Virus record (IMG/VR): IMGVR_UViG_3300021963_000027
Span: 32,001 to 96,000 of that record
Direction: 5' to 3' (one strand)
Source: a virus
Length of the DNA: 64,000 bases
Under the pieces are notes generated by a model. That model saw only the letters and a list, made by a program, of their open reading frames with translations, ran no database searches and was not told the origin of the DNA. The position numbers were made by a program, and so were the translations under genes. Below are positions 1 to 64,000 of this stretch, in pieces; the first letter of the stretch is position 1; the number at the start of each line of letters is the position of its first letter.

Positions 1-1
1 C

Positions 2-154
2 AAACCACTCTCCAAGCGTAAGAAAGATCGCATTCGTGAAGCTATGCGATTCTTGATTAAGAATCGGAAAGATGCTGGTGGTTTCTTTGGATGTATGGAT
101 GGGTTCGACGATTTGAGTTCTGATATTCGACGAGCATTTTATCAAACAATCTAA
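2..154 (+). CDS. Hypothetical protein, 3' part (runs off the window start)
   Basis: Open frame from base 2 to TAA 152-154. Confidence 0.55.
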   Translation, partial: KPLSKRKKDRIREAMRFLIKNRKDAGGFFGCMDGFDDLSSDIRRAFYQTI

Positions 155-170
155 CAATTTTGGTGGGGAG

Positions 171-476
171 GTGGGATACCATGAGTGTGGTCATTCTGTC
201 ATTGTCTTTTTCATACCCTCCTCACCATCAATTTTCAAATATATGGAACTGATTCCTATAGAATATAAAATAAAACACGATTTCAACGAATACACTTACT
301 ACATCGTGTCGAGAAATACCAATAAAGGGAACCAAAAATGGTTTATCACTATGTATCGTAAAGAAATTTATTTTAATATTGAAGATATGTCTTGGACGTA
401 TTTTGCTTTGGATTGGTGCGGTTTCAACAAACCTGAAGAAGCTTTGGAAGCTTTTGAAAAATATCTTAAAAACTAG
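171..476 (+). CDS. Hypothetical protein
   Basis: ORF track; ends YLKN* inside the repeat motif; start uncertain. Confidence 0.6.
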   Translation: MGYHECGHSVIVFFIPSSPSIFKYMELIPIEYKIKHDFNEYTYYIVSRNTNKGNQKWFITMYRKEIYFNIEDMSWTYFALDWCGFNKPEEALEAFEKYLKN

Positions 477-490
477 AATACAATCGTGTC

Positions 491-757
491 ATGCAGAAAC
501 GTTATTACATGTATCTCCCAATGAATATCGACAAAGAAAAGAATACTCGCTTTGTCGTGGAAACTGATGGCATCCCTCAAAGTGATTTGTTCACTGGTAG
601 AGTCGTCGCTCGTAATTCCAAAGCTTATTTCCATCTTGGTCGTGTAATGAATGAGTGGGTCAATCCCATGGCAGACTTGCGAAATGGTATGCAACCATCT
701 TTTATTCCTATCAGTCTATCAGAGGTCAAAGAGAAATTTGAACAACACATTTTATAA
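491..757 (+). CDS. Hypothetical protein
   Basis: ATG 6 nt after TACAAT of the motif. Confidence 0.75.
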   Translation: MQKRYYMYLPMNIDKEKNTRFVVETDGIPQSDLFTGRVVARNSKAYFHLGRVMNEWVNPMADLRNGMQPSFIPISLSEVKEKFEQHIL

Positions 758-759
758 TT

Positions 760-1038
760 ATGAAAAAAGAAATCGCAGAACTTATTGTTGAAAATAGCTA
801 CGACATGGACATTCGTGAGGATTACAGTGGTCGAGGAATGTTTGGGAATACCACTACTGGTATCGTGTGTGATAGCGAGAAAGATTTTTATAACGCCATT
901 GGTGAACTTTACATGGAAATGATCAAAGATGCTATGATTGAAGCTGAAAATTATGATATGGAGCCAGCACAAGAACTAACAGAAACAATCGGTCGAATTC
1001 GCGTTGATAACATGGGATATCGTTATATTTTTTACTGA
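760..1038 (+). CDS. Hypothetical protein
   Basis: ORF abutting the upstream gene. Confidence 0.75.
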   Translation: MKKEIAELIVENSYDMDIREDYSGRGMFGNTTTGIVCDSEKDFYNAIGELYMEMIKDAMIEAENYDMEPAQELTETIGRIRVDNMGYRYIFY

Positions 1039-1256
1039 TGATAGAAGAACGATCAATATTCATCGAAGAAGGACAAAGCGTATTCTTCCCCAGAGTTGGT
1101 CTTTGTTTTCATAAATCATTTTCGGATAAATTTAAAGGACTGACATTCCCCCAAGCAAGGCGTAAATTGAAGAAGTCTTTCACACATAGTCAGCAAGATC
1201 ACATCATGCACTATCTGAAACAAAAAGGAATCACAATATCACCATTAAAAAACTAG
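1038..1256 (+). CDS. Hypothetical protein
   Basis: TGATG overlap with the upstream gene; ends PLKN* in the motif. Confidence 0.7.
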   Translation: MIEERSIFIEEGQSVFFPRVGLCFHKSFSDKFKGLTFPQARRKLKKSFTHSQQDHIMHYLKQKGITISPLKN

Positions 1257-1299
1257 AATAAAATCGTAGCACAACAACGAACCAACAGAATAACACATT

Positions 1300-2328
1300 A
1301 TGGCACACGAAATTGAAATCGGAACTGATCGGGTAATCACATTTGGCGAACGCGCATGGCATCGTCTCGATGAGAATCACCAGACTCCTCTTACTAAAGA
1401 GATTATCAATCCTTTGTTCATTCCTTATCTGGAAGGGCAAGCTAACGTCAACATCGATGGGGTAGAAGTACCTCTTGAGGGTTGGAAGACTATTGTTGCT
1501 GATCTTCGTAACAGTGACATTGAAGGCGATTTCCGTCCTGTTCATGTTGCGTCTGATCGCTATGAGATTCTCCAAAATGAAGTCTTGTTCGATGCACTGC
1601 AAGAGGCACTGCGTGGAATCAATTACAATATCGTATCTGCTGGCACACTGGCAGGTCTAAAGAACTTCTTCGTATCGGTGGAATTCAATGGAGAATCGAA
1701 TATCAATCTACCTGATGGTAGTGAGTGCAAAGCGTTCTTCTCCCTCTTTACTTCTCATGATGGCACGAAAAATGCTTCCTACTACGATACGACACATCGC
1801 ACTGTTTGCATGAACACTGTTCGTTCTTCTTATCAAGCTCGCGGTAATCAAGGGTTCAACATCGCTCACACCAAAAACGCAAGTGTGCGTATCATGAACA
1901 TGGCTCAAATCTTCAATGATACTCTCCATGGTCGTCGTGTCTTCGAAGAGAATATGGCTGAATTGTATTCCATTGAATGCGATTTGTCCAAAGCAGAACG
2001 ATTCGTTGCTGGTTTCTTGGCAGACAAGACAAAAGCCGAAGAGAAGCTTTCCACACGCTCTTTCAACCAAATGACAGAGATTGTCGCTCTTGCTTGGAAC
2101 GGTGCTGGTAATCGCGGTGGCAATCTGTTCTACCTTGCCCAAGGTGCTACTGAGTATTGGACTCGCGGCAATGGCACTGGTGGTGCAAACAAAGACCTCG
2201 GACGCAAAGCATTCTCTTCTGAGTTCGGTCTTGGCATGGATAACAAGTGCAATTTCCTCTCTGCTCTTAGCAATCCATCGCAACGTGAGAAATTCATCAA
2301 GCGGGGAGATTTGGTTCTTAGCAACTGA
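1300..2328 (+). CDS. DUF932-family phage/plasmid protein (TIGR03299-like)
   Basis: MAHEIE...AWHRL N-terminus; Y-x-I-LQN, SHDG and RTVCMNT motifs typical of the family. Confidence 0.8.
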   Translation: MAHEIEIGTDRVITFGERAWHRLDENHQTPLTKEIINPLFIPYLEGQANVNIDGVEVPLEGWKTIVADLRNSDIEGDFRPVHVASDRYEILQNEVLFDALQEALRGINYNIVSAGTLAGLKNFFVSVEFNGESNINLPDGSECKAFFSLFTSHDGTKNASYYDTTHRTVCMNTVRSSYQARGNQGFNIAHTKNASVRIMNMAQIFNDTLHGRRVFEENMAELYSIECDLSKAERFVAGFLADKTKAEEKLSTRSFNQMTEIVALAWNGAGNRGGNLFYLAQGATEYWTRGNGTGGANKDLGRKAFSSEFGLGMDNKCNFLSALSNPSQREKFIKRGDLVLSN

Positions 2329-2385
2329 TCCCTACGCCCCCCCCCCCCTCCCTCCCTAATTAAAAAACTAGAATAAAATAATCGC

Positions 2386-2778
2386 ATGAATGAATCACGA
2401 ATGTATTTCTTTGTCATGAGACAATTAAACGGTTTAAATAAAGGAATCCAAGCAGGTCACGCAGCAATCGAATATCAACTGGAACACGGTAATAAAAAAG
2501 TTTATAAGGACTTTGCAAAATATCACAAGACATTCATCATCTTGGATGGTGGTGGGTCAAAAGATATGGAATCGCGCCTGACTGAATTGGAATATTTCAA
2601 AGTTGATCATGCACCATTTTATGAGCCTGATCTGAACAATTCTTTGAGCGCAATCGCTTTTATTGTTCCTGAAAGTATCTATGGTATGGATATTAAAACA
2701 ATCGATGATCCTATCTTTGTTACCAGAAATGAAGAATTCGCACGGTATCTCAAATCTTTCAAATTAGCAAGTAATTAA
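2386..2778 (+). CDS. Peptidyl-tRNA hydrolase PTH2-like protein
   Basis: MYFFV...KGIQAGHAA...KTFIILDGG...FYEPDLNNSLSAIAF matches the PTH2-like pattern seen in T4-like phages. Confidence 0.7.
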   Translation: MNESRMYFFVMRQLNGLNKGIQAGHAAIEYQLEHGNKKVYKDFAKYHKTFIILDGGGSKDMESRLTELEYFKVDHAPFYEPDLNNSLSAIAFIVPESIYGMDIKTIDDPIFVTRNEEFARYLKSFKLASN

Positions 2779-2803
2779 AAAACTAGAATACAATAATCAC
2801 ATC

Positions 2804-3298
2804 ATGAAAATTACAACAAACATTCAGTCATTGACTGCCACAGACACCATTTCTAACTTCTTCAAAGGGAAAGGTCAATTCATGCGAGCAGCATGGAAAA
2901 GTAATCCGAAACCAGCAGCAGCGTTTAAAGGTGTTGTTTTGGAAAAACGCACCACCACTATCGTTCGCTCTGGATTGGAATTCCAAAATCTTTCGAGTGT
3001 TAAAGAAGCTATCGAATCTGGTGAACGTGGAGAAGTTCAAGAGCTTCCTTGGGGTGAATGGGTTTATTATCCTTACCTTATCAAGCACAACGAATCGTAT
3101 TATCTGCGAATGTATCCCACTGATTCTATTCCTATCGTGCGATATTTTGTCGATGATGTTGAAGTCACAAAAGATGTTTTCGCGACATATCTCACACCAT
3201 CGGAAGCTAAGAAATTGCTGAGTGAAGATAAAGAAAAACCCGAATGCTTCACGATCAAAATGGAAAACGTTCTCTCAACTGAGGAATTCATTGGCTAA
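2804..3298 (+). CDS. Hypothetical protein
   Basis: 164 aa ORF after the motif. Confidence 0.8.
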   Translation: MKITTNIQSLTATDTISNFFKGKGQFMRAAWKSNPKPAAAFKGVVLEKRTTTIVRSGLEFQNLSSVKEAIESGERGEVQELPWGEWVYYPYLIKHNESYYLRMYPTDSIPIVRYFVDDVEVTKDVFATYLTPSEAKKLLSEDKEKPECFTIKMENVLSTEEFIG

Positions 3299-3335
3299 TC
3301 AATCCCAAACAAACAACACAAATACACAAATACAC

Positions 3336-3572
3336 ATGAATAACAAACTAAATTGCTGTGCATACAACATCGGTCGTCCACAAAAAACCCATACAGGTTG
3401 GGTAAACAGAGGGGCAACTGAAGTATTGAATGCTAATCGTAAAGGTATCGCCAAACTTCGTCAACGTGGATTCACTTGGGCGCAGATCAACCAATGCCTT
3501 GAGCGTGTCGGTGTTAATGTTGGTTACAATAACCTTTATCAGTGGTCTTTGAATCATTACAATAAACGCTAA
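3336..3572 (+). CDS. Hypothetical protein, possible HTH DNA-binding protein
   Basis: Internal ATG at 3336 of the 3222 ORF; IAKLRQRGFTWAQINQCL resembles an HTH. Confidence 0.55.
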   Translation: MNNKLNCCAYNIGRPQKTHTGWVNRGATEVLNANRKGIAKLRQRGFTWAQINQCLERVGVNVGYNNLYQWSLNHYNKR

Positions 3573-3666
3573 TCTGTAGGACTTGGCTGATTCCCTCTCT
3601 CCCATAGCCAAGGGGACTCATATCAGAGAGGGAATTACTTTTAAAAAACTAGAATAGACTCTTCAC

Positions 3667-3846
3667 ATGCACGTTGCCGAAGCTATCCAACACCTCAAAA
3701 AAGTTCTTCCTTACATTCACACCATCGAGCCGATTGGTAAGAATCTATTCACTGTCAAGTATGCAAGCTACAATGGAATCAGATCGTGGAGATGTCCAAC
3801 TTGCTTTGCGGAACATAGAAAGCGCATAGCCGATCTTAAAAACTAG
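3667..3846 (+). CDS. Small hypothetical protein (59 aa)
   Basis: TAGACT-N6-ATG; ends ADLKN* in the next motif. Confidence 0.65.
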   Translation: MHVAEAIQHLKKVLPYIHTIEPIGKNLFTVKYASYNGIRSWRCPTCFAEHRKRIADLKN

Positions 3847-3860
3847 AATACACTTGAGAC

Positions 3861-4013
3861 ATGATAAAAAGTATATTAGAAATTGAAAAATTGATTGATG
3901 ATGCCAAAGATTGCGGTAGAAATTTTAACGGTATGACATATCTCGAAGGTGTTATAGTTGCTTTGGAATGGGTTCTCGGTAATCTTGAAGATGACGAATC
4001 ACCAATCGAATAA
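3861..4013 (+). CDS. Small hypothetical protein (50 aa)
   Basis: TACACT-tgagac-ATG. Confidence 0.65.
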   Translation: MIKSILEIEKLIDDAKDCGRNFNGMTYLEGVIVALEWVLGNLEDDESPIE

Positions 4014-4019
4014 AATATT

Positions 4020-4259
4020 ATGAAAGACGATCACCCATTTGATGATTTTAAATTTACTATTGATTTCACACCAGAGAATGAAAAGTATCTGAAAAGTAAA
4101 GGTTACGAAAAACGCAATGGTTCTTGTGCATATACGAGAACAGTTCTTACGGTAGTGCCTTTTAAAAAGTGGTATTGGGAAGATGCTTATAAATCTAAAA
4201 TCCATTTAAATATCGAAACAGAAACGATTGTGAAAGCACGTTTGGTAATTAAAAACTAG
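4020..4259 (+). CDS. Hypothetical protein
   Basis: ORF ends VIKN* in the motif. Confidence 0.7.
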   Translation: MKDDHPFDDFKFTIDFTPENEKYLKSKGYEKRNGSCAYTRTVLTVVPFKKWYWEDAYKSKIHLNIETETIVKARLVIKN

Positions 4260-4273
4260 AATACACCCAAATT

Positions 4274-4558
4274 ATGGAAAATATCAAATTTATTAATAAC
4301 GATGAGTGGTCTGGTTGTTTTGTGAATAATAATCACCCACCTTACAAATCAAATCCATTGCATCAATATACCTATACTGGAAGTGTGGAGGGTAATAATA
4401 TTGTATTTTATCAATTATACGAACACACATTTCTCTACGAAGAAATAATGCTTTATAAAATTCTTCGATGGGAACCAATTTCGGTGAAAAGACATTGCGT
4501 GTCAATGCTTCGAAATGTCATCGATGGTTTGAATGCTTGTACAGAATTTAAAAACTAG
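4274..4558 (+). CDS. Hypothetical protein
   Basis: Motif upstream; ends EFKN*. Confidence 0.75.
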   Translation: MENIKFINNDEWSGCFVNNNHPPYKSNPLHQYTYTGSVEGNNIVFYQLYEHTFLYEEIMLYKILRWEPISVKRHCVSMLRNVIDGLNACTEFKN

Positions 4559-4572
4559 AATACACTTGAGAC

Positions 4573-5331
4573 ATGACAAATAACCTTGCTACCATCGCCA
4601 AAGCATTCCGTCACAACACTGGTAAGTCTTTTCTTGACTCTGGTGATCACTATGGTCGTCACTATGAAAAACCTCCCATTACTGATGAGACTCCATTGGT
4701 GTCTATTGATACATGGAGAACGGAAATCACTGCCACAATCGACACTGCTCGCTTTCTGGCTGAAACCTGTAAAGTCGATACTGAACTTCAAAATCAATTT
4801 GATAAGTGGGTTGAACTGGAAGAGAATTCTGAATTGAATTGGTTCGAAGCGGGAGAGACATTTGCTACAGAAGTGTTAGGTCTAACACAATTGGCGAGAG
4901 ACAATACTTACAATGGTGAGAATGATTTATCTCAAACGTATGTTTGGGAAGTCTATGCCGATGAGGATGATGGTGATTGGATTTACAATGACGATGCTCT
5001 GATGGTCGTCTATGCTCACACTGGTTGCGATGTACGCGGTGGTTATGCTTATCCCTTGTTCCTACGATGCCAAGGGGATTATTCGATTCCCATGGATTTG
5101 GTAGCTGAATTTTTCATCACCGATGCTCGTTTGAATGGTGAAGACTTGGAAGACGAAGCATGTCGATCATTGGATGAACAATGGCAATGTGGCTATACTT
5201 CCAATCCTGCTTACCATATGTCCAAGGACATTGAGCGCGTATTTGAATTCACCAAGACAGTGAACACGGTGGTCGTGAAGCTGACAAGCGGTGAGATTGT
5301 CAGAATCATGGCAGGAGCAAGAACATATTAA
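4573..5331 (+). CDS. Hypothetical phage protein (252 aa)
   Basis: TACACT-tgagac-ATG; long ORF. Confidence 0.85.
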   Translation: MTNNLATIAKAFRHNTGKSFLDSGDHYGRHYEKPPITDETPLVSIDTWRTEITATIDTARFLAETCKVDTELQNQFDKWVELEENSELNWFEAGETFATEVLGLTQLARDNTYNGENDLSQTYVWEVYADEDDGDWIYNDDALMVVYAHTGCDVRGGYAYPLFLRCQGDYSIPMDLVAEFFITDARLNGEDLEDEACRSLDEQWQCGYTSNPAYHMSKDIERVFEFTKTVNTVVVKLTSGEIVRIMAGARTY

Positions 5332-5353
5332 AAAACTAGATTAAAATTTGGAC

Positions 5354-5551
5354 ATGATGAAGATCGTCAAACTCGACATGGAGTATGTCAATAAAGGAAC
5401 TCCAATGCATGAACTACCCGTTATCTTTAAAGGTAATTCAAAACAATGTAAGGGTATGTTGTTACGCTATCAATTTGTTAAAGAGAGTAATCTCTATGGA
5501 GGTTACTGGAACGATGAAGAAGGAAACAGTTATTTTATTTTACCCTCATGA
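5354..5551 (+). CDS. Hypothetical protein
   Basis: TAAAAT-ttggac-ATG5354 preferred over the TTG at 5348. Confidence 0.7.
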   Translation: MMKIVKLDMEYVNKGTPMHELPVIFKGNSKQCKGMLLRYQFVKESNLYGGYWNDEEGNSYFILPS

Positions 5552-5802
5552 ATGATCTTACTTTACGTATGAATAATCTTGCACGATATGTGAAATGCCC
5601 GATCTACATTGATTACTATACTCATGATAGTTGTGATTGTTACAAGATCGATGTACCATATACTACATATGCCAAAGAAACACGGGTTTTGTGTCGAGTC
5701 GATGAAGGTATCGAACTGGCAAGACAACGAGCAAAACAAATTTTGTTTAACAGAATTGAAGAATCTCTCACCTTAAATCCAATTGAAAGTTATGAACGAT
5801 GA
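5548..5802 (+). CDS. Hypothetical protein
   Basis: ATGA overlap with the upstream gene. Confidence 0.7.
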   Translation: MNDLTLRMNNLARYVKCPIYIDYYTHDSCDCYKIDVPYTTYAKETRVLCRVDEGIELARQRAKQILFNRIEESLTLNPIESYER

Positions 5803-6007
5803 TGATTTAGATATGTTTCGCGCCATTGCGAACGAATGTGATTATGATGAATGTGTTTTGATCATGGAGGATTGTTTGGAATCTGATTCGGAAATCATGC
5901 GAACATCTGTGTATGAAATCTATAAAAGTAGGCTTAGATATTTGAAGGATTTGGAGGATGAACTTGAATACTACGAATATCTTAGCGAATCAGGAAATTG
6001 GGATTAA
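5792..6007 (+). CDS. Acidic hypothetical protein
   Basis: ATG 5792 in the frame of the 5783 ORF; stop at the motif. Confidence 0.65.
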   Translation: MNDDDLDMFRAIANECDYDECVLIMEDCLESDSEIMRTSVYEIYKSRLRYLKDLEDELEYYEYLSESGNWD

Positions 6008-6028
6008 AAACTAAAACATAATTAAGCC

Positions 6029-6172
6029 ATGAAATACATTCTAACAAAACGCTGCCCTGATGGTCAAATCGTAATTGTGCATCTCGCATCTGAACAGGAA
6101 CTCAAATTTCATCTTACTGGTATGTGGCATCACACCACTGGTTACGAAATCATTTCCATCGTCAAAGCATAA
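6029..6172 (+). CDS. Small hypothetical protein
   Basis: Variant motif CATAAT-taagcc-ATG. Confidence 0.55.
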   Translation: MKYILTKRCPDGQIVIVHLASEQELKFHLTGMWHHTTGYEIISIVKA

Positions 6173-6176
6173 TCCT

Positions 6177-6389
6177 ATGAAAAGACTCACTAAAGAAGAA
6201 ATAGAACGATTTGCCAATGCATCCACAAACAAAGATGCTGTGTGGAATTTCCTTGGCACTGCTCATCACTGTGGTAATTATGTCAATGCGATTGCCAATC
6301 TGTTAGACGATGCGGCACTGTATGGTTGGAACAATTTGACTGTGATGGCAATCTATGAGGGATTGAAATACGCAAATTTAAAAAACTAG
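6177..6389 (+). CDS. Hypothetical protein
   Basis: Internal ATG of the 6075 ORF; ends NLKN*. Confidence 0.65.
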   Translation: MKRLTKEEIERFANASTNKDAVWNFLGTAHHCGNYVNAIANLLDDAALYGWNNLTVMAIYEGLKYANLKN

Positions 6390-6403
6390 AATATACTTGG
6401 GAC

Positions 6404-6604
6404 ATGAACATTACAGCAGAAGCAGGAGAATCGGTGTTTAATTTAGCAAAGAGAGCCATACAAGAAGCAGCATATAAAAACATTGCAATTGGGATGACTC
6501 ATAATGGAGATACTGTATCGGTTTATCCAGAAAGTCATATTCATGATATTCTTGAAAAAATGCATTATCTTCGGGAGTATAAAAGATTAAAAACTAGAGC
6601 ATAA
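6404..6604 (+). CDS. Hypothetical protein
   Basis: TATACT-tgggac-ATG. Confidence 0.75.
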   Translation: MNITAEAGESVFNLAKRAIQEAAYKNIAIGMTHNGDTVSVYPESHIHDILEKMHYLREYKRLKTRA

Positions 6605-6611
6605 TCAGGAT

Positions 6612-6758
6612 ATGATAGTTGAAAACAATCCAATCGATGGTAGTATTCAAATTACTACGATTAAATTCAATCGTCTGATTACCCGAACATACTTCGACTT
6701 CACGCATGACGAAGCAGTTGCGGCATTCGATGAATATCTCAAATCTCTAAAAAAATGA
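6612..6758 (+). CDS. Small hypothetical protein
   Basis: CATAAT-caggat-ATG; ATGA overlap with the next gene. Confidence 0.6.
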   Translation: MIVENNPIDGSIQITTIKFNRLITRTYFDFTHDEAVAAFDEYLKSLKK

Positions 6759-6970
6759 AAATTAAATTTATACCAGCAAAGGAATATCCGAAAGAATCGG
6801 GGCAATATTTATGGAAATCTTGCTTTGGGGATGTTATGCTTGTGAATGTTCGCAAGTTGTCTTCTGAATTTGGCTATGGGGACTGGTTTGGAGTATCTGA
6901 ATTCGGGGGTAAGAATGTTGAGAGATACAATGCGAATCAATTCAGTGAGAAAGTAGAATTTGAACAATGA
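6755..6970 (+). CDS. Hypothetical protein
   Basis: ORF track; overlaps both neighbours by ATGA. Confidence 0.7.
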   Translation: MKIKFIPAKEYPKESGQYLWKSCFGDVMLVNVRKLSSEFGYGDWFGVSEFGGKNVERYNANQFSEKVEFEQ

Positions 6971-7164
6971 AAGACAAATTTACAACCCAAGAAGTGTGGC
7001 GATACGTGGAAGGATTCATGTCTACCCAATCGAATAGTCAAGAGCTATCCATGAATGAAATCCTTGCCATGTTGAAAAATGCGTTGGCATGTATCGAAGA
7101 TGGTGATGATGGTCTTGTTGCTTATCTTGATCGCATGGAATACTACAAAAATTTAAAAAACTAG
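6967..7164 (+). CDS. Hypothetical protein
   Basis: Ends NLKN* in the motif. Confidence 0.7.
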   Translation: MKDKFTTQEVWRYVEGFMSTQSNSQELSMNEILAMLKNALACIEDGDDGLVAYLDRMEYYKNLKN

Positions 7165-7178
7165 ACTACACTTGGGAC

Positions 7179-7727
7179 ATGACAACGACACGAAAAGTAA
7201 TCGAATCAATCGATCTTGAAAAACATGGGAAAGAAGTCCATGGAAATGAGGATCTTTGTAATGTGTTTGGTATCTACGAATACTTACATTTTGATGATAG
7301 AATCAAAATGGTGTTTGTTCGCCCTCATCTTTGCACAGACTCTTGGGTTGGTGTTAGAGCATACTTTCTTGATGGAGAATTCGTAGCAATCTCCACACAA
7401 GTTGGTCGAAAATGGGATGAAGAATTTAAATTCGTTTCCAACGAAGCGGCAATGAAAGTTAAAGATTATGTATTGTCTTTCGTAGAAGAACCTCGATACG
7501 ATATTAGCATTGCTGATGATCTGGATGTCGAAATTGATGATTTTTATACCGTTGAGTATGCTGAACAAATTCTACACAAGCATGGTGTATATCAAGGAGA
7601 ACGTGTTGCAATCAAACGCAAGCATAGAAATTGGAATGATTTGCACACTGCAACAATTATGCTGAATGTGAAAGAATGTGATGTGGATTGTCGCGAAATT
7701 CAATTGGCTTACGTCGATCTTTCTTAA
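7179..7727 (+). CDS. Hypothetical phage protein (182 aa)
   Basis: TACACT-tgggac-ATG. Confidence 0.8.
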   Translation: MTTTRKVIESIDLEKHGKEVHGNEDLCNVFGIYEYLHFDDRIKMVFVRPHLCTDSWVGVRAYFLDGEFVAISTQVGRKWDEEFKFVSNEAAMKVKDYVLSFVEEPRYDISIADDLDVEIDDFYTVEYAEQILHKHGVYQGERVAIKRKHRNWNDLHTATIMLNVKECDVDCREIQLAYVDLS

Positions 7728-7749
7728 AAAACTAGAATATACTTGGGAC

Positions 7750-8091
7750 ATGACAGGACGGGACATGACAGGAGAACAAAATGAATTCATTAACAATCAT
7801 TTCTTCAAAAATTATGATAATCATGGTTGGGATAATATCGCACGGAAGCTTATCAAAGATGGGAAATGTATTGTAGCGGGAAATAGTAAACTTTGGCATG
7901 GTGGTATTGGAAACTTTATCAAATGCGCCCCTGCTGAAAATGCCATTGGTTGTTCTCTATTGACTTTCGATAAAGAATCTTTTTTACAATCAGCATGGTT
8001 CAAAGAACAAGTAGGATACTATCTCAAAGAATTGACACATCAAATTGATTCTTTACAAGATGAGCGATACGCAATCACGAATCTACTTTAA
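7750..8091 (+). CDS. Hypothetical protein
   Basis: TATACT-tgggac-ATG7750 (true start inside the 7678 ORF). Confidence 0.75.
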   Translation: MTGRDMTGEQNEFINNHFFKNYDNHGWDNIARKLIKDGKCIVAGNSKLWHGGIGNFIKCAPAENAIGCSLLTFDKESFLQSAWFKEQVGYYLKELTHQIDSLQDERYAITNLL

Positions 8092-8113
8092 AAAACTAGA
8101 ATATACTTGGGAC

Positions 8114-8284
8114 ATGACGAGAGACGAATTACTACCAATCATTGAAAAGATGGAACAATACGGTGGAAGCTTTGCGAAATCGCTGGCAGTTGCCATGCGT
8201 TATGCTGATTCAAACAATCTTCAACGTATTGTGAATGCCTTCCCCGAAATGATTAAAAGCTACTCAGAATTTTTAAAAAACTAA
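8114..8284 (+). CDS. Small hypothetical protein
   Basis: TATACT-tgggac-ATG8114; ends FLKN*. Confidence 0.75.
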   Translation: MTRDELLPIIEKMEQYGGSFAKSLAVAMRYADSNNLQRIVNAFPEMIKSYSEFLKN

Positions 8285-8298
8285 ATTAGAATAATAAC

Positions 8299-8595
8299 AT
8301 GAACATCGACAACATCGAAAAAGCATTATTTATCAAACAAAGAATTGACAATAACAACATCGCAATTAAAAAAATTGATTCTCTACTCGCGAAATATCCT
8401 AATGGAAACTCCGATGGTAAGTCATTTAATGGAGATGGTAAAATTTACGCTCTTTATTTGGGAGAGTATAAAGATGGTAGTGGAATTTCGATTGAACTTA
8501 CTGGTTCATTGATTCAAACCCAATTATTGGAAAATGCGATGCGATTATTGGAAGCTCAAATCGAAAATGATATCAAAATTATCGAATCTCTATAA
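8299..8595 (+). CDS. Hypothetical protein
   Basis: TAGAAT-aataac-ATG. Confidence 0.75.
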   Translation: MNIDNIEKALFIKQRIDNNNIAIKKIDSLLAKYPNGNSDGKSFNGDGKIYALYLGEYKDGSGISIELTGSLIQTQLLENAMRLLEAQIENDIKIIESL

Positions 8596-8618
8596 AAACT
8601 AGAATACACTAAAAGCAC

Positions 8619-8753
8619 ATGAAATACATATATCGAATCTGGAACTTCTTCTCTCCCCCTGCCACTCCCACCTATGGTTGGAAAATCCTTGAACAACGGT
8701 CTTGGCTTGAAAAACAAGTGCAAGAAGAATTACTGAAACGCCGCGAATACTAA
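8619..8753 (+). CDS. Small hypothetical protein
   Basis: Motif upstream; 44 aa. Confidence 0.5.
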   Translation: MKYIYRIWNFFSPPATPTYGWKILEQRSWLEKQVQEELLKRREY

Positions 8754-8754
8754 T

Positions 8755-9072
8755 ATGACAATCGCTCAACAATTAAAGATTAAAGAATTCCCATTCAGCA
8801 TCAAAGATTCCAAAGGTAATGTGATTTACTTCGAGAACTCCGATGGATATTGGATTAAACGTGAATACGATTCCAATGGTAATCGGATTTACTACGAGGA
8901 CTCTGATGGAGGTTGGATTAAGCGTGAATACGATTCTGATGGTAAAGAGATTTACTACGAATCTTCTTTCGGAACAGTCATTGATAATCGTCCCAAGACA
9001 GAAATCCAGAAAGCAATTGAACTTCTCACGAAAGAAGGGTTGATCGTGGATGGTAAGATTTTAAAAAACTAG
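8755..9072 (+). CDS. 21-aa-repeat family protein, copy A (105 aa)
   Basis: MTIAQQLKIKEFPF N-terminus, YYEDSDGxWIKREYDSxG repeats, DNRPKT...GKILKN* tail. Confidence 0.85.
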   Translation: MTIAQQLKIKEFPFSIKDSKGNVIYFENSDGYWIKREYDSNGNRIYYEDSDGGWIKREYDSDGKEIYYESSFGTVIDNRPKTEIQKAIELLTKEGLIVDGKILKN

Positions 9073-9086
9073 AGTATAATCAACAC

Positions 9087-9278
9087 ATGAACAAACCATA
9101 TTTATATCAGGCAGGTTACTCCCTTGACACCGTAGAGGCTGGAAAATGCCAAATCCGAACCACGGACATTCGTGGGAATACTGTGAAATTGTCAGGCTGG
9201 TTTAAAGATGACAAGGCAGCACAAAAAGAGTTAATACGCCGCCAACGTGAATTTGGCAGCGCATACGGTTGCCGATAA
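9087..9278 (+). CDS. Hypothetical protein
   Basis: TATAAT-caacac-ATG. Confidence 0.7.
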   Translation: MNKPYLYQAGYSLDTVEAGKCQIRTTDIRGNTVKLSGWFKDDKAAQKELIRRQREFGSAYGCR

Positions 9279-9300
9279 AAAACTAGAGTATAATAACGAC

Positions 9301-9528
9301 ATGGTAACTAATGAACATTTGATTCAATGGGCAAAACACAGATGTGCAAGCGAAAATAGTTCTCCTGAATACCAACTATTTGCTGAAATCACCGCACGAT
9401 ATGAAGCGTCTTTAGAAATGTTGGATATTGTTTCTCGACATTGTTTGATGTTTAGTAATGATCGCAAGATTTTCATGGAAAATCTTATAATTTGGGCTAA
9501 AAAATATAATAATATACCAGATGCCTAA
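9301..9528 (+). CDS. Hypothetical protein
   Basis: TATAAT-aacgac-ATG9301 (true start inside the 9247 ORF). Confidence 0.7.
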   Translation: MVTNEHLIQWAKHRCASENSSPEYQLFAEITARYEASLEMLDIVSRHCLMFSNDRKIFMENLIIWAKKYNNIPDA

Positions 9529-9644
9529 GATTAAAGTCTATCTCGATACAAACCAAGCTAAGGGATTCCCAATCTCTGAAAAGAATCGTAAGCGGTCTTT
9601 TTTCACTAGACTTTTACGAAAGATTTGGTAAGTATCATAATAAT

Positions 9645-9739
9645 AAGGGTGTACCAGTACGCACTTCTAATGCGTGGACGTTTAAATATACTGTAATTGG
9701 ATATGTCCTATGTAGGTTCGAATCCTATCATCCTTGCCA
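9645..9739 (+). ncRNA. Atypical tRNA-like gene (TCT anticodon loop, no D-arm, 36-nt variable region, encoded CCA)
   Basis: Acceptor AAGGGTG/CATCCTT-G-CCA; T-arm GTAGG-TTCGAAT-CCTAT; stem-loop ACGCA-CTTCTAA-TGCGT; only 7 nt where the D-arm should be. Confidence 0.6.
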
Positions 9740-10655
9740 CTTTTCTAATGAAATAACCTCTTGGTGGGTAATCTATAATACCATATGATTTACACCACTT
9801 TCTAACAGCATTATCTGATATATTATATTTCTTTCCTATTTTTGTGAATGGTAATTCCCATAGTAAATTCTCCAATTCTTCTTTACTAGGTTTTATTCGA
9901 TGTGAATATTGTTTGATCGCAGAACATCGTTTACACCTATAAGACGTTTTGGATATATCAACACCGCAATCTAAACACTTTTTAACCACTTTGTTTTTTG
10001 GAACATAATTGAAGTAATCAAATTCAACTTTAACATTCGCATTTGATAACTTATCTATAAAATCACTCCACTTATCTAAATTAAAACATGCTGAATAATG
10101 AATCTCATATACATCCCATCCACTAAATTCTAACAAATCATGTCTTTCCTGATAGTAAGCTTTCAATGTTCCATCTCTTTCATAATGTTGATTACCATTG
10201 ATTTCTAAAGCTATCATCTTATCGGGTAATGCTATATCAATTGAAAAAGCTCTCCCATTAATCTCTGGTTGATATTCTTCTATAAATGGTATATTCAATT
10301 GAGATAGAAATTCTTTCACTTTCTCACAAGGTTTTGATTTGAACTTGTCTTTATTTCTCCATGGATGTTTATCGGGATTATCTTTCAACCATTGCTTTCT
10401 CTTCTCTGATAGATTCCTTTTTGTTTCCTCTGTATGTTTTTTTCTTATGTTGATATTTTCATTGACGATGAATAATTTTTGTTCTCTCGCATTTTTAAGT
10501 GCTGCATATGGTAATTTATATTCCTTCCTTAATTTAGACATTGTAACGCCTCTATCGTGTAACTCTTGAATATGATTCCAGTCGTATCTATCTTCTAATT
10601 TACCCCATCGCAACTCATTCATGATTTTTGCTCTATCTTTATCAATCGAACTCAT
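9708..10655 (-). CDS. Putative free-standing homing endonuclease (PD-(D/E)xK, Vsr/DUF559-like, with NUMOD3-like, Zn-finger and HTH parts)
   Basis: FIEEY...SIDIALPDKMIALEINGNQHY core; KKHTEETKRNLSEKRK; CLDCG/CKRC; TAAATA-N5-ATG supports a start at 10655. Confidence 0.75.
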   Translation of the reverse strand: MSSIDKDRAKIMNELRWGKLEDRYDWNHIQELHDRGVTMSKLRKEYKLPYAALKNAREQKLFIVNENINIRKKHTEETKRNLSEKRKQWLKDNPDKHPWRNKDKFKSKPCEKVKEFLSQLNIPFIEEYQPEINGRAFSIDIALPDKMIALEINGNQHYERDGTLKAYYQERHDLLEFSGWDVYEIHYSACFNLDKWSDFIDKLSNANVKVEFDYFNYVPKNKVVKKCLDCGVDISKTSYRCKRCSAIKQYSHRIKPSKEELENLLWELPFTKIGKKYNISDNAVRKWCKSYGIIDYPPRGYFIRKVARMIGFEPT

Positions 10656-10748
10656 ATTATTATTTATCTCCAATGTTAATATTTTTGCTCTATCCAATAA
10701 ATAAAGATATTGACTAATTAAAAAACTAGAATACACTTTTCATACAAT

Positions 10749-10820
10749 GCGCTTGTAGCTAATTGGTCTAGCGATCTGCTCATAACGGATGGCAAGCAGG
10801 TTCGATTCCTGTCGGGCGCA
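10749..10820 (+). tRNA. tRNA with CAT anticodon (elongator Met or Ile2)
   Basis: GCGCTTG/CGGGCGC acceptor, ATCTG-CTCATAA-CGGAT, GCAGG-TTCGATT-CCTGT; no encoded CCA. Confidence 0.9.
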
Positions 10821-10854
10821 TCAACTTTTTAAAAAACTAGAATACAATCAACAC

Positions 10855-11109
10855 ATGACAATCGCCAAACAATTAAAGATTAAAGAATTCCCATTCATCA
10901 TCAAAGATTCTAATGGTGAAGGGATTTACCGTGAGGACTCTGATGGATATTGGGAGAAGATAGAACGAAATTCAAAGGGTAAAGTGATTTTCTTCAAAAA
11001 CTCCAATGGAACAATCTATGATAATCGTCCCAAGACAGATGTTCAGAAAGCCATTGAACTTCTCACGAAAGAAGGATTGATCGTGGATGGTAAGATTTTA
11101 AAAAACTAG
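10855..11109 (+). CDS. 21-aa-repeat family protein, copy B (84 aa)
   Basis: TACAAT-caacac-ATG10855; same N- and C-termini as copy A. Confidence 0.85.
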   Translation: MTIAKQLKIKEFPFIIKDSNGEGIYREDSDGYWEKIERNSKGKVIFFKNSNGTIYDNRPKTDVQKAIELLTKEGLIVDGKILKN

Positions 11110-11123
11110 AATACAATCATAAC

Positions 11124-11504
11124 ATGACAATCGCCAAACAATTAAAGATTAAAGAATTCCCATTTGAAATCAACGATTCCAAGGGTGATCGGATTTACTG
11201 GGAGGACTCTGATGGATATTGGATTAAACGTGAATACGATTCCAATGGTAATATGATTTACTGGGAGAACTCTGATGGACTTTGTGAGAAGCGTGGATAC
11301 GATTCCAAAGGTAATGAGATTTACGTAGAGTATTCCAACGGAAGTTGGGAGAAGCGTGAATACGATTCCAAGAGTAATCAGATTTACTACGAGGACTCTG
11401 ATGGCTTGATCGTTGATAATCGTCCCAAGACAGATGTTCAGAAAGCAATTGAACTTCTCACGAAAGAAGGGTTGATCGTAGATGGTAAGATTTTAAAAAA
11501 CTAG
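11124..11504 (+). CDS. 21-aa-repeat family protein, copy C (126 aa)
   Basis: Same family, more repeat units. Confidence 0.85.
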   Translation: MTIAKQLKIKEFPFEINDSKGDRIYWEDSDGYWIKREYDSNGNMIYWENSDGLCEKRGYDSKGNEIYVEYSNGSWEKREYDSKSNQIYYEDSDGLIVDNRPKTDVQKAIELLTKEGLIVDGKILKN

Positions 11505-11518
11505 AATACAATCAACAC

Positions 11519-11698
11519 ATGACAACTCAAGAAATAGACTCATTGGAAAGCACATTTGATAGCGTGGCATCTGAAATTCTCGATACTCTACGTGATCATC
11601 CTGACTATGTTTCGATTAAAGTTAAATTTGATTCAATGCAAACGATGATGCAGAAAGCTATCGGAGAAAAATTTCCTGATAGTTGGATGGCAAAATAA
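11519..11698 (+). CDS. Small hypothetical protein
   Basis: TACAAT-caacac-ATG. Confidence 0.65.
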   Translation: MTTQEIDSLESTFDSVASEILDTLRDHPDYVSIKVKFDSMQTMMQKAIGEKFPDSWMAK

Positions 11699-11720
11699 AA
11701 AACTAAAATACACTTACAAT

Positions 11721-11879
11721 ATGTTCAAAATACTCGGTTCAGGCGTTGGCGGAATTTCTTCTGCTCTTATCACAGGTGGAAATTGCTTCCAATCAACTTA
11801 TCACTTCGGCGTGTTCATCGCATTCCTTTTTGTGGGTATGGTGTTGGGTATTATTGCTGATATAGTAATTGAAAACTAA
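11721..11879 (+). CDS. Small membrane protein
   Basis: Hydrophobic FGVFIAFLFVGMVLGIIADIVI; variant motif upstream. Confidence 0.6.
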   Translation: MFKILGSGVGGISSALITGGNCFQSTYHFGVFIAFLFVGMVLGIIADIVIEN

Positions 11880-11885
11880 AATACT

Positions 11886-12242
11886 ATGGGATTATTCAGT
11901 TGGAAAACACAAGACACAGATCGCTCAATTCCCTGCGAGGGAGCAAGCAGACCTACTTTCAAAGTGGTGATGCATGACAACAACGGTAAAAAATGGATTG
12001 AAGATTGTTATGAGGGTTACGGTGTTTTTGGAGGAAAGGATTACTACGAACTTCTAGCAGAAATGAATGGAGAAGAACGGAGTGATCCCGAATTGGCAAG
12101 AGCAAAAGGTATCAACATCGCATATGGTAAAAACCCATTCATTGCGCCCAACCTAACAGAAACCGAGGATTGAGAATGGATTGACGAGGAACCTGAAAAT
12201 TGTGAATATCAAGGGTATTTCTACGATGACGAAGATTTTTAA
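11886..12242 (+). pseudogene. Hypothetical protein gene interrupted by an in-frame TGA at 12171-12173 (pseudogene, readthrough or sequencing error)
   Basis: Frame continues EWIDEEPENCEYQGYFYDDEDF* and stops exactly at the next motif. Confidence 0.55.
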
Positions 12243-12267
12243 TTAAAAACTAATATATCATAATAAC

Positions 12268-12429
12268 ATGCAACCTATCATCAAGCTTATTATAGCACCT
12301 TCAATTTATTGCGTATTGTCAATCATTCATGCGATTGTTGACACTCCATACAATTTCCAAAATGTTGCGCTGACAATCATTCTATCAATCGTGGTGTTTT
12401 TGGCTATTGATAAAATCTTTGGGAATTAA
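12268..12429 (+). CDS. Small membrane protein
   Basis: Two hydrophobic stretches; stop at the motif. Confidence 0.6.
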   Translation: MQPIIKLIIAPSIYCVLSIIHAIVDTPYNFQNVALTIILSIVVFLAIDKIFGN

Positions 12430-12451
12430 AAAACTAGAATACACTGATACC

Positions 12452-12598
12452 ATGGACACTATTGATACTATCATTAAAAAAATCGATCTTATTGAAGAAC
12501 AAACCATCAATCTTATCAAAGAGCGTGACGAGTGGAAACGCATGTATTACGAGTTGAAACAAGAATGTGAGGAGACGATCAAAGCTTTTAAAAACTAG
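12452..12598 (+). CDS. Small coiled-coil protein
   Basis: TACACT-gatacc-ATG12452; ends AFKN*. Confidence 0.65.
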   Translation: MDTIDTIIKKIDLIEEQTINLIKERDEWKRMYYELKQECEETIKAFKN

Positions 12599-12612
12599 AA
12601 TACAATTGAGAC

Positions 12613-12984
12613 ATGCGATTCAATAACACCGCAGAATTCCCTCAGTGGGTCAAGGATTACAAAGACTCACAGAATACCTATCCAACAGGGTATCAAGAAA
12701 TTGCCAACGCATTGAAGGTCAAGGGTAACGAAATGGCTAAAAAATGGCGTGGTGTTGGCTTGAAAGAAATGCCTTTCACACGATGTGAAGTTGACAACAA
12801 GTTGGGATGTGATTACGATACGTATGATTCTTATCAAGTCTTTTGCGCATCCAAAGGTTCTCGCCCATCAGAGTGGGATCATCTGCATGATTCTGATGAT
12901 CAGTATGACTTTTGCCGAACTGGTTACTTCGAAGAGGCACAAATCGGAGAGTGGTATCTGGTAGTGGGATTTGATTTTGATTAA
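12613..12984 (+). CDS. Hypothetical protein
   Basis: TACAAT-tgagac-ATG. Confidence 0.8.
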   Translation: MRFNNTAEFPQWVKDYKDSQNTYPTGYQEIANALKVKGNEMAKKWRGVGLKEMPFTRCEVDNKLGCDYDTYDSYQVFCASKGSRPSEWDHLHDSDDQYDFCRTGYFEEAQIGEWYLVVGFDFD

Positions 12985-13008
12985 AAAACTAGACTAATAT
13001 AAACGCAT

Positions 13009-13296
13009 ATGGAATACGAACTTATACAAGTAGCTTACGACACAAAACAACGGATTGAGCGAAATTCAAAATTACACTCTCTGTTACTGGAGAGAGTCAA
13101 TCAAGGTGAGCAATTCCCACCTACGGAGAAAAATCATCAATTTGGACAAGACTTTGGTTATCTATCAATTGGCGATGGTTTTAATTTTCAGATTGGTTTC
13201 GCCTCAACAGGATGTAACAAAGCAATCATCGACGCAATTCTGGATATTCTGGAGAAGAAAGTGGCAGAAGACAAGGAATTCATCGAAAATATTTAA
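13009..13296 (+). CDS. Hypothetical protein
   Basis: Motif upstream; possibly a distant paralogue of 8299..8595. Confidence 0.75.
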   Translation: MEYELIQVAYDTKQRIERNSKLHSLLLERVNQGEQFPPTEKNHQFGQDFGYLSIGDGFNFQIGFASTGCNKAIIDAILDILEKKVAEDKEFIENI

Positions 13297-13318
13297 AAAA
13301 CTAGAATACAATTGAGCC

Positions 13319-13540
13319 ATGACATTACAAGAACATATCGCTTACCAAGAAGACAAGATTGATCGCCTTTATGAGCAGTATTATCAGACTCAGGGTTATA
13401 TTCACAAAGAAACAAGTATCAATTCTCATTTGAAAGCGGGAACTTTATTGGAATTGGTGAAACAACTCTATTCTTTAGAGATTGAGTTACGCTCTGCCAT
13501 TGACACTCGCATGACACTTATCAATATTAAAAGCAATTAA
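13319..13540 (+). CDS. Hypothetical protein
   Basis: TACAAT-tgagcc-ATG. Confidence 0.75.
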   Translation: MTLQEHIAYQEDKIDRLYEQYYQTQGYIHKETSINSHLKAGTLLELVKQLYSLEIELRSAIDTRMTLINIKSN

Positions 13541-13562
13541 AAAACTAGAATACAATTTACAC

Positions 13563-13958
13563 ATGAACTTTATAATTCTTACAAAAACAAAAGTCGAAAA
13601 ATTCACAGCAATTCAACTCATCCACAAATTTACAGGAGCGGAATTGGATGTATATACCAACGAAGAAGTTGGGGATATGTGGATGAGTTTTCCATATTTG
13701 AAAATCGACGAACACGAAAAGGTTGTCAATGCATACAGCGATGATCAAGGATTGGAAGTTCTGGTATGGGAGACGCAATTGAATGAAATCGTTGAAAGAC
13801 TCACTGTCTTGAATGATAATACTATCGAGGATTTTGCTGGTAACAAAGTGGAAATCACGAAATCAGGAATTCTAATCGGAAATGAAAAAGTTTCATTTGA
13901 AAAGTTTGAAGAACTGGCAAAAAAGGTTGAAAAATTCCTAAGCTCGACAAAAGCTTAA
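13563..13958 (+). CDS. Hypothetical protein
   Basis: TACAAT-ttacac-ATG. Confidence 0.8.
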   Translation: MNFIILTKTKVEKFTAIQLIHKFTGAELDVYTNEEVGDMWMSFPYLKIDEHEKVVNAYSDDQGLEVLVWETQLNEIVERLTVLNDNTIEDFAGNKVEITKSGILIGNEKVSFEKFEELAKKVEKFLSSTKA

Positions 13959-13987
13959 TTAAAAAACTAGATTACAATTATACCATC

Positions 13988-14323
13988 ATGAAAGTTACTA
14001 CAGAAAACGTTATCAATGCCATCGTTCGGGAAAAAATCAGTCACCGTGGTGGTGGAGTGGAAATCGATTTGAGCCAATTTGGATTCCCCGATGGTTCTCT
14101 CATGTCTGCTTATCAAAATTACCTTGGTGGTGGCATGTTGGGAGCAATCCAAAGCAATCACAACATGTTCCGCATGGAATTCACTAAAGCACAAGAGAAA
14201 AAGATTGAGAACTTGTCAGAGATTCTCAAGCGTTATCTCCATGATCAAACGAATCATGAAGATGATGAATGGGAAAGCGCAACATATTTCCAAAATCAAA
14301 TGCGCCCAACCTCTGCTTATTAA
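13988..14323 (+). CDS. Hypothetical phage protein
   Basis: Motif with N9 spacer upstream. Confidence 0.8.
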   Translation: MKVTTENVINAIVREKISHRGGGVEIDLSQFGFPDGSLMSAYQNYLGGGMLGAIQSNHNMFRMEFTKAQEKKIENLSEILKRYLHDQTNHEDDEWESATYFQNQMRPTSAY

Positions 14324-14348
14324 AAAACTAGACTAAAATTGCACCATC

Positions 14349-14594
14349 ATGAAATACTTACCGACTATCGACCTCTGGAATCCCGCTGTGAATTACGCTG
14401 TTCGCACAGGACAATTGAAATTACAAGCGGGACAATGGGTGAAATGTGGCAATGAGAAGAAATCCCGCTTCGTCTGTGTAAAGCCTAAGAGCGGCACAAT
14501 CTGGGCAAGCCATTGGCAAGGGAATAGTAAAAGCACCAACGAGCGTTTCAAAACGTTGTTGGAAGCATCCAAAGGAATTAAAAAACTAGCTTAA
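14349..14594 (+). CDS. Hypothetical protein
   Basis: Motif upstream. Confidence 0.75.
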   Translation: MKYLPTIDLWNPAVNYAVRTGQLKLQAGQWVKCGNEKKSRFVCVKPKSGTIWASHWQGNSKSTNERFKTLLEASKGIKKLA

Positions 14595-14603
14595 TATTGA
14601 GGC

Positions 14604-14768
14604 ATGACAAAAGAATTAACTGAAAAATACCTTGAAACAGCAATCAGAAGAAAATCTTATCTTCTTGATCGTATCTCGAAAGTGACAGATATTCTCGAAG
14701 AATTGGAAGGCGATCTGGAGGATGTGGAGAACGAAATCCAAGACTTGCAAAGCGTTTTAAAAAACTAA
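14604..14768 (+). CDS. Small coiled-coil protein
   Basis: TAATAT-tgaggc-ATG; ends VLKN*. Confidence 0.65.
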   Translation: MTKELTEKYLETAIRRKSYLLDRISKVTDILEELEGDLEDVENEIQDLQSVLKN

Positions 14769-14787
14769 GATACAATCATAACATAAC

Positions 14788-15168
14788 ATGACAATCGCTC
14801 AACAACTTAACGTAAAGGAATTTCCATTCATTATCAAAGATTCCAATGGTAAAGAGATTTACTGGGAGAACTCTGATGGACTTTGGGAGAAGCGTGAATA
14901 CGATTCTAATGGTAAAGAGATTTACTACGAGGACTCCTATGGATTTTGGATTAAGCGTGAATACGATTCTAATGGTAAAGTGATTTACTCCGAGAACTAC
15001 AAAGGATATTGGATAAAGCGCGAGTGGGATTCCAAAGGTAATGTGATTTACTTCGAGAACTCCTATGGACAAATCGTTGATAATCGTCCCAAGACAGATG
15101 TTCAGAAAGCTATTGAACTTCTCACGAAAGAAGGATTGCTGGAAGATGGTGAGATTTTAAAAAACTAG
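14788..15168 (+). CDS. 21-aa-repeat family protein, copy D (126 aa)
   Basis: Same family; ends ILKN*. Confidence 0.85.
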   Translation: MTIAQQLNVKEFPFIIKDSNGKEIYWENSDGLWEKREYDSNGKEIYYEDSYGFWIKREYDSNGKVIYSENYKGYWIKREWDSKGNVIYFENSYGQIVDNRPKTDVQKAIELLTKEGLLEDGEILKN

Positions 15169-15182
15169 AATACAATCAACAC

Positions 15183-15452
15183 ATGTTCTTTACATATCGT
15201 CAAAACAACTCAGGTGGTAGATTCATTGGTGAAATCAATATCATCATCGAAGCCGATTCAGCAAAAGAAGCTGATGAAATTGCACAAGAAAACGGTGTAT
15301 ATTTCGATGGCGTTGATGAGGGTCACGACTGCGGATGCTGCGGTGATCGCTGGTCACGCGCATGGGAAAGTGATGGCACGGAAAATCCTGAAATTTACGA
15401 TGAAGCAGTAGGTGAAAGTCACAATTGCAAAATCGTTAGAAAACAAGCTTAA
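15183..15452 (+). CDS. Hypothetical phage protein (CxCCGDRW motif)
   Basis: FFTYRQNNSGG...DCGCCGDRW; motif upstream. Confidence 0.8.
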   Translation: MFFTYRQNNSGGRFIGEINIIIEADSAKEADEIAQENGVYFDGVDEGHDCGCCGDRWSRAWESDGTENPEIYDEAVGESHNCKIVRKQA

Positions 15453-15543
15453 TCTTGGTAACATGGTAAAGACCTCTCCCTTGGTGGTTCTTGGGAGAGG
15501 CAAATGTTACAACAATTAAAAAACTAGACTATCATTGAGCCAT

Positions 15544-15798
15544 ATGAAAAACGAAATTCAATCTTATCGCGAAACAATTAAAAAGCTTGAAGAAACCAGA
15601 CAAAACACAGCAATTCTCGAAGTGGGTTGCGAGGTAACTTTAGCTAACGGAACGAAACAAATCATTTCAAAAGTAGAATTCGATGAAGCATATGGTGAGA
15701 ATGCATTTTACCGATGGGACAGATTCTTTCCGTATGAAATCGAACACGCTGCGATGTATGGCTCGAACTTGGAAATCGTGGATGTAAAACACAATTAA
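15544..15798 (+). CDS. Hypothetical protein
   Basis: ATG15544 after the motif. Confidence 0.7.
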   Translation: MKNEIQSYRETIKKLEETRQNTAILEVGCEVTLANGTKQIISKVEFDEAYGENAFYRWDRFFPYEIEHAAMYGSNLEIVDVKHN

Positions 15799-15823
15799 AA
15801 AACTAGATTAGAATTAGAGCATC

Positions 15824-16003
15824 ATGAAACAATATCCCACTCACGAAGAAATCTATGAGCAAATCAGAAAGCTTGTCCTTGGCAATGTCAATCACGCATC
15901 CATGCACAATCGCGAATCATTGGATGATTTGATTGCTGATCTGGAGCAATATCGTGATACTCTTCCAAGTGTCGATGAATACATGAAGGTAAACAAACTC
16001 TGA
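15824..16003 (+). CDS. Small hypothetical protein
   Basis: Motif upstream and downstream. Confidence 0.65.
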   Translation: MKQYPTHEEIYEQIRKLVLGNVNHASMHNRESLDDLIADLEQYRDTLPSVDEYMKVNKL

Positions 16004-16030
16004 ATTAAAAAACTAGAATACAATTACATC

Positions 16031-16189
16031 ATGCAATCCATTTACATTATCGCAGCTTTCTTCGCTGGTTATCTTTTGCCAGAATTTATTAAGATGCTCG
16101 CACCTCGCAATTACACTGTTCCATTTATGATGAACATTATGTGCGGTTTCATCGCCTCTGCAATTCTCCACTACATCCTTACTCACTAA
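16031..16189 (+). CDS. Small membrane protein
   Basis: TACAAT-tacatc-ATG; hydrophobic. Confidence 0.6.
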   Translation: MQSIYIIAAFFAGYLLPEFIKMLAPRNYTVPFMMNIMCGFIASAILHYILTH

Positions 16190-16229
16190 TATCGAACTCA
16201 GAATTAAAAAACTAGATTAGAATTGAGCC

Positions 16230-16460
16230 ATGACAAACAACATCGTAGTAATCAAAATCCACAATGCAAGAGTATCATCTGTTTACAGTGTAGATACCAT
16301 AGAAAATGCCAAAGCACTGGTGAGTGATCTATTCTTTAGCCAATTCCATCGCTCCCTCAATGAAGAGGAAATTGATGATCTGGAAGTATTCATGGAATTG
16401 TATAATGACGAAGACCATGACAATCAATTCACATTCTCCATCTCATTCGTTGACAATTAA
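16230..16460 (+). CDS. Hypothetical protein, paralogue of 20175..20402
   Basis: Shared VIKxHN..VSSVYS.DT.E.AK.LV.DLF..QF.R.LN...YNDEDHDN.FTFSI.FV. Confidence 0.8.
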   Translation: MTNNIVVIKIHNARVSSVYSVDTIENAKALVSDLFFSQFHRSLNEEEIDDLEVFMELYNDEDHDNQFTFSISFVDN

Positions 16461-16484
16461 AAAACTAGAGTAACATTGAGCCAT

Positions 16485-16694
16485 ATGAAAAAACAATATC
16501 TCATAATCCAATTGGAAACCAAAGAGAGTCAAGTTCCTGATGGTTATCACATGACTACGAGAACAGAGTATTTTGGCGTTACTAATGGTTATCCTATCAC
16601 TTTCGATACACTGGAAGAAGCAGAAAAAGAATTGGCACTGCGGATTGGTAAATGGTCTAAATACACGATCATCCCCCTTTACACTCAAGAATAA
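16485..16694 (+). CDS. Hypothetical protein
   Basis: ATG16485 after the motif. Confidence 0.7.
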   Translation: MKKQYLIIQLETKESQVPDGYHMTTRTEYFGVTNGYPITFDTLEEAEKELALRIGKWSKYTIIPLYTQE

Positions 16695-16717
16695 AAAAAC
16701 TAGATTAAAATTAGGAC

Positions 16718-16912
16718 ATGGAAAGTATTAAACGATACAATTGGACAATCCGCAACACTGTTACTGATAAGATAGTTGGGTATAATTGTCGGTTCTGCGC
16801 TTGTGACGAAAATCATGTTCGTAGTAGTCCATCGGTTCAAATTTGGGCAAATGGTGATGAAATCGAAGTGATTGCAGAATCATTCAGTGACTTCGATGAA
16901 TTAGTGGGATAA
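16718..16912 (+). CDS. Hypothetical protein
   Basis: TAAAAT-taggac-ATG. Confidence 0.7.
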   Translation: MESIKRYNWTIRNTVTDKIVGYNCRFCACDENHVRSSPSVQIWANGDEIEVIAESFSDFDELVG

Positions 16913-16934
16913 AAAACTAGATTAGAATTGGGAC

Positions 16935-17117
16935 ATGGAAACAACCAAAGAAAAGATGGAGAAAGCTTACGAGAGCTTGAAAAACATTCAAGAAATCCTA
17001 AGCACTGTAGTTGCCTCTGAAATTGATCAGACTTTCGACTTCTATCGCATGACAAATAACGTTTTCATTGCAAAAATGCACATGGAACATATTCTCCAAC
17101 ACCCAATTAAAAACTAG
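16935..17117 (+). CDS. Hypothetical protein
   Basis: TAGAAT-tgggac-ATG; ends PIKN*. Confidence 0.7.
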   Translation: METTKEKMEKAYESLKNIQEILSTVVASEIDQTFDFYRMTNNVFIAKMHMEHILQHPIKN

Positions 17118-17131
17118 AACATACTTTCATT

Positions 17132-17206
17132 CTACGGAGAAATAGGGTTCAAGTCCCTTAGTCTAGCAATCGCTAGTCATAGCATACTGGTCATGCGCCG
17201 TTTTTC
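17132..17206 (+). ncRNA. Circularly permuted tRNA-like gene (3' half precedes 5' half, opened at the anticodon loop)
   Basis: TACGG-AGAAA-TAGGG-TTCAAGT-CCCTT-AGTCTAG-C-aatc-G-CTAGTCA-TA-GCAT-ACTGGTC-ATGC-G-CCGTT; canonical arm lengths in permuted order; occupies its own motif-bounded cassette. Confidence 0.7.
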
Positions 17207-17232
17207 TTTAAAAACTAGATTAGAATTAGGAC

Positions 17233-17619
17233 ATGCAAAAGATCAGCACAACACAATTCGGTGGTATCAAAGTCACCATGTTTCTCTCCAACACCAAGCA
17301 ACCAACTTGGTCAAACGGTAATCATGATCATTATCGAGTGAAGATTGAACATGAGGGAAAATCCCACACTTTCGATTTTTGGGGTAGCATTGCCAATAAA
17401 GAAAATAATCAATTGGAGAATGTAAAAAATGCTCTGAATTGCTTTGCCAGTGATTGCGATCTGGGAGAGGGTGAATTCAAAGACTTCATCTGGAAAACAG
17501 GTGGATTCGAAGATTCAAAGAATTTGAAAATCTTCAAAGCTTGTCAGAAATCCCATAAAGCAATGAAACGCTTGAACATTCCCAACGATGTTTTCCTTGG
17601 ATGGTTGGACGGTGAATAA
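17233..17619 (+). CDS. Hypothetical phage protein
   Basis: TAGAAT-taggac-ATG. Confidence 0.8.
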   Translation: MQKISTTQFGGIKVTMFLSNTKQPTWSNGNHDHYRVKIEHEGKSHTFDFWGSIANKENNQLENVKNALNCFASDCDLGEGEFKDFIWKTGGFEDSKNLKIFKACQKSHKAMKRLNIPNDVFLGWLDGE

Positions 17620-17641
17620 AAAACTAGATTAGAATTGGGAC

Positions 17642-17923
17642 ATGACAACAATCCATCTAATCAACCTTTGTAGAGAATCAGATTTTCAAAAGAAATACGG
17701 TTCGCAAGTCTATTACGATATTTCAAAGGCTAAAAAGGAATCAAATTGTTTCGATGATGTTATTCGTTCCCTACAACAAGAACACGATGATTTTGTTGGG
17801 TTCTCAGGAGAAGAACACACTAAACAACGCAAGCAAGACATTCAAAACGCAATTCAATTTTTGAACGATTACAAAGAAAATGTCAATCTCGCCAACATGA
17901 CAGTTCAATTTGTAGAATATTAA
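17642..17923 (+). CDS. Hypothetical protein
   Basis: TAGAAT-tgggac-ATG. Confidence 0.75.
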   Translation: MTTIHLINLCRESDFQKKYGSQVYYDISKAKKESNCFDDVIRSLQQEHDDFVGFSGEEHTKQRKQDIQNAIQFLNDYKENVNLANMTVQFVEY

Positions 17924-17945
17924 AAAACTAGATTAGAATTAGGAC

Positions 17946-18212
17946 ATGCGAACATACATTCAATATAAAGACGGAAAACAAAAAGAAGTCAAGAATCTGG
18001 GTTGGTTAGCTCGTAATATCACCCGTGTCGAAGGTATCACAATCAGCGATAGAAACGATGGTGCGAAATGCGGATGCCAATTCGTGGCAACTCTATCGGG
18101 AGGGGATTACTACCACACTGCATTCAATTCTTACGATGTTTGTAAAGATTGGATTGCAAGCCGTAGAGGACTGAAAAACGTTCGTGTCATTGATCTTGTC
18201 GATCTCATTTAA
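17946..18212 (+). CDS. Hypothetical protein
   Basis: TAGAAT-taggac-ATG. Confidence 0.75.
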   Translation: MRTYIQYKDGKQKEVKNLGWLARNITRVEGITISDRNDGAKCGCQFVATLSGGDYYHTAFNSYDVCKDWIASRRGLKNVRVIDLVDLI

Positions 18213-18234
18213 AAAACTAGAATAGAATTAGAAC

Positions 18235-18447
18235 ATGACAGAGACTATTATCATAAATCATTTTACTGGTTATCGTAAGTTGATCCTTACAAAAGGTTTA
18301 CCCAAGATTGGAACTCTAAGAAAACACCTGCGAGCAAGTAAAGCCCAAGGATGCCAAAGCGTAACCCATATTTTCACGGAACAAGGTGTAATTGATGTCA
18401 CACGATTCGGGGAAGTTCTAATCAATGGAAGACAATTAAAAAACTAG
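18235..18447 (+). CDS. Hypothetical protein
   Basis: Motif upstream; ends QLKN*. Confidence 0.7.
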   Translation: MTETIIINHFTGYRKLILTKGLPKIGTLRKHLRASKAQGCQSVTHIFTEQGVIDVTRFGEVLINGRQLKN

Positions 18448-18461
18448 AATACAATTACACC

Positions 18462-18755
18462 ATGCCTATTATTGAACCAAATTTAAGCAAAGAAGTCAAA
18501 GCATACATTGCTAAAGAATGTCACCGCATCTTGAAAGCAGTGGAAGAGGGTCGTGCAATCAAATACGTGGGACTGTGCTCCAATTCCAAGATGGATGAAA
18601 AATTACTAATCAGCCTTAAAGATGTTTTCCATAAATCCTACCCTTTCAATAGTAGTGGTGGGGAATATGGAGCGGAAGCTATGTCACAATCAATCTTTAA
18701 AAATAAAAAGCGCATGGCATTTCTTCGTCGATGGGCAAAGAAACATAAAAACTAG
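18462..18755 (+). CDS. Hypothetical protein
   Basis: Motif upstream; ends KHKN*. Confidence 0.75.
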   Translation: MPIIEPNLSKEVKAYIAKECHRILKAVEEGRAIKYVGLCSNSKMDEKLLISLKDVFHKSYPFNSSGGEYGAEAMSQSIFKNKKRMAFLRRWAKKHKN

Positions 18756-18769
18756 AATACACTTGGGAC

Positions 18770-18973
18770 ATGAAAAGATACAGATACGATCCTTATTGTG
18801 ATAGCTTCAAGTGCTTCCAAGGAATGGAAGAATCACCTGATGGTGATTGGGTGAACATCGAAGCAAGAGAACTCCTGAAACGTGCGATGGATTTACTACA
18901 AGATTATTGCACGGAACTCAATGGCATGAATTGCTATCTCAGCAAAGAGATTGAAGAATTTCTTAAAAACTAA
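18770..18973 (+). CDS. Hypothetical protein
   Basis: TACACT-tgggac-ATG; ends FLKN*. Confidence 0.7.
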   Translation: MKRYRYDPYCDSFKCFQGMEESPDGDWVNIEARELLKRAMDLLQDYCTELNGMNCYLSKEIEEFLKN

Positions 18974-18987
18974 GATTCAATAAACAC

Positions 18988-19191
18988 ATGAACAGAAGCA
19001 GAATCGCATTGGTTTACATGGATGATGGAAACAATTTCTTCATCGAAAATCCCCCGAATGGTAATCCCGAAACATGGATTGATCATCATGTTTATTCCAT
19101 CTCTAATGTGGAGAATGTCATAGTTTATGATTTGGGAGGGGTGGTAGAGAATTGGGTAAATCCTGATGTGTCATCCGAAGAAGAGGAATAA
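18988..19191 (+). CDS. Hypothetical protein
   Basis: Variant motif upstream. Confidence 0.7.
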   Translation: MNRSRIALVYMDDGNNFFIENPPNGNPETWIDHHVYSISNVENVIVYDLGGVVENWVNPDVSSEEEE

Positions 19192-19213
19192 AAAACTAGA
19201 TTAAAATAAACAC

Positions 19214-19351
19214 ATGATGACACTTGAACAAATTATCAATTTCTTCAAATCTCTGGAAGAAATCACCCATGAAAACATGGAATCTGAATCAGATAGAACG
19301 GAATTGTTGCGCTGTGTTGCTCTAGCAGAAAATGCTCTTCGCGGTGGTTAA
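19214..19351 (+). CDS. Small hypothetical protein
   Basis: TAAAAT-aaacac-ATG. Confidence 0.55.
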   Translation: MMTLEQIINFFKSLEEITHENMESESDRTELLRCVALAENALRGG

Positions 19352-19485
19352 TCAACATGATTAAAAACATTGATAAACCAAGGAAAAACGACTGCGACAA
19401 AATGACGCAGGGGTGTGACAAAATGACGCAGGGATAGACGGATATAGAAAAGAATATAAATAAAAAACTAGAGTAAAATTTTACT

Positions 19486-19728
19486 ATGCTCAACATCACC
19501 ATTGATCCCAAAGAAATCCGCGCTGAATATCGTGAAGACCAAAGCAATCGCGGATGGTTGTATATCTCAGTTCCTAACGGATGGGATGACGTATCAAAAT
19601 TGTGTAAGAAAGTTCTCACGTATGACAATCGCAAATTCTTTTATAGTGGTTGGAATTCCGATAGAAATGATTGTTTCTTCAAGGAAGAACTGGTAGGAAG
19701 TTCCACGGTGGTAGCACGAATCAATTAA
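19486..19728 (+). CDS. Hypothetical protein
   Basis: TAAAAT-tttact-ATG. Confidence 0.75.
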   Translation: MLNITIDPKEIRAEYREDQSNRGWLYISVPNGWDDVSKLCKKVLTYDNRKFFYSGWNSDRNDCFFKEELVGSSTVVARIN

Positions 19729-19749
19729 AAACTAGAATAAACTGATAAC

Positions 19750-19929
19750 ATGATAAGACAATACACCAATCAACTACTGGAAATGATCGACAACGGAATC
19801 CTTGATGCTGAAACGGTTCTCCGTTCGTGTCTCTCTTATATGTCCGAAGCAGAAGTGCAGGACATGGCAGAATCCGAGGGATTCATCGAAGAAGAGGAAG
19901 AGGAAGAGGAAGAGGACGAAGAAGAGTAA
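19750..19929 (+). CDS. Small acidic protein with poly-Glu tail
   Basis: TAAACT-gataac-ATG; ...FIEEEEEEEEEDEEE*. Confidence 0.7.
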   Translation: MIRQYTNQLLEMIDNGILDAETVLRSCLSYMSEAEVQDMAESEGFIEEEEEEEEEDEEE

Positions 19930-20066
19930 AATCCCCCCTCAGTCTCAATAAGGGCATTTTCAAGAATCCTTGATATATCAATGAAAAAAGTCATTTTGCT
20001 CTAGGACTATTTGAAGCTTATTGAGACTGGAAAACACAAATTAAAAAACTAGACTAATATGTGTAT

Positions 20067-20140
20067 GTTGTCGGTGGCGAAGTGGTAACGCGAGGCTGAA
20101 TTAACAGCAAGAAACGTGAGTTCGATTCTCACCCGACGAC
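20067..20140 (+). ncRNA. tRNA-like gene with aberrant anticodon loop (AATTAA) and a G-1:C73-type extra pair
   Basis: G-TTGTCGG/CCGACGA-C acceptor; D-arm GCG-AAGTGGTAA-CGC; T-arm GTGAG-TTCGATT-CTCAC; GCTG-AATTAA-CAGC; starts 6 nt after TAATAT of the motif. Confidence 0.7.
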
Positions 20141-20174
20141 ACACTCTTTAAAAACTAACCTAAAATAATACCAC

Positions 20175-20402
20175 ATGAAAGACATCGCAGTAATCAAACT
20201 TCATAATAGCACAGTAAGTTCCGTTTATAGCACGGACACTGTAGAAGGTGCAAAAGAACTGGTGCGGGATTTGTTCTATTTCCAATTCAAACGCACTCTA
20301 AATGATGAAGAAAATGACCAATTGGAAGACATGTTAGAAGTTTACAATGATGAAGATCATGATAATATTTTCACATTCAGCATCGCATTTGTCAATCCTT
20401 AA
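20175..20402 (+). CDS. Hypothetical protein, paralogue of 16230..16460
   Basis: Sequence similarity visible by eye. Confidence 0.8.
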   Translation: MKDIAVIKLHNSTVSSVYSTDTVEGAKELVRDLFYFQFKRTLNDEENDQLEDMLEVYNDEDHDNIFTFSIAFVNP

Positions 20403-20423
20403 AAACTAGACTAAACTGATACC

Positions 20424-20756
20424 ATGACCAACACCGACCTACAACAACCAAACGATCTATCAAACAAAGGCAAACAAGCCCATGCTGCAATCGTGGCATT
20501 TCTTGAGAAGCACAAACTCACCTACACAGGGGGATGCAAAGCGTTCTATTCACCTAAAGAGTGGAAGGAGCGGGAAGAGGATTACGGGTGTGACAGTGAG
20601 CTTGTCGTGGTGTATGATGGGGGTGATCACGGAGACGCTTTCTCATACAGCCGTGAGAATTACAAGATGATCGAAGCAATGAATGAGATTCTGAAACCGC
20701 TCGGTCTTTACAGTGAACCATGCACCTGCTGGTACACAGCGATCTACCTCAGTTAA
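20424..20756 (+). CDS. Hypothetical phage protein
   Basis: TAAACT-gatacc-ATG. Confidence 0.8.
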   Translation: MTNTDLQQPNDLSNKGKQAHAAIVAFLEKHKLTYTGGCKAFYSPKEWKEREEDYGCDSELVVVYDGGDHGDAFSYSRENYKMIEAMNEILKPLGLYSEPCTCWYTAIYLS

Positions 20757-20778
20757 AAAACTAGACTAACATTGCACC

Positions 20779-20982
20779 ATGATCATTCGATACACTAGCA
20801 AGATGGGATATAAAGCAATGCCAGATGAGAAGTTCAAAGGAACAGTTCTTGAGGCGAAAGCTCATGCGATGGGGAAAATGAATGATGATACTTACACCAT
20901 CTCCATTGAAGACAAGAAAAACAAAATTGTTTTTAACTATGGCTACACGGGAGTATCTCTCGGACAAAATAAAGTGAAATAA
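20779..20982 (+). CDS. Hypothetical protein
   Basis: TAACAT-tgcacc-ATG. Confidence 0.7.
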   Translation: MIIRYTSKMGYKAMPDEKFKGTVLEAKAHAMGKMNDDTYTISIEDKKNKIVFNYGYTGVSLGQNKVK

Positions 20983-21003
20983 AAACTAGACTAACATTGC
21001 ACC

Positions 21004-21114
21004 ATGACATACCTATTCATTCCGACACTCATCATATCATTCATAGCTATCGGCTCCCGCAGCTTCATATTCTATGCTACTGCGATAGTCATGTGGTGTC
21101 TGACACTCAGCTAA
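21004..21114 (+). CDS. Very small membrane peptide (36 aa)
   Basis: TAACAT-tgcacc-ATG; hydrophobic; fills a whole cassette. Confidence 0.55.
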   Translation: MTYLFIPTLIISFIAIGSRSFIFYATAIVMWCLTLS

Positions 21115-21146
21115 GAATTAAAAAACTAGACTAAACTGATTCCGTT

Positions 21147-21272
21147 ATGAAATACAAACACTGCACAATCCTCAAAGCAATCGCTGGTTACAATGTATAT
21201 GCCAGCAATGACATCTTGAATGTTCCTACCATCGCAGCAGCAAAGGCACTGATCGACGGATTAAAAAACTAG
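21147..21272 (+). CDS. Small hypothetical protein
   Basis: Motif upstream; ends GLKN*. Confidence 0.6.
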   Translation: MKYKHCTILKAIAGYNVYASNDILNVPTIAAAKALIDGLKN

Positions 21273-21309
21273 ACTAAACTGATAACGTAACCAATAACCA
21301 CTGAATACC

Positions 21310-21567
21310 ATGACCAATAAAGAAATCATTACAAAATTCGTAAAAGGCGCAACCACTGGCAAGATCACCCGCAACAATCCATATGCAGGGGGCAAGCTCA
21401 CTCCGCTCTTCATCGAGGGTGACACTATCTACTCTTATGGACACCACTTCCCCCTCGCTCGTCGCAATGGCGATGGCACTTTCTGGGTGAATCCCGACAA
21501 GTATAGCGTCACCACCAGCAAGCATCAGTCGCTTGTGCGCTACGCAATCAGCAAATTTTCGGTGTAA
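21310..21567 (+). CDS. Hypothetical phage protein
   Basis: IYSYGHHFPLA...YSVTTSKHQ; motif upstream with a longer leader. Confidence 0.8.
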   Translation: MTNKEIITKFVKGATTGKITRNNPYAGGKLTPLFIEGDTIYSYGHHFPLARRNGDGTFWVNPDKYSVTTSKHQSLVRYAISKFSV

Positions 21568-21769
21568 CATGGCAAAGTCCCCTCTCTTCCGTGGTAGGAA
21601 GAGAGGGGCAACCCTTTTTAAAAAACTAGACTAAACTGTTACCATGCCTGACATCACCGACCTATCCGACAGCGACCTGCAAGACCTGATTGACTACTTG
21701 CAAGGTGTGACAAAATGACGCACCTGAAAAACCAATCCAATTAAAAAACTAGCATAGAATAGCTATACC

Positions 21770-21931
21770 ATGCAAGACTTTAAAGAATATATTCAATCCG
21801 CTCTCGACTCCAACGTTCTCTGTGAGGTTATGGGATGGGACACAAAACACGGTCCAACAGTGGAACAAATGCAAGCACTGGACACCCTTTTGGGTGAGAG
21901 TCTCGAATCTTTAAAAACTAGACTAAACTGA
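21770..21931 (+). CDS. Small hypothetical protein
   Basis: Motif upstream. Confidence 0.5.
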   Translation: MQDFKEYIQSALDSNVLCEVMGWDTKHGPTVEQMQALDTLLGESLESLKTRLN

Positions 21932-21938
21932 TTACGTC

Positions 21939-22079
21939 ATGAAAACTTACTACGCGCATATCCGTCTGACTAACCGCGAGCGCAGTCTGCTCGCGCAAGC
22001 AATCCGCATCAATCGCCACCAGCGCAAAACCTTCACCCGTAAAGATGCCCACAATCTGGCATGGGTGCTGTTCGCATAA
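21939..22079 (+). CDS. Small basic hypothetical protein
   Basis: TAAACT-gattacgtc-ATG; stop at the motif. Confidence 0.6.
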   Translation: MKTYYAHIRLTNRERSLLAQAIRINRHQRKTFTRKDAHNLAWVLFA

Positions 22080-22108
22080 TTAAAAAACTAGAGTAAACTG
22101 ATTACGTC

Positions 22109-22396
22109 ATGAAAACACAAAAAGAGATTAAATTAAAAGACGGTTCAACGCTTGCCAAAGGTCTGCCAGTATCATTCGTTGCTGGCAGTGATAGCCGATG
22201 CCTTGTGCATTCTCCCGCGCATTCTGAGCCGTTGCAAGTGCGCATCACAAGCGCGTTCAAAGCACCTTCCATGGCTTCTCTGGAACGCTGGGGAATGGAT
22301 GGCGTGTGCAAGACTCCCACGGGCAAGCGTGTCGAGCCTGATGGATACGGTTCTGATGGTAGCCCGTCATGGCTGCTGGTTTTCGGACTCATCTGA
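22109..22396 (+). CDS. Hypothetical phage protein
   Basis: VEPDGYGSDGSPSWLLVFGLI; motif upstream. Confidence 0.8.
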   Translation: MKTQKEIKLKDGSTLAKGLPVSFVAGSDSRCLVHSPAHSEPLQVRITSAFKAPSMASLERWGMDGVCKTPTGKRVEPDGYGSDGSPSWLLVFGLI

Positions 22397-22456
22397 ATCC
22401 AAGGGGGGAGCGCATCCTACACGCTCATTAAAAAACTAGACTAAACTGATTGCACC

Positions 22457-22612
22457 ATGAAAGTCTATATCTCTTACAACTGTGGTTTCGCTTGCATCCG
22501 TGAAATGGGAACTGACAAAGTTCTCCACGAACTCAAAGGCAAGCGTTCTATTGAACAGCACTTTGCTACTGGTAAAACCTATGCCAAGAAAATGGGATGG
22601 GAACTCGCATAA
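22457..22612 (+). CDS. Small hypothetical protein
   Basis: Motif upstream and downstream. Confidence 0.6.
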   Translation: MKVYISYNCGFACIREMGTDKVLHELKGKRSIEQHFATGKTYAKKMGWELA

Positions 22613-22640
22613 TTAAAAACTAGCCTAAACTGATTGCACC

Positions 22641-22805
22641 ATGAAATACAACGTAACTAATATTCAATGGGATACCGATGGTATCCCTAACAAATCCCTT
22701 CCGACAAGCATCACCCTTGAAGTGGAAGATGAAGATGATGTGATAGATGATCTTTCCGATGAATATGGCTTTTGCATATTCTCTGCTGACATTGAAGAAG
22801 CGTAA
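22641..22805 (+). CDS. Small acidic hypothetical protein
   Basis: Motif upstream and downstream. Confidence 0.65.
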   Translation: MKYNVTNIQWDTDGIPNKSLPTSITLEVEDEDDVIDDLSDEYGFCIFSADIEEA

Positions 22806-22951
22806 TTAAAAACTAGCCTAAACTGATTGCACCATGAAACTCGACACTAACAAATGCAAGGGACTTCCAATGGGAGTCCGCAATCGCAAGCGCACGATCC
22901 TATCCAAGATCATCCGCTGGTTCAATTAAAAAACTAGACTAAACTACTACC

Positions 22952-23254
22952 ATGTCCAACACCATCAACACCCTGTCAGGCAAGTGCGCGAAATCATTCG
23001 CGTGGAAACCATTCGCGTCCGCGACTATCGCAAAAGGTAAAATTCCCTTTGCTTTCTGGGAGTCAAACCGATCAAAACGTGAGTGCAATAGCATCACGGT
23101 GATTGAGTTCGACTCGGAGCATGAAATTTCATCATGGATCTCGGATCTCTGCTCTGGTGCAATCATTTGCGATTCCAACTATTTCTGGTGCGTCTCAGTG
23201 AATGGTAAATTCGAATCATCAAAATCTCGCTACGGTGGATACCTCAGTGCCTAA
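22952..23254 (+). CDS. Hypothetical protein
   Basis: TAAACT-actacc-ATG. Confidence 0.75.
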   Translation: MSNTINTLSGKCAKSFAWKPFASATIAKGKIPFAFWESNRSKRECNSITVIEFDSEHEISSWISDLCSGAIICDSNYFWCVSVNGKFESSKSRYGGYLSA

Positions 23255-23297
23255 CGGTGCTGGGGCTTTTAAAAAACTAGACTAAACTGTTACTACC

Positions 23298-23504
23298 ATG
23301 AGACTTCAAACCATCATCAATCAATTCGCCATCACCACGCGCAAAACACGCGAGGGCAATACCATCGTGGAAGCACCCATCGGCACTGAGTATCGTCGCT
23401 TTCTTTTCAACCTTCAGGACTACGTTGTCACGGGTTGCGCTGGTGATATGGTATGGCTTAGTCCACGCCAAGGTTTCTATGGCGGTGTCCCATACGGCAA
23501 TTAA
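23298..23504 (+). CDS. Hypothetical protein
   Basis: Motif upstream. Confidence 0.7.
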   Translation: MRLQTIINQFAITTRKTREGNTIVEAPIGTEYRRFLFNLQDYVVTGCAGDMVWLSPRQGFYGGVPYGN

Positions 23505-23529
23505 AAAACTAGACTAAACTGTTACTACC

Positions 23530-23766
23530 ATGAGAAAAGGATACGGACCAACCAACGTTAGCTACCACCTCCCCCTTCAGCGTTTCACCGAGATGGTGAA
23601 GCAGGGGATCAACATCGCTCAGGGAGTCGATGACAATAACAAAGTGCTTTCCAGCACACTGCCGCAAAACCTATCGGAAAATTCAATCAAAAGAATTTTC
23701 GACGATGCGGATTGCGTCTGCTACCACGGAGGTGTTCAGATGATCATCCCCCGTCATCTTGCTTAA
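23530..23766 (+). CDS. Hypothetical protein
   Basis: Motif upstream. Confidence 0.7.
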   Translation: MRKGYGPTNVSYHLPLQRFTEMVKQGINIAQGVDDNNKVLSSTLPQNLSENSIKRIFDDADCVCYHGGVQMIIPRHLA

Positions 23767-23826
23767 AGACTAGGGGGGAGCGCATCCTACACGCTCATTA
23801 AAAAACTAGAGTAAACTGTTACTACC

Positions 23827-24039
23827 ATGATTACTGTATTGACCATCGAAGACCTTGAAACAATCATCACCAAAACGTCCCCGCGCCTTAGTGCGCTCGG
23901 AATCGTGTACGCAATCATCAATGATGATACTGATGAAGAAGTCACAAGCCGATACCCCACAATCGAGGAAGCGTGGGATGAATTTAAAAAGACTTGGGTT
24001 GTCGGGACGTTCACCGTTCTCACAATCTTTAGATCCTGA
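23827..24039 (+). CDS. Hypothetical protein
   Basis: Motif upstream. Confidence 0.7.
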   Translation: MITVLTIEDLETIITKTSPRLSALGIVYAIINDDTDEEVTSRYPTIEEAWDEFKKTWVVGTFTVLTIFRS

Positions 24040-24068
24040 TTAAAAAACTAGAGTAAACTGTTACTACC

Positions 24069-24305
24069 ATGAATACTACCACTGCTACCACCGCCACCGC
24101 CAAGAACTTCATCGTTGCCTTCCACGACTGGCAAGGCAATCGCCATACAGTTCAAGTCAAAGCTTCCGATAAAACGTCCGCATACGATGCGGCGTGGCAA
24201 TGGATTGAAGAGAATCGCGGCGACCAACTGGAAATTGAATTTGCGGGTGTTAAAGAGATTGTCTATCTCAAAGACATCATCGCAGAAGCACTGGCTGCAA
24301 ATTAA
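24069..24305 (+). CDS. Hypothetical protein
   Basis: Motif upstream and downstream. Confidence 0.75.
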   Translation: MNTTTATTATAKNFIVAFHDWQGNRHTVQVKASDKTSAYDAAWQWIEENRGDQLEIEFAGVKEIVYLKDIIAEALAAN

Positions 24306-24327
24306 AAAACTAGAGTAAAATAGCTCT

Positions 24328-24420
24328 GTCAACCCCTTCCAACTATCGCGAAGGGTCAACCTGAACCATCAACTACCCCGTCTCTCCCGACCACAGGGAG
24401 GGGCGGGGCAACCAATCTGC
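24328..24420 (+). ncRNA. Candidate small non-coding RNA cassette with two hairpins
   Basis: No ATG after TAAAAT(24316-24321)+N6; hairpins CCCTTC/GAAGGG and CCCCGTCTCTCCC/GGGAGGGGCGGGG; ends at the next motif. Confidence 0.45.
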
Positions 24421-24451
24421 TTTTAAAAAACTAGAGTAGACTGCTACTACC

Positions 24452-24670
24452 ATGAATTACATCACTCCAGAATACGACTTCACAGGACGCTGCACTCCAT
24501 CGGAGGAAGCACAACGCAAGGAAGCGCAAGCGTTCGCCGCCTATCGCGAAAAGGAAGAAGCTAAAAAATTCAAGGTGCGCGATGCCTTCGGGTTCTCCCG
24601 CTACGCCACCTTGGAAGAAGCGCAAGCGTTCGCCGCCACCCTCAAGAATGCAGAGATCATCATCCTATAA
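24452..24670 (+). CDS. Hypothetical protein with internal repeat (KEAQAFAA/EEAQAFAA)
   Basis: Motif upstream; GGAAG(A)AGCGCAAGCGTTCGCCGCC-like segment occurs twice. Confidence 0.7.
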   Translation: MNYITPEYDFTGRCTPSEEAQRKEAQAFAAYREKEEAKKFKVRDAFGFSRYATLEEAQAFAATLKNAEIIIL

Positions 24671-24699
24671 TTAAAAAACTAGAGTAAACTGATTACGCC

Positions 24700-24909
24700 A
24701 TGAATGAAATTACTGCTGACGAGGCACTTGCCCAAATTCGCTCCATGTCCGATAGAGAGTTAGTTGCTTTCTGGAATGTCTTGCAATTCTCTTCCCGTAT
24801 GGTAGGGAGCGGTCGCGACACTTTCAGAGAACCACTGGTTTCTCTTGTCATGAGTGAGCGCAAAATCCCTCATGAGATTGGGAAGCGAACTCTAACATCT
24901 AACATCTAA
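24700..24909 (+). CDS. Hypothetical protein
   Basis: Motif upstream; the C-terminus runs into the CTAACAT repeats. Confidence 0.65.
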   Translation: MNEITADEALAQIRSMSDRELVAFWNVLQFSSRMVGSGRDTFREPLVSLVMSERKIPHEIGKRTLTSNI

Positions 24910-24942
24910 CATCTAACGCCCACGGTCTAACAGATCGTGGGC
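24892..24942 (+). repeat. (CTAACAT)x3.7 plus hairpin GCCCACG-GTCTAACAGAT-CGTGGGC, copy 1
   Basis: Identical to 26098-26148. Confidence 0.9.
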
Positions 24943-24969
24943 TTTTAAAAACTAGAGCAAACTGTTGCC

Positions 24970-26094
24970 ATGCCTACTACCAATACTACCACTGCTACCA
25001 TCCCCGCCTCCGCCCGTGCAGCATTCATCGCTGCCCTCGTCAAACTCAATCGTCGCGCTGCTCGCTTGGGCTGCGCACCACTGACAATCGTATCGACAGT
25101 CGATACGATCGTGGAGATCGACAGAGTGAAGTTCCCTGCGCTCCGTCTCGAAATCGCAGGTACAACACCAACTTTTTCAGGTTGGACGTTTGCCGCCTCT
25201 GTCGAAGCACTTGACACTGGAAAAAACATCTTCCATGGTGCTAGCGACATCCCTGCGCGATTCGCTAGCACTGGTCACGCCTGTGAGCATTGCAACCAAA
25301 ATCGCAAGCGCAACTCCAGCTTCATCTTGAGCCATGAAGCAGGTGACTACAAGCAGGTTGGTTCGACCTGCATCAACGACTTCCTCGGTGGTAATCACTT
25401 GCCAGTGTTCAATTTCCTCTCGAATGCGCGTGAGATTCTCAGCGAGTTTGAGAGCTTCGCAAACGCTACCATTGACAGCGTGAGCGTGATCACCACCCTC
25501 GTGGCATCCGCCGCCACGATTCGAGAGCATGGCTTCGCGAAGAAAACAGGATGGGATGGTGAAGGTGCGCGTCCCACGGCATCTCTCGTCGAATCGTTTC
25601 TTTTGGACGTTCGCAACCCTAAGCGTTTCGTTCCTGACATCACGGAAAACGATGAGGCGAAAGCAGAAGCCGTTCGCGCTTGGTTGGTCAACCACGAAGG
25701 AACGCAAAGCGATTACCTGCAAAAGCTGATCGACTTGGCAGCAGCAACACGGGTGTCATCTCGAAACATCGGTATCCTCGCATCGTCCATCGCCGCCTAT
25801 GATCGCGAGTTAGAGCGCAAAGCACAAGTCCTTGCCAGTCCTTCCAATCACGTTGGAACGGTGGGCAAGCGTGAGTCGTTCACCGTCTCTCTCACTGGTT
25901 GCAAGGTGCTTCCCGACTATGGCTATGGTTGCTCAAATCTCTATTCATTCAAGGACGAAAACGGCAACATCCTGAAGTGGAAAACACAAGCGCAACTCGA
26001 ACGCACTGGCACGTTCCAGATCACTGGAACGGTGAAATCACACGGTGCGTGGAACGGCGTGAGTGAAACCGAACTGACTCGGTGCAAAGTCTAA
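24970..26094 (+). CDS. Phage protein with CxxC and a probable C-terminal OB-fold
   Basis: CEHCNQNRKR, VGSTCINDF; C-terminal HVGTVGKRESFTV...FKDENGNILKWKT...ITGTVKSH...TELTRCKV. Confidence 0.75.
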   Translation: MPTTNTTTATIPASARAAFIAALVKLNRRAARLGCAPLTIVSTVDTIVEIDRVKFPALRLEIAGTTPTFSGWTFAASVEALDTGKNIFHGASDIPARFASTGHACEHCNQNRKRNSSFILSHEAGDYKQVGSTCINDFLGGNHLPVFNFLSNAREILSEFESFANATIDSVSVITTLVASAATIREHGFAKKTGWDGEGARPTASLVESFLLDVRNPKRFVPDITENDEAKAEAVRAWLVNHEGTQSDYLQKLIDLAAATRVSSRNIGILASSIAAYDRELERKAQVLASPSNHVGTVGKRESFTVSLTGCKVLPDYGYGCSNLYSFKDENGNILKWKTQAQLERTGTFQITGTVKSHGAWNGVSETELTRCKV

Positions 26095-26159
26095 CATCTA
26101 ACATCTAACATCTAACATCTAACGCCCACGGTCTAACAGATCGTGGGCGTTTTTTTTTT
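26091..26159 (+). terminator. (CTAACAT)x4.7 plus hairpin copy 2 followed by a long T-run: probable intrinsic terminator ending the array
   Basis: GCCCACG...CGTGGGC 26124-26148, then G and a long T-run. Confidence 0.75.
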
Positions 26160-26168
26160 GCGTACTGG

Positions 26169-26242
26169 TAGTCTAGTTTTTTAATTCAACTTTTTAAAAA
26201 CTAGGGGGGTCTGTTTGGATTTGCTTTAGTTTTTAAAAACTA
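26169..26242. repeat. Inverted copy of the array motif plus perfect 16-bp palindrome TAGTTTTTAAAAACTA
   Basis: 26169-26186 is the reverse complement of AATTAAAAAACTAGACTA; palindrome at 26227-26242. Confidence 0.8.
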
Positions 26243-26392
26243 GGGTAGGGGGGGTGTATGCCATGGCTAAATAATTTTTTATATAATTCTTGGAAATTCG
26301 CCCATTGAAAAAAATTTTTTTTATATGAAATTTTCCAATTTTCCTATATTCGCGCCCTCCTCAAAAAATTTTTTTTGGTATTTTTTAGCGAA

Positions 26393-27247
26393 TCACATAA
26401 TGGACATTGTTCTCATATGCTTACCGATCATGACATTGAACATTTCATCTAGAGCATATTTAAATTGATTAATATATTCCCAAGCTTCGTCTTCATCTTC
26501 CAATCGATAATTACGTGCTGTCGATTTACCCCATGCTTGTTTGTTACTGTCTTGTAGAATTTTTGGGGGATCATTGAAGTCCAATTCTCCATCATGTAGT
26601 AACCAATAGGCAAATGCTTCGTGATAGAATTCTGCGGGTCTTACGAGCTTACCCATTCTTGCGCTACGGAACTTACCGATCTTTTGGAAGAAGTCTCTTA
26701 CATAATAATCAGATGAATAGCGTAAATCTCTGGAATTACTTGTGTTTATATTATAAGCTTGTTCAAAAAGATTTTTAAGGATGTTTGATATATTTCTATT
26801 AATATAATTTAAATCATTATTCCTTCTAAATGTTGCTGCAAAGCTATGACCGATTCTATGAGCGATTGTCCATGGAGTCAGAGGGACTTTTTCTGCTGCT
26901 GCGTTATTGGTGAAGAATACTGTGATTTGGTCGTTCTGTGGTTCGGGAAAATCTTTACCTACTTCCAGACCCAAATGTTCTTTTACAAATTCGGGAGTCA
27001 CTAGACCTTTTTCTGCTTCTTTCCATGCATTAGGTAACTTTACGAAATATAAATTAAAATCCCAATTACCAATTCTATTGAAAGTATTTTCCAATTTCTT
27101 CAGACCAGCAGGAGATGACAAAATACCAATGGATGCTTTGTCATAACCGTGTCTGTTCTTTCTGTCCTCCCACTTTCCAATCTTTTGGAGATTGGTCAGA
27201 GCCATTTCTTGGTAGATTTGTTGTAGGGAGATTTCGTCTCTATTCAT
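26393..27247 (-). CDS. Hypothetical late protein (AHRIGH motif)
   Basis: 284 aa; TAAATA-N5-ATG. Confidence 0.8.
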   Translation of the reverse strand: MNRDEISLQQIYQEMALTNLQKIGKWEDRKNRHGYDKASIGILSSPAGLKKLENTFNRIGNWDFNLYFVKLPNAWKEAEKGLVTPEFVKEHLGLEVGKDFPEPQNDQITVFFTNNAAAEKVPLTPWTIAHRIGHSFAATFRRNNDLNYINRNISNILKNLFEQAYNINTSNSRDLRYSSDYYVRDFFQKIGKFRSARMGKLVRPAEFYHEAFAYWLLHDGELDFNDPPKILQDSNKQAWGKSTARNYRLEDEDEAWEYINQFKYALDEMFNVMIGKHMRTMSIM

Positions 27248-27286
27248 TCTATTATTTAATCAATAGACCATTCGACTTCTTTTATT

Positions 27287-28390
27287 TTAAGGGAATATGT
27301 CTTCTTGGTGAAAGAAATAGTAAATTGCTGCTTGGGAGATAATTAAGATAATGAATGCTGCAATGACCCATCCCGTAGGAATCAGGAAATCTGTGTCTTT
27401 ATACATTGTCCATTCATGGGATTGGAAGTCTTTGCGGACAATCGCTTTCAATTCTTTTAGGATATCATCGTTTACGGGATTTGTTAAGAACAGAGTTTGG
27501 ATATTTTGTTTCACCAATTCACTCTTAGACCAACCAAAGACATAGCACCAATCAGCGGAAGCGTTTTTAGTCCCTCCATGACAGATCACCAGATCATTCT
27601 TTTTACCGTTTTGCCAGTGAGCCTGAATATATTTCGCCTTTTCAATGCTATCTGTCTTTACTAGAATGAGGTTGACATGTTTCTGCGGTCCGAGCGCACT
27701 ATTCATTTTGTCCCAATTCCAGATATCAATGGCAGTGTCACCGATGATTCTCGATGAACTGAACGTGGCATTGTCGGGATAATTTGGTAGTCCCATTTTT
27801 TGAGCCTCTTCTTTGGAGATCTTTTGATAATTATGTAGTGTTTTACTATTTTTCAGAGGGTTCATCCATGTTCTGATTTTCGTTACAGGGTAATCACAAA
27901 ATTCAGGATCATCATTCACATAGGAAATATAATCGTTTCTATCACCGCTATCATAATCAGGACGATAACCCTTTTCTACGGAGATTCCGTGTTTCTCCGA
28001 GATTTGATCAAAGAACCAAGGCTCGATATCATACCTACCCAAAGTCGTTTCCACCCACCATTTGGGGTAATGTGTCTCCCGTTTTGTTTCAGGGACTGTG
28101 TATGATGTGGTGTTGCCTTTGCTGTCAGTAGAATAATGTGTTACCAATTCTATCCACTCTGCTTCCCACTTGGGAATATGAACTGCTTTTTCAACCTTTC
28201 CTGAATGAGTCTCTGTATCTCTTTGATTGGAACACTTCGACAAACCCAAGACCATCGAAATTGTTACCAGAGCAGCGGCGATTCCCACACCGCTTTCTCT
28301 GATATCAATCGTATGGAATTTAATCCATGCGAAAACCCCCGCCGCAACGGGGATAATCATCAATAAGAATAACCAATATCCGAATGTCAT
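27287..28390 (-). CDS. Membrane protein (N- and C-terminal TM segments)
   Basis: Hydrophobic N-terminal helices and a C-terminal helix; coupled to the upstream LemA-like gene. Confidence 0.8.
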   Translation of the reverse strand: MTFGYWLFLLMIIPVAAGVFAWIKFHTIDIRESGVGIAAALVTISMVLGLSKCSNQRDTETHSGKVEKAVHIPKWEAEWIELVTHYSTDSKGNTTSYTVPETKRETHYPKWWVETTLGRYDIEPWFFDQISEKHGISVEKGYRPDYDSGDRNDYISYVNDDPEFCDYPVTKIRTWMNPLKNSKTLHNYQKISKEEAQKMGLPNYPDNATFSSSRIIGDTAIDIWNWDKMNSALGPQKHVNLILVKTDSIEKAKYIQAHWQNGKKNDLVICHGGTKNASADWCYVFGWSKSELVKQNIQTLFLTNPVNDDILKELKAIVRKDFQSHEWTMYKDTDFLIPTGWVIAAFIILIISQAAIYYFFHQEDIFP

Positions 28391-28950
28391 TACTTGATCC
28401 AGTTGGAGTTATCTTCCCCTGTTTGGAAATTCTCTTTGGTTTCCGCACTTGTCACGATCACGACTTGGATTTCCTGTTTACCAAACATCTTGAGAATGAT
28501 GCCTGATGGGAATTGAGTGATCATATCGTCTCCTTGTCTTTTGATTTCCAAAAGACGGGTTTGAGAGAATTGCCAATCCTTACGACCAGCCACAATGATA
28601 TTCTGTAGATTAGTCAAAGTCTTGACTTCCGTAATCGTCGGAACCGCTTCTTGAACCATACCCACAGTCACCAATTGACCTTCTCCTGCTGTGTTACCCC
28701 CTCTTGCCTGAGCATAACCAGTAATAATATTCGTCAGAGCTTCCACTTCCTTATCGGATACAGATGCTGCTTCTCGAATCGCCTTTCGTGTATTATCCAA
28801 CACGTTCTTATTATCTTCCTGTGTAGCTTTCGCCAAATTCTCCAATTTCGTGTAGCCATTGAAGCTACCGATAGCGGAGAACAAGAAGATAAGACCAAGG
28901 AAGACAATACTTCCACCTGCAACCAATGATGTAATTAATGTTTTATTCAT
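28390..28950 (-). CDS. Membrane-anchored coiled-coil protein, LemA-like
   Basis: N-terminal TM, SFNGYTKLEN...NVLDN, EAVP, LTNLQNIIVAGRKDW. Confidence 0.6.
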   Translation of the reverse strand: MNKTLITSLVAGGSIVFLGLIFLFSAIGSFNGYTKLENLAKATQEDNKNVLDNTRKAIREAASVSDKEVEALTNIITGYAQARGGNTAGEGQLVTVGMVQEAVPTITEVKTLTNLQNIIVAGRKDWQFSQTRLLEIKRQGDDMITQFPSGIILKMFGKQEIQVVIVTSAETKENFQTGEDNSNWIK

Positions 28951-28983
28951 TTCGCAAGTATCTTACCCTATTTTTTTATTTTG

Positions 28984-29373
28984 TCAATAGGGTTGCCATT
29001 CCCAATCACCGTTTTTCATTTCCCAACAATTACTCAAAAATGTTTCTCGGTATGCCGAGTGATTACCCTTTTCAATAATAACATCATCTGTATTAATAGC
29101 GTATTTTGTCCAATCTCCATCAATATTTTTAATATTTACAATATCCCATAAACGATTTTCTATTTCCACTGTCTCCATCTGTCCTTTATTCCTACGCATT
29201 TGGGGTACGATAATTTTGAGTAATTCCGTATCCTCCGACTTCAAAAAATGTCGTTCCCAATTCTCAAAAAGAGTCGCAAGATACAATCTTTCAAATTCGC
29301 TCAATTCGGGAGTGACATCATCTCTGTAATCCAACACCTTTTTCCATTTTTTCAATAATTCGTCGCTCGACAT
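28984..29373 (-). CDS. Hypothetical protein whose N-terminus resembles the gp23 N-terminal prodomain
   Basis: KKWKKVLDY...LATLFENWE versus this window's gp23 AKWRKVLDY...TAMLLENQE. Confidence 0.7.
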   Translation of the reverse strand: MSSDELLKKWKKVLDYRDDVTPELSEFERLYLATLFENWERHFLKSEDTELLKIIVPQMRRNKGQMETVEIENRLWDIVNIKNIDGDWTKYAINTDDVIIEKGNHSAYRETFLSNCWEMKNGDWEWQPY

Positions 29374-29411
29374 AGAAAAATATTACTCCATTTTTTATTT
29401 TTGTCAACCCC

Positions 29412-29439
29412 TTGACTTATTTAAAAACTAGAATACAAT
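29412..29439 (+). promoter_or_regulatory. Sigma70-type promoter containing the array motif in its spacer
   Basis: TTGACT(29412-17)-16 nt (TATTTAAAAACTAGAA)-TACAAT(29434-39)-N6-ATG29446. Confidence 0.7.
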
Positions 29440-29445
29440 CAGAAC

Positions 29446-29640
29446 ATGAAAGACAGATATACATTATACACAGAACCTAATGGAGATCGATGGATTTCCG
29501 CTCCCATAAATGGGGGAGACATTGGTGATCTTTCTGATATCGTGGAAGAACTCAACATGCTTTACAATAAAAACAAAGCATATGCAAAAATAATTGAATC
29601 ATACGAGAAAAGACTTGACAAATCGGAATCTCGTGATTAA
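29446..29640 (+). CDS. Hypothetical protein
   Basis: Isolated motif copy upstream. Confidence 0.7.
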   Translation: MKDRYTLYTEPNGDRWISAPINGGDIGDLSDIVEELNMLYNKNKAYAKIIESYEKRLDKSESRD

Positions 29641-29653
29641 ATACTTACTCAAT

Positions 29654-29725
29654 TGCGGGATGGAGCAGTGGTAGCTCGTCTGGCTCATAACCAGAAGGTC
29701 GTCGGTTCGACCCCGACTCCCGCTA
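29654..29725 (+). tRNA. tRNA-fMet (CAT)
   Basis: TGCGGGATGGAGCAGTGGTAGCTCG; TCTGG-CTCATAA-CCAGA; unpaired first position; resembles the initiator; no CCA. Confidence 0.9.
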
Positions 29726-29731
29726 CATAAA

Positions 29732-29802
29732 GCGTCCTTGATGTAATGGTAACATGCCTTCCTTCCAAGTAGGTTACGTGGGTTCGAGTCCCACAGGACG
29801 CT
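29732..29802 (+). tRNA. tRNA-Gly (TCC)
   Basis: GCGTCCT/AGGACGC; loop CTTCCAA; GTGGG-TTCGAGT-CCCAC. Confidence 0.9.
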
Positions 29803-29950
29803 CCCAAAAATAAAAAAACTTGAAAAAGTTGAAACAAATGCTAAATACTAATAACAACATGAAATACGAACAATATAATCAAGAGAAGGCAGCGACACCG
29901 AATAGGTGGCGGCGTGAATGATTGTGTTTTAGTGCATATTGAATTTCGCG

Positions 29951-29976
29951 CCTCATCTGAAAAGATGAGGTTTTTT
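29951..29976 (+). terminator. Intrinsic terminator
   Basis: CCTCATCT-GAAA-AGATGAGG-TTTTTT. Confidence 0.85.
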
Positions 29977-30055
29977 ATTTTAGAGGTGAACGAAGCAACC
30001 TGAATTGCTAGAGAGTGGTGAAAGACTAATAGAGAATGTTGAAGTATATTTTAAT

Positions 30056-30128
30056 TCCCAAGTAGCTCAGTTGGTAGAGCGCGTGACTGTTAATCACGTT
30101 GTCGTAGGTTCGAACCCTACCTTGGGAG
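30056..30128 (+). tRNA. tRNA-Asn (GTT)
   Basis: TCCCAAG/CTTGGGA; CGTGA-CTGTTAA-TCACG. Confidence 0.95.
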
Positions 30129-30133
30129 CAGAA

Positions 30134-30209
30134 GGGTGTGTAGCTCAGTTGGTAGAGCAAGAAGCTTTTAACTTCGTGGTCATAGGTTCAAATCCTGTCA
30201 CACCCACCA
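30134..30209 (+). tRNA. tRNA-Lys (TTT)
   Basis: GGGTGTG/CACACCC-A-CCA; loop CTTTTAA. Confidence 0.93.
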
Positions 30210-30210
30210 T

Positions 30211-30285
30211 GCTTCTATCGTCTAATGGTTAGGACAGGTGGTTTTCATCCACCAAATAAGGGTTCGATTCCCTTTAGAAGTGCCA
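30211..30285 (+). tRNA. tRNA-Glu (TTC)
   Basis: GGTGG-TTTTCAT-CCACC; ends GCCA. Confidence 0.93.
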
Positions 30286-30287
30286 AT

Positions 30288-30358
30288 GCCTCCATAGTTC
30301 AATGGTAGAACCCCCGATTTGTAATCGGGAGATACAGATTCGAATTCTGTTGGAGGCT
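30288..30358 (+). tRNA. tRNA-Thr (TGT)
   Basis: GCCTCCA/TGGAGGC; CCCGA-TTTGTAA-TCGGG; no CCA. Confidence 0.9.
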
Positions 30359-30386
30359 CTTGACAAAATAATTTTTATGATACAAT

Positions 30387-30473
30387 GTGTTACCGCCAAA
30401 GTTGGAGAGTTGGGAATGACTGTAAATCATTTGCCTTCGGGCTGAGTAGGTTCGAATCCTATGTAACACACCA
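30387..30473 (+). tRNA. tRNA-Tyr (GTA)
   Basis: AATGA-CTGTAAA-TCATT; long variable arm with TTCG loop; ends ACCA. Confidence 0.93.
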
Positions 30474-30476
30474 TAT

Positions 30477-30549
30477 CGGGAGTTGATGTAACTTGGTAGC
30501 ATGAGGCATTTGGATTGCTTTCGTCAGAGTTCAAATCTCTGGCTCCCGA
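30477..30549 (+). tRNA. tRNA-Pro (TGG)
   Basis: CGGGAGT/GCTCCCG; AGGCA-TTTGGAT-TGCTT; no CCA. Confidence 0.88.
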
Positions 30550-31111
30550 CTATTTTTTTCATATTCCAAAATCCATCACCAGCTAAAAAATGATCTTCTA
30601 TATGACAAGTGGGACATAATATTTTTAAATTTTCTAATGTGTTATTGTGTCTATTTCTATCTATGTGATGCACTTGTAAAATTTCTGGATATTTATCATA
30701 TCCACACCCAAAACATTTTTTATCATTAGCCCTAAAAGCTATATCTCTGTAATTAGTAATACCAGTTCCATAATGATCTGGTCTTATTTCTGGAAAATGA
30801 TTTTCTAATCGTTGTGCATTATCTTTACACACTCTACTACAAAAATATAACCCAGATTTACTTTTATTAAGATGTGATTGTCTCCTTTTAAATAAATTTT
30901 TACAAAAAGAACACGATATATTAACCATACTTCTTCGAGAAGTAGTATCTGCCCAGCATTTATGGGAACAAAAATTTTCAGAATTATTTTTGAAAATTCT
31001 TTTAGGTCTATCAGAAACTTCACCACATCCATCACATTTAAATTCTACGAATGTTCTCAACTTCCCTTCGGTATCTCTCTTTTTAAAATCTCTAATAATT
31101 AAAGTGGGCAT
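30524..31111 (-). CDS. HNH homing endonuclease with N-terminal Cys-rich Zn-binding repeats
   Basis: LQVHHIDRNRHNNTLENLKILCPTCHIEDH; CDGC, FCSHKC, CSFC, FCSRVC. Confidence 0.9.
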   Translation of the reverse strand: MPTLIIRDFKKRDTEGKLRTFVEFKCDGCGEVSDRPKRIFKNNSENFCSHKCWADTTSRRSMVNISCSFCKNLFKRRQSHLNKSKSGLYFCSRVCKDNAQRLENHFPEIRPDHYGTGITNYRDIAFRANDKKCFGCGYDKYPEILQVHHIDRNRHNNTLENLKILCPTCHIEDHFLAGDGFWNMKKIVGSQRFEL

Positions 31112-31169
31112 AATATAATACTTACACTTTTATCCACTTTTTACAAATATATTTATCCACATTTTTAAT

Positions 31170-31243
31170 TGGGCGTTAGTGTAATGGTAGCACCGCAGAT
31201 TTTGATTCTGTTAGTAGAGGTTCAAGTCCTCTACGCCCTACCA
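31170..31243 (+). tRNA. tRNA-Gln (TTG)
   Basis: GCAGA-TTTTGAT-TCTGT; AGAGG-TTCAAGT-CCTCT; ends ACCA. Confidence 0.92.
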
Positions 31244-31273
31244 CAATAACTTCAATTTCTCAAGTCAATATAT

Positions 31274-31284
31274 TAAATAATATT
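31274..31284 (+). promoter_or_regulatory. T4-like late promoter TAAATA 5 nt before ATG (example; same pattern before at least 15 late genes)
   Basis: TAAATA-atatt-ATG31285; also before 32149, 39636, 56799, 57104 (+) and 10655, 27247, 37635, 41003, 46743, 47271, 49845, 50326, 51000, 55589, 56770 (-). Confidence 0.8.
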
Positions 31285-31659
31285 ATGATTACATTTTCAA
31301 AATTTTTCGAATTGTTTTTAGAAAATTACAATGAAGTTCGGATATACAATAGTGTGGTGCGTCTTCCCATGGATAAACCTTATGGCTTTTGGATGGATAA
31401 GCATGGTAATTTCGCAGTTGTTAAAGGTGGAATGGGAGCGCATGAAAAAATTGGTAATTTGATTTTGGATCAACTTGGTATAGATTCAGGAGGAAGTGTG
31501 TATGAAACATTATTTGAAAATGGTTGGGTTCGTGTCATGTTAGACAGGGGTAAAACATATTATGAGATTCAACATGGAAGAAGATTAACTCCTATTCAAA
31601 GACGTAATTTATCTTTTATTAACGAATTCTACGAATTAAAAGGAGTTGAAGAAGGTTAA
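31285..31659 (+). CDS. Hypothetical late protein
   Basis: MITFSKFFELFLE N-terminus; late promoter. Confidence 0.8.
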   Translation: MITFSKFFELFLENYNEVRIYNSVVRLPMDKPYGFWMDKHGNFAVVKGGMGAHEKIGNLILDQLGIDSGGSVYETLFENGWVRVMLDRGKTYYEIQHGRRLTPIQRRNLSFINEFYELKGVEEG

Positions 31660-31666
31660 TATTTTT

Positions 31667-32140
31667 ATGAGAACATTTCTAGAATCCTTTTATGATATCC
31701 AAGAGCTATCTCCGAATAGTAAGCTACAGGATATCTTGAATACTCACTATCTCAAAGTCTATCGTTCATCGGCTCGTCCCAATAAGAGTGATTATACTTC
31801 AGGTTCTCATGCAGGAACTAAACAACAAGCTCTAATTCGTGCCGATTATATGATCAATGATGAAGGGAAATACGACAAGTATTATCTTTATGAATTGACA
31901 ATTCGAATTGATAAAGTGTATCCCAAGTTACTATCTGATGATGGAACAGATCATGGATATGATTATGTAAAAGATTTAGGTGATTATGATATTGCTTTCT
32001 ATAAAAATACAGGAGAAGGTGATATCAGAAACGAAAATCTTTCCATTATCATCATCAATCCTGATAGCGTGGTTGAATCTAAAATGGTCGAAGAGATCGA
32101 TGGAGAGTATTTAACAGCAATGCAGGACGAATTATATTAA
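31667..32140 (+). CDS. Hypothetical protein
   Basis: ATG31667 (MRTFLE) within the 31646 ORF. Confidence 0.75.
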   Translation: MRTFLESFYDIQELSPNSKLQDILNTHYLKVYRSSARPNKSDYTSGSHAGTKQQALIRADYMINDEGKYDKYYLYELTIRIDKVYPKLLSDDGTDHGYDYVKDLGDYDIAFYKNTGEGDIRNENLSIIIINPDSVVESKMVEEIDGEYLTAMQDELY

Positions 32141-32148
32141 ATAATAAT

Positions 32149-34179
32149 ATGAATTTTCAAGTCCAAGAACTTTATGAATCTGTGTTGATCACGGAGATGA
32201 ATCAAAAAGTTATTAATTATCTCGAACAACACACGGATGAATTACCTTTCGATCATATTTTCGGAGACAAAATGCGGGTAGCATTTCCTATTGGAACTGA
32301 CATCACTGCGCAAAATATCATCGATGATCTACGTAGAATCAAAAATTTTGATAAGATCGATCTCAAAAAAGGAGAAGTCATCCGTAAACTCAAAATCGAC
32401 CCAAAATATGGAAAGGGAGATTATCAAGAACAAAAAATTAATATAGGTAGAGCTATCTCAGCTTTGAAAATTGTAGAAGATAAAAAGAAAAAATATCTCG
32501 ATTGGTTTGCTAGATATAAAGATAATCTCGAAGCAGCTTTTGAGAAACCTGAATATGTTGTAGTATTGTCTCGTTCTCCGATTGATGTTGTTCGTATGTC
32601 CGACCATCGTAATATATCTTCATGCCATTCCCAAGGTGGTTCATATTTCTATTGTGCCATTCAAGAAGCGATAACTGGTGGGGCAGTTGCATATGTAGTA
32701 AATTCTCAAGATTTTGACGAATTGACGGAGGAAGAATTTCAAAATGATGAAATTTTTGTCGATCCTGATCGTGGGGTGAGAGGAGCTGGTTATGGTTTAA
32801 GACCACTTTCCAGATTGAGGGTTCGTCGATTAGAGGATGATGAGGGTAATGAAGTGGCAATACCCGATACTAAAATATATGGTAATCAATCGATTCCAAA
32901 CTTTTACAACTCACTTAAAAATTACCTCCAGAATAAACAATCTATAACTGCTGGTGATTTCACAGGGCAATACGAAAAAAGAGGCGGGACTTATTACGAT
33001 GATCAAATCGAAGAATTGTTAAGTGATTACTTCAGCGATGAAGATAATAAATATTATCGCCAAGACTTCCCCCGTGTGAAGCATAATCGAGATGATGATA
33101 GAGGAGAAACCAGACACAATGCTTTGAGTATTGAAGATGATTTGAGAAATATTAAAGATCGATACGAGGGTCAAATGACTCATAGTAGTGCCGATTATTA
33201 TATATTCGACGATGATGATAGAAGTTATTTCGATATGTCAGGTTATTCACAGTTAGATATTTCCAAATTTAATTTACCTGATGATATTGATATAGAAATT
33301 GAAGATGAATATTCTATTAGAAAATGGGTGGAAGGAAATTATGACGATAATTACGAATACTCAGCACTAATTCAGTATTTAAAAGATGCTTCCGAAATTC
33401 AAATTTATAGAATTGAAATGGATAATCAGTCTATCAAAATAACATTTAATGATCAGGAAACATCATCTGATCCAGATAATTTTGATTATTTTTGTCGAAA
33501 TATGAAAAGATTTGATGATAAGATAGATGACATGCTTGATGATGAAGACGAATTGTTTGAAGTATTCCTCACTGCTGGATTTATAAAGCCAGCCGAAATT
33601 GATGATAAAAATTTCACTATGATCAAAAATTATATCGATTTAGAAGAGGAGCCATTTACTCATTTATCCATATCTGGTCATGATATTAGAAAATCATTCA
33701 CTGTGAAGTTTCCAAACAGGATTTTCGTTATGCAAGGTGATTATAATGCTATTAGAGATATTAAAGGATATATTGGAGAATCTCATGTTAAACGTGTATT
33801 AAACGATATTATCATTAATTTAGCAAGAGAAACTTTCAAACCCGAATCAGACGAATACGATACCGCACAATTACAGTTTGATAAATTTTTCGAATCTTAT
33901 ACAAATCCTTTAGATGGTATAGATTATTCATTATCGTGTAACCCACATGATAATTACGGTAATTTAGAAATTAGTAATATGAGATTAAATTTCCCAAAAA
34001 TGGATAACAGAAATTATCAATTCGTTGAATTTTTAGATGATATGTATCTACATATCATCAACACATTCAAAGTGTGGGTATTAAATATTTTAAAATTTAC
34101 TAATAATTCTAGTTTCGAGGCATTAGCAAATCAATATAACTATAAACAATTATACAAACTATATAATAAATACCTATGA
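32149..34179 (+). CDS. Large hypothetical late protein (possible internal head protein)
   Basis: 676 aa; late promoter; SRSPIDVVRMSD...ISSCHS motif. Confidence 0.85.
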   Translation: MNFQVQELYESVLITEMNQKVINYLEQHTDELPFDHIFGDKMRVAFPIGTDITAQNIIDDLRRIKNFDKIDLKKGEVIRKLKIDPKYGKGDYQEQKINIGRAISALKIVEDKKKKYLDWFARYKDNLEAAFEKPEYVVVLSRSPIDVVRMSDHRNISSCHSQGGSYFYCAIQEAITGGAVAYVVNSQDFDELTEEEFQNDEIFVDPDRGVRGAGYGLRPLSRLRVRRLEDDEGNEVAIPDTKIYGNQSIPNFYNSLKNYLQNKQSITAGDFTGQYEKRGGTYYDDQIEELLSDYFSDEDNKYYRQDFPRVKHNRDDDRGETRHNALSIEDDLRNIKDRYEGQMTHSSADYYIFDDDDRSYFDMSGYSQLDISKFNLPDDIDIEIEDEYSIRKWVEGNYDDNYEYSALIQYLKDASEIQIYRIEMDNQSIKITFNDQETSSDPDNFDYFCRNMKRFDDKIDDMLDDEDELFEVFLTAGFIKPAEIDDKNFTMIKNYIDLEEEPFTHLSISGHDIRKSFTVKFPNRIFVMQGDYNAIRDIKGYIGESHVKRVLNDIIINLARETFKPESDEYDTAQLQFDKFFESYTNPLDGIDYSLSCNPHDNYGNLEISNMRLNFPKMDNRNYQFVEFLDDMYLHIINTFKVWVLNILKFTNNSSFEALANQYNYKQLYKLYNKYL

Positions 34180-35696
34180 AAAAATTCCATAAATTATACC
34201 ACCAACTCATGCGCGAGTATGTGGAAGACTTCGATCAGAAATGGGACAAAGCTGTTTCCGAATCGGAGGAGCTTCAGGTAGCTCTTGATTTGATGAAAAA
34301 TATCAAAGCAAAATTAAAAGGTGAAATTTATATCGTCGGTGGTGTTCCTCGTGATTTGCTCATGGGTAACGCAATTGATGATGTGGATTTGGCTACCAAT
34401 ATTCCTGTAGAACAATTGGAGAAACATTTTGAATTGAGAAATATTTCCAAGAACGATTCTCAACCAGTCTATGCTATCCTATGGAAAGGATATGTTTATG
34501 ATTTGGCAAAATTCAGAACTGATTCTGGTGATATTGGTAGACAAGCAAATGTCTCAACTGAGACTGATTCCTTCCAAGCTGATACAGAACGCAGAGATTT
34601 AACAATCAATTCTTTCGGGTTGGATGAGAATGGTAAGATCGTAGATTATCAAGGTGGTCTGGATGATTTGAAAAACAAAATCGTTCGTGCTGTAGGAGAT
34701 GCCAAGAAGAGATTCATGGAAGATGCTACAAGGATTCTTCGCGTTTTCCGATTCGCTGCCAAGATGGATTTTGAAATTGAAGACGATACTAAAAAAGCAG
34801 CAATCGAATTGAAATATTTGCTTCAAGATCCGAAAGCTATTTCCAAAGAAAGTATCTCAAAAGAATTTTATAAGTCTGCCAAGACTGGTAGAACTCTTGC
34901 CAATTTCTTGAAAAAATTACAAGACACCAAAATTCTCCATGACATTCTTCCTGAATTTACAGAGATGGAAGGTTTCGATCACGATCCTCAACATCACCCT
35001 GAAGGAGATTCTCAAGTATTGGGACACATCTATGAGTGTCTCAACGCTTCTCCCTACAAAGATCCTATTATTAATCTTGCTGTATTATTCCATGACTTTG
35101 GAAAAGCTACGACTAGAGGGAAAAAAGATAATGGATTTAGTAGCTATCATGGTCACGAAGCTGCTGGTGTTCCCATTGTCGAAGGGATATTTGAGAGACT
35201 AAGATTCAATGAATTGTCTCAACAAGATAAAAAGAATATCTTAGCGGCAGTGGATAAACACATGCTCGTTCATAATCTAGACAAACTCAATATTAAAACA
35301 CTGACTAGACTGATCCAAAATCCTGCATGGGAAACCATTAAAGCAGTTGGTTATTGCGATGAAGCATCGAGAGGCTCTGGTCTTTTCAATGAAAAAGAAT
35401 TTTGGGATAAAGTTAAAAGAGCAGAAGAAAAAGTATCCAACATCGGTGGTTCGGAAGATGAAACAAGAAAACGTCTCAAGCAATATTTCAGTGGAAATAA
35501 ATTGATGGAATGGTTTCCAGTTCTCATCAAAGACAAATCCAAGTTCAAAGATATTACAGCAGCACTACAAGAATATACTCTTGAAGAGTTGAATGCTGGT
35601 AGAGAACCAGATGATTCGGAAATGAAGACAATCGTTGCTGGTATTCTAAAGAAGAATCAATTTAATGAATGGTATAATTATTACCAGAAAAATTAA
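34176..35696 (+). CDS. cca: CCA-adding tRNA nucleotidyltransferase with HD domain
   Basis: YIVGGVPRDLL...DVDLAT, RRDLTINS, EDATRILRVFRFAAK, HHPEG...LAVLFHDFGKATT. Confidence 0.9.
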   Translation: MKKFHKLYHQLMREYVEDFDQKWDKAVSESEELQVALDLMKNIKAKLKGEIYIVGGVPRDLLMGNAIDDVDLATNIPVEQLEKHFELRNISKNDSQPVYAILWKGYVYDLAKFRTDSGDIGRQANVSTETDSFQADTERRDLTINSFGLDENGKIVDYQGGLDDLKNKIVRAVGDAKKRFMEDATRILRVFRFAAKMDFEIEDDTKKAAIELKYLLQDPKAISKESISKEFYKSAKTGRTLANFLKKLQDTKILHDILPEFTEMEGFDHDPQHHPEGDSQVLGHIYECLNASPYKDPIINLAVLFHDFGKATTRGKKDNGFSSYHGHEAAGVPIVEGIFERLRFNELSQQDKKNILAAVDKHMLVHNLDKLNIKTLTRLIQNPAWETIKAVGYCDEASRGSGLFNEKEFWDKVKRAEEKVSNIGGSEDETRKRLKQYFSGNKLMEWFPVLIKDKSKFKDITAALQEYTLEELNAGREPDDSEMKTIVAGILKKNQFNEWYNYYQKN

Positions 35697-35917
35697 TCTT
35701 TGTGCCATTTCTCCATCTTGGAGTAATATTCTGGATCTTCTTCCACATGTTGTTTAGCAATCGTTTTTGCTAACTTCTTTCCTAACTTTGTTTTCCTCTT
35801 AGAAGGATTGACATGCTCTTGCTCTACTTCTTCCCCTTTGGAAACCTCTGGTTTAGGGAGATCTTTTTTCTTAACTTTTTTGAAGTAGTCATTAAAGAAA
35901 TCTTGGAATTTTTTCAT
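35693..35917 (-). CDS. Small phage protein (IAKQHVEEDPEYYSKM motif, DUF5661-like)
   Basis: Motif recognised by eye. Confidence 0.6.
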   Translation of the reverse strand: MKKFQDFFNDYFKKVKKKDLPKPEVSKGEEVEQEHVNPSKRKTKLGKKLAKTIAKQHVEEDPEYYSKMEKWHKD

Positions 35918-35921
35918 ATTA

Positions 35922-36749
35922 TTAGTGTTCAGTGTTCTCGCTTAATTTTTTACGATATCCATATTCAGCAACAGATGGGTATCCACCTGTAACGTGTTTA
36001 ACTTCTAATGGATCAACTCCTCTAAATTCCCACACCACTTTTTTCTCAAATGGTGTCATGTTGAATCCAGTATGCGCTCTCATTAGAATATCAACAATCT
36101 CATCATGTGACAATTCTGGATAGATTCTACTCTTCAATTCTTTAATTTCACCAGAAGAAGAATCTCTATAGGTGTCTCCATCATAATTAAATTTGGAAGA
36201 ATCGGAAGCAACCCAAAAAAGATCAGTTGCTTTAAAACATTTTTTTAATTCTTGGATATATTCAGGGGTGATATCTTTTTCTCTACACCAGAAAGCGATG
36301 ACTGAGACATTTTTTTTAAGTGTTTTACTTTCAATACTTTTCCAGATTCTTCCTGATTGACTTTTGATTCTCGTTTCTCCCATCGCTTGAGAACGTTGGT
36401 TCTGATTGTAGAAATCTAAATCAGACTTATTCATTTTGCCACACACTTTAACATCATAAGACTTCAACACATTTTTAGTATTATCAGGATATTGAAGTGC
36501 TTCTTTCAACCCATTGAAAATGAATAAGTGAGTTGCTCCAGTGTATAGGATAACATTTCCAATTTTAGAAAAAGCATAACCATCGGAATGAGCATAAACA
36601 CCACCGTCAAATTTCAAAGAATCGGGATTGGATTTGTTCGATGGAATTGTGACATTTTCAAATAATACAACACCTCTGGTAGCTGCACGTTCTTCCAAAA
36701 TTTTATTATAAAGTTCTCTGATGTTTAATTCGTCTCTCATGTCAACCAA
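35922..36749 (-). CDS. Hypothetical protein
   Basis: 275 aa ORF; start may be a few codons downstream. Confidence 0.8.
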   Translation of the reverse strand: MVDMRDELNIRELYNKILEERAATRGVVLFENVTIPSNKSNPDSLKFDGGVYAHSDGYAFSKIGNVILYTGATHLFIFNGLKEALQYPDNTKNVLKSYDVKVCGKMNKSDLDFYNQNQRSQAMGETRIKSQSGRIWKSIESKTLKKNVSVIAFWCREKDITPEYIQELKKCFKATDLFWVASDSSKFNYDGDTYRDSSSGEIKELKSRIYPELSHDEIVDILMRAHTGFNMTPFEKKVVWEFRGVDPLEVKHVTGGYPSVAEYGYRKKLSENTEH

Positions 36750-37024
36750 ATTTCTTCTGTTTGTTTAAATTTATCTATCAATAATTCCAAATTTTTAGAT
36801 TGAAAATTACAATCAATCATGGTCTTTACAGTGTGCCTATTGTTGTTATTACAGAATGATAATTTGTAATTCAAATCAGCCATTTTAGGCTCGTGTTCAA
36901 CGATCATCAGGAATGTATCATACATTCCTGATGGAAGGGGAATTGGATCGCCTGTAAAAATAACTTCCACTCCATCACTATTTGGAGCATTACTCATATA
37001 TTCTTTAGGATAAATTACTATCAT
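36737..37024 (-). CDS. Hypothetical protein
   Basis: ORF track; overlaps neighbours. Confidence 0.7.
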   Translation of the reverse strand: MIVIYPKEYMSNAPNSDGVEVIFTGDPIPLPSGMYDTFLMIVEHEPKMADLNYKLSFCNNNNRHTVKTMIDCNFQSKNLELLIDKFKQTEEIWLT

Positions 37025-37635
37025 CGTGCTAATTTCATGTAAACAACCACTGTTTCAGCATTTCGGTCAATGTTGCCATCGTCGTCAAGAGAATAGGAAA
37101 TACCATTGAACACTGGATAAGGCATTGTATCATCGTTTTTATCTTTGTCAATAACAAAACCATTTCGACTGTAGAGTCTGAATAATTTTTTTGGTATGAT
37201 ATTGCCATCACCATCTTGTTCCGCAAAACAATCCAAACGTCTAGCACCATTTTTAATAGCACTTTTTACTGCCGCATCTCCCGAAGATTCTATGCCAGAA
37301 AAAACCGAAACCAATTCATCACCCTTTTTGATGCAATATCCGCTGGTATTGTTTGGTCCGATAAAACATTTCATCTCTGCGTATTCTTCGGGATCATAAA
37401 TGGTGATGTTATTTTTAATATCTTTAAACCATTCATGTTCTTTATGTTCGGGGTCAGCACGTTTAGTGTCCGATTCCATGTAAGCATTGATGATTTTATA
37501 AAATGATCTCCAATCAACTTTTTTAAATTTTTCAGAATCTTCAGGTGTTAGTTTTCTACTGATTTTTAATTGTTCAGGTGATAATTTCCCAAGATCTGAA
37601 AATGCTTCCCAAAAGAATTGATAAAATGACTTCAT
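37021..37635 (-). CDS. Hypothetical protein, possible GNAT-like fold
   Basis: TAAATA-ataga-ATG37635; GDAAVKSAIKNGARRLDCF...LYSRNGF. Confidence 0.65.
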   Translation of the reverse strand: MKSFYQFFWEAFSDLGKLSPEQLKISRKLTPEDSEKFKKVDWRSFYKIINAYMESDTKRADPEHKEHEWFKDIKNNITIYDPEEYAEMKCFIGPNNTSGYCIKKGDELVSVFSGIESSGDAAVKSAIKNGARRLDCFAEQDGDGNIIPKKLFRLYSRNGFVIDKDKNDDTMPYPVFNGISYSLDDDGNIDRNAETVVVYMKLAR

Positions 37636-37655
37636 TCTATTATTTAATAAAATTT

Positions 37656-37934
37656 TCAACTATCTAGGTATTTGTCAATAACCATCGTAAGATAGTCGGC
37701 AAACCAACAAATAGATGATGCGTAAAATCCCCAAAGAGGGATTAGGAAAGGTGTGCCTGACCAGAACATCCCGAAGAAACATCCTACCCAAAATCCGAGA
37801 CACATGCAGCACTTGAATAATTTTTCAAAGAATTTCATTTCAGTCAAACGATTTCGAATGGGATTTAGAATTGATCCGTATTTCAGGATCAGACAAGCAC
37901 CAATTAATACAAAAGATTGAAACCAAAGACTCAT
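37656..37934 (-). CDS. DUF1360-like membrane protein
   Basis: LFKCCMCLGFWVG with flanking hydrophobic helices. Confidence 0.7.
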   Translation of the reverse strand: MSLWFQSFVLIGACLILKYGSILNPIRNRLTEMKFFEKLFKCCMCLGFWVGCFFGMFWSGTPFLIPLWGFYASSICWFADYLTMVIDKYLDS

Positions 37935-38128
37935 CCTAGAATAAGTTTTTGGTCATCAATCGTTTTCACACCATCTGAAATCAGGAGTGCTTCTTCTTTT
38001 CTCACGATAATTTTGTTACCAAAATCATCTGTGATTTCTACCATACCGTCTGTAAGTTCTGTGACTACTGGGCAACTTTTCCCTTTGCAGCACAACTTAA
38101 CACTATTATTATTCAGAATTTTAATCAT
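37931..38128 (-). CDS. Small Cys-containing hypothetical protein
   Basis: LCCKGKSCPVV. Confidence 0.65.
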   Translation of the reverse strand: MIKILNNNSVKLCCKGKSCPVVTELTDGMVEITDDFGNKIIVRKEEALLISDGVKTIDDQKLILG

Positions 38129-38139
38129 AACAAAATTAT

Positions 38140-38523
38140 TTATCCAAAGATTTGAGAAATCAATGATTTTCTCTCTTTCAAATTATAAACAAATACTTTC
38201 AATCCTTTATTTTTAGAATAATCAATCATGTGTTTAGTGCCTTTCGATCCCCCATCCCACACAGCTACAAGAGCATCTGCATAGTCACCCATTTCCTCAT
38301 TCCTACGTGGTCCTGCCGATTTTCCAAATTTTTTCCAATTAGCAGGAAATTTTTTAATAGGGATATTGTTTTCTTTAGCCCATTGTTCTCCCATGGTGTC
38401 AACACCACAAGCTTTGCCTGAAACCACTTCAGTTATTTCAGATGACCATGGACATTCTTCCATCGCTGAAAGAATGTCCTGATATTTATTCACATCGCGT
38501 GAACCAGCTATAATACAGCGCAT
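38140..38523 (-). CDS. SLOG-family (DUF2493/YspA-like) protein
   Basis: IIAGSRD, VVSGKACGVD, PANWKKFGKSAGPRRNEEM. Confidence 0.85.
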   Translation of the reverse strand: MRCIIAGSRDVNKYQDILSAMEECPWSSEITEVVSGKACGVDTMGEQWAKENNIPIKKFPANWKKFGKSAGPRRNEEMGDYADALVAVWDGGSKGTKHMIDYSKNKGLKVFVYNLKERKSLISQIFG

Positions 38524-38524
38524 A

Positions 38525-39205
38525 TTAATAGCCCCATGCTTTGAGAGTGTGTTCGAATGGATTACCGTCGATGTTTTTCACAAGCTGTAGCATTTCGTCA
38601 GCAATATCGCGAATTTCTTTTTGAGCATGTTCGCTGCGACGAAGCTTGATGAAGTTGGCAAAAGAACGCATGTTGAACATAACGTCTCCTTCAATTTGAC
38701 TGTTGTAAGTCTTGAAGAAGCGAGCGGATTCTTTTGCGCGTTTGCGTCCAAGAACAGGCTCAAGGTCTTTTAGACAAGAATGATAGAGCTTATTACCTAA
38801 TTCAGTATACCCTTCGAGAATTTGCTTCCACGTTTCATAACCACCAATAAATTCTTCAACATCTTTAGGTTGAGATAGAGACGCATTGATACCAATCCAG
38901 TCATCAGGAAGATAAAATTTATCTTCTTTTAGTTCTTTGTATCGAGCGGACTCAGCATTGATGGATGCAATACGATGTTTAAGCAAATGAATGTGACTAG
39001 CGATTTCAGTATCAACTAGGAAGTGAACCACCCCCTTTTCAAACGGTGTCTCATGACCATTGCTCCATAGCATGTCAATTAGTTTTGGGATTCGAGATTT
39101 CTTATCCTCTGTCAAATCGCGACTCGTAGATGTCCATGCACTGCAAGCGATAATTTCGTCGCTTCCATAATACCCTAGTAAGGTTACTTTATTTTTATTA
39201 TTCAT
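38525..39205 (-). CDS. thyX: Flavin-dependent thymidylate synthase
   Basis: GHETPFE...HLLKHRIASINAESARY; NFIKLR...HAQKEIR. Confidence 0.93.
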   Translation of the reverse strand: MNNKNKVTLLGYYGSDEIIACSAWTSTSRDLTEDKKSRIPKLIDMLWSNGHETPFEKGVVHFLVDTEIASHIHLLKHRIASINAESARYKELKEDKFYLPDDWIGINASLSQPKDVEEFIGGYETWKQILEGYTELGNKLYHSCLKDLEPVLGRKRAKESARFFKTYNSQIEGDVMFNMRSFANFIKLRRSEHAQKEIRDIADEMLQLVKNIDGNPFEHTLKAWGY

Positions 39206-39208
39206 ATT

Positions 39209-39586
39209 TTATTTTTTCTCAACAATAACTTTCATAAACATTGGATAATTCTTGATCCGTTGTTGTGCGATTTTTAAATTAGCACAAAAAACATCGATTA
39301 CAATATTATTTTTACCTAATTTTTTAGAAGCAGATCTAGCTTTCACTGCACTTCCAGTGTCAATAGCAGTCGTAGTTAGACCCATTTGTGGTATTTTTAC
39401 TTTACTACCATATGAAATAATTCTAGGATCAACTGCCACTGTTTTACCACAGATCGGTTTCTTCCCAGTAGAAGTTTGATAACCAACTTGACCACCATTG
39501 TTTGGCCAATAGTATGTAATTCTCGCCATATATTCTTCTGAATAGCAGAATGTGGTTAGTAATGATGCGATAATTATTTTCAACAT
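39209..39586 (-). CDS. 3D-domain (MltA-like) cell-wall protein with signal peptide
   Basis: TVAVDPRIISYGSKVKIP...AIDTGSAVK...IDVF. Confidence 0.85.
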   Translation of the reverse strand: MLKIIIASLLTTFCYSEEYMARITYYWPNNGGQVGYQTSTGKKPICGKTVAVDPRIISYGSKVKIPQMGLTTTAIDTGSAVKARSASKKLGKNNIVIDVFCANLKIAQQRIKNYPMFMKVIVEKK

Positions 39587-39635
39587 GTTTCCAATTTAGC
39601 ACATTTTTTTAATTTGTCAAGTACTAAATAATAAT

Positions 39636-40043
39636 ATGGGTGAATTAAATAAAAATGTTTTTCCAGATACCATTAAATTAGAAGATTTGGGCATCATTAA
39701 AGGAACGAGAAAATTTCGTCTGTTGGAGGATTTTCGTTGTTATTTTAAAGGTAAATTACTCACCATCCCCAAAGGGTTTATTACAGATGGAATTTCTGCT
39801 CCTAAATTTGCATGGCCTATTATCGGACCTTACGGACCTGCTTTCCCCGCTGCTTTGATTCACGATTGGTGTTTCTCTCCATTCAATAAAGAATATAATT
39901 GGAAAGAATCGAATTGGCTCTTTCTAGAATTGATGAAGGAAGCTGGTGTAGGTTTTACTATGAGATGGACTATCTATTCTGCTGTTGTGGCGGGATCATA
40001 TCCCATATGGAGAAAAAGAATTGAAAGTTACGGTGATAAGTAA
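39636..40043 (+). CDS. DUF1353-family protein
   Basis: TIPKGFITDGISAP...AALIHDW. Confidence 0.85.
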   Translation: MGELNKNVFPDTIKLEDLGIIKGTRKFRLLEDFRCYFKGKLLTIPKGFITDGISAPKFAWPIIGPYGPAFPAALIHDWCFSPFNKEYNWKESNWLFLELMKEAGVGFTMRWTIYSAVVAGSYPIWRKRIESYGDK

Positions 40044-40047
40044 TAAT

Positions 40048-40626
40048 ATGAATAGCGAAGAAATTAAAAAAATGCAGAAAAAAATCGGTGTTGTTGCTGA
40101 TGGATTCTGGGGTCCGAAATCGCAAGATGCTTGTAAAAAATATTTGCGTTCATTGATGCCTAAAAACAATCCATGGCCAAAAAGCGATCAAGCATCTCTA
40201 AGAAAATTTTACGGAAATCCAGGAGATGAATCAAATCTTGTAACGGTCACTTTACCATATCCTATGTATTACGATGGCAAATTAGTCACCAAAACTCGCG
40301 TCAATAAAAAATGTGCTGATTCTTTATTGAGAATACTCACTAATATTAAAAATATAATCCCAAAATATCCTGATATTAAAAATGAAGCTGAAGATTATGG
40401 CGGCATTTATAATTTTCGTTTGAAGCGTGGTGGTTCTTCTTATTCCCTACATGCTTACGGTGCTGCCATCGATTTAGATGCTGATGAAAATACTTTTCGC
40501 GATAGTTGGCCGATGAAAGCGGATATGCCGCTGGAAATCATGGAAGAATTTGCAAAAGAAGGTTGGATATCTGCTGGTGCGTTTTGGGGATATGATGCTA
40601 TGCACCACGAAGCAGTAAATAGATAA
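40048..40626 (+). CDS. Endolysin, peptidase M15 family
   Basis: YNFRLKRGGSSYSLHAYGAAID...DAMHHE; N-terminal VVADGFWGPKSQ peptidoglycan-binding-like segment. Confidence 0.88.
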   Translation: MNSEEIKKMQKKIGVVADGFWGPKSQDACKKYLRSLMPKNNPWPKSDQASLRKFYGNPGDESNLVTVTLPYPMYYDGKLVTKTRVNKKCADSLLRILTNIKNIIPKYPDIKNEAEDYGGIYNFRLKRGGSSYSLHAYGAAIDLDADENTFRDSWPMKADMPLEIMEEFAKEGWISAGAFWGYDAMHHEAVNR

Positions 40627-40685
40627 ATTATAAAAAATACCCGCCAAAGTGTGCTTACAAGTAGAGGCATGGCGGGTCTGCTAAA

Positions 40686-41003
40686 TTATTTATTTGGGTT
40701 TAATCTTTCCTTTAATTTTGCAAATGCGTTTCTTATCGCATTATCAATATTATCGGAATTTCCCGTGCATTCATCTTCAACATCTTGGATGATTTTTAAA
40801 ATTCCTTCCAATTCTTCTTCTTGTTCGCCATAAACATGAGCAGTCACCATTGGAGGTGCTATTCCAATTATTTGTTTATTATAAGATAATTTAGTACCAG
40901 CTTCTTGGGGGACTTCTTGCTTCGGAACTCTTTGAGGTGGATTGAAACCACTTTGATATTCCAGAATCAAATCAGCATAGACTTGTTGTAAAAATTTATC
41001 CAT
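40686..41003 (-). CDS. Hypothetical late protein
   Basis: TAAATA-atatc-ATG41003. Confidence 0.7.
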   Translation of the reverse strand: MDKFLQQVYADLILEYQSGFNPPQRVPKQEVPQEAGTKLSYNKQIIGIAPPMVTAHVYGEQEEELEGILKIIQDVEDECTGNSDNIDNAIRNAFAKLKERLNPNK

Positions 41004-41051
41004 GATATTATTTAATTTGATAACATAGATTTCCATGTTAAATAATGATAT

Positions 41052-41690
41052 ATGAAAAGATGGGGATATCGAAACGAGGAGGAGAAAGAGGAAAACAACT
41101 CAAATATACCGAATATCATCATAACATCTGCGAATGAAGAGCAAACCGTTGTTAATAGTGGTATTCGAGTCATTAATAATAAAATTTTGTTTTACGCTGA
41201 TATTGATGAAGGGTCTGTTTTGGAATTGAACCGTGTTTTGCTTGAACTGGATTGTAAATTACAGAGCATTAAAAGCTTTGATGATAATTATGAACCTATT
41301 ATCCATCTCCACCTTAATACCTTTGGAGGTGTTATTTTTGCAGCATTTTCTACTGTCGATACAATCCGTAGATTGAAATCCAAAGTCTATACGTATGTTG
41401 ATGGTAATACCGCATCCGCAGGAACTCTGATTAGTCTGAGTGGTTCTAAAAGATATATGGGACAACATGCTCATTTCCTCATTCACCAATTAAGTTCTGG
41501 TGTCTATGGTAAGTTCTCGGAAATGGAGGATGAAATCGCCACATGTACCAAATTGATGAAAGTTCTGAAAGATTTTTATAAAAAACACACCAAAGTTCCA
41601 ATGAAAAAATTGGATGAGCTTATGAAGCGAGATATTTGGTTGGATGCTCAAGAATGTCTTGATTATGGAATCATCGATGAAATTCTCTAA
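41052..41690 (+). CDS. clpP: ClpP-like serine protease
   Basis: HLNTFGG, ASAGTLI, FLIHQ, RDIWLDAQECLDYGIIDEI. Confidence 0.88.
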   Translation: MKRWGYRNEEEKEENNSNIPNIIITSANEEQTVVNSGIRVINNKILFYADIDEGSVLELNRVLLELDCKLQSIKSFDDNYEPIIHLHLNTFGGVIFAAFSTVDTIRRLKSKVYTYVDGNTASAGTLISLSGSKRYMGQHAHFLIHQLSSGVYGKFSEMEDEIATCTKLMKVLKDFYKKHTKVPMKKLDELMKRDIWLDAQECLDYGIIDEIL

Positions 41691-41794
41691 AAAAGGGGGT
41701 TGATTTTTTATCGGCTCGTGGCATATTTAGCGAAACGAACGATAAAAAAATAAAAGAAAAACGAGGGAAAGTAGAGGATAAGTAATAGACGATT

Positions 41795-42769
41795 ATGAGC
41801 ATTTTTGACGAGCAAGTTAGTAGAAAACCGAACAAATATCCATGGACAACACAATTTATTGAGGCTATGCATCAAGGATTTTGGACTGATAAGGAATTTA
41901 GTTTTAAAGCAGATTACCATCAATTCAAAACGATTTTGGATGATAAAGAACGAGAAATTATTGTCCGCACACTGTCGGCAATCGGACAGATTGAAGTAGC
42001 AGTGAAAACATTCTGGTCAAAGCTTGGGGAGAATCTTCCCCATCCATCTTTGTCTGATTTGGGATTTGTCATGGCAAATGTTGAAGTGATCCACAATAAT
42101 GCCTATGAGCGTCTTTTGGATGAACTCAACATGGAAGATATTTTTGAAGAAAACCTTAAACTTGAGTGGATTCAGGGTCGTGTCAAATATCTTAAAAAGT
42201 ATACGCATCGTTTTTATAAAGATTCCAAGAAACAATATCTTTATGCTTTGATTCTTTTCACTTTATTTGTCGAGAATGTTTCCCTGTTTAGCCAATTTTA
42301 TGTGATCAATTGGTTTGCTAAAAATAAAAATGTTCTCAAAGACACTGATCAACAAGTCCGTTATACACGGAATGAAGAAGCAATTCATGCAATGGTCGGT
42401 ATGAAAATTATCGATACAATTCGCGAAGAGCATCCAGAATTATTTGACAAAGAGCTAGAAGAGCGTATACTACACGAAGCAGAACAAGCTTTCATTGCTG
42501 AAAGTAAGATCATTGACTGGATGGTTAATGGTATTGAAGAAAAAGGTCTGTCAGCACCAATTTTGAAAGAATTTATCAAGAACAGAATAAATGAATCTTT
42601 GGTTGGAATTGGATTCCCTAAAGTATTTGAAATTGATACTGATCTTCTCGATGAGACATTTTGGTTCGATGAGCAAGTTCTCGCTCCAAACATGACAGAC
42701 TTTTTCCACTCAAGACCTGTTGAATACGCTAAAAACACACAATCTTACGACGAAGACGATTTATTTTAA
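41795..42769 (+). CDS. nrdB: Ribonucleotide reductase class Ia beta subunit
   Basis: EVIHNNAY, FVENVSLFSQF, RNEEAIH, TDFF. Confidence 0.95.
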   Translation: MSIFDEQVSRKPNKYPWTTQFIEAMHQGFWTDKEFSFKADYHQFKTILDDKEREIIVRTLSAIGQIEVAVKTFWSKLGENLPHPSLSDLGFVMANVEVIHNNAYERLLDELNMEDIFEENLKLEWIQGRVKYLKKYTHRFYKDSKKQYLYALILFTLFVENVSLFSQFYVINWFAKNKNVLKDTDQQVRYTRNEEAIHAMVGMKIIDTIREEHPELFDKELEERILHEAEQAFIAESKIIDWMVNGIEEKGLSAPILKEFIKNRINESLVGIGFPKVFEIDTDLLDETFWFDEQVLAPNMTDFFHSRPVEYAKNTQSYDEDDLF

Positions 42770-42772
42770 TAT

Positions 42773-44425
42773 ATGACAAGAGAAAAATACTACTGGTTAA
42801 ACGAGGATTCCATTAAATTCTTGGAACAAGGTTATCTCCGCGAGGGACAATCTCCATTTGAGAGAATTCAAGAAATTGCTAATACTGCACAAAAAATACT
42901 TGGTATTGACGGGTTCGCTGATAAATTTATTGATTACATGTCTCGTGGCTTTTATAGCCTTTCTACTCCTGTATGGATGAATTTTGGTAACGAAAGAGGC
43001 AATCCTATTTCTTGTTTCAATTCTCATATTGGTGATAGTGTTGAAGATTTCCTAATTAAACAAGCTGAAGTGGGAATGATGACTAAAGTTGGCGGTGGAA
43101 CGTCTGGATATTTTGGAGACATTCGCCCAAGAGGATCTAAAATTTCTACTGGTGGTGTTGCAGAGGGTTCAATCCGATGCATGGAACTATTTGATAATGT
43201 GGCTAAGATCATTAGCCAAGGGAGCGCACGTAGAGGCAGTTTTGCGGCATACTTGCCGATTGACCATGGAGACTTCGATGAGTTGATGAAGATTCGCTCT
43301 GAGGGGCATTCTATTCAAGAGATGTCTATTGGTGTCACAATTCCAGAAGGATGGATGCAATCCATGGTTGATGGTGATAAAGAGAAAAGACGCAGATGGG
43401 CTTCAGTAATTAAGAAGCGTTCTGAGACTGGTTATCCTTATGTGTTCTTCACTGATAATGCCAATAATCAAGCTCCACAGGTTTACAAAGATAAAAAATA
43501 TAAAATCAATGCAAGTAACCTTTGTTCAGAGATTTTTCTACCATCGACTAAAGACGAATCTTTTGTTTGTTGCCTTTCATCTTTGAATTTGCTGTGGTGG
43601 GATGAAATTGAAAAGACAGATGCTGTTGAAACAATGGTGATGTTTTTGGATGCCGTTATGACGGAATTCATTGAAAAAACAAAAGGCAATCGCTTGATGG
43701 AAGCTGCTCATAATTTCGCTAAGAATCATCGTGCATTGGGCATGGGTGTTTTGGGTTATCATAGCTATCTTCAATCTAAAATGATTGCATGGGAAAGTAT
43801 GGACGCTCATTTTGAGAATATCGACATCTTCCACAAAATCCGCTTACGTGCTGATGAAGCAACGAAAGAACTCGCTACGATGTTTGGTGAGCCTGAAGTA
43901 TTGAAAGGTTATGGTCGTCGTAATACAACGACTATCGCTATTGCTCCTACTACAAGCTCCAGCTTTATTCTTGGTCAAGTGAGTCCTAGTATTGAACCTC
44001 TTAACAGTAATTACTTCGTCAAGAATCTTGCCAAAGGTCAATTCACTTATCGCAATCCAAAACTCGAAGAATTATTGAAATCTAAAGGTAAAGATGATAA
44101 AGAAATTTGGAAGAGTATTTTGATTCATGGTGGTAGCGTTCAACATCTCGACTTCCTCACGGAACATGAAAAGGATGTTTTCAAAACATTTGCAGAACTT
44201 TCCCAGAAAGAAGTTGTAACCCATGCTGCTCAAAGACAACCACATATCGATCAAGGACAATCTCTCAATTTGATGATTCCTGCTGGCACAAAACCAAAAG
44301 AAATTAATGAGTTGATGATCTTCGCATGGGAGCAAGGAATCAAATCTTTGTATTACCAACGTTCATCAAATCCTTCACAGGAATTGTCTAGATCGATTAT
44401 GACATGTAAATCTTGCGAGGGTTAA
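42773..44425 (+). CDS. nrdA: Ribonucleotide reductase class Ia alpha subunit
   Basis: ISCF, SNLCSEI, RALGMGVLG, APTTSSS, IDQGQSLN, IKSLYY. Confidence 0.95.
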   Translation: MTREKYYWLNEDSIKFLEQGYLREGQSPFERIQEIANTAQKILGIDGFADKFIDYMSRGFYSLSTPVWMNFGNERGNPISCFNSHIGDSVEDFLIKQAEVGMMTKVGGGTSGYFGDIRPRGSKISTGGVAEGSIRCMELFDNVAKIISQGSARRGSFAAYLPIDHGDFDELMKIRSEGHSIQEMSIGVTIPEGWMQSMVDGDKEKRRRWASVIKKRSETGYPYVFFTDNANNQAPQVYKDKKYKINASNLCSEIFLPSTKDESFVCCLSSLNLLWWDEIEKTDAVETMVMFLDAVMTEFIEKTKGNRLMEAAHNFAKNHRALGMGVLGYHSYLQSKMIAWESMDAHFENIDIFHKIRLRADEATKELATMFGEPEVLKGYGRRNTTTIAIAPTTSSSFILGQVSPSIEPLNSNYFVKNLAKGQFTYRNPKLEELLKSKGKDDKEIWKSILIHGGSVQHLDFLTEHEKDVFKTFAELSQKEVVTHAAQRQPHIDQGQSLNLMIPAGTKPKEINELMIFAWEQGIKSLYYQRSSNPSQELSRSIMTCKSCEG

Positions 44426-46015
44426 TTAACCCTTGACAGGTGTTTTCTTCTCGTGTAATTGCGCATAGGACTGAGCAACAGTGTTATGCGCATTTATTTT
44501 ATTTTTATGAGCATCTTTACGAACGTCTTCGTTTGATTCCATGAGTTTAAGAGGAATATTATTGAAATGGTGACTATGTGGATAAGTCACGATCAAATCA
44601 TGAGTTGCTTTAGCATAGACTGGATAAAATTCTCCAGCGATGTTACATTCACCGATTACCAATTGTCTGTCTTGATCGATGGCAAATTTACCAAACACTA
44701 CTGTATTTTCAGTTTGCTGCACTTCTAATGGCGCAGTAACGTGTTGAAGGTATGTTTCACCCTCTACTGCCAGTCCACCCCCTACAATTAAATTATTTTT
44801 AATTCCCATGGAAGATTCGACATACACTTGTCTATTTGTCCGAAGAATGATTGTCTTGAGGGATTGTATCTCGACATTGCTCTCTGATCCGATATTAATC
44901 CCATGAGAAGCATTCAAATTAATTTGTTTGAAACCACCTCGTAAAACAGTTCCTCCCATTTCAAAAGAACCAGTGGTTTTCATAGAAATACCACCAGAAC
45001 CCACGATTCTATTGAAAGAATTTCCGACAATTACGTGATCCTTACCACAAGGAAAATTAGAAGAATTATCAACTTCTTCGACTAGAGGAACATAATCATG
45101 ATTTTTATAAATCCCTTTATCGGATACTAACATTTCAAATGGTTGACTTCTACCCTTTTCATCAATACGAACTGATGGGAAATCATTGAAGACTGCTCCA
45201 ATTGTTTCAAATTTATTTCTTTTGGTGATGAGATGTTCATCACCACCATCACCCATTTTTTCTTCAATCTTGGTTAATTGTTCCTGAGCATCTAAAAATT
45301 GTTTATCGATGTCCAATGCATCTTGATCTTTATCCCATTCACCATTTTCCGTTGCAGCAGATTTGGAAGCACCAAATTCTAAAACACCTGGAGCTTGAGA
45401 TCCAGCACCACCAGCACTTTTTTCAATATTTTCAAGAGTAATTGATTCTTCTTTGGCTGATTTTCCACTTCTCTCAGTAACAGGAACATACGTAGCCACT
45501 TCATCAAATTTTGATGTTCTATAAGGTGTTTTAGTATATCCTTTGAATTTATTTTCAACTACAAATACCTTGGAACCGATGACAGGGTTATCATCACGAC
45601 TTCCCGATGGTGAATTGGATACACCATTAGGCAATGATAAACCACCTCTTTTTATTTTAAATTTTGAATTGTTATCAGCAATAGGTTTAACCAAATCTTT
45701 CCACTCTTGGAATGCTTGAATTTCTGATTCATCTATAAATCCTTTGTAATTATAAACCGTGCCACCAACTCTTTCATTTTTTCCACCTACTACAAATTCA
45801 CTGGAATCTCCTTTTATAGTATCAAATTTATCATTCAATACTAAAGTTTGTTTATTATTTGTCGCAAATTCAGAATTCGATACATTGTTCAGTAGAATAT
45901 TACTACCTGATCTTTGAGAAATATGTAGAGATTCATTATCAGTTGTATTGTTGATAACAATCGCTCCACCTCTTTGGTTTAACACTGTGCGGTTTCTATA
46001 TTTCTTTTTAGACAT
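44426..46015 (-). CDS. Baseplate hub/spike gp5-like C-terminal (beta-helix) protein
   Basis: INNTTDNESLHISQRSGSNI, V/IGG repeats, C-terminal HSHHF; directly follows the gp5 OB gene. Confidence 0.65.
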   Translation of the reverse strand: MSKKKYRNRTVLNQRGGAIVINNTTDNESLHISQRSGSNILLNNVSNSEFATNNKQTLVLNDKFDTIKGDSSEFVVGGKNERVGGTVYNYKGFIDESEIQAFQEWKDLVKPIADNNSKFKIKRGGLSLPNGVSNSPSGSRDDNPVIGSKVFVVENKFKGYTKTPYRTSKFDEVATYVPVTERSGKSAKEESITLENIEKSAGGAGSQAPGVLEFGASKSAATENGEWDKDQDALDIDKQFLDAQEQLTKIEEKMGDGGDEHLITKRNKFETIGAVFNDFPSVRIDEKGRSQPFEMLVSDKGIYKNHDYVPLVEEVDNSSNFPCGKDHVIVGNSFNRIVGSGGISMKTTGSFEMGGTVLRGGFKQINLNASHGINIGSESNVEIQSLKTIILRTNRQVYVESSMGIKNNLIVGGGLAVEGETYLQHVTAPLEVQQTENTVVFGKFAIDQDRQLVIGECNIAGEFYPVYAKATHDLIVTYPHSHHFNNIPLKLMESNEDVRKDAHKNKINAHNTVAQSYAQLHEKKTPVKG

Positions 46016-46017
46016 AA

Positions 46018-46743
46018 TTAATTTTCAAAATCGGAAGGGTAGTAAGGGGAAATATTGGATTCGTTATCGGTTCTATTGATAAGTGTAAGGCTTCTATAAT
46101 CTTGAATAACTCCGAAATAAACGGGGAAATTCAAATCACCCATATAATGGAAAACCCATACTTTAGAACCAACTTCAGGAACGCCCATTAGTCCTTTTGT
46201 TTTATTACTAAATTTTTGTGATTTGTAACCAAATGAATATGTATTACACTTCACAGAGAATGCATCAATTGGTTTATTGAAAGCGTCTCCCATGATAGTA
46301 TCTTTGTTTTCATAGATAAATGCTGGTGAGAATGATCCTGTTTGTAATGTTGGGGGTTCTTCATCATTCACTCGAAACCCTTCTTCATAATTACAATCAG
46401 AAATAGTTGAAATACTATCTTCGTCATTTTGGTAATATCGAGCATTTCCCGATTCACCGATTATTGGATAACATGGTTCTGCCCATGGGATGGTATTGGC
46501 TATTTCTTTGAATATTGCAATGTCATTCCAATTATCAGTTGGATTATTAACACCTGCAATTTTAACATTAATCTCATCGTATTCTTCAAACCAATTATCA
46601 AAAGGTTGGTTGGATAATTCGGGAATGTAAATTTTTACTCTATTCAATTTCAAAGGGTCATCGTTCTTTACGACAATACCACTATAAAATGATTCATCAG
46701 TTCTTTTAGATTCTACACCAGAACCACTACCCCTATTAAACAT
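46018..46743 (-). CDS. Baseplate gp5/VgrG-like N-terminal OB-fold protein
   Basis: GIVVKNDDPLKLNRVKIYIP...PWAEP...VPEVGSKVWVF...GDLNFPVYFG. Confidence 0.8.
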   Translation of the reverse strand: MFNRGSGSGVESKRTDESFYSGIVVKNDDPLKLNRVKIYIPELSNQPFDNWFEEYDEINVKIAGVNNPTDNWNDIAIFKEIANTIPWAEPCYPIIGESGNARYYQNDEDSISTISDCNYEEGFRVNDEEPPTLQTGSFSPAFIYENKDTIMGDAFNKPIDAFSVKCNTYSFGYKSQKFSNKTKGLMGVPEVGSKVWVFHYMGDLNFPVYFGVIQDYRSLTLINRTDNESNISPYYPSDFEN

Positions 46744-46759
46744 ATTATTATTTAAGAGA

Positions 46760-46786
46760 AAAGCACACGAATCAACCGTGTGCTTT
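46760..46786 (-). terminator. Hairpin/terminator
   Basis: AAAGCACACG-AATCAAC-CGTGTGCTTT. Confidence 0.6.
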
Positions 46787-46818
46787 CATATATAAATAAA
46801 GAATAAGAGTGCTTATTA

Positions 46819-47271
46819 TTAATATCCTAGCAATCTCTTTCTACGAGTATCAGGAGTAGATACAGAGAATGTTTCAGAGAATGCTGATGTTGGAACAGTT
46901 GCAACAGAACTCAGGAATGGGAACACGGAATATGAACCATCAGTATTCACGATAGCCATTTGAGTATTGTGAAGCGATGCTGGAATATTGAACACTGAAC
47001 CAAGAACATTCACTGTAACACTTGGATAAGCGGTGAGGGAGAATGCAGATGCAGTATTAACAGTGGAACCTACTGAAAATTGAACAGGATCGAATGCTAG
47101 ACCCACATCAGTAGTGGATAGAGAAACTACGCCTACTTGTCTAGTGGCGACGACCACATTAGCACCAGATAGGAATGTAACACCTGTTGCAGAGAGTGTT
47201 GTGTTGGTAAGATTAGGACTACCAGTTTTTTCAGCGGACAGAAGGTTTTGTTGGAACGTAAAAATGCTCAT
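46819..47271 (-). CDS. Putative virion (capsid decoration-like) protein
   Basis: Ser/Thr/Val-rich, beta-rich; immediately downstream of gp23; late promoter. Confidence 0.6.
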   Translation of the reverse strand: MSIFTFQQNLLSAEKTGSPNLTNTTLSATGVTFLSGANVVVATRQVGVVSLSTTDVGLAFDPVQFSVGSTVNTASAFSLTAYPSVTVNVLGSVFNIPASLHNTQMAIVNTDGSYSVFPFLSSVATVPTSAFSETFSVSTPDTRRKRLLGY

Positions 47272-47344
47272 GTTATTATTTAGCAAAATTGATCAAATTT
47301 TAGAAATTACGAAAAAGATATTATGGATACATATAAAAACGAGG

Positions 47345-47374
47345 AAACCCGATGCTCTTCGGTGCATCGGGTTT
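47345..47374 (-). terminator. Terminator after the major capsid gene
   Basis: AAACCCGATGC-TCTTCGGT-GCATCGGGTTT. Confidence 0.75.
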
Positions 47375-47410
47375 CATAAATTTGATTAGCGTGTCTGCTA
47401 AGAGTTAGAC

Positions 47411-48898
47411 TTACAGGTAAGTGCTAACAGAACCAGGAGTAAACGCAGTACCAAGACCTTTGACAATGATCAGGTGATAATAAAGATTAGCACCGAAGAT
47501 ATTGTTTACGATACCATAACGGGTCATGAGTCCAACGCGAGGAGCGAAATCATTCGGTCCAATTGTGCGTTGCACCATAATCGGGATGTATGGGCAGTAA
47601 ATAATACCTGTGTCATAGTATTCAGAACCTTTGTAACCCAACAGAGCATACTCAACACCGCCACTGGTTTGACCAGTGTAGGGAGTGCCATAAAGGTTAG
47701 TGTTCTGAACTTCAGTCCGAGTATCACGATAAACCGTCCAGCGGCTACCAACCGTACCAACTTTAGCAATACCTACACCAGCCGTGGAAACAGTTCCATT
47801 AACTTCAAAAACTTTGAAGTCAGGAAGCATTTCAAGGATGCTGCAAACACGAGGAGTTGCGATAACAAAGTTAGCAGCACCTCTACGGTTACGAGCAGCC
47901 ATACGACCACTTTCGATAAGCAAACGTTGATAGAAGGTAAGGTTTCTTTCAGCAGTCCAACGACCATCCGCACTAACAGGACTCCAGATGGAGAAACCTG
48001 CGCCAGCACCAGCATTGAAAGCGGTTTGGATCATACGCATCACAACTTCACGGTCGATCTCAGCTTGGATCTCATACGACATTGCATTCGTAAGTTCTCC
48101 ATCGATATCGATACCGTTCATGTTTTTGATGTCTTGTTCCAACTCTACACTCCAACGAGTTGCAAGTCTACGTGTTCCAGCTTCAACAGCAGTTTTGTCA
48201 AACTTGAGTTCGATTTGAGGGATTTTACCCGTCAATTCGTAGTTGCTCAAGAGTTCAGCAATACCACGGTCTTGATCTGCGAATGTCCAGTGTTCGGTGT
48301 TACCCGAAAGGAATGCAGCAGATGTGCCAGTGAAACGTGTGTCCAGAAGTTGATAACCAAGTTCGTCGGAGGTATTAGAACCAATGGTTCCAAGACCAGC
48401 ACTACCAGTGTAAGCAGCTTTAAGCTGACTACCAAAGGAAGAACCAGTTCCGCCTTGAGAAGCGTATCCATCGATACCACCATCGCTCAGAGTATCACCT
48501 TGATAGGCATAACGGAGAGCGAAAGCAAGACCAACAGGTCCGCCCATAGGCTGAACGCCAACAATTTCGTTGGAAATCAATTCAGGGAAAGTGCGTCGAA
48601 TCATAGGAATCAGAATCTTTGGCAAACGAGCATCACCTGAAGCATAGGAGTCGCTGTTAGCGATACCTGGAACTCCAGTTGGTTGCAAAGTTGCACCAAA
48701 AACGCCGTTACTACCAGCGTTATTCGATTCTTGAAAGCACCACTGTTCTTGGTTCTCAAGCAGCATAGCGGTAGTCTTGTAAACGTGTTCGTTCTGGATA
48801 GCAGGAATCGAGTTCGAGCTATAGTCCAGCACTTTACGCCATTTAGCGACTGCGCGTTGCATTTTTGAGCCATTTAAATCAGTTTGTGGGATATTCAT
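47411..48898 (-). CDS. gp23: Major capsid protein (T4 gp23-like)
   Basis: LIPMIRRTFPELISNEIVGVQPMGGPVGLAFALR; WSVELEQD; EIQAEIDRE; YCPYIP; RVGLMTRYG. Confidence 0.97.
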   Translation of the reverse strand: MNIPQTDLNGSKMQRAVAKWRKVLDYSSNSIPAIQNEHVYKTTAMLLENQEQWCFQESNNAGSNGVFGATLQPTGVPGIANSDSYASGDARLPKILIPMIRRTFPELISNEIVGVQPMGGPVGLAFALRYAYQGDTLSDGGIDGYASQGGTGSSFGSQLKAAYTGSAGLGTIGSNTSDELGYQLLDTRFTGTSAAFLSGNTEHWTFADQDRGIAELLSNYELTGKIPQIELKFDKTAVEAGTRRLATRWSVELEQDIKNMNGIDIDGELTNAMSYEIQAEIDREVVMRMIQTAFNAGAGAGFSIWSPVSADGRWTAERNLTFYQRLLIESGRMAARNRRGAANFVIATPRVCSILEMLPDFKVFEVNGTVSTAGVGIAKVGTVGSRWTVYRDTRTEVQNTNLYGTPYTGQTSGGVEYALLGYKGSEYYDTGIIYCPYIPIMVQRTIGPNDFAPRVGLMTRYGIVNNIFGANLYYHLIIVKGLGTAFTPGSVSTYL

Positions 48899-48960
48899 AT
48901 ATATTTGACTTTCTATTCACATTTGTTCAGGAATTAATTCCTCATAGTGCGGGGTGGAAA

Positions 48961-49845
48961 TTATCTTCTGAATTCCATCGTTTGAAGGACACTCAGATAA
49001 GGATTATTTTCCTCTACATCATTACTTACCTTTTCCGTGATAATTTTTTGATTTTTCACGAAATCTGGCTTATGTTTACGATTTTGTAGAGCTTCTTCCT
49101 TGATTACTTCAAGTTGTTTCTTCTCTTGTTTTTCAAAAAGACGCACTGTGTAATCGAAATTTTCTTTGATAAAGGTAAGAGACTTGTCACCAAGAGCTTT
49201 CTTAATGAAGTTCTTTTTAGATTCAGGATACTTGGAAGTCTTACCTTCGAGGAAGAGTTTAACTTGTGTGTTATTTTTCTCTTCAGTGATAACTTTGAGA
49301 TTGCTCTTCAAAGAAGCGTTCTCATTACGAAGTTTATCCAATTCAGTTTTACCTTGTAGAATTGCATCGGAAACAGATTCTTTCATGACAGCAGAATCAA
49401 TTGCAAACACTCTGCGAAGATTTTCCAGAACACTCATGGCAGTTTTATTCTTAACTGCTTGCTCAATATCTTTAGCAGGAATGGATTCACTCAAAAATTC
49501 TTCCAAATAAGCACTAACAGATTCAGTGAGTTGTTTTTTGAATCTGATCAGATCACTTTGTTGTTCTCTTTCGTATTTCTTAACAACTTTAACCAATTTG
49601 GCAGTCTTATCTCTATCGAAAGCTTCCATCAATTTTTTCATTTTGATGGTGCGATCTTTATCGAGAGATTCCATAACTGATCCCAATTTAGCAGCATACA
49701 CTTCATCCTGTTCAACCAATGCAGCTTCAACTGCAAGATCTACTTTAGCTTCCAAAGCTTTTTGGATAGCATTAACGGATTCGTCGGAAAGACCGAGACT
49801 TTTTTGAACGTCTTCAGAGAAAAGATTCTGTTTGTTTTTCTTCAT
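48961..49845 (-). CDS. gp22: Prohead core scaffold protein (gp22-like)
   Basis: Coiled-coil; VSAYLEEF...AVKNKTAMSVLENLRRVF; position between gp21 and gp23. Confidence 0.8.
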   Translation of the reverse strand: MKKNKQNLFSEDVQKSLGLSDESVNAIQKALEAKVDLAVEAALVEQDEVYAAKLGSVMESLDKDRTIKMKKLMEAFDRDKTAKLVKVVKKYEREQQSDLIRFKKQLTESVSAYLEEFLSESIPAKDIEQAVKNKTAMSVLENLRRVFAIDSAVMKESVSDAILQGKTELDKLRNENASLKSNLKVITEEKNNTQVKLFLEGKTSKYPESKKNFIKKALGDKSLTFIKENFDYTVRLFEKQEKKQLEVIKEEALQNRKHKPDFVKNQKIITEKVSNDVEENNPYLSVLQTMEFRR

Positions 49846-49882
49846 AATATTATTTAGAGATTTGATATAACTTTTTTATGTT

Positions 49883-50326
49883 TTAGAACAAAGGTTTTTC
49901 AATTTCTTGAGAAATTTTCTCTTGAATCTTTTTATTGATGGTATCTTTCAAATATTTATGAGCTTTAGCATGGTCTTCAGTCATGATAGCTTCGATAAAT
50001 TTGATGATAGATGCTGACTCGTTGAGTTCTTTTTTAAGTGTTTTTTGGAGTCCTCCTTTTAATTTATTTTGTTTCGGAGGAGATAATTTTTTACCTTTAT
50101 TTTCTTCACGCATACGCTTCAGATCAGCTTTTTTTACTTCGCTTGTTTCATCTTTTTTAAATTCAGCATCTTCTTCAGGTGGCTTATTCTTACGATTATA
50201 AGAACCTTTACCTTTTTCGGCTTTATGCTTCTGTGTAGAAGGTGCGAAAGCTTTACGATCCTTCACTTTAGGACCATCTAAAGTAACCTTTCCTTCTTTT
50301 TTCATATCTTTAAATGTTTTACCCAT
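49883..50326 (-). CDS. Small prohead-core-like protein with an ArfA-like N-terminal motif
   Basis: KGKGSYNRK motif; C-terminal helical ...FIEAIMTEDHAKAHKYL; located in the head module. Confidence 0.55.
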   Translation of the reverse strand: MGKTFKDMKKEGKVTLDGPKVKDRKAFAPSTQKHKAEKGKGSYNRKNKPPEEDAEFKKDETSEVKKADLKRMREENKGKKLSPPKQNKLKGGLQKTLKKELNESASIIKFIEAIMTEDHAKAHKYLKDTINKKIQEKISQEIEKPLF

Positions 50327-50334
50327 ATTATTAT

Positions 50335-51000
50335 TTAGATACTATTGATAAATTTTATGATTTGTTGACGAAGATACGAATCAACATCACGCCTTGGAAG
50401 GGTCTTAATCGTTTGTTCAAAATTTTCATAGACTTCTTCAAAAGAACCGTCTTGCTCAATAACGAATGTTTTACTTTCCAGAATACCATTAACAAATGCT
50501 TTTGGATAAGATGGATCAGCAACAGCATCGATAGCTACCAAGTGCATGTTCTGAACCAAATTATAATCACGATTTTCCATCAATTGTCCCAATGCACGAG
50601 TGGACATACCAACTTTAACGCCATCATTGATAAGCGCACGGAGGATCTGACCAGTAGGTGTTGACAATACTTTTGCTTTACCAACAAAATAATCATTAAC
50701 TTCAGTCAATTCTGTGACCAAATGGCAAGCTCTTTCCAGATTAACATCAGCACTGGTGGGGTGATTCAACTCACCCATCGCTCTACCTGGAAGAACCATC
50801 TCGTTGATATATCTTTGAACTTCAGTTCTTGTATCATCAAGTTTATACATTCTTTTATTTTTATTCACGCTATTGCAACCAATGAATGGTCCTTTAACGT
50901 AAAGATTGGATGTGCTATTTCGATTGGATTGTTCTTCGATAACTTCAAAGTTATCAAACACATCAGGATTCTCTGCGATTAATTTAAGTTTCAACGCCAT
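50335..51000 (-). CDS. gp21: Prohead protease (gp21-like)
   Basis: NKNKRMY, AMGELNHP, LSTPTGQI, GMSTRALG, DAVADPS. Confidence 0.95.
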   Translation of the reverse strand: MALKLKLIAENPDVFDNFEVIEEQSNRNSTSNLYVKGPFIGCNSVNKNKRMYKLDDTRTEVQRYINEMVLPGRAMGELNHPTSADVNLERACHLVTELTEVNDYFVGKAKVLSTPTGQILRALINDGVKVGMSTRALGQLMENRDYNLVQNMHLVAIDAVADPSYPKAFVNGILESKTFVIEQDGSFEEVYENFEQTIKTLPRRDVDSYLRQQIIKFINSI

Positions 51001-51033
51001 AATATTATTTATGTTTAATGTTTGTAAATTCTA

Positions 51034-51498
51034 TCAATTTAATTCTTTTTCCGTAATAATAATAAAATCCATGCCATGCTTCTTCGCAAATTCTCTAGCA
51101 AACGACCATTTATCACAATTATTCTTCCATGTTACTTGCTCATAAAGCAGGTTAGATTTCTTTTTATTTTTAGTGGCTTTTGGTTCTTGGGTCTGTTTCC
51201 AAGGTTTAACCTCTATAAGATATTTTTTAATTTTATCACCTTCTTTTATTTTTACGTAAGCATCGATAAAATATTTACGATTTTTCTTTTGAACACTGTC
51301 AAAATAAGGAATAGCAACCTCTTCACTATTCCATTCCAGAACATTCGCATTATTATCAGCCCATCGAAATAATTTTAATTCTAAACCAGATCGATAAATT
51401 ATATTATCCAATTTGCCAATATATTTGGAAGGATTTTTGGGAGCATAAAATCCTTGATAAAATTTACTATTACGTTTTGATAAGCCGAGACTGCCCAT
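51034..51498 (-). CDS. gp4: Head completion nuclease (gp4-like)
   Basis: PKNPSKYIG, YRSGLE, WNSEEVAIPY, YFID, LIEVKP. Confidence 0.92.
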   Translation of the reverse strand: MGSLGLSKRNSKFYQGFYAPKNPSKYIGKLDNIIYRSGLELKLFRWADNNANVLEWNSEEVAIPYFDSVQKKNRKYFIDAYVKIKEGDKIKKYLIEVKPWKQTQEPKATKNKKKSNLLYEQVTWKNNCDKWSFAREFAKKHGMDFIIITEKELN

Positions 51499-51878
51499 TA
51501 CACTATATTAATAGGCTCTTCGACAATAACTTCTGGTTCTATTGTCGGTTTAGCAATTAGAGATAAAATCCCATCAATAATTTGAAATTCTCTTGTAGCA
51601 ACTGCAATCGCTGTGACTCCTTCGCTATTTGATCTATTCTTAATTTCATTTAATGCGGCAGCACTATATTCGTGATTAACGAACAATGGCATCAATTGAT
51701 CGTTGTCATATAGCTTTTGTAGAACTGCTGTCAATCTATCGTCAGGTAGACTCCAAAAAACTCGGTGTGAGTCATTAAGAGAATGTATAGCAGCATTGAC
51801 AGCATTCAAGAATGTGGTTGCTGATGCTTCTATACTGGCGATGTCAATATCTATTTGTTGTTTTGTTGTTAAGTTCAT
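51498..51878 (-). CDS. Hypothetical protein
   Basis: ORF coupled to both neighbours. Confidence 0.75.
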   Translation of the reverse strand: MNLTTKQQIDIDIASIEASATTFLNAVNAAIHSLNDSHRVFWSLPDDRLTAVLQKLYDNDQLMPLFVNHEYSAAALNEIKNRSNSEGVTAIAVATREFQIIDGILSLIAKPTIEPEVIVEEPINIV

Positions 51879-51881
51879 ATC

Positions 51882-54839
51882 TTAAAATCTTAGTGAGTTC
51901 CAATTTGATGGTGCGGCAGAAGTTCCTGTTACTTTATAGTATAGATAATCTATGTGAAGTTGAGAACGAGATGTGTAAGTAAATTTACCGTTCTGTATGC
52001 CAATTTCATTACTTGCTCCTAAAACATATAAGTCAGCCCTTCTAGCCCATGTGCTAACTACTGGATCGGTAGCAATATTATAACTAGCTTGAAATAGAAT
52101 TACATTCTCTCTAACAATTATAATTGTTAGAACAGGTAATGCAGCAGAGCGGTCAAGCTTATAAGTTATATTCACCCATTTATCCAGTAGGTCGATAAAA
52201 TTAACGCCTGTGTCTAAGAAATCAACATTTGCTGATGTAGTTGTAAATGTGTATGGAGATGCAGTAGCGGCTTTATTAACTCCAAGAACTAAATTAGTTG
52301 CGTGTAAGTAGGGGTTAAAAATTAACCCTCCACGTAGAGATTGATCCGCGCCACCTGTCCCCCCTTTCGGTATTATTCCAATCTTGAAGTATCCTTGTGT
52401 CCTGAAATCATTACTACCTACAAATACTCGACAAGTAAATTCATCTATTCTATTTGTTAAATTATACGGTATTGTTGTTCTGTTTATACCAATATAAAAA
52501 GATTGGCTGCTTGCTGTTGGTCCTCTGACAAGAAAAATACCACGGTGAGTGTGAGCATCATTTCCATTGAAAGCAGTAACTCCTGCATTAGTAGTAGTCC
52601 ACACATCGCCAAACACCGCTGGAGACACAGCAAATGTCGTACCACCAGAAGCTGCGGCTAATGTTAGATCAGCATTATATTGATCATCAAAATCTAAAAA
52701 TTGCTCCCATGTGGTTTGAAGAAATGTGGTGTCATCTGTTATTCTTTCATTTCTGCTAGTGTATCTGGCATCAGCTAATCCTTTTGTAATTATATCAGAT
52801 GAAGCGACTGCTAATTGATTTGGTAATCTATTAGCAGTGCCATTACCAACAATATTATTAGAGAATGTCTTCACACCAGCGAGTGTTTGGTCGCCAGTCG
52901 TGTATACTAAATTGTTGGCAAATACACTACCACTAGCACTGATATTTCCTGATACAGTAAATCTTTCGTTAGGGGTAGAGGTATGTACTCCAACATTAGG
53001 AAAAGTTGAATTGACACCACCTACATGCAGTACTTCTATGTTTTGATCGATGTCGTAAAAGGATGCAATATCACCTGTTCCGTTATTACCTACCCACATA
53101 GCTGGCCCACCACCTACATGAACAACACTCAACGCGCTAGTTACAGAGAATATAGTGTTGCTAAAAGTAGTTGTTCCTAAAGCAGTTAGATTACCTTGAA
53201 TCGTAACGTTGTTGTTAAATGTTGTAGAACCTGTTACAGTTCCACCTGATAGTGGAAAAAACTTAGAATTTGTAAAATCTATAGTAGCGTAGGAAGCACT
53301 ATTAGATTGATATATAACACTTGTGTTATAAGCATCATCCCAGTTAGCACTATTAGATCTTACTAAAGTATTAACATAAGTATCATCACTACCGCCTGAA
53401 AATATTGTTAATAGATCTACTCCAGCGGACAAATACTGACCAGTTACATTCAAATCACCATTCATTGTACCGCCATCTTGGTATTGAGTGGCGTTTGTCC
53501 CCCCACCAGAAGCATAAACAGCTACATATTTTCTTAAATCAGTTTTATAATTTTCAAATTTATCGTGAATTTTTTTATTCCAATCCTTTTCGATGGAGTC
53601 CCAATCTTTAACAATTGGCTTCCCTTTTTTGGATTCTAAAATATATTCAACTGGCTTTTCATTTTTGATTTTACGGATCTCAGAAAGCAATCCATTTCTA
53701 CTTTCTTGAATAAGATCTTGAAAATATTTTCTCGCTTCATCTGTAATATCTAGAGTTTCTTCCTTTACTAAGGATAATTTTTCATCAAAATATTGCGTGA
53801 TTTCTTGTTCTGTTTCTGAGATTTTATTATCAAATTTCTCAGAAATCTCTAAAATTCTCTTATCAACATTTCCTACGCGAGAAAGAGCTTTCTGAACGCC
53901 TTTGTTTAGTGAATTATTAAGTTCAATATTGGCATCACGAATTGCATCCAATTCCCTATTAACACCTTCAATTAAAGAAACATCAGCTTTTTCATTCAAT
54001 TTATTGTTGAGATTTTTATCAATTTCTGATACTTTTTCAACAATTTCTTCAGCAATATCTTTTAATTCTTTATCGACTTTTGGGTTGATATTACTTTCAT
54101 ATAATTCTCTGACCAATTTTTTGACAGACTTATCAATCAGCTTGGAAGAATTTTGAAAATTCCCTCTGAGAGATTCATTTAGATTATCAGCAATGTCTTG
54201 AATTTTAAGATCAATGCTTTCACGAATCTCATCAAATTTATAATCATTATCTGAAATTAATTCATTTTTAATTTTTCCAGAAATGATGGTAAATTCGCCT
54301 ACAAGATTTTCTCTTGCCGATTCCAAATATTCCTTGAGAGCTTTTTCTTTTTTCCTACCCTCATTCTTAATATCTTGAATCTTTCTCGCTTTATTATGTT
54401 CTAAAATTTCAAGAGATTTCTTTATAGCATTTCTCTTTACTCTTTTTATTTCTTCGAGAATTTCTTGTTTTTTATCTTCTACAATTTCAGAATTATCGAA
54501 AGTTTCTTCGATGATCTCTCTGATCTCCAAATCTTTATCGTCATCATTCTCGATATTTGATTCAAAGATTTCAACTGGTTCGCTTTCCGAATTAAAATAA
54601 ATTTCTTGTTTTCCTTTCAGAAGTAAGAAAGGATATTGTACTTTTTCGTCTCCTTCTTCTACAAGAATAGATACAATTGGATTCCCGTTTTCTTCGGAAA
54701 TCTTCTCAGCCACATATTTATTTTCGTTTATCTGCACCTCAAAAACACCGAAAAAGACTTCTTGAAAATCTTTAACTTGAAGGATGTTTAGAGGAGAGTT
54801 AGACGAGGTAATTTTCACCTCTTCGCTAAACAGTCTCAT
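51882..54839 (-). CDS. Large virion protein: acidic coiled-coil N-terminal half plus fibre-like C-terminal half
   Basis: K/E-rich heptads to about aa 470, then GGGTNA and G/T/N-rich fibre-like segments. Confidence 0.7.
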   Translation of the reverse strand: MRLFSEEVKITSSNSPLNILQVKDFQEVFFGVFEVQINENKYVAEKISEENGNPIVSILVEEGDEKVQYPFLLLKGKQEIYFNSESEPVEIFESNIENDDDKDLEIREIIEETFDNSEIVEDKKQEILEEIKRVKRNAIKKSLEILEHNKARKIQDIKNEGRKKEKALKEYLESARENLVGEFTIISGKIKNELISDNDYKFDEIRESIDLKIQDIADNLNESLRGNFQNSSKLIDKSVKKLVRELYESNINPKVDKELKDIAEEIVEKVSEIDKNLNNKLNEKADVSLIEGVNRELDAIRDANIELNNSLNKGVQKALSRVGNVDKRILEISEKFDNKISETEQEITQYFDEKLSLVKEETLDITDEARKYFQDLIQESRNGLLSEIRKIKNEKPVEYILESKKGKPIVKDWDSIEKDWNKKIHDKFENYKTDLRKYVAVYASGGGTNATQYQDGGTMNGDLNVTGQYLSAGVDLLTIFSGGSDDTYVNTLVRSNSANWDDAYNTSVIYQSNSASYATIDFTNSKFFPLSGGTVTGSTTFNNNVTIQGNLTALGTTTFSNTIFSVTSALSVVHVGGGPAMWVGNNGTGDIASFYDIDQNIEVLHVGGVNSTFPNVGVHTSTPNERFTVSGNISASGSVFANNLVYTTGDQTLAGVKTFSNNIVGNGTANRLPNQLAVASSDIITKGLADARYTSRNERITDDTTFLQTTWEQFLDFDDQYNADLTLAAASGGTTFAVSPAVFGDVWTTTNAGVTAFNGNDAHTHRGIFLVRGPTASSQSFYIGINRTTIPYNLTNRIDEFTCRVFVGSNDFRTQGYFKIGIIPKGGTGGADQSLRGGLIFNPYLHATNLVLGVNKAATASPYTFTTTSANVDFLDTGVNFIDLLDKWVNITYKLDRSAALPVLTIIIVRENVILFQASYNIATDPVVSTWARRADLYVLGASNEIGIQNGKFTYTSRSQLHIDYLYYKVTGTSAAPSNWNSLRF

Positions 54840-54863
54840 CTTTTATATTTAGTCAAATGGTTA

Positions 54864-55589
54864 TTATGTCAATGAATTTTTATATTCTTCGAAGGTAATT
54901 GCGAAATATTCCAAATAATCGTTATGATTAAATATGTGTATCGAATTTGATATTTTTTTGATAGTATGGTAGCCGATTATTTTTAATTTACACAGCATTG
55001 GCGATGTCAATTTTGTTCTTTGGATGAAATCACTTTCCGATGTAAAATATAATACATCTTTATTATTTATAATAATTTTAAATGGTTTCGATTTTGGTTC
55101 TACATATGTCTTTGGTTTGTATTCTTTGAGTTTTTTCCCTTTCCTTGGATGAACATAACCATCGCCATATATTTCATCTGCTGTTTTCCCCTTTCTCGGG
55201 TCTTCCCATTCAGAGTTGCTAATCCGTTCTTTCATGGATTTTCCTGTTTGACGGGCAGATATTTCAGGACATTTTTTACCCCTCCTGTAATGACCAGTGT
55301 TACTTAAATTTGCATCGTCACCACCGTCTAATATATTCGTCAAATATCCACTACAATCTATCAACTTACCACATTTCTTTATTATCTGTTTTTCTATTTG
55401 ATATGCTCTATATTCTGGGATATTCTTATAAATTACTATCCTTTTAAATTCTTTGTTTGGAAAAGTTTCCACTAATTCCGTATGTAATTTATTCCTTTTT
55501 ATATGTTGGACTCTTGCATTTGTGCCTATGCCAACATAGAAAGGTTTTTTAGTTATTGGATTGATATCTAAATATACATTAATTAACAT
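54864..55589 (-). CDS. GIY-YIG homing endonuclease
   Basis: VYLD...KPFYVGIGTNARV...AYQIEKQII...LTNILDGG. Confidence 0.85.
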   Translation of the reverse strand: MLINVYLDINPITKKPFYVGIGTNARVQHIKRNKLHTELVETFPNKEFKRIVIYKNIPEYRAYQIEKQIIKKCGKLIDCSGYLTNILDGGDDANLSNTGHYRRGKKCPEISARQTGKSMKERISNSEWEDPRKGKTADEIYGDGYVHPRKGKKLKEYKPKTYVEPKSKPFKIIINNKDVLYFTSESDFIQRTKLTSPMLCKLKIIGYHTIKKISNSIHIFNHNDYLEYFAITFEEYKNSLT

Positions 55590-55627
55590 ATATTTATTTA
55601 GTCCAAAGTTAAGGTAATTTAGAAATA

Positions 55628-56770
55628 TTACATGACTAAGAAGGATAGGGGATCGAAATCTCCGTATCCACCTTCGATTAAGAATTGTTCCAATTCTTTT
55701 TTCTCTGCAACACCTTCTGACAAAATGGAATCACCATTGATAGAACCACCACCAGGTAAATTCACACCATTAATTTTAGTGAGAATTCTACCCCACATAA
55801 CTTTGCATAAAGCAGTGGAGTATTCCAATACCCACTTTTCTTTCACCAAATCTTTGAGCGGTTTTTCCACATAACATTCCAACAAACCATAGAATGTGGT
55901 ATTTTTTGGTTGTGGTAACAAACGTAAATATTGTGTTCTAGGGTCGAAATGAATATCTCTTCTCGTGGCAAACATTTTTTCTCTGGTATCGATCCAATCT
56001 TTGACAGTATGCCAAGAAAGAATATCGAAACCATAATTCCCAAGAGAATATGCGTGGTAAGATTGTTGCGCCATGGTTTGTTCCACGGAGAACAATGTGT
56101 TCACACCAGTCGTAGAACCTTCTTCAAATGATATGACATCAACGACTTTTCGATAATCCATGATATCATAATCGAACATATTGTTGTAGGTGCGAACATC
56201 TTCTTTCGGTTCACATTGAACAGTGAAAGGTTTTTGATAAGATTGTTGGAACAACGAACTCAAAGAAGGATTGAATCCGACAAATAAGTCATAGGTAGCT
56301 TTATCAATAATTTGCATTTGTGTAATACCATCGGATGGAACTACAGCACTCAAAGACGACGAAGAAGCAAAATAAGAATTCGGTATGGTTGACAAAGAAA
56401 TATACAACGCATCGGTAATCTTCACTTCATAATCAGGATTAGGTCCGAGTTTCTTATCATTTAATTTTTCCGATGGAGTATATCCAGAATTTGCCACAGT
56501 GAAAAGAGTGTCCAGTCTGATCCCTTTACCACTTTCATATAATCCACTATTAAAAATTATATATTCTTTGGAATATCCAGCGTATTTCGTATAAAAATCC
56601 GTTGCCATCGAAATTGCTTCATAAAGTTGGTCATAATGCAACTCGACATTGATCATTGGATGTCCTAGTAATCTCAAGATTCTTTCTCCCAAACGTTGAT
56701 AACACTCGATCTTTGAATTGAGATTAGTGGACATGAAAGCTGAAATTGGTTCTACTTGACAAAGGCTCAT
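55628..56770 (-). CDS. gp13: Neck protein (gp13-like)
   Basis: RLLGHPMINVEL...DQLYEAI; WVLEYSTALCK..WGRILTK..GVNLPGG.SING. Confidence 0.88.
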   Translation of the reverse strand: MSLCQVEPISAFMSTNLNSKIECYQRLGERILRLLGHPMINVELHYDQLYEAISMATDFYTKYAGYSKEYIIFNSGLYESGKGIRLDTLFTVANSGYTPSEKLNDKKLGPNPDYEVKITDALYISLSTIPNSYFASSSSLSAVVPSDGITQMQIIDKATYDLFVGFNPSLSSLFQQSYQKPFTVQCEPKEDVRTYNNMFDYDIMDYRKVVDVISFEEGSTTGVNTLFSVEQTMAQQSYHAYSLGNYGFDILSWHTVKDWIDTREKMFATRRDIHFDPRTQYLRLLPQPKNTTFYGLLECYVEKPLKDLVKEKWVLEYSTALCKVMWGRILTKINGVNLPGGGSINGDSILSEGVAEKKELEQFLIEGGYGDFDPLSFLVM

Positions 56771-56798
56771 AGAATTATTTAATACGCTAAATAATAAT

Positions 56799-57095
56799 AT
56801 GTCATTTGAATCCAATAATGGTTCTGTTTATTATCAACTTTCTTGCGGCGTCCCTACTGTTTCAGGGTGGAATGCCAATACTAATAATGGTTCCAAATAT
56901 TATTACCTTTCTTCCAACGATTTCATACTTTGGGGGCAAAGCACCGTTTTCACTCATCCATCGGCTAATAATGGCAGTCAATATTATTTTTATGTGTGTG
57001 ACAAATCGACTGACACTGGGTGGTCTGCTTTATCCAATAACGGAACTAAATTCTATTATAACTCAGCATTCAATCGTGTAAGCTTTTGCGGATAA
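56799..57095 (+). CDS. Small repeat protein (4 x NNG[ST]x[YF]Y)
   Basis: Late promoter; internal repeats. Confidence 0.65.
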   Translation: MSFESNNGSVYYQLSCGVPTVSGWNANTNNGSKYYYLSSNDFILWGQSTVFTHPSANNGSQYYFYVCDKSTDTGWSALSNNGTKFYYNSAFNRVSFCG

Positions 57096-57103
57096 ATAAT
57101 ATC

Positions 57104-57778
57104 ATGGATTTATGGATTTTCTTAATGCAAAACGCGCAAACTATTTCAATTGTCATTGGATTGGTAAGCACCTTCTTGGTTTTTTTCAAAAAAATTAAAA
57201 AATTTATTATTAAAAAATATGAACAACATAAAATTTATAATAAATCCAAACATGAAATACCAGAAATTTTACAAGAAATTAAATCGGGAATTGGTAATTT
57301 AGACACTCGAATGAAGAATGTTGAATATGAAATCTCCCCTAATGGTGGTGGTTCAATGAAAGATTCTCTGAAAATTATCAAAGCAGAAATAGAAGCAATG
57401 TTTTGGTTGAATCCGAAACCATCTTTTCGCACTACTTCCAAAGCAATGAACATTCAAGTTAATGAAGCATATTGTCATTTGTGCGCAACATCATCGGAAG
57501 AATTACTTCGTTTGAATTGGAAAAATTTCATAGAAGATGAAAGTCAATTGGACGATTACATGCGTAGATGGGAAGAATCTACTGATGCCTTTTCGCAATT
57601 TTCTGGTAAATTAAAATTCAAAAATTCTCGTGGAGAATCTATGGGCGAATGGCTAGTGAAAGTTCGTCCTCTTGGATCAATAGAAGAAGGAAAAGATTAT
57701 TTGTGGAACGGGTCAATTTATCCGTTCGATCAAAAATCAAAAGAGTGTGCTAGGAATTTTAATATTCCTCTGAATTAA
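57104..57778 (+). CDS. Membrane-anchored PAS-domain protein
   Basis: N-terminal TM, PNGGGSMKD linker, VNEAYCHL...SEELLRLNWKNFI PAS-like core. Confidence 0.7.
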   Translation: MDLWIFLMQNAQTISIVIGLVSTFLVFFKKIKKFIIKKYEQHKIYNKSKHEIPEILQEIKSGIGNLDTRMKNVEYEISPNGGGSMKDSLKIIKAEIEAMFWLNPKPSFRTTSKAMNIQVNEAYCHLCATSSEELLRLNWKNFIEDESQLDDYMRRWEESTDAFSQFSGKLKFKNSRGESMGEWLVKVRPLGSIEEGKDYLWNGSIYPFDQKSKECARNFNIPLN

Positions 57779-59601
57779 ACTGGAGGTGCTTCCTCTACTG
57801 GTGGTGCTTCCTCTGCTGGAGGTGATGCTTCTCCACCGCCCAAATCAGCTTCTTCGCCACCTCCTATAGCGGCTCCTCCACCTCCGAAGTCTGGAGGCAT
57901 ACCACCTCCGCCTCCACCACCGCCACCTAAGTCGCCGCCTTCTCCTCCCGCAGCACCTTCAGCTTGTTGTGCTGCAAGTTCTTTCCAGTTAGGTCCGTTG
58001 GCTTTAATTTGCTCAATTTCGTATAGGAACTCTGCTTCATTTCTCAGGAAATGGCGATTAGCAAGAATGTCTGAATCTTTCCAGTCCAAATATTTTTTCA
58101 TGGCAAAGGTTTTGGAGACAAATTCGCTGTTTGTAATACTGGTAAAGGTGTTAATTTTTAGTTCCAATTTTTGACTTTCTCTCATGTCATAGAAATTCGT
58201 CGGAACATTAAATTCCACTTGAATATTATCTTCGAAAAGATCGTATTCTTCGAACATTTCTTTGAATTTGAGATGAGTGACAAATGCTCTTTTGATACCT
58301 TGAGCAAATCTTTGTTGTTGACGGATGATCATCTTCGCGAATTTGAGTTCTTCACGAAGCATTTCTGTTCCGTCATTATAACCCGTTTCATTGTTAAGAC
58401 GAGAAGTTGGAGTCTTCAGAGAACGATAAAGTTTCTTAATGAACCAATCCAGTGGCTCCATGTTACCATCTGATTGTTGACCACCAAATGTTTCAACAGT
58501 TGTTGCTTCCTGTCCTTGTCTCTTAGCAAACCAGAAAGAATCTAGAGTAGATTGCGGTGCATATTTTTTAACAATATCACTTTGATCCAAATCGAAAGTC
58601 TTGGTAGACCAATATTGGGATTGCAATTTTCTCAGATATGCTTCAGCTTGAGGAACTGGCAATCTACCAACATCAACATTGAAAAGGAAACGAAGAGGGG
58701 CATGAACCATTCTATGGATAACCACAGAATCTTCGATCATCGAAAGCTGTCTATAAGCTCTACGGCAATTCTCAATGAAAGGAATAATAAAATCTTTTGT
58801 TTCATTATATTGTCCGCTATTCACATAAAGAACTTGGTTCTTTTCAAATGGAATATATTCATAGCGTTCGACTTTTTTATTATCGATGCTAGAAAAAATA
58901 GGCTTTTTATAAATGAATGCTTTGACCAACATCGTCTGGATGTTGTCATAAACGGGATCAAATTGATCAGCAGGAAGATTTTTAATAGCAACAACACCTT
59001 GTTTGATATAATCATCTTTCAGAATCAATTCAAAAAAGAGTTCACCTTCAACAAGAAATTGTCGGAAATAATGCCATCCATTGTCATCCAAGTCCAACAT
59101 GGAACAGAATTTAGAAAATTCTTTTTGTAATTCTTCTTTTTTATCTGATTCTAAATCAGCGTTACGGAAATTAAGAGTTACGATTTCTCCATCTTCATCG
59201 ACGTTAATGGTTTCGTCACAAATCTCGTCCAAAGCATCTGCCACTTCAGAGTAAGCAGCAATCATACGGTAGTCTCTAAGACGACCTGGTTTTTCTTCTG
59301 ATGCTTGGGAATACATCAAATCCGTAAAGGATTTGTCTTGGTAAATTGCTGAAAACGCTGTGTTATTCCAGTCGTTATTAAGAGCTACGGAGTTCTTAGC
59401 AATCGCTTCAGGTCTACGTAACCCGATTTTTTGGAAATATTTATATTTCGTATTCTTTGCTTCATCAGGAGTTTGTTGAATAAAATTCCCACGATTCTTC
59501 AAATAGGATTGCATATTCCTATCAAAAGTAGAGCCTTTTCCATCGCTACCTTGATACTGTTTATTTGAAGATGGTGTTGTTGAACTGCCGATACCCGCCA
59601 T
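57775..59601 (-). CDS. gp20: Portal vertex protein (gp20-like)
   Basis: EVADALDEICDE, QLSMIEDSVVIHRMVHAP..F..DVG.LP...AE.YL, LYRSLK.P.SRL, REELKF. Confidence 0.95.
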   Translation of the reverse strand: MAGIGSSTTPSSNKQYQGSDGKGSTFDRNMQSYLKNRGNFIQQTPDEAKNTKYKYFQKIGLRRPEAIAKNSVALNNDWNNTAFSAIYQDKSFTDLMYSQASEEKPGRLRDYRMIAAYSEVADALDEICDETINVDEDGEIVTLNFRNADLESDKKEELQKEFSKFCSMLDLDDNGWHYFRQFLVEGELFFELILKDDYIKQGVVAIKNLPADQFDPVYDNIQTMLVKAFIYKKPIFSSIDNKKVERYEYIPFEKNQVLYVNSGQYNETKDFIIPFIENCRRAYRQLSMIEDSVVIHRMVHAPLRFLFNVDVGRLPVPQAEAYLRKLQSQYWSTKTFDLDQSDIVKKYAPQSTLDSFWFAKRQGQEATTVETFGGQQSDGNMEPLDWFIKKLYRSLKTPTSRLNNETGYNDGTEMLREELKFAKMIIRQQQRFAQGIKRAFVTHLKFKEMFEEYDLFEDNIQVEFNVPTNFYDMRESQKLELKINTFTSITNSEFVSKTFAMKKYLDWKDSDILANRHFLRNEAEFLYEIEQIKANGPNWKELAAQQAEGAAGGEGGDLGGGGGGGGGMPPDFGGGGAAIGGGEEADLGGGEASPPAEEAPPVEEAPPV

Positions 59602-59631
59602 ACTTATTATTTAGGGGGATTTGTCAATTAT

Positions 59632-60711
59632 TCAATGAGAACTTATCCATCCTGCATCATTAGCTGTGATAAATACAGCATTTCCATTGAAATTATTAAA
59701 ATAATCAGAACTCAAAGAAATTGTCGCAATATTATCATTCACAACCTCGATCACATTCTCTGGTAACTGGTAAGCAGAAATGGTTGGGAACTTGGCAGTA
59801 TCAATCTCCTTATAAATTAATTCGGGAATATTTCTGTTTGCCGACAGATACCAAGTGTTATTGTAACCAAATCTCTTTCCATAGAATTGGAAATTTCTTT
59901 CGTTCAACTCAGTTACAATCAAAGAATCTCCTTGATGAATACCATTGATGAAATAATTGGTGAATTCGGGATATGCACTGATTGATATACTGTCTGTTTG
60001 AACACCCTCTGCACTGATAGCATCGAAGAGATTGTAATCACAAAATCTAGTGCTGACAGGGAGGGCATGGAAGTCTGCATTCACGACATAGATCGGTGAT
60101 TGAGTCTGGTTATAATCCTTGAACAACCAACCTTTGATCGTGAATGATGTGGATGCAGAAATTCTCCATTTTGTATCAGGTGATAAATCTTTGGGATTTT
60201 CATAGGAAATATCTCCTGACCATTGAATTTCTGAACGAATCTCATCGATAAATGGTAAATTAAATTTCTCAGGAATTTTCCAAGAAACGATAATATATGG
60301 ATTACAATTTACGACGAAATTCTGGATGATCTGATCTAGATCTTCTTTAAAATAACAAATGATGTTCACATCCAGAGTGAGATTTACTGGAATTGGTGTT
60401 GGAATTTTAGCAAGTCTATTGCTAGAATCCAACTGTTTTCTATACAGAAATTGATCTTTATTTGAAATCCTAGAAGGATCACGAGCTAAACTTGTCTGCT
60501 CAATCGTTACTACTGGCAGTGTCAGTGTCTTAGCTCTATCAGAAAGATCATGAAGGACACGGTGTTTAGGTCCGTTTACATACCGAACTTCAATTTTCTC
60601 CTTCGATTGTCTGGTTTTCGCATCGTAACGATACACGAAAGCATCGTCAAATGCTGCAACGAACATATTGAGGAGTTGGGAATTTTCGAAAAAGTAATTA
60701 TAGTCCTTCAC
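59632..60711 (-). CDS. gp15: Tail sheath stabiliser/terminator (gp15-like)
   Basis: LNMFVAAFDD, IEVRYVNGPK, LPVVTIE, EDLDQIIQ.F. Confidence 0.8.
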   Translation of the reverse strand: MKDYNYFFENSQLLNMFVAAFDDAFVYRYDAKTRQSKEKIEVRYVNGPKHRVLHDLSDRAKTLTLPVVTIEQTSLARDPSRISNKDQFLYRKQLDSSNRLAKIPTPIPVNLTLDVNIICYFKEDLDQIIQNFVVNCNPYIIVSWKIPEKFNLPFIDEIRSEIQWSGDISYENPKDLSPDTKWRISASTSFTIKGWLFKDYNQTQSPIYVVNADFHALPVSTRFCDYNLFDAISAEGVQTDSISISAYPEFTNYFINGIHQGDSLIVTELNERNFQFYGKRFGYNNTWYLSANRNIPELIYKEIDTAKFPTISAYQLPENVIEVVNDNIATISLSSDYFNNFNGNAVFITANDAGWISSH

Positions 60712-60720
60712 TCATAATAC

Positions 60721-60969
60721 TTAATCAACATCAATGTATTTAGCTTTAATCACATTATCGGCAATATCAGATAAAAGTTCAGATGCATAGATTTGGGGGT
60801 CGTCTGATTGACAAATAATCTCTCCACTGAAACAATTATATTCTTTGAAAAAATCTATTACTTTATCAAAAACGATATTGCGAATTTCTTCGGAATCTTC
60901 ATATTCCACGATAGTATCTGTATATAGGTTGTATTGTTTTCTCATATTATTAAAAATTTCCAAATCCAA
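60721..60969 (-). CDS. Hypothetical protein
   Basis: ORF track. Confidence 0.7.
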   Translation of the reverse strand: MDLEIFNNMRKQYNLYTDTIVEYEDSEEIRNIVFDKVIDFFKEYNCFSGEIICQSDDPQIYASELLSDIADNVIKAKYIDVD

Positions 60970-62092
60970 TTGCTCTTTCTTGTTGCTTCAAAGGTGAGTC
61001 GAATTCTTCAACATTGAAGACATCACACAGAGCAATTTCATCATCAAAAATATGACTGATACCGCAATGTTCTCCCAAACGATTGGCATCTTTTGCTGAA
61101 AGTTTACCGAAATGGTGAGAGATGTGGAGTCTTCCTTTTCTCAATAAAGCTGAATCAATTGCTTTGATATCAGCATTCATCGTGGCAACCACTTTGATTT
61201 TCAGTGAGTCCTTGAGGAAACCATCAGTCAAGTTCAACAAATTTGTTGTTGCTGAATTTCTATCACCACAAAGAATTTGTTCTGCGTCTTCCACGATCAA
61301 AGTGCATCCTTGATTCTGCAACATGAAAGAAACGAAGCTTGGTTCTGAGATAATACTAACCATCGAAGGTGGAACATAGATAACATCATTCTCACATTTC
61401 GTAATCATGTTCTTAATGAAGTTCGTCTTACCACATCCAGGAGGTCCGTAAAATACCATGAGATTATTTGATTTATCGTCAAAGAATTTCATGATCTTTT
61501 CATATGGAAATTCATCTCCATAATACAAAGGATACTCACCGTCTTTAATTTCAATATTATTGAAAGTGGTCTTTTGTTTATACAAACCTTGAGCATTCTG
61601 AGCGATCATGTAAAAGTTCTTCTCCGAATCGGGAACGAAAAGAACGTTCATATCAATTAACTCCACCAACAATTGTTCGATAGCATTTTTATTTTTAAGA
61701 AGAGGGCAAAATGATATGGAAACAACACCGCTTTCCAAGCCAACAAATTCTACATCTTCATCATCCTCTTTATCAATTTTGTTTTCAGGTAAACCGAAAT
61801 TACAACGAACCATCAAATATAAAAATTCGTTGAAATAATATCCAGCTTTGAAATCATTGATTTTATATTGATGGGTGACATCAAATTTCCATTTTCTGAA
61901 AAGATCATGGATATCATTAAGTCTTCGAGCATCTACTAGATAATCATCGAGAATAATAGTGTTCAGAGAAATATTTCCGAACTTCTGTTCAAATTCTTGA
62001 GGATAGTCAGAAGGATTCTTAAATTCACCAACTGAATTCACCCAATAGGTTCTCTCCAGTGCTTTTTTGATTGTTTCTTTTAATTTGCTCAT
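60950..62092 (-). CDS. AAA+ ATPase
   Basis: Walker A GPPGCGKT; Walker B LIVEDAE; LLNLTDG; DSALLRKGR. Confidence 0.9.
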   Translation of the reverse strand: MSKLKETIKKALERTYWVNSVGEFKNPSDYPQEFEQKFGNISLNTIILDDYLVDARRLNDIHDLFRKWKFDVTHQYKINDFKAGYYFNEFLYLMVRCNFGLPENKIDKEDDEDVEFVGLESGVVSISFCPLLKNKNAIEQLLVELIDMNVLFVPDSEKNFYMIAQNAQGLYKQKTTFNNIEIKDGEYPLYYGDEFPYEKIMKFFDDKSNNLMVFYGPPGCGKTNFIKNMITKCENDVIYVPPSMVSIISEPSFVSFMLQNQGCTLIVEDAEQILCGDRNSATTNLLNLTDGFLKDSLKIKVVATMNADIKAIDSALLRKGRLHISHHFGKLSAKDANRLGEHCGISHIFDDEIALCDVFNVEEFDSPLKQQERAIGFGNF

Positions 62093-62093
62093 A

Positions 62094-63719
62094 TCAGTTA
62101 AATCTGTCTAGGAAGAACTTGGGAAGCTTCTTCTTGTTTCTATTAATAGCATCAAAAATGCTCCCGTCAAGTATATATGTTTCACACCAGTCATCATGGG
62201 CGCGAACACTACGACCACAAGCCTGAAGCAGAGTCTTGAGCATAGCATTACCATACCAATCCTTATCAATTTTCATCAGCTTCTCTACTCGAACATCCTT
62301 TGTCGGTAGCCATGGTGCTTTCAGAATGATTTGGAAGCGAGACAAATCACCTTTCAAATCCACGCCATATGTCATTGAAGGAGATACCAAAATGGTCGGT
62401 TCACTGGACGATTCATGGATTTCCAAAAGCTGTTCATTATTCACTCCTGCTTCTCTACAAAGCAAACGATCTGATTTTATATTTTCTCGAATATAATCTG
62501 CCAAATATTGAGTGTGCGTGTGGATGATACCTTTTTCATCTTTATGATGTTCCATAATACCTTTGATCTGTTTCACCAAAGTTGGAAGCATGGATTTTAG
62601 ATTTTGGAAATTTAATTTCTGTTTCGCCATGATGTGAATCGGTGACTTCTCTGGATTGAAGTCTGTTCCAATATGGATATATTCATGATCTTTAATACCA
62701 AGAGCTTTACAATAAGCATCAGGATCAATAATCGTCGCAGAAAGAATGACTACCTTTTCAGCATAATCAAACAAATATTTTGAAAGAACATCAACTTTCA
62801 AAGGAATAAATCGAATGGCATTTTCCAATCGTTCTACGATGTAGTCGCTATCATAGAAAGTATCAACCAACAATTGCAAGGAATTTTGAAGATTGGTGAG
62901 TTTGGTGTATTCCTGTTTCTTTTTATTGAAAGTGATGATATCCTTTTTATTACTATTCTCACCAAACCAACTTTTGTATTCTTCTACGGAATTTGTTACA
63001 CTGTCTGCAACCTTGCTAATCCATGCCAACACCTTGGTTTTGTTATTATCATCATTAGGGAATGGCGTGACGAGTGTTTGAGTCTTCATGAGAAATGGGA
63101 TATCCACTTCACATGTAAATTGACCAACTAACTGCTCTTCCAATTCCGAACCCTCATCACATACAATGATTTGTCTTTTCTTGAGATGGTTGGGGAGAGA
63201 GAAAAACATACTGTAATTCAAAGCAGAAAACTTTGATGTTAGCATGTTATTGCGAGAATTGTAATATGGGCAACGATTAGCTTTCCAACACTCATTCTTC
63301 TGATTGGCAACGTAAATACATGGTGCAACATCAACTGATAATGTATCATCCACATCACACTGGTAGTTACTCTTACCTTTCAGAACTCCCGTATCATCGA
63401 AAGTATTCTGGTATTGGTCTTGGAGTGATTTGGTAATCGTCAAAGAATAGCAACCAAATGAATCGATGTCTTTCATCAATTCTGCACCATTTTCAGCAAA
63501 TACGCTATAATTCTTTACGAGCCGTTCAAATTCAACGGGAACATCTTTAGATACATTCCCAAGGGTTTTAGCTAAGTGTGTCTTACCTACCCCCGTGTCT
63601 GCATGGACGATTATGAATTTTTTACCATTCTCAAATGCTTTTTCAATGGCATTGAGAGCTTTCGCTTGTTTATCACGAGGGTTAAATCCCTCTGGGAAGT
63701 TTAATATTAAGTTACGCAT
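62094..63719 (-). CDS. DinG/XPD-family SF2 helicase
   Basis: ADTGVGKT, VCDEG, LSATI, GVDLKGD.SRFQI, LQACGRSVR...ILD. Confidence 0.88.
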   Translation of the reverse strand: MRNLILNFPEGFNPRDKQAKALNAIEKAFENGKKFIIVHADTGVGKTHLAKTLGNVSKDVPVEFERLVKNYSVFAENGAELMKDIDSFGCYSLTITKSLQDQYQNTFDDTGVLKGKSNYQCDVDDTLSVDVAPCIYVANQKNECWKANRCPYYNSRNNMLTSKFSALNYSMFFSLPNHLKKRQIIVCDEGSELEEQLVGQFTCEVDIPFLMKTQTLVTPFPNDDNNKTKVLAWISKVADSVTNSVEEYKSWFGENSNKKDIITFNKKKQEYTKLTNLQNSLQLLVDTFYDSDYIVERLENAIRFIPLKVDVLSKYLFDYAEKVVILSATIIDPDAYCKALGIKDHEYIHIGTDFNPEKSPIHIMAKQKLNFQNLKSMLPTLVKQIKGIMEHHKDEKGIIHTHTQYLADYIRENIKSDRLLCREAGVNNEQLLEIHESSSEPTILVSPSMTYGVDLKGDLSRFQIILKAPWLPTKDVRVEKLMKIDKDWYGNAMLKTLLQACGRSVRAHDDWCETYILDGSIFDAINRNKKKLPKFFLDRFN

Positions 63720-63779
63720 TTTTTAAGATTTCAATTTCACATCAAAATACATTTGATATGGAAATCCTACCACGTAATT

Positions 63780-64000
63780 TTAAGATGTCAAGACGTAAAG
63801 ATAATTATCGAAAAATTTGGAAGCATCTGACTTGTTGATTGCTTTCATCTTCCAATAAACTTCTTCAGTTCTTGGACAGAATGCGCTCAGAGCATAATCA
63901 AAAATAAATCCATTTTCGATTTTTTTAATATCATAAGGATAAGAGATTTCCCATTCTTTGGTTTCATTATCTTCCTCAATTTTAAATCTTACAAAATTTT
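63780..64000 (-). CDS. Hypothetical protein, 3' part (runs off the window end)
   Basis: Open minus-strand frame ending in TAA at 63782-63780. Confidence 0.55.
   Translation of the reverse strand, partial: NFVRFKIEEDNETKEWEISYPYDIKKIENGFIFDYALSAFCPRTEEVYWKMKAINKSDASKFFDNYLYVLTS

Follow-up and report, generated by a model that had tools for sequence, protein, structure and literature searches.

The class-E repeat, which recurs throughout the putatively early part of this phage genome, is best explained, with a probability of about three in four, as a phage-specific leaderless promoter that heads the units of a modular, hyperplastic gene array and could act as a substrate for homologous recombination, without site-specific machinery. 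The window, i.e., the whole stretch of 64,000 nucleotides analysed here, corresponds to positions 32001-96000 of a genome record of 184 kb that is 89% complete. The features considered are given below in window positions.

466 to 24969, + strand: dense part of the class-E array, consisting of 77 co-directional units of motif plus gene or RNA; the array extends upstream to genome position ~1047.
9708 to 10736, - strand: 342-aa ORF within the array, with a weak match to the RAP domain; conserved in the relative G004.
10748 to 10822, + strand: tRNA-Met cassette, with the predicted +1 located 4 nt upstream of the tRNA 5' end.
13290 to 13321, + strand: representative class-E promoter, with an AT-rich start containing TAA, the AAAAACTAG box, AA, TACAAT, TTGAGC, and the ATG at the predicted +1.
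20067 to 20142, + strand: tRNA cassette whose anticodon loop is atypical; transcription is predicted to start on the first base of the tRNA, 7 nt past the T of the -10 at 20060.
24306 to 24426, + strand: unit without an ORF, with a predicted transcript of ~99 nt and a GC-rich hairpin of 13 bp (MFE -36.4 kcal/mol, z -4.1).
24945 to 26094, + strand: last class-E unit, a promoter and a gene of 374 aa (phrog_2319, no known function).
26121 to 26151, + strand: strong intrinsic terminator, a 14-bp stem followed by a T9 run, which closes the co-directional array.
26173 to 26243, no strand assigned: end-of-array element in which G-runs follow three motif-like copies, one inverted and two direct; conserved in the relative G005.
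29421 to 29452, + strand: isolated class-E promoter with TTGACT at the -35 position, heading a 64-aa ORF and the tRNA cluster at 29654-31243.

Within the window, 76 matches to TAAAAAACTAG with at most one mismatch were found, compared with 2.87 +/- 1.73 in shuffled sequences, and 69 of the 76 are located on the + strand between positions 466 and 24955. The 8-base core AAAACTA[AG] occurs 77 times on the + strand between 466 and 24960, which agrees well with the 75-80 copies estimated in a previous sequence-only reading of this DNA. Across the 184-kb genome, 106 forward and 7 reverse copies of the core are present. Class-E copies span genome positions 1047 to 61424, and in the relative G002 they continue past the end of the contig, so the array is wider than the 26 kb to which it had been limited. 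The consensus of the repeat, approximately 30 nt in length, is WTTWAAAAACTAGAnTAnAMT-N5-C-ATG, and, according to the per-position information content, the A and T of the -10 hexamer are among the positions that hardly vary. Regional sub-types are present among the approximately 100 natural copies that were aligned. Two solitary genes located elsewhere are also headed by the motif, namely a 177-aa ORF and, on the minus strand, a PRPP-synthetase-like gene. In the promoter at 13290-13321, the TAA of the AT-rich start is the stop codon of the upstream gene.

Regarding the layout of the repeat, a -10-like hexamer, TAnAMT, is preceded by an upstream box, TTAAAAAACTAGA, located at about -26 to -14. 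A -35 element is absent from class E, the positions upstream of the box carrying approximately 0 bits. The distance from the hexamer to the A of the ATG is 7 nt in 63 of the 106 copies, while 19 have the ATG at +10 and 5 at +9; a C occupies position -1 in 79 of the 106. Furthermore, tRNA cassettes that start exactly at the predicted +1 are observed at position 20067 of the window and at position 56190 of G005. Since the ATG at 7 nt after the hexamer coincides with the predicted +1, the mRNAs should be leaderless, and the same spacing leaves no room for a Shine-Dalgarno (SD) sequence. SD-like 4-mers are indeed depleted before starts, being found for 7 of 193 ORFs compared with 18 of 193 in the in-CDS control. 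Like geometry is displayed by the late promoter class (49 copies of TAAATA-N5-ATG) and by approximately 8 promoters of the form TTGACA-N17-TAnnnT-N6-ATG. A scan of the array for sigma-70-type promoters revealed no enrichment (63 vs 52 +/- 8). The proposal that the repeat is promoter-like and that the units are self-contained expression modules is supported. We infer from the sequence that class E has promoter activity, with a putative +1 on the ATG and early timing. The position of the ATG on the predicted transcription start had been overlooked in the sequence-only reading; alone, it could explain the many gene-specific promoters.

With transcription predicted to begin at the start codon, the mRNAs would have no leader, except that approximately one quarter of the class-E copies would yield leaders of 2-5 nt. 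Where SD sites are missing, good translation would need an AUG at the 5' end of the message or coupling to the preceding gene, and this need is probably the reason that each small gene has its own promoter. One promoter per gene is not obligatory, since class-E operons of up to 15 genes occur in the proximal 30 kb. In total, the approximately 100 class-E units on one strand would drive the early/accessory third of the genome, ending at the single strong terminator.

The units range in length from 101 to 1443 bp. A single ORF fills approximately 62 of them and a further 2 carry a tRNA, so the description of one ORF or RNA gene per unit, all on the + strand, is appropriate for most of the array; it does not extend to 8 units with 2-4 tightly packed ORFs or to the minus-strand ORF at 9708-10736. 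Five units lack an ORF in register, of which 2 have a leader of ~40 nt and the other 3 include likely RNA units. The unit at 24306-24426 is a candidate for a small RNA or an attenuator. In at least 40 units, the gene terminates at a TAA or TAG that belongs to the following motif, and essentially no other intergenic DNA is therefore present. Windows at the junctions fold more weakly than mid-gene windows (-8.2 vs -11.6 kcal/mol), terminator-like sites inside the array are at chance level (14 vs 14.7 expected), and a hairpin followed by a T-run is found at only about 6 of the 77 junctions, all of them distal. The observation that most copies have no stem-loop is thus confirmed. Searches of Pfam and PHROGs with 20 cassette proteins mostly returned no match.

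Comparison with two close relatives revealed a mosaic of cassettes. The motif is present in 82 copies in G004, 33 in G002 and approximately 80 in G005, and many IMG/VR contigs hold several copies, reflecting conservation across a large uncultured clade. Alignment of G004 with the present phage displayed 26 gaps, 17 of which have both ends in the motif, and 40 of 52 breakpoints are located at the motif where 12 were expected (p = 4e-16). Clean single-motif junctions were also obtained in the comparison with G002, and the motif shared at clean indel junctions measures 18-34 bp. The 279 cassettes of five genomes form 178 clusters, of which 111 are singletons, and one swap of cassette order, at 94.5% identity, was seen. 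The expectation that cassettes are gained, lost and duplicated holds, with replacement and a single reordering in addition. The region is hyperplastic, and it is whole promoter-plus-gene modules that undergo these changes among related phages, reordering being occasional.

Most indel and swap breakpoints thus lie in the motif, but motif-less boundaries are used equally often. Within the array, breakpoints are borne by 5 of 12 boundaries without the motif and by 34 of 73 with it (Fisher p = 1), the former sample being small. The leading alternative, to which we assign a somewhat less than even chance, is that the motif functions solely as a promoter used many times over, without any particular part in recombination, and that surviving indels respect gene boundaries, which here are the motif. 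Whole-gene indels with just 3-7 nt of microhomology occur both inside and outside the array, those outside arising without the motif, and in a strain whose downstream sequence is 100% identical, a very recent replacement stops at the end of a gene where the motif is lacking. Breakpoints follow gene boundaries generally, and the label of recombination handle is therefore not yet justified for the motif. Other observations are less easily accommodated by a promoter function alone. The motif homology at clean indels is far above that at motif-less junctions, and a UvsX/RecA-like recombinase gene is encoded by the phage. Moreover, the similarity of neighbouring promoters is 0.556 compared with 0.449 for distant ones (permutation maximum 0.494), which suggests local duplication or gene conversion. 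The 20-34 bp common to the motifs could serve general homologous recombination by a UvsX-type system, as proposed for the PeSL (promoter-early stem-loop) cassettes discussed below. Of the dual function originally put forward for the repeat, the promoter part is retained, while a causal role as recombination handle is plausible.

None of the known sigma-70 elements corresponds to the upstream box, and the reader of the box was sought in the phage genome. Searches for a second sigma factor and for factors resembling MotA/AsiA, whose controls were uninformative, yielded none; T7-type RNA polymerase, AsiA and MotCF gave no matches where no positive control worked, and PF09010 and PF09158 gave none with control genomes incapable of signalling these families. 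The genes behind the TTGACA-type promoters, among them a methylase, a DUF4326 gene, a glycosyltransferase and a 3D-domain protein, include no regulator. The sole sigma-like match is a weak Sigma70_r2 in a 146-aa ORF at genome positions 115775-116215. As the class-E reader this ORF was rejected, its simplest reading being a gp55-like late sigma.

A more far-reaching proposal, which we regard as unlikely, is that a putative sigma-like or appropriating factor, encoded or injected by the phage, recognises the invariant AAAAACTA(G/C) box and thereby directs the polymerase of the host to over 100 promoters without a -35; the whole widespread clade would be almost entirely leaderless across its early, sigma-70-type and late promoters, and the 30-nt unit would also serve as a mobile module for recombination, by which single genes pass between co-infecting phages, possibly as circles. 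Slightly less probable still is that the AAAAACTAG box is mainly an operator, by which a phage regulator would switch the whole early set, with the adjacent -10 alone forming the promoter for host RNA polymerase. The near invariance of the box, while the -10 hexamers vary across the clade (TACAAT, TAGAAT, TAAACT, CAAAAT), is consistent with an operator, as are its location where sigma-70 makes few base-specific contacts and the fact that no host-type genome holds multiple copies of the box. However, no candidate DNA-binding regulator was found, and since a -10 that stands alone, with neither a -35 nor a TGn extension, generally makes a weak promoter, initiation itself more probably requires the box.

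Integrons possess a tyrosine recombinase of the IntI type, attC sites that are imperfect inverted repeats, and promoterless cassettes that are read from a common Pc. One-directional single-gene units and high turnover are common to integron arrays and the phage array, but in the latter IntI and attC are lacking, each cassette brings a promoter, and gene boundaries without the motif vary as well. PF00589 (Phage_integrase) had no match in the 184-kb record, 89% complete, with positive controls in 14 of 14 genomes, and neither had a Resolvase domain, for which the positive control worked; the recombinase that the phage does encode is the UvsX/RecA-like one. No attC-like hairpins were detected at the junctions, which are less structured than coding sequence. 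An integron-like accessory array, in which a site-specific recombinase would act on the repeat to cut out or insert circles of one gene, is therefore highly improbable, since only the cassette-like anatomy and the cassette-sized indels favour it while tyrosine and serine recombinases and attC-like hairpins are absent from the record and a promoter is present in every cassette instead of a common Pc. Such negative results also count, since the data argue against an integron-like mechanism and make the handle label premature.

The closest known system is that of the PeSL cassettes of T4-type phages, of which class E is a large leaderless variant. PeSL cassettes were described in RB49/phi1, T4/PST and KVP40/nt-1 (Arbiol et al. 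2010, PMC2839356; Comeau et al. 2014, PMC4122927). Each PeSL measures approximately 100 bp and comprises a promoter with consensus sigma-70 -35 and -10 elements, a stem-loop terminator and an SD sequence before the start codon (PMC2839356); mini-circles were shown, approximately 50 copies are present per genome, and general homologous recombination was proposed (PMC2839356, PMC4122927). In both systems, repeated early-promoter modules are located upstream of ORFans in hyperplastic regions, the stop codon of the upstream gene is found within the AT-rich start of the element, and copy number is of the same order, ~50 per genome for PeSL and ~100 for class E. Indels and replacements among close relatives are likewise flanked by the element, although motif-less boundaries break equally often here. 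Class E differs in its length of ~30 nt, in having no -35, no SD and no leader, in the box at -26 to -14, and in a stem-loop at just ~6 of 77 copies.

Promoters of leaderless mRNAs are a feature of Actinobacteria, Deinococcus-Thermus and some Thermus phages. A -10 of TAnnnT located 6-7 nt before the A of the AUG, the absence of SD and a weak or absent -35 are shared with class E at the sequence level. The phage differs in having three promoter classes so arranged and an extra invariant upstream box. In T4 middle promoters, a MotA box centred at -30 accompanies the -10, and sigma is appropriated by AsiA/MotA. Class E similarly has, next to its -10, an upstream box specific to the phage in place of the -35, but its box is located at -26 to -14 and has a sequence other than that of the MotA box. 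A literature search for a described leaderless T4-like clade found none, and only the PeSL papers surfaced.

The phage is an uncultured and very distant T4-like. Its major capsid protein is only ~33% identical to that of any isolate and has hundreds of metagenomic relatives, and 24 kb of its sequence had no counterpart among GenBank phages by megablast, indicating that no isolate relative is present in that collection. When 185,579 bacterial and archaeal species genomes were scanned for the motif followed by ATG, only 24 single scattered matches resulted, no genome having more than one copy, and hence no clue to the host was obtained. Among the candidates weighed, namely Bacteroidota, cyanobacteria, actinobacteria and CPR, we infer that the first is disfavoured by the TTGACA-type promoters.

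The present analysis extends the PeSL idea, in which promoter-bearing repeats bound shuffled accessory genes, to a distant, abundant and uncultured T4-like branch whose regulatory grammar is different, having no -35, no SD and no leader. The approximately 100 aligned promoter variants constitute a ready data set for finding the reader of the box. Furthermore, an all-leaderless T4-like genome would be unusual, and bears on both the translation and the transcription apparatus of the host.

With one mismatch or fewer allowed, TAAAAAACTAG occurs 76 times in the window, compared with 2.87 ± 1.73 times in shuffled sequences, and 69 of the 76 are + strand matches located from 466 to 24955. Over the entire genome, the 8-base core AAAACTA[AG] is found 106 times in the forward and 7 times in the reverse orientation. 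The forward copies fall nearly all within genome positions 1047-61424, so that the array is about 60 kb in length, with about 100 copies. The dense block at 466-24960, taken by the sequence-only reading as the array, is real, but constitutes only its distal half. This block comprises 77 units of 101-1443 bp, and the earlier observation of numerous copies delimiting mostly one-gene units is confirmed: about 62 units are filled by a single ORF, 8 hold 2-4 overlapping or abutting ORFs, 2 hold a tRNA, and 5 have no in-register ORF. For the genes of at least 40 units, translation ends at the TAA or TAG that belongs to the following motif. Across the proximal 30 kb, promoters of class E, the proposed leaderless class formed by the repeat, stand in front of operons in which as many as 15 genes are tightly packed; genes for an RNA ligase, a KaiC-like ATPase and a histidine phosphatase are among them. 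Nearly all small ORFans of the distal 25 kb are preceded by a motif copy of their own.

Comparison with related uncultured phages demonstrates that modules of promoter plus gene are the unit of turnover, as the claim of gene gain and loss at the repeat had implied. The genome G004 is collinear with window 2383-58230, with core genes 92-98% identical. Within the array, the alignment is interrupted by 26 gaps, each an indel or replacement of 60 bp or more, and 17 of them have both ends in a motif. Of the 52 breakpoints, 40 are no more than 35 nt from a motif, where 12 were expected (p = 4e-16). In clean indels, the flanking alignments overlap by 18-34 bp, corresponding to the shared motif. Similar motif-bounded indels were observed in the dense part of the array in the comparison with G002 (90-98% identical, genome 1-37348), one of 2.6 kb with two cassettes and one of 384 bp with one; at each junction a single motif of hybrid sequence is left. 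When the first ORF after each motif was clustered across five genomes, 279 cassettes gave 178 clusters, 111 of them confined to one genome, and a multi-copy paralogue family was found among them. One swap of order was also detected, the unit at 6590 preceding that at 7157 here and following it in G004 (94-97% identity). Promoters of neighbouring units are more similar than distant ones (0.556 vs 0.449; permutation maximum 0.494); local duplication or conversion would be consistent with this, as would functional sub-types particular to regions.

Several local features accompany the array. The genes of one paralogue family, whose proteins start with MTIAKQL, contain internal repeats of about 63 nt and are scattered along the array; this genome has 6 of them and G004 has 7. 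The single copy scanned (11124-11504) had no match in Pfam or PHROGs. Members are located as follows.

Window 8755-9072: MTIAKQL paralogue
Window 10855-11109: MTIAKQL paralogue
Window 11124-11504: MTIAKQL paralogue
Window 14788-15168: MTIAKQL paralogue
Genome 29581-30175: MTIAKQL paralogue

A 342-aa ORF on the minus strand at 9708-10736, within the co-directional array and conserved in G004, gave a weak RAP-domain match (E = 1e-4) and could be an endonuclease-like selfish gene. Within 20000-26000, GC climbs from about 36% to 50% and the promoter sub-type becomes TAGACTAAACT, with ATG 10 nt after the -10; this regional sub-type appears likewise in G004 and G005. The poly-C tract at 2340-2362 (C10-12 TCCCTCCC), at a gene 3' end directly ahead of a motif, is a homopolymer length variant between G002 and this genome. 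The segment at 127-476, replaced in G002, holds the only GGAGG-like run seen adjoining a possible GTG start, and possibly represents a foreign gene gained recently.

The anatomy of the repeat is that of a predicted promoter, in agreement with its earlier description as promoter-like. The consensus of aligned copies is W-T-T-W-AAAAACTAG-A-n-TA-n-A-M-T, followed by 5 variable bases, C and ATG. The hexamer TAnAMT retains the A and the final T, the most important bases of bacterial -10 elements. Of the 106 copies, 63 place the A of ATG exactly 7 nt after the final T of the hexamer; in 19 the distance is 10 nt and in 5 it is 9 nt. The base before ATG is C in 79 copies. Bacterial RNA polymerase normally starts 7 nt after the -10, and the predicted +1 therefore falls on the A of the ATG. 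Upstream of the box, the conserved stretch preceding the hexamer, the aligned copies carry no information, so that there is no -35, and a generic sigma-70 scan across the array displayed no enrichment. The box lies at about -26 to -14 and is not known to match any described element. RNA cassettes lend independent support to the predicted +1: the tRNA at 20067 and a tRNA cassette in G005 both have their first base exactly on it, and the tRNA-Met at 10748 starts 4 nt past it.

Further RNA-like units were noted. ARAGORN could not assign the anticodon of the tRNA at 20067-20142; the 101-bp unit at 17110-17210 contains a segment resembling a tRNA T-arm, and 9645-9736 gave a weak, long tRNA-like match (31 bits). 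The ORF-less class-E unit at 24306-24426, in a block 94% identical in G004, has a predicted transcript of about 99 nt with a 13-bp GC-rich hairpin (MFE -36.4 kcal/mol, z -4.1); it may encode a small RNA or act as an attenuator. Terminator-like sites within the array are at chance level, junctions fold less than coding sequence, and one strong terminator, at 26121-26151, closes the array. Directly past it, at 26160-26260, an inverted plus direct pair of motif-like copies is followed by G-runs; G005, a distant relative, has this element conserved at position 73093 of its reverse complement.

Leaderless geometry extends beyond class E. TAAATA-N5-ATG precedes 49 genes in the whole genome, for example on the minus strand at window 47-58 kb. 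This box is T4-late-like and its placement again sets +1 on the ATG, so that late mRNAs would also be leaderless; TTGACA is frequently found a few bases upstream of it. About 8 genes carry TTGACA-N17-TAnnnT-N6-ATG, and the predicted geometry is thus shared by all three classes. SD-like 4-mers are depleted, with 7 upstream of 193 long ORFs vs 18 in a control window within coding sequence. Given the shared geometry and this depletion, nearly all phage genes appear to be expressed via leaderless mRNAs or translational coupling.

Whether the repeat is also a recombination handle is a separate matter. Because the motif coincides with the gene boundary in the array, an indel that leaves genes intact will have its ends within a motif. 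Breakpoints occur at 34 of 73 motif-bearing boundaries vs 5 of 12 motif-less ones (Fisher p = 1). The promoter-like character of the motif and the cassette turnover in the sequence-only reading stand, but the handle is unproven. Both the array and the late region contain indels of whole genes with 3-7 nt of microhomology; one of those in the late region has late-promoter copies on its flanks instead of the motif. From window 19928 downstream, a co-occurring strain (L285) shows 100% identity for 16 kb; upstream, L285:1-303 and window 19625-19927 hold unrelated genes, and the junction is a gene end without a motif. Three assemblies break within or near the array. It is nevertheless plausible that the motif increases the recombination rate, given the 20-34 bp of identity that it provides and the UvsX-like recombinase encoded by the phage. 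The integron-like array was rejected, since the 184-kb record contains neither a tyrosine nor a serine recombinase (both searches included positive controls), cassette junctions have no hairpin sites, and every cassette carries its own promoter.

The source is an IMG/VR virus record of 184,181 bp with an estimated completeness of 89%, of which the window covers positions 32001-96000. Genes in the window include those for a T4-type major capsid protein (Gp23), a Gp20 portal, ribonucleotide reductase and a CCA-adding enzyme, as well as a tRNA gene cluster. The capsid protein reaches only about 33% identity with isolated phages, cyanomyoviruses being the best matches. Its metagenomic relatives, at 78-100% identity, number in the hundreds and come from contigs of 185-203 kb; the phage therefore belongs to a widespread, uncultured, distant T4-like lineage. 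Motif-plus-ATG occurs in several copies on many IMG/VR contigs, with 82 in G004, 33 in G002 and about 80 in G005, a complete 197.7-kb genome with the box TAAAAACTA(C/G) and varied -10 hexamers. One genome from each of 185,579 prokaryote species yielded just 24 scattered single matches. This distribution indicates that the box is a hallmark of the phage clade and not a common host promoter among the prokaryote genomes searched. As regards a reader of the box, no match to a T7-type polymerase, AsiA or the MotA C-terminal domain was found in the phage genome, in searches with uninformative controls. The only sigma-like match is a weak one to region 2, in a 146-aa ORF that is most simply a gp55-like late factor.

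The closest known system is the PeSL (promoter-early stem-loop) cassettes of RB49/phi1 and other T4-type phages. Both place early-promoter modules, in repeated copies, ahead of ORFans within hyperplastic regions (PMC2839356, PMC4122927); in both, the AT-rich start of the element holds the stop codon of the upstream gene, and indels have the element on their flanks. PeSLs carry a sigma-70 -35/-10 consensus, a stem-loop terminator and an SD site within roughly 100 bp (PMC2839356, PMC4122927), whereas the class-E repeat shares neither this set of elements nor that size. The array therefore works like PeSLs without being one in the strict sense. It is distinguished by about 100 copies over about 60 kb, an unusual upstream box replacing the -35, and three promoter classes that are all predicted to be leaderless.

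Follow-up and report, generated by a model that had tools for sequence, protein, structure and literature searches.

A repeated 20-nt unit adjoins the start codons of small genes

Where do messages begin when a promoter-like hexamer lies only a few bases before the ATG of one small gene after another? The question is raised by positions 466–29448 of a 64,000-nt stretch of viral DNA (the window). The phage is uncultured, comes from a lake and is a distant relative of T4; its 89%-complete genome spans 184 kb. Phage gene control is classically taught from T4, whose mRNAs carry leaders with Shine-Dalgarno (SD) sites. For positions 466–29448, the sequence-only reading had proposed leaderless mRNAs, as the ATG lies 6 nt (sometimes 8–9) past a TAnnnT hexamer in most cassettes. 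The four examples that it quoted (TACAAT-cgtgtc-ATG491, TATACT-tgggac-ATG6404, TATAAT-caacac-ATG9087 and TAAACT-gatacc-ATG20424) are all exact.

A relaxed pattern, (T)TAAAAAA-CTAG-NN-TAnA(A/C)T, gave 77 copies between 466 and 29448, all on the + strand, and 98 in the 184-kb genome, 97 of which share one strand. The hexamer lies 6 nt from the ATG in 47 of the 77, 9 nt in 17, 8 nt in five and 11 nt in one, which bears out the reported spacing (47 at 6 nt, 22 at 8–9 nt). Three further copies are separated from the ATG by CA-rich leaders of 29–51 nt, and four have no ORF, with non-coding RNA downstream of them. Across the genome, 59 of the 98 sites show the 6-nt spacing. The arrangement TAnnnT-N6-ATG occurs 49 times between 466 and 29448, compared with 12.7 ± 3.7 (maximum 27) in 200 shuffles. 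The 12-mer pattern matched 87 times, compared with 24 ± 4.8 in shuffled sequence. The sites are not independent events, since many cassettes are paralogous copies, and members of a subfamily carry almost identical modules of promoter plus discriminator.

A longer element of 20 nt, TTAAAAAACTAGnnTAnnnT, has the hexamer as its 3′ part, a point that the earlier description had understated. Upstream of the hexamer lies an invariant box, TTAAAAAA-CTAG, at −26 to −15, and most copies have no conserved −35. The preceding gene usually ends inside the unit, its stop codon (TAA or TAG) standing 17–25 nt before the next ATG. Aligning the sites on an unbiased anchor, AAAAACTAG (92 occurrences on the + strand and two on the − strand), gave a hexamer composition of T86 A91 n A82 A/C91 T90 (n = 92 sites). 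Among the 6-nt sites of the window there are about 25 different discriminators, with length and terminal pyrimidine constant. The cassettes are small, with a median ORF of 70 aa and a median promoter spacing of 270 bp. Roughly 40% of genes have a predicted promoter adjoining the start codon, and 177 genes in the genome have no boxed unit.

465..24708, + strand: array of about 75 boxed cassettes, each a predicted promoter and its gene; unit, 6-nt pyrimidine-ended discriminator, then a purine as predicted +1 (the A of ATG in most)
465..493, + strand: example of the 6-nt class; box 465–476, hexamer TACAAT 479–484, discriminator cgtgtc 485–490, ATG 491
474–476, + strand: stop codon of the upstream gene in this example, the TAG of CTAG
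2775..2806, + strand: example of the 9-nt class; CTAGAATACAAT, then aatcaC/Atc, ATG 2804; predicted +1 is the A 3 nt 5′ of the ATG
1245..1302, + strand: leadered exception, a DUF932 gene; boxed unit, 29-nt CA-rich, G-poor, SD-less leader, ATG 1300
20398..24708, + strand: GC-richer sub-block; unit subtype CTAG(A/C)(C/G)TAAACT, mostly 9-nt class, predicted leaders ACC, GUC and GCC

Position of the predicted transcription start

The hexamer carries the signature of a sigma70 −10 element, with A2 (91/92) and T6 (90/92) near-invariant. A pyrimidine-purine step occupies positions 6/7 past the hexamer at 76 of the 77 sites between 466 and 29448, independent of the distance to the ATG. Genome-wide the step is found at 90 of 98 sites, and at 31 of the 39 that fall outside the 6-nt class. 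The established rule for start-site choice places transcription initiation at position 7 past the −10, with a pyrimidine at −1 and a purine at +1 (PMC5730371). The observed step matches this rule.

Additional support comes from upstream sequence. TTGAC(A/T) lies exactly 16 bp from the hexamer of several boxed units (genome positions 27806, 42710 and 61412) and of box-less, ATG-abutting predicted promoters (genome positions 112207, 124076 and 133498, and 71620 and 61407 on the − strand); we estimate the chance expectation at about 0.1. No described sigma or activator site corresponds to the box; the argument for a promoter therefore comes from the −10-like part and from the geometry.

29412..29448, + strand: boxed unit with consensus −35; TTGACT-16 bp-TACAAT-cagaac-ATG29446; heads a leader ORF and tRNA cluster
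within 28950..29407, − strand: box-less sigma70-type predicted promoter; TTGACA-16-TAATAT-6-ATG, ATG at 29373
within 28950..29407, − strand: box-less sigma70-type predicted promoter; TTGACA-16-TAAGAT-9-ATG, ATG at 28950
10710..10822, + strand: predicted tRNA-Met promoter; TTGACT-16 bp-TACACT, box in the spacer; tRNA-Met 10748–10822
20041..20142, + strand: tRNA-like gene with boxed unit; hexamer TAATAT ends at 20060, and the gene 5′ end (20067/20068) coincides with the predicted +1

Boxed units precede the tRNA-like gene, the tRNA-Met gene and the tRNA cluster alike, which argues for a role in transcription and not in translation. The tRNA-like gene had been put forward as an independent marker of the start site, and its 5′ end does fall at position 7 after TAATAT (20067 by ARAGORN; 20068 by Rfam, 36.7 bits). 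For tRNA-Met, the predicted +1 at 10744 would give a leader of 4–5 nt.

The promoter geometry also supports the proposed placement of +1 at or next to the A of AUG, with the 8- and 9-nt classes shifting the predicted +1 to 2–3 nt upstream. Since the predicted promoter stands 6 (sometimes 8 or 9) bases before the ATG, and ribosome-binding sites are absent, the messages very probably begin at the start codon or within three bases of it. In the 8-, 9- and 11-nt classes the mRNAs would then carry short leaders and not be leaderless in the strict sense. Over their first 35 nt, the predicted mRNAs are unstructured (−1.1 vs −4.0 kcal/mol, p = 3e-12). As far as sequence can speak to it, there is good support for the leaderless reading. 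A search of sequencing runs with 10 kb of the array turned up no RNA dataset. When metagenomes were scanned with the opening 22 nt of an early gene family present in four copies, 0 of 39 loci began at the ATG, and hence there was no transcript-like contig.

Absence of Shine-Dalgarno sites

The SD core is found in 3% of ORFs across the whole genome, at or below chance, late genes and internal cistrons included; the lack of SD sites first noticed at the cassette starts is genome-wide. In three cultured T4-like phages the same script found the core in 46% (HTVC008M), 18% (RM378) and 28% (S-SM1) of ORFs. G is depleted upstream of start codons, the 6–9 nt classes leave too little space for an SD site, and leadered genes likewise have none.

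Two rationales for leaderless genes had been offered, continued translation while host leader-dependent initiation is impaired and a host rich in such genes. The genome-wide lack of SD sites speaks for a host in which such sites are scarce, or for a strategy that dispenses with them altogether, rather than for an early-takeover device. We also considered a RegB-like strategy with an SD-cleaving nuclease, which we rejected because GGAG is not avoided in the genome (O/E 1.26–1.36). No phage gene for IF3 or bS21 was found in the genome.

Conservation among relatives

The layout is kept in IMG/VR relatives with 73–96% nucleotide identity and also in relatives with merely 30–52% protein identity. 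Across 103 pairs of orthologues, the proteins can be aligned from the assumed M1 onward with no gap at the N-terminus. Orthologues exchange spacings of 6 and 9 nt, or of 8 and 6 nt, only among the allowed classes and with the pyrimidine-purine step retained. The long leader of the DUF932 gene is kept as well, its orthologues having CA-rich leaders of 33–38 nt past the hexamer.

In a sister lineage (L081), CTAGAA and the −10 are retained, and TTAAAAAA is swapped for TGATACACA. This exchange points to a lineage-specific and probably phage-encoded reader of the box. In the 89%-complete genome no protein matched PF09158 or PF09010 (MotA and AsiA) at E ≤ 1, and neither a sigma region 4 nor a phage RNA polymerase was detected. 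The one weak region-4-like match sits in a homing-endonuclease-like protein.

A model for pre-late expression

These features make it probable that the 20-nt unit serves as a pre-late promoter, at which the host RNA polymerase, together with a sigma70-family factor, would start leaderless or near-leaderless mRNAs. TAnA(A/C)T would act as the −10; next would come a 6-nt discriminator with a pyrimidine at its end, and then the start purine, 7 bp past the −10. In about 60% of units this purine would coincide with the A of the start codon, and in about 30% it would lie 2, 3 or 5 nt upstream of the ATG, so that each mRNA would begin with pppAUG or with a leader of 2–3 nt. With one predicted promoter per cassette and a single strong terminator closing the block, the region would yield a nested set of 3′-coterminal transcripts, each small gene being 5′-terminal on one species.

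26121..26161, + strand: strong intrinsic terminator, the sole one of the + block; 14-bp stem, T8

Translation would proceed by recognition of the 5′-AUG, that is, by leaderless, 70S-type initiation. Because the genome is without SD sites, the promoterless genes may use stop-start coupling and A-rich, G-poor upstream sequence. We tentatively assign the cassettes to the early class from their gene content and the exclusion of the late TAAATA motif.

Terminator-like hairpins occur at shuffle level (14 vs 10.8 and 11 vs 9.5), and we found no intrinsic terminators at the junctions between cassettes. Read-through from upstream promoters may therefore supply most of the RNA over a given gene, in which case leaderless initiation may not be the main route to protein.

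A broader version of the model is tentative and, on balance, we lean against it. It holds that this freshwater T4-like clade expresses all its genes without SD sites. About 100 pre-late promoters, each pairing a lineage-private box for a phage-encoded reader with a host sigma70 −10, would start the mRNA on the AUG, as would a few host-type −35/−10 and about 45 late promoters, 5′-AUG (70S-type) recognition would be the principal initiation route, and the host would be an SD-scarce member of the Verrucomicrobiota or Bacteroidota.

Alternative explanations

Instead of being a promoter, the unit might act on RNA, inside long polycistronic transcripts, as an RNase processing site or as an SD-independent, A-rich signal for ribosome loading or re-initiation. 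An SD-free genome needs some other initiation signal, the cassettes lack intervening terminators, and a stop codon 17–25 nt from the next ATG is at a distance compatible with re-initiation. However, fixed T1, A2 and T6 with a free position 3 is what sigma region 2 reads on DNA and corresponds to no known RNA signal, and the pyrimidine-purine step stays at 6/7 nt from the hexamer though the ATG shifts. Several units also have a consensus −35 at 16 bp, untranslated genes, tRNA genes among them, are headed by the unit too, and the 177 genes without it are evidently translated. We regard an RNA-level signal as unlikely.

About equally unlikely is that the units, although true promoters, are kept chiefly as recombination points, their abutment to the ATG being a by-product of copying a 26-nt module. 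Homology breakpoints with relatives fall within 15 nt of the promoter center in 30% of cases compared with 5% at random, an enrichment that may merely mirror gene boundaries, with which the promoters coincide. The near-identical modules of the paralogous subfamilies would fit such copying, and there is a precedent in the promoter-early stem-loops (PeSLs) of T4-type phages (PMC2839356, PMC4122927). Yet the roughly 25 discriminators differ while keeping the same length and terminal pyrimidine, orthologue spacing moves only among 6, 8 and 9 nt, and outside the repeated regions, box-less promoters of the sigma70 type and late promoters adjoin ATGs too. A role in recombination is compatible with the promoter model and does not exclude it.

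Very improbable, finally, is that transcription starts at the units while the true translation starts lie elsewhere, giving leadered mRNAs or different proteins: start codons are inferred, and at genome position 14932 translation clearly does not begin at the ATG that directly adjoins the hexamer, but the 103 orthologue pairs align gap-free from the assumed M1, upstream genes terminate within the unit, and hardly any cassette has an in-frame start ahead of the ATG.

Comparison with known systems

The predicted promoters are related to known kinds, namely those of phage phiYS40, the leaderless genes of Deinococcus and the PeSL cassettes of T4-type phages. In Deinococcus, TANNNT 6–7 bp before ORFs has been shown experimentally to drive leaderless mRNAs, and leaderless genes with the −10 adjacent to the ORF occur in Deinococcus-Thermus and Actinobacteria (PMC12340547). 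The Thermus phage phiYS40 has leaderless middle and late mRNAs (Sevostyanova et al. 2007, as recounted in PMC3594737). As far as these accounts go, both systems share with ours a TANNNT 6–7 bp before the start codon, no need for a −35, no SD site and a transcript start (here predicted) at or next to the start codon, and in phiYS40 whole temporal classes of a large phage are affected. The phiYS40 program is also marked by altered IF2/IF3 levels during infection, which favor leaderless translation. The present phage differs from both in being T4-like and in joining the −10 to an invariant 12-nt upstream box repeated about 100 times. Its leadered genes are SD-less, whereas those described for Deinococcus and phiYS40 carry GGAG.

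PeSLs are regulatory cassettes of the hyperplastic regions of T4-type phages (PMC2839356, PMC4122927). As in PeSLs, many small variable ORFs each follow a nearly identical copy of an early-type promoter (here 77 units in 29 kb). Indels and replacements between PeSL-bearing relatives are bounded by the repeats; in the present phage homology breakpoints are enriched at the units, which coincide with gene boundaries. Unlike PeSLs, the units have no stem-loop or terminator part, mostly no −35, no leader and no SD site, and they overlap the prior stop codon and adjoin the next ATG.

T4 middle promoters combine a MotA box (TGCTTtA) near −30, 11–13 bp from a sigma70 −10, with the action of MotA and AsiA, and their transcripts have leaders with SD sites. 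The likeness lies in an ordinary −10 joined to a phage-specific upstream box that replaces the −35, and the different box of the related lineage would fit a phage factor as its reader. In contrast to the T4 arrangement, our box, TTAAAAAACTAG at −26 to −15, abuts the −10 and is not centered at −30, and its sequence is unrelated.

T4 late promoters have the sequence TATAAATA and depend on gp55, gp33 and gp45. The present genome contains about 40–46 late units of the form TAAATA-N5-ATG and a homologue of the late sigma factor gp55. These late units likewise place the predicted +1 on the ATG, via a different promoter geometry, and in Pelagibacter phage HTVC008M the late motif does so for 11 genes. 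The boxed units, with their sigma70-type −10, belong to another promoter class and, presumably, another temporal class. In the literature searched, we found no description of ATG-abutting boxed promoters in T4-like phages.

If the model holds, a large virulent phage can live on leaderless initiation and stop-start coupling, and a reader of the promoter box is implied. The genome would also offer about 100 natural variants of a minimal promoter/5′-AUG module for the study of start-site selection and leaderless translation. A practical rule for calling the starts of tiny ORFs in such phages would be to take the ATG 6–9 nt past the unit.

Host lineage

The host probably belongs to a lineage with few SD sites. 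Megablast against cultured phages gave no match, psbA was not found in the genome, and genome contigs contained no relative of a GC-rich 374-aa early protein. HTVC008M uses SD sites, which makes a SAR11-type host unlikely. Bacteroidota fit in part: SD-free, A-rich starts agree with such a host, but the promoters (TTGACA/TAnAAT) do not, Bacteroidota promoters being of the TTTG/TAnnTTTG type (PMC6847099). Single copies of the 19-mer of box plus hexamer are present in 23 genomes (18 Bacteroidota), in heterogeneous contexts that suggest k-mer bias and not a shared element. The gp23 protein is about 33% identical to cyanophage gp23, and one early family matches Verrucomicrobia phage P8625.

A repeated promoter-like unit abuts presumed early genes

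The window covers bases 32001-96000 of a single IMG/VR virus record (184,181 bp, 89% complete). The source is a distant T4-like phage whose gp23 is ~33% identical to cyanophage gp23, whose genome encodes a gp55 late-sigma homologue, and for which cultured phages gave no nucleotide match. A 20-nt unit, (T)TAAAAAA-CTAG-NN-TAnnnT, is repeated on the plus strand over window 465-29448, where a strict regular expression finds 66 copies and a relaxed one 77. A weight matrix identifies 98 units genome-wide, 97 of them on the plus strand and nearly all within genome 2.8-61.4 kb; shuffles yield 0-2. When AAAAACTAG was used alone as an anchor, leaving the hexamer unconstrained, 92 sites were found on the plus strand and 2 on the minus strand, and the hexamer after the 92 reads T86 A91 n A82 (A/C)91 T90. 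Judged by its bases, this is the sigma70 -10 pattern, with the two flipped-out positions (A at -11, T at -7) almost invariant. Nothing is conserved upstream of -26, so there is no general -35 element.

On the best-supported reading, the unit would be a phage-specific pre-late promoter that combines a box with a sigma70-type -10 and abuts the start codon. Such a promoter would give mRNAs that are leaderless or carry leaders of 2-3 nt. Three features suggest early expression: the ORFs are small and of unknown function, the block lies on a single strand, and late motifs are confined there to the opposite strand.

Spacing and the predicted start site

Between window positions 466 and 29448, the ATG (counted as the opener of the next ORF of at least 24 aa) lies 6 nt after the hexamer in 47 units, 8 nt in 5, 9 nt in 17 and 11 nt in 1; three more have 29-51 nt in between, and four have no ORF. 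TAnnnT-N6-ATG occurs 49 times in this interval, versus 12.7 +/- 3.7 in shuffles. The sequence-only reading had noted this fixed spacing and proposed that the early genes are transcribed as leaderless mRNAs. The observation is confirmed, its four quoted hexamer-ATG examples being exact, and the interpretation is supported at the level of sequence.

The bases at positions 6 and 7 after the hexamer form a pyrimidine-purine step (C/T, then A/G) at 76 of 77 interval sites, at 90 of 98 sites genome-wide, and at 31 of the 39 genome sites whose ATG lies elsewhere than at 6 nt. The start preferred by bacterial RNA polymerase lies 7 bp past the -10 (8, 55, 29 and 7% measured at positions 6-9), with a purine at +1 and a pyrimidine at -1 favored on the non-template strand (PMC5730371). 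Because of these preferences and the conserved step, +1 is predicted at the A of AUG in the 6-nt class, and at a purine 2, 3 or 5 nt upstream of AUG in the 8-, 9- and 11-nt classes. We infer the actual 5' ends to lie at these positions.

Evidence for a role in transcription

The unit appears to work in transcription and not in translation. Untranslated genes are also headed by it, at the same distance, as are several ORF-less stretches:

Window 20067/20068, plus strand, 5' end of a tRNA-like gene, at position 7 after the hexamer
Window 10748, plus strand, tRNA-Met, with a predicted 4-5 nt leader after the unit
Window 29428, plus strand, unit ahead of the tRNA-cluster leader

The tRNA-like gene had been put forward as an independent marker of the start site, and its placement is exact. 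In addition, TTGACT or TTGGCA stands ahead of several units, exactly 16-17 bp before the hexamer:

Genome 27806
Genome 42710 (tRNA-Met)
Genome 61412 (tRNA cluster)
Genome 144890

A small box-less class, TTGACA-16-TAnnnT, also adjoins ATGs at 6 nt and heads a DNA methyltransferase, the N-terminal piece of the DNA polymerase and other genes. Eight cases of TTGAC(A/T)-16-TAnnnT-6-ATG were seen, versus ~0.1 expected by chance as estimated from base composition. At window 29380-29439, two divergent promoters stand back to back, with TTGACA (minus) and TTGACT (plus) 4 bp apart; in both, the spacer is 16 bp and the -10 is followed by an ATG at 6 nt.

A genome search detected no phage RNA polymerase, so the host polymerase must read the units; among candidate box readers and translation factors, it found no AsiA, MotA, sigma region 4, bS21 or IF3. 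The late motif TAAATA lies 5 nt ahead of ~38-46 ATGs, which on T4 late-promoter geometry would again set +1 on the A of ATG. The two promoter types would thus converge on the same base.

Absence of Shine-Dalgarno sequences

Only 3% of 305 ORFs have GGAG, GAGG or AGGA at -17 to -4, at or below chance, and G is depleted there (5-17% vs 18% in the genome). The same script finds a Shine-Dalgarno (SD) core in 46% of ORFs in Pelagibacter phage HTVC008M, 18% in Rhodothermus phage RM378 and 28% in Synechococcus phage S-SM1. TAnnnT at 6 nt precedes 19% of ORFs here, versus only 1-2% in those three phages. Half of the genes without an abutting promoter (n=177) overlap the upstream ORF or begin at most 5 nt past its end. 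Early genes with leaders are few; these leaders are CA-rich and G-poor, consist of ACAA-type repeats and are kept in orthologues:

Window 1265-1299, CA-rich leader
Genome 26904-26926, CA-rich leader
Genome 30701-30739, CA-rich leader

Initiation on the predicted mRNAs would presumably be of the 70S type. An SD-cleaving strategy is unlikely, since GGAG is not avoided in the genome. In the cultured HTVC008M (L118-L120), TAAATA stands exactly 5 nt ahead of ATG in 11 genes, which are apparently late and leaderless despite the frequency of SD cores in that phage.

With respect to the host, SD-scarce lineages include Bacteroidota, Mollicutes, some Verrucomicrobiota and Prochlorococcus (PMC10783764). 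Verrucomicrobia phage P8625 has a match to one early gene family, and its annotated starts (L117) likewise lack SD and have CA-rich leaders. The box-plus-hexamer 19-mer occurs in genomes mostly of Bacteroidota, in unrelated contexts. The promoters resemble canonical TTGACA/TAnAAT and not the Bacteroidota TTTG/TAnnTTTG, and most F. johnsoniae mRNAs have leaders (PMC6847099).

Conservation in relatives

Searching IMG/VR with the 19-mer returned 46 loci. Many unit copies with unchanged spacing are present in contigs at 73-96% nucleotide identity, and also in four (L010, L042, L043, L044) with only 30-52% protein identity. N-termini in orthologue pairs (n=103) align gap-free from M1, in support of the assigned starts. 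In 71 pairs the spacing is 6/6; others switch 6<->9, 8<->6, 9<->6 or 23<->7, always keeping the pyrimidine-purine step (for example, cacgaC|ATG vs cgtagC|AcaATG). Among loci picked by coding sequence alone, using the first 22 nt of a paralogous early family, 9 of 35 distinct upstream sequences have the unit at 6 nt and 4 others a plain TAnnnT at that distance. A paralogous early gene family with N-terminus MTIA(K/Q)QLK has at least five copies (window 10837-11700 and 14765-15170, genome 29563-30175); it is common among metagenome contigs from fresh water, and P8625 has a homologue.

In a sister lineage (L081), at least 11 units take the form TGATACACA-CTAGAA-TATACT, with ATG at 6-11 nt and the pyrimidine-purine step in 10 of 11. 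CTAG and the -10 are thus common to the lineages, and the 8 nt upstream differ by lineage. Breakpoints of homology with relatives are enriched at the units, falling within 15 nt of one in 30% of cases, versus 5% at random.

Transcript organization

The upstream gene usually stops within the unit: in 25 cases its stop codon is the TAG of CTAG, and in ~35 it is the TAA of TTAAAA. Terminator-like hairpins occur at shuffle-level frequency and are absent from cassette junctions; one strong terminator closes the block:

Window 26121-26151 plus T8, strong terminator

Nested, 3'-coterminal transcripts are therefore expected from the array, and each gene would be 5'-terminal on one transcript species. 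Over their first 35 nt, the predicted mRNAs are rich in A and almost free of structure, with a mean of -1.1 kcal/mol versus -4.0 for windows inside these genes (p = 3e-12).

Between a boxed promoter (hexamer ending at 24321) and the next promoter, window 24329-24420 is a GC-rich, ORF-less stretch of ~100 nt and a candidate small RNA; its word gtcaacccctt recurs at 29405. A tRNA T-arm-like sequence, ggttcaagtccc, called by neither ARAGORN nor Rfam, follows a variant of the promoter (hexamer CATACT) at window 17105-17170. Rfam also gives a weak tRNA match (31.3 bits against a gathering score of 29) to the 92 nt at window 9645-9736, which in part overlap a late ORF on the minus strand; this may be a false positive or a tRNA that carries an insertion.

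Comparison with known systems

Functionally closest are the leaderless genes of Deinococcus-Thermus, with an experimentally validated TANNNT 6-7 bp ahead of the ORF (PMC12340547); Thermus phage phiYS40, with its leaderless middle/late mRNAs, is also close (PMC3594737). In genome organization, the closest are the PeSL cassettes of T4-type phages (PMC2839356, PMC4122927), whose stem-loop is missing here. T4 middle promoters are alike in logic only, differing in box position, box sequence and factors. Other large phages with mapped transcripts differ from what is predicted here: none in phiKZ is leaderless (PMC8244752), and AR9 leaders span 26-491 nt (PMC5312081). Our literature search found no paper on leaderless early transcription in a T4-like phage.

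Other features of the genome

Four short palindromes are strongly avoided and are presumably host restriction sites: CCGG occurs 0 times in 184 kb, and observed/expected ratios are 0.16 for GGCC, 0.14 for GTAC and 0.66 for GATC. The SbcC-like (gp46-type) gene appears as two adjoining ORFs (1224-4253 of genome piece L051; genome 117224-120253), followed by a homing-endonuclease-like ORF with a helix-turn-helix.

What the first reader, a model, noticed from the sequence alone, without database searches (positions are those of the whole stretch)
17132..17206. Circularly permuted tRNA gene occupying its own cassette
Seen: the order is anticodon-stem 3' strand TACGG (17133-37), variable loop AGAAA, T-arm TAGGG-TTCAAGT-CCCTT, acceptor 3' strand AGTCTAG+C, 4-nt linker AATC, then G+CTAGTCA, T8A9, D-arm GCAT-ACTGGTC-ATGC, G26 and anticodon-stem 5' strand CCGTT (17198-202), followed by a T-run. 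Arm lengths and invariant bases (U8, A14, G18G19, TTC, A58, C61) are canonical, but the 3' half comes first; three stem positions are mismatched. The N6 rule places the transcript start at 17132, so the RNA is open at the anticodon loop. Known: permuted tRNA genes occur in some algae and in the archaeon Thermofilum; I know of none in phages. Inference: it is either ligated and reprocessed into a tRNA, or it is a pre-opened tRNA mimic or decoy (for example against anticodon nucleases or tRNA-sensing defences). The anticodon cannot be assigned.
Basis: partly seen in the sequence, partly recalled or inferred. Interest (0 to 1): 0.87.

Follow-up and report, generated by a model that had tools for sequence, protein, structure and literature searches.

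The report
Conserved anticodon-less permuted tRNA mimic
A distant T4-like phage carries, under its own promoter, a small gene that spells the body of a methionine-type tRNA back to front, with the amino-acid end capped and the anticodon loop removed; its unchanged sequence across diverged relatives suggests a working tRNA look-alike, not a decoding tRNA.

Summary
Window 17134-17201 has, in order: anticodon-stem 3' strand, variable loop, T arm, an acceptor helix capped by the loop AATC, U8-A9, D arm and anticodon-stem 5' strand. ARAGORN calls the re-ordered sequence a tRNA. It called 0 of 20,000 shuffles, and this was the only robust permuted hit in 8.57 million doubled windows (714 kb of this phage group).

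The D arm, anticodon stem, variable loop and promoter-leader are closest to this phage group's tRNA-Met(CAU) cassettes. The anticodon loop is missing entirely.

The cassette occurs in independent assemblies of three lineages and in two different gene neighbourhoods. Its 68-nt core is identical in all of them, while shared genes differ by 9-12% and the bases next to the core vary. This argues for purifying selection on the RNA body. It argues against re-joining into a decoding tRNA, because the would-be loop bases are the variable ones.

It is not a YrlA/Y RNA member: no Rfam match, no Ro60-binding stem and no TROVE gene. It co-occurs with a 60-aa ORFan. No covariation is available and its function is untested.

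Best reading: a stand-alone tRNA-body mimic (about 0.55). Earlier notes of this scan record permuted tRNA mimics on other phage DNA.

The parts
17109..17118 (+). Phage promoter motif AAAAACTAGA that heads the cassette
   Evidence: There are 92 + strand copies in the 184-kb record. The PWM score of this copy ranks 10th lowest of 92 but lies within the family range.
17120..17127 (+). -10-like hexamers: CATACT (17120-25, standard spacing) and TACTTT (17122-27)
   Evidence: The family consensus is motif-N-TAnnnT. In L229 and L242 the hexamer CACTTT followed by 6 bases sits at the same distance from the core as TACTTT does here, which puts +1 at A17134. The start site is inferred, not measured.
17134..17137 (+). 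Closing stem, 5' strand ACGG (tRNA positions 39-42)
   Evidence: Pairs with 17198-17201. Homologous to ACGGC of the G001 tRNA-Met.
17138..17142 (+). Variable loop AGAAA (positions 44-48)
   Evidence: Identical to the variable loop of the G001 tRNA-Met at 9784-9856.
17143..17159 (+). T arm TAGGG-TTCAAGT-CCCTT
   Evidence: Four Watson-Crick pairs plus one T/T opposition, and a canonical T loop.
17160..17179 (+). Acceptor helix closed into a hairpin: 3' strand AGTCTAGC, cap AATC (17168-71), 5' strand GCTAGTCA
   Evidence: ARAGORN draws a 7-bp stem with 6 Watson-Crick pairs. Only 0.57% of non-self tRNA strand pairs reach 6 of 7.
17180..17197 (+). U8-A9, D arm GCAT-ACTGGTC-ATGC, and G26
   Evidence: The 16-nt D arm AGCATACTGGTCATGC matches the G001 tRNA-Met in 14 of 16 positions. 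The bottom-half match has z = 6.8 among 857 distinct tRNAs.
17198..17201 (+). Closing stem, 3' strand CCGT (positions 28-31)
   Evidence: Pairs with 17134-37. This is the last invariant base before the variable tail.
17202..17209 (+). T-rich tail that runs into the next promoter motif
   Evidence: It varies between lineages: TTTTTCTTT here, TTTTCTTTT in L229 and TTTTCTTT in L242. No canonical terminator is called here. The 3' end is undefined.
16935..17117 (+). 60-aa ORFan that co-occurs with the element (candidate partner, unproven)
   Evidence: Both are present in 9 contigs, both absent in 15, and 2 contigs are uninformative. The two are adjacent here but 1-1.7 kb apart in L229 and L242. No Pfam or PHROG hit. 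Predicted three-helix protein with no fold match.

Best explanation
The cassette encodes a small non-coding RNA of about 70 nt. It folds into the L-shaped body of a tRNA but cannot decode.

Origin (inferred): it derives from a tRNA-Met(CAU)-type cassette of this phage group, most simply by tandem duplication followed by loss of the outer halves at short repeats.

Transcription (inferred): it starts at or within 2 nt of A17134, the first base of what was the anticodon stem. It then runs through the variable loop, T arm, an acceptor helix capped by a tetraloop, and the D arm, and ends with the other strand of the anticodon stem.

Resulting RNA: it keeps the tRNA elbow and all four helices. It has no anticodon loop and no free CCA end.

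Proposed action (inferred, untested): it acts in this unjoined form as a tRNA-body mimic. It would occupy or divert a protein that recognises tRNA shape, such as a host tRNA-directed defence or damage-sensing factor, or a processing or repair enzyme. It may work together with the co-occurring 60-aa protein.

Open sub-option: RNase P may cut in the cap and CCA may be added, as seen for M. smegmatis YrlA.

Shown: the architecture, the tRNA-Met-type ancestry, invariance of the core, and mobility as a promoter-bearing cassette. Inferred: the transcript ends, the fold in vivo, and the target.
For: 1. Real permuted tRNA architecture, far beyond chance.
2. The tRNA-like fold costs -17.0 kcal/mol against an MFE of -17.3, so it is competitive without tertiary contacts.
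3. Ancestry: the D arm, anticodon stem and variable loop best match the tRNA-Met of relative G001 (z = 6.8). The promoter-leader (...ACTTTCATTC) is homologous to the leader of the Met cassettes in G000, G001 and G002.
4. Conservation: CM R1 finds the element in 9 loci of three lineages, in two different neighbourhoods. The 68-nt core has 0 differences, while shared protein cassettes differ by 8.6-12.5%. The probability of 0 changes is 1e-4 to 2e-3.
5. The bases directly flanking the core do differ: a 2-nt indel, T to G at 17133, and the tail. This speaks against a very recent wholesale transfer.
6. The -10-like hexamer keeps its distance to the core, not to the upstream motif.
7. Relative to the Met homologue, the T stem carries two double (compensatory) changes, the acceptor helix is re-written on both strands but still pairs, and A26 and C43 are both deleted, which keeps a one-base junction.
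8. Precedents: YrlA has the same connectivity, is modified by tRNA enzymes, and in M. smegmatis is cut by RNase P and receives CCA (PMC4201824). An engineered tetraloop-capped permuted tRNA serves as a mimic of nicked tRNA and binds RtcR (PMC10159003).
Against: - There is no covariation, because the core does not vary at all. Selection is inferred only from invariance in a narrow clade.
- Between L229 and L242 the local flanks differ by only about 3%, so that comparison alone is weak.
- The cassette is accessory. It is absent from strains whose neighbouring 128-aa protein is identical, and from 12 related IMG/VR fragments.
- Three non-canonical oppositions sit inside helices.
- The promoter scores in the lowest ninth of its family.
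- No terminator is present, so the 3' end is undefined.
- No partner or target is identified. The 60-aa co-occurrence rests on about two independent lineages.
- There are no transcript data.
Confidence: 0.55

Rival explanations
1. Neutral recombination relic. A tandemly duplicated tRNA-Met-type gene lost its outer halves through microhomology-mediated deletions. The left-over happens to lie behind a promoter repeat and hitch-hikes with neighbouring cassettes, without any function.
For: - Plausible microhomologies exist: leader TTTCATAC versus anticodon loop CTCATAA, and CGT at the end of both the anticodon-stem strand and the acceptor strand.
- The linker starts with AAT, like the last bases of the Met leader.
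- The cassette is accessory and confined to a narrow clade.
- Three non-pairs lie inside helices.
- The promoter is weaker than the median.
Against: - A 68-nt neutral stretch should carry about 6-8 differences at the observed 9-12% divergence, but it carries none, while its immediate flanks do vary.
- It is kept with its own promoter in two different neighbourhoods.
- There is no general litter of tRNA fragments in 714 kb of this phage group.
- Both breakpoints lie exactly at the stem-loop boundaries.
Confidence: 0.2
2. A true permuted tRNA gene. The transcript ends are joined (for example by the phage RNA ligase), the cap is opened by RNase P and 3' trimming, CCA is added, and a decoding tRNA results.
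For: - All tRNA body elements are present and ARAGORN accepts the re-ordered sequence.
- The phage encodes an RNA ligase with an N-terminal OB domain.
- RNase P can open a capped 7-bp acceptor stem in M. smegmatis YrlA (PMC4201824).
Against: - The anticodon loop is absent.
- The bases that would form it vary between lineages, and any 7-nt loop built from them has a pyrimidine at position 37.
- A primary transcript carries a 5' triphosphate. No RtcB and no AAA_33-type kinase was found.
- No bulge-helix-bulge-type leader-trailer helix is possible from the flanks (read).
- No such maturation pathway is known in bacteria (my knowledge).
Confidence: 0.05
3. A cis-acting RNA or DNA element rather than a trans-acting RNA. 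A tRNA-shaped 3' structure would protect or punctuate the upstream message (a processing site for RNase P or RNase E), or act as a weak terminator or insulator between cassettes.
For: - Cassettes have no terminators, so read-through from upstream promoters would place the structure at the 3' side of the preceding mRNA.
- The closing stem is followed directly by a T-rich run in all lineages.
Against: - The upstream and downstream genes differ between the two contexts.
- The cassette keeps its own promoter with a start at the stem.
- No terminator-like site is called.
- About 90 other cassettes manage without such a structure.
Confidence: 0.1

Closest known systems
YrlA (Y RNA-like A) tRNA-like domain of bacterial and phage Ro60/Rsr particles (Rfam RF02553; Chen et al. 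2014, PMC4201824)
   Same: Same connectivity: closing stem in place of the anticodon arm, variable region, T arm, acceptor stem closed by a loop, D arm. tRNA tertiary-contact bases are kept. In M. smegmatis a 7-bp capped acceptor stem is cut by RNase P and receives CCA.
   Different: No match to the RF02553 model. No long Ro60-binding stem, because the closing stem has only 4 bp and the flanks do not pair. No TROVE gene in the record. About 70 nt rather than about 110. Recognisably derived from a tRNA-Met-type cassette. Transcribed from its own phage promoter.
Circularly permuted tRNA genes of red and green algae, Thermofilum, and prasinovirus BpV1 (Soma et al. 2007 and Chan et al. 2011 from my knowledge; PMC3673656)
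   Same: The gene order is 3' half, short linker, 5' half, with the break in the anticodon region.
   Different: Those precursors keep the anticodon loop and a bulge-helix-bulge motif. They are circularised by the splicing endonuclease and ligase and become decoding tRNAs. Here the loop is deleted, the flanking bases vary, and the host is presumably bacterial and so lacks that pathway.
Engineered circularly permuted 'nicked tRNA' (tRNA-Leu with ACCA replaced by a tetraloop, ends in the anticodon loop) used as a ligand of RtcR (PMC10159003)
   Same: Almost the same design: the acceptor end is capped by a tetraloop and the transcript begins and ends in the anticodon arm. It mimics a tRNA cut by an anticodon nuclease.
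   Different: That RNA is man-made, keeps the loop bases, and needs a 5'-OH and a 2',3'-cyclic phosphate for best binding. The phage RNA would carry a 5' triphosphate and a 3'-OH and lacks the loop.
Two-piece (circularly permuted) tmRNA genes of alpha-proteobacteria and cyanobacteria (Keiler et al. 2000, my knowledge)
   Same: A bacterial precedent for a permuted gene of a tRNA-like domain whose acceptor strands are linked in the precursor and processed apart.
   Different: The element has no tag reading frame and no pseudoknots. ARAGORN finds no tmRNA. It is far shorter.

Membership tests
Canonical tRNA gene (Rfam RF00005) | Contiguous 5'-to-3' cloverleaf that the tRNA covariance model or ARAGORN detects in the native order | tested here: not met
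   ARAGORN and Rfam at gathering threshold do not call it. A permissive Rfam scan of 17090-17240 gives no tRNA hit.
Canonical tRNA gene (Rfam RF00005) | Seven-base anticodon loop | tested here: not met
   Alignment to the G001 tRNA-Met shows that positions 32-38 are missing. The adjoining bases vary between lineages.
Permuted tRNA gene (algal/archaeal type) | 3' half, linker, 5' half order that gives a cloverleaf when re-ordered | tested here: met
   ARAGORN calls the re-ordered or doubled sequence a tRNA. It gave 39 hits in the exhaustive scan and 0 of 20,000 shuffles.
Permuted tRNA gene (algal/archaeal type) | Leader and trailer keep the anticodon loop and form a bulge-helix-bulge motif for endonuclease and ligase | tested here: not met
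   No loop bases are kept. The flanks (TTTCATTCT upstream, T-rich downstream) cannot pair and they differ between lineages.
YrlA / bacterial Y RNA (RF02553) | T arm, capped acceptor stem-loop, D arm in that order | tested here: met
   Read from the sequence. Same layout as described in PMC4201824.
YrlA / bacterial Y RNA (RF02553) | Match to the family covariance model (gathering score 69 bits) | tested here: not met
   No RF02553 hit at E up to 10 on 17090-17240. The model can respond in this window: it gives 26 bits at the tRNA-Asn/Lys junction.
YrlA / bacterial Y RNA (RF02553) | Long terminal stem that binds Ro60, and a Ro60/TROVE gene nearby | tested here: not met
   The closing stem has only 4 bp. 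PF05731 finds nothing in the 184-kb record, while the control genomes respond. The record is 89% complete.
Two-piece tmRNA | tRNA-like domain plus a tag reading frame | tested here: not met
   ARAGORN with tmRNA search finds none in the genome or its relatives.
Intrinsic terminator | G+C-rich hairpin directly followed by a T run | tested here: not met
   The consensus scan of 16000-18500 calls no site at the element.

The most novel reading that the evidence does not exclude
The phage makes a ready-made look-alike of a broken tRNA: body intact, anticodon loop gone, acceptor end sealed. Possibly together with the co-occurring 60-aa protein, this RNA blocks or misleads a host system that senses or attacks tRNAs during infection. 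That would be an RNA-based counter-defence of a kind not yet described.
Probability: 0.2. Interest if true: 0.85.

Novelty: new variant of a known kind. Interest (0 to 1): 0.62.

Why it matters
tRNA cleavage is a common anti-phage weapon, and phages are known to answer it with spare tRNAs and repair enzymes. A conserved, promoter-driven, anticodon-less tRNA body would add a third kind of answer: an RNA decoy or adaptor.

It would also be the smallest natural example of the permuted tRNA mimicry so far known from Ro60-bound Y RNAs, here without Ro60.

It also shows how a tRNA gene can be converted into a new non-coding RNA by duplication and deletion inside a hyper-recombining cassette array.

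The element is short, has defined ends and has a candidate partner, so it can be tested directly.

Tried and rejected
Searches for homologues that found nothing:
- blastn of the region against INPHARED phages: no match. The two halves alone gave only generic T-arm hits.
- Pattern scans of IMG/VR and JGI metagenomes for homologues or other promoter-plus-early-T-arm cassettes: no homologue. Hits were tRNA-Ser anticodon loops and chance matches.
- L012 (a minihelix-like element) and L162 (an intron-bearing archaeal-type tRNA-Gly) are unrelated.
- CM R1 on 12 related IMG/VR records found only the own copy.
- Further neighbour-based look-ups (L248-L255, L304, L305) held no copy.

Leads that did not hold:
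- The non-coding-looking cassette after the distant 51-aa homologue in L305 is more likely a 35-aa ORF ending in LKN*. It has no Rfam match and no fold signal.
- Reading the upstream TTCAT as a remnant CAT anticodon: rejected as unproven, because the same TTT(T/A)CATAC lies in the leader of the normal Met cassettes.
- MFE z-score of the native RNA is unremarkable at -1.1, as for many tRNAs.
- The D arm alone is not Met-specific. The same D arm occurs in phage tRNA-Thr and tRNA-Gly genes.

Gene searches:
- RtcB, TROVE and AAA_33 kinase: absent.
- The Rnl1 family search was uninformative, because its controls did not respond.

The 60-aa protein:
- Foldseek search of the PDB gave no significant match.
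- Its profile search found only two further tiny homologues, on contigs of about 1 kb.

ARAGORN on re-ordered and doubled sequence was used instead.

Full report
**Setting.** The window is bases 32001-96000 of a 184-kb IMG/VR phage record. Its major capsid protein is about 33% identical to gp23 of T4-like cyanophages, so it is a distant T4-like phage of unknown host. Ninety-two + strand copies of TTAAAAAACTAGA-N-TAnnnT divide about 57 kb into one-gene cassettes. Normal tRNAs also occupy such cassettes, at 10748 and 20067.

**Observation.** The sequence at 17132-17206 is as described. ARAGORN and Rfam see nothing in the native order. When the 5' part (from 17172) is placed before the 3' part, ARAGORN calls a tRNA for every junction that gives a 6-8 nt loop, even with strict spacer settings.

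Controls:
- 0 of 20,000 dinucleotide shuffles were called.
- Random genome windows were hit only at real tRNAs and at this element.
- I doubled every 72-83 nt window of this genome and 11 related records (714 kb, 8.57 million windows). The element gave 39 junction-spanning calls. Everything else outside real tRNAs amounted to 4 junk singletons.
- ARAGORN does accept chimeras of adjacent tRNAs, so I tested strand complementarity separately. The acceptor strands form 6 of 7 Watson-Crick pairs. Only 0.57% of non-self strand pairs among 789 tRNAs reach this, against 88% of self pairs. Both halves therefore come from one tRNA.
- The permuted cloverleaf costs -17.0 kcal/mol against an MFE of -17.3.

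**Ancestry.**
- Relative G001 (IMGVR_UViG_3300009419_000021) has a normal tRNA-Met(CAU) in a cassette. Its D arm matches the element in 14 of 16 positions. Its anticodon stem is GCCGT/ACGGC and its variable loop is AGAAA. This bottom-half match stands out among 857 distinct tRNAs: score 21 against a mean of 4.9 and sd of 2.4.
- The D arm alone also occurs in phage tRNA-Thr and tRNA-Gly genes. The Met assignment therefore rests on the stem and on the promoter-leader. The Met cassettes of G000, G001 and G002 read AAAAACTAGAATACACTTT(T/A)CATACAAT. The element reads AAAAACTAGAACATACTTTCATTC.
- The upstream 'CAT' is therefore leader sequence, not a proven anticodon remnant.
- By this alignment the stem is ACGG/CCGT and the whole loop (positions 32-38) is missing. 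A26 and C43 are both deleted, which keeps a single purine at the junction.
- The T stem shows two double changes (C-G to A-T and A-T to G-C). The acceptor helix is different on both strands yet still pairs.
- The simplest origin is tandem duplication followed by two deletions at short repeats (TCAT in both leader and loop; CGT at the end of both the stem strand and the acceptor strand). The linker begins with AAT, like the end of the Met leader. These steps are inference.

**Conservation.**
- The element is absent from the two closest IMG/VR relatives at the syntenic site, and from 12 related fragments.
- Look-ups through the neighbouring proteins found it elsewhere. It is identical in six further assemblies of the same strain type (JGI 3300021961; ENA ERZ27296343/44/89; Logan SRR7130817/20), so misassembly is excluded.
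- It also occurs in three Logan contigs of two further lineages: L229, and L242/L243. There it lies between different genes.
- Shared protein cassettes differ by 12.5% (L229 versus window), 8.8% (L242 versus window) and 8.6% (L229 versus L242). The 68-nt core 17134-17201 has no difference at all. The probability of this is 1e-4 to 2e-3 per comparison.
- The flanks inside the cassette do differ: a 2-nt indel in the promoter spacer, T17133 to G, C to A in the motif of L242, and the T-rich tail. A very recent transfer of the whole cassette is thus unlikely, although homopolymer slippage weakens this argument.
- The hexamer (C/T)ACTTT followed by six bases keeps its distance to the core. This points to a start at A17134, flush with the stem.
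- Because nothing varies, there is no covariation test.

**What it is not.**
- *Not a YrlA/Y RNA.* No RF02553 hit, although that model scores 26 bits on the Asn/Lys tandem junction. There is no long terminal stem and no TROVE gene.
- *Not an algal-type permuted tRNA.* It has no loop and no bulge-helix-bulge motif.
- *Not a tmRNA*.
- *Not a terminator*.
- *Probably not a precursor of a decoding tRNA.* Re-joining is disfavoured because the would-be loop bases are the variable ones and because RtcB and a kinase are missing. An RNA ligase with an N-terminal OB domain does exist, at about G000:23282-24661.

**Context.**
- The cassette is accessory. Strains with an identical 128-aa neighbour lack it (L231, L232, L235, L237).
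- It co-occurs with the 60-aa ORFan at 16935-17117: 9 contigs have both, 15 have neither and 2 are uninformative. The two are adjacent here but 1-1.7 kb apart in L229 and L242. This amounts to about two independent observations, so it is a lead only.
- The protein has no family. It is predicted as a three-helix protein (pLDDT 82) with no fold match.

**Literature.**
- YrlA has this connectivity and is handled by tRNA enzymes. With a 7-bp capped stem it is cut by RNase P and receives CCA (PMC4201824).
- A man-made tetraloop-capped permuted tRNA mimics nicked tRNA and binds RtcR (PMC10159003).
- A permuted tRNA was reported in prasinovirus BpV1 (PMC3673656).
- Earlier notes of this scan (unchecked AI notes) list Y-RNA-like permuted mimics with 'handle' stems next to Ro60-like genes in other phages, and one permuted tRNA relic. 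The present element lacks both the handle and Ro60.

**Verdict.** This is a real, tRNA-Met-type-derived, permuted, anticodon-less tRNA body in its own cassette, and its core is under apparent constraint.
- Functional stand-alone tRNA mimic: about 0.55.
- Neutral relic: about 0.2.
- Cis-acting element: about 0.1.
- True permuted tRNA: about 0.05.

Noticed in passing
window 9645-9736: A tRNA-like gene with the Arg anticodon loop CTTCTAA (UCU). The D arm is reduced to 4 nt and there is a 33-nt insertion in the variable region. It ends in GCCA. Rfam tRNA score is 31 bits and ARAGORN misses it. It is conserved in relative G001 (position 8744) and lies where G002 has a normal tRNA-Arg(TCT).
   Followed up: partly
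window 20067-20142: A tRNA in its own cassette, starting at the predicted transcription start. ARAGORN gives it a 6-nt anticodon loop (AATTAA; 'tRNA-???'). Rfam score is 36.7 bits. Its identity is unclear.
   Followed up: no
G000:C1 about 31130-31290 (just before the window start): A tRNA-like gene of about 120 nt. It has acceptor strands GAAGCAA/TTGCTTC, a perfect T arm GTTGG-TTCGAAT-CCAAC and a large internal insertion. It is conserved in G003 and G011, next to tRNA-Val(AAC). A similar long form lies in G011 near 85209.
   Followed up: partly
window 10748-10822 versus G001 9784-9856: The syntenic tRNA-Met cassettes of two close relatives share the acceptor and T arms but have unrelated D and anticodon arms. 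The permuted element carries the G001-type bottom half. This is mosaic evolution of tRNA genes by internal segment exchange.
   Followed up: partly
window 468-24956 and the whole record: 92 + strand promoter repeats. The ATG lies exactly 6 nt after the hexamer in 55 of them and 9 nt after in 18, which implies mostly leaderless early messages. Cassette content differs between strains whose neighbouring genes are identical.
   Followed up: partly
G000:C1:23282-24661 (L226:826-2205): A 459-aa RNA ligase with an N-terminal PHA02142-type OB domain and a PF09414 nucleotidyltransferase domain (phrog_968). No kinase/phosphatase partner was detected.
   Followed up: partly
window 30083-30186: The Rfam YrlA model scores 26 bits on the junction of the adjacent tRNA-Asn and tRNA-Lys genes. 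Tandem tRNAs 4 nt apart imitate the permuted layout, which is a source of false YrlA-like hits.
   Followed up: yes
window 24305-24426: A cassette with the standard promoter but no start codon within reach. It is G+C-rich with inverted repeats (for example CAACCCCTTC ... GAAGGGTCAACC) and may be another small RNA.
   Followed up: no
L012:3709-3800 (IMGVR_UViG_3300028534_000019): In an unrelated 101-kb phage contig, AAAAACTAGAACATATC is followed by a T arm plus a short acceptor-like helix ending in CCA. This looks like a tRNA minihelix without D and anticodon arms.
   Followed up: no
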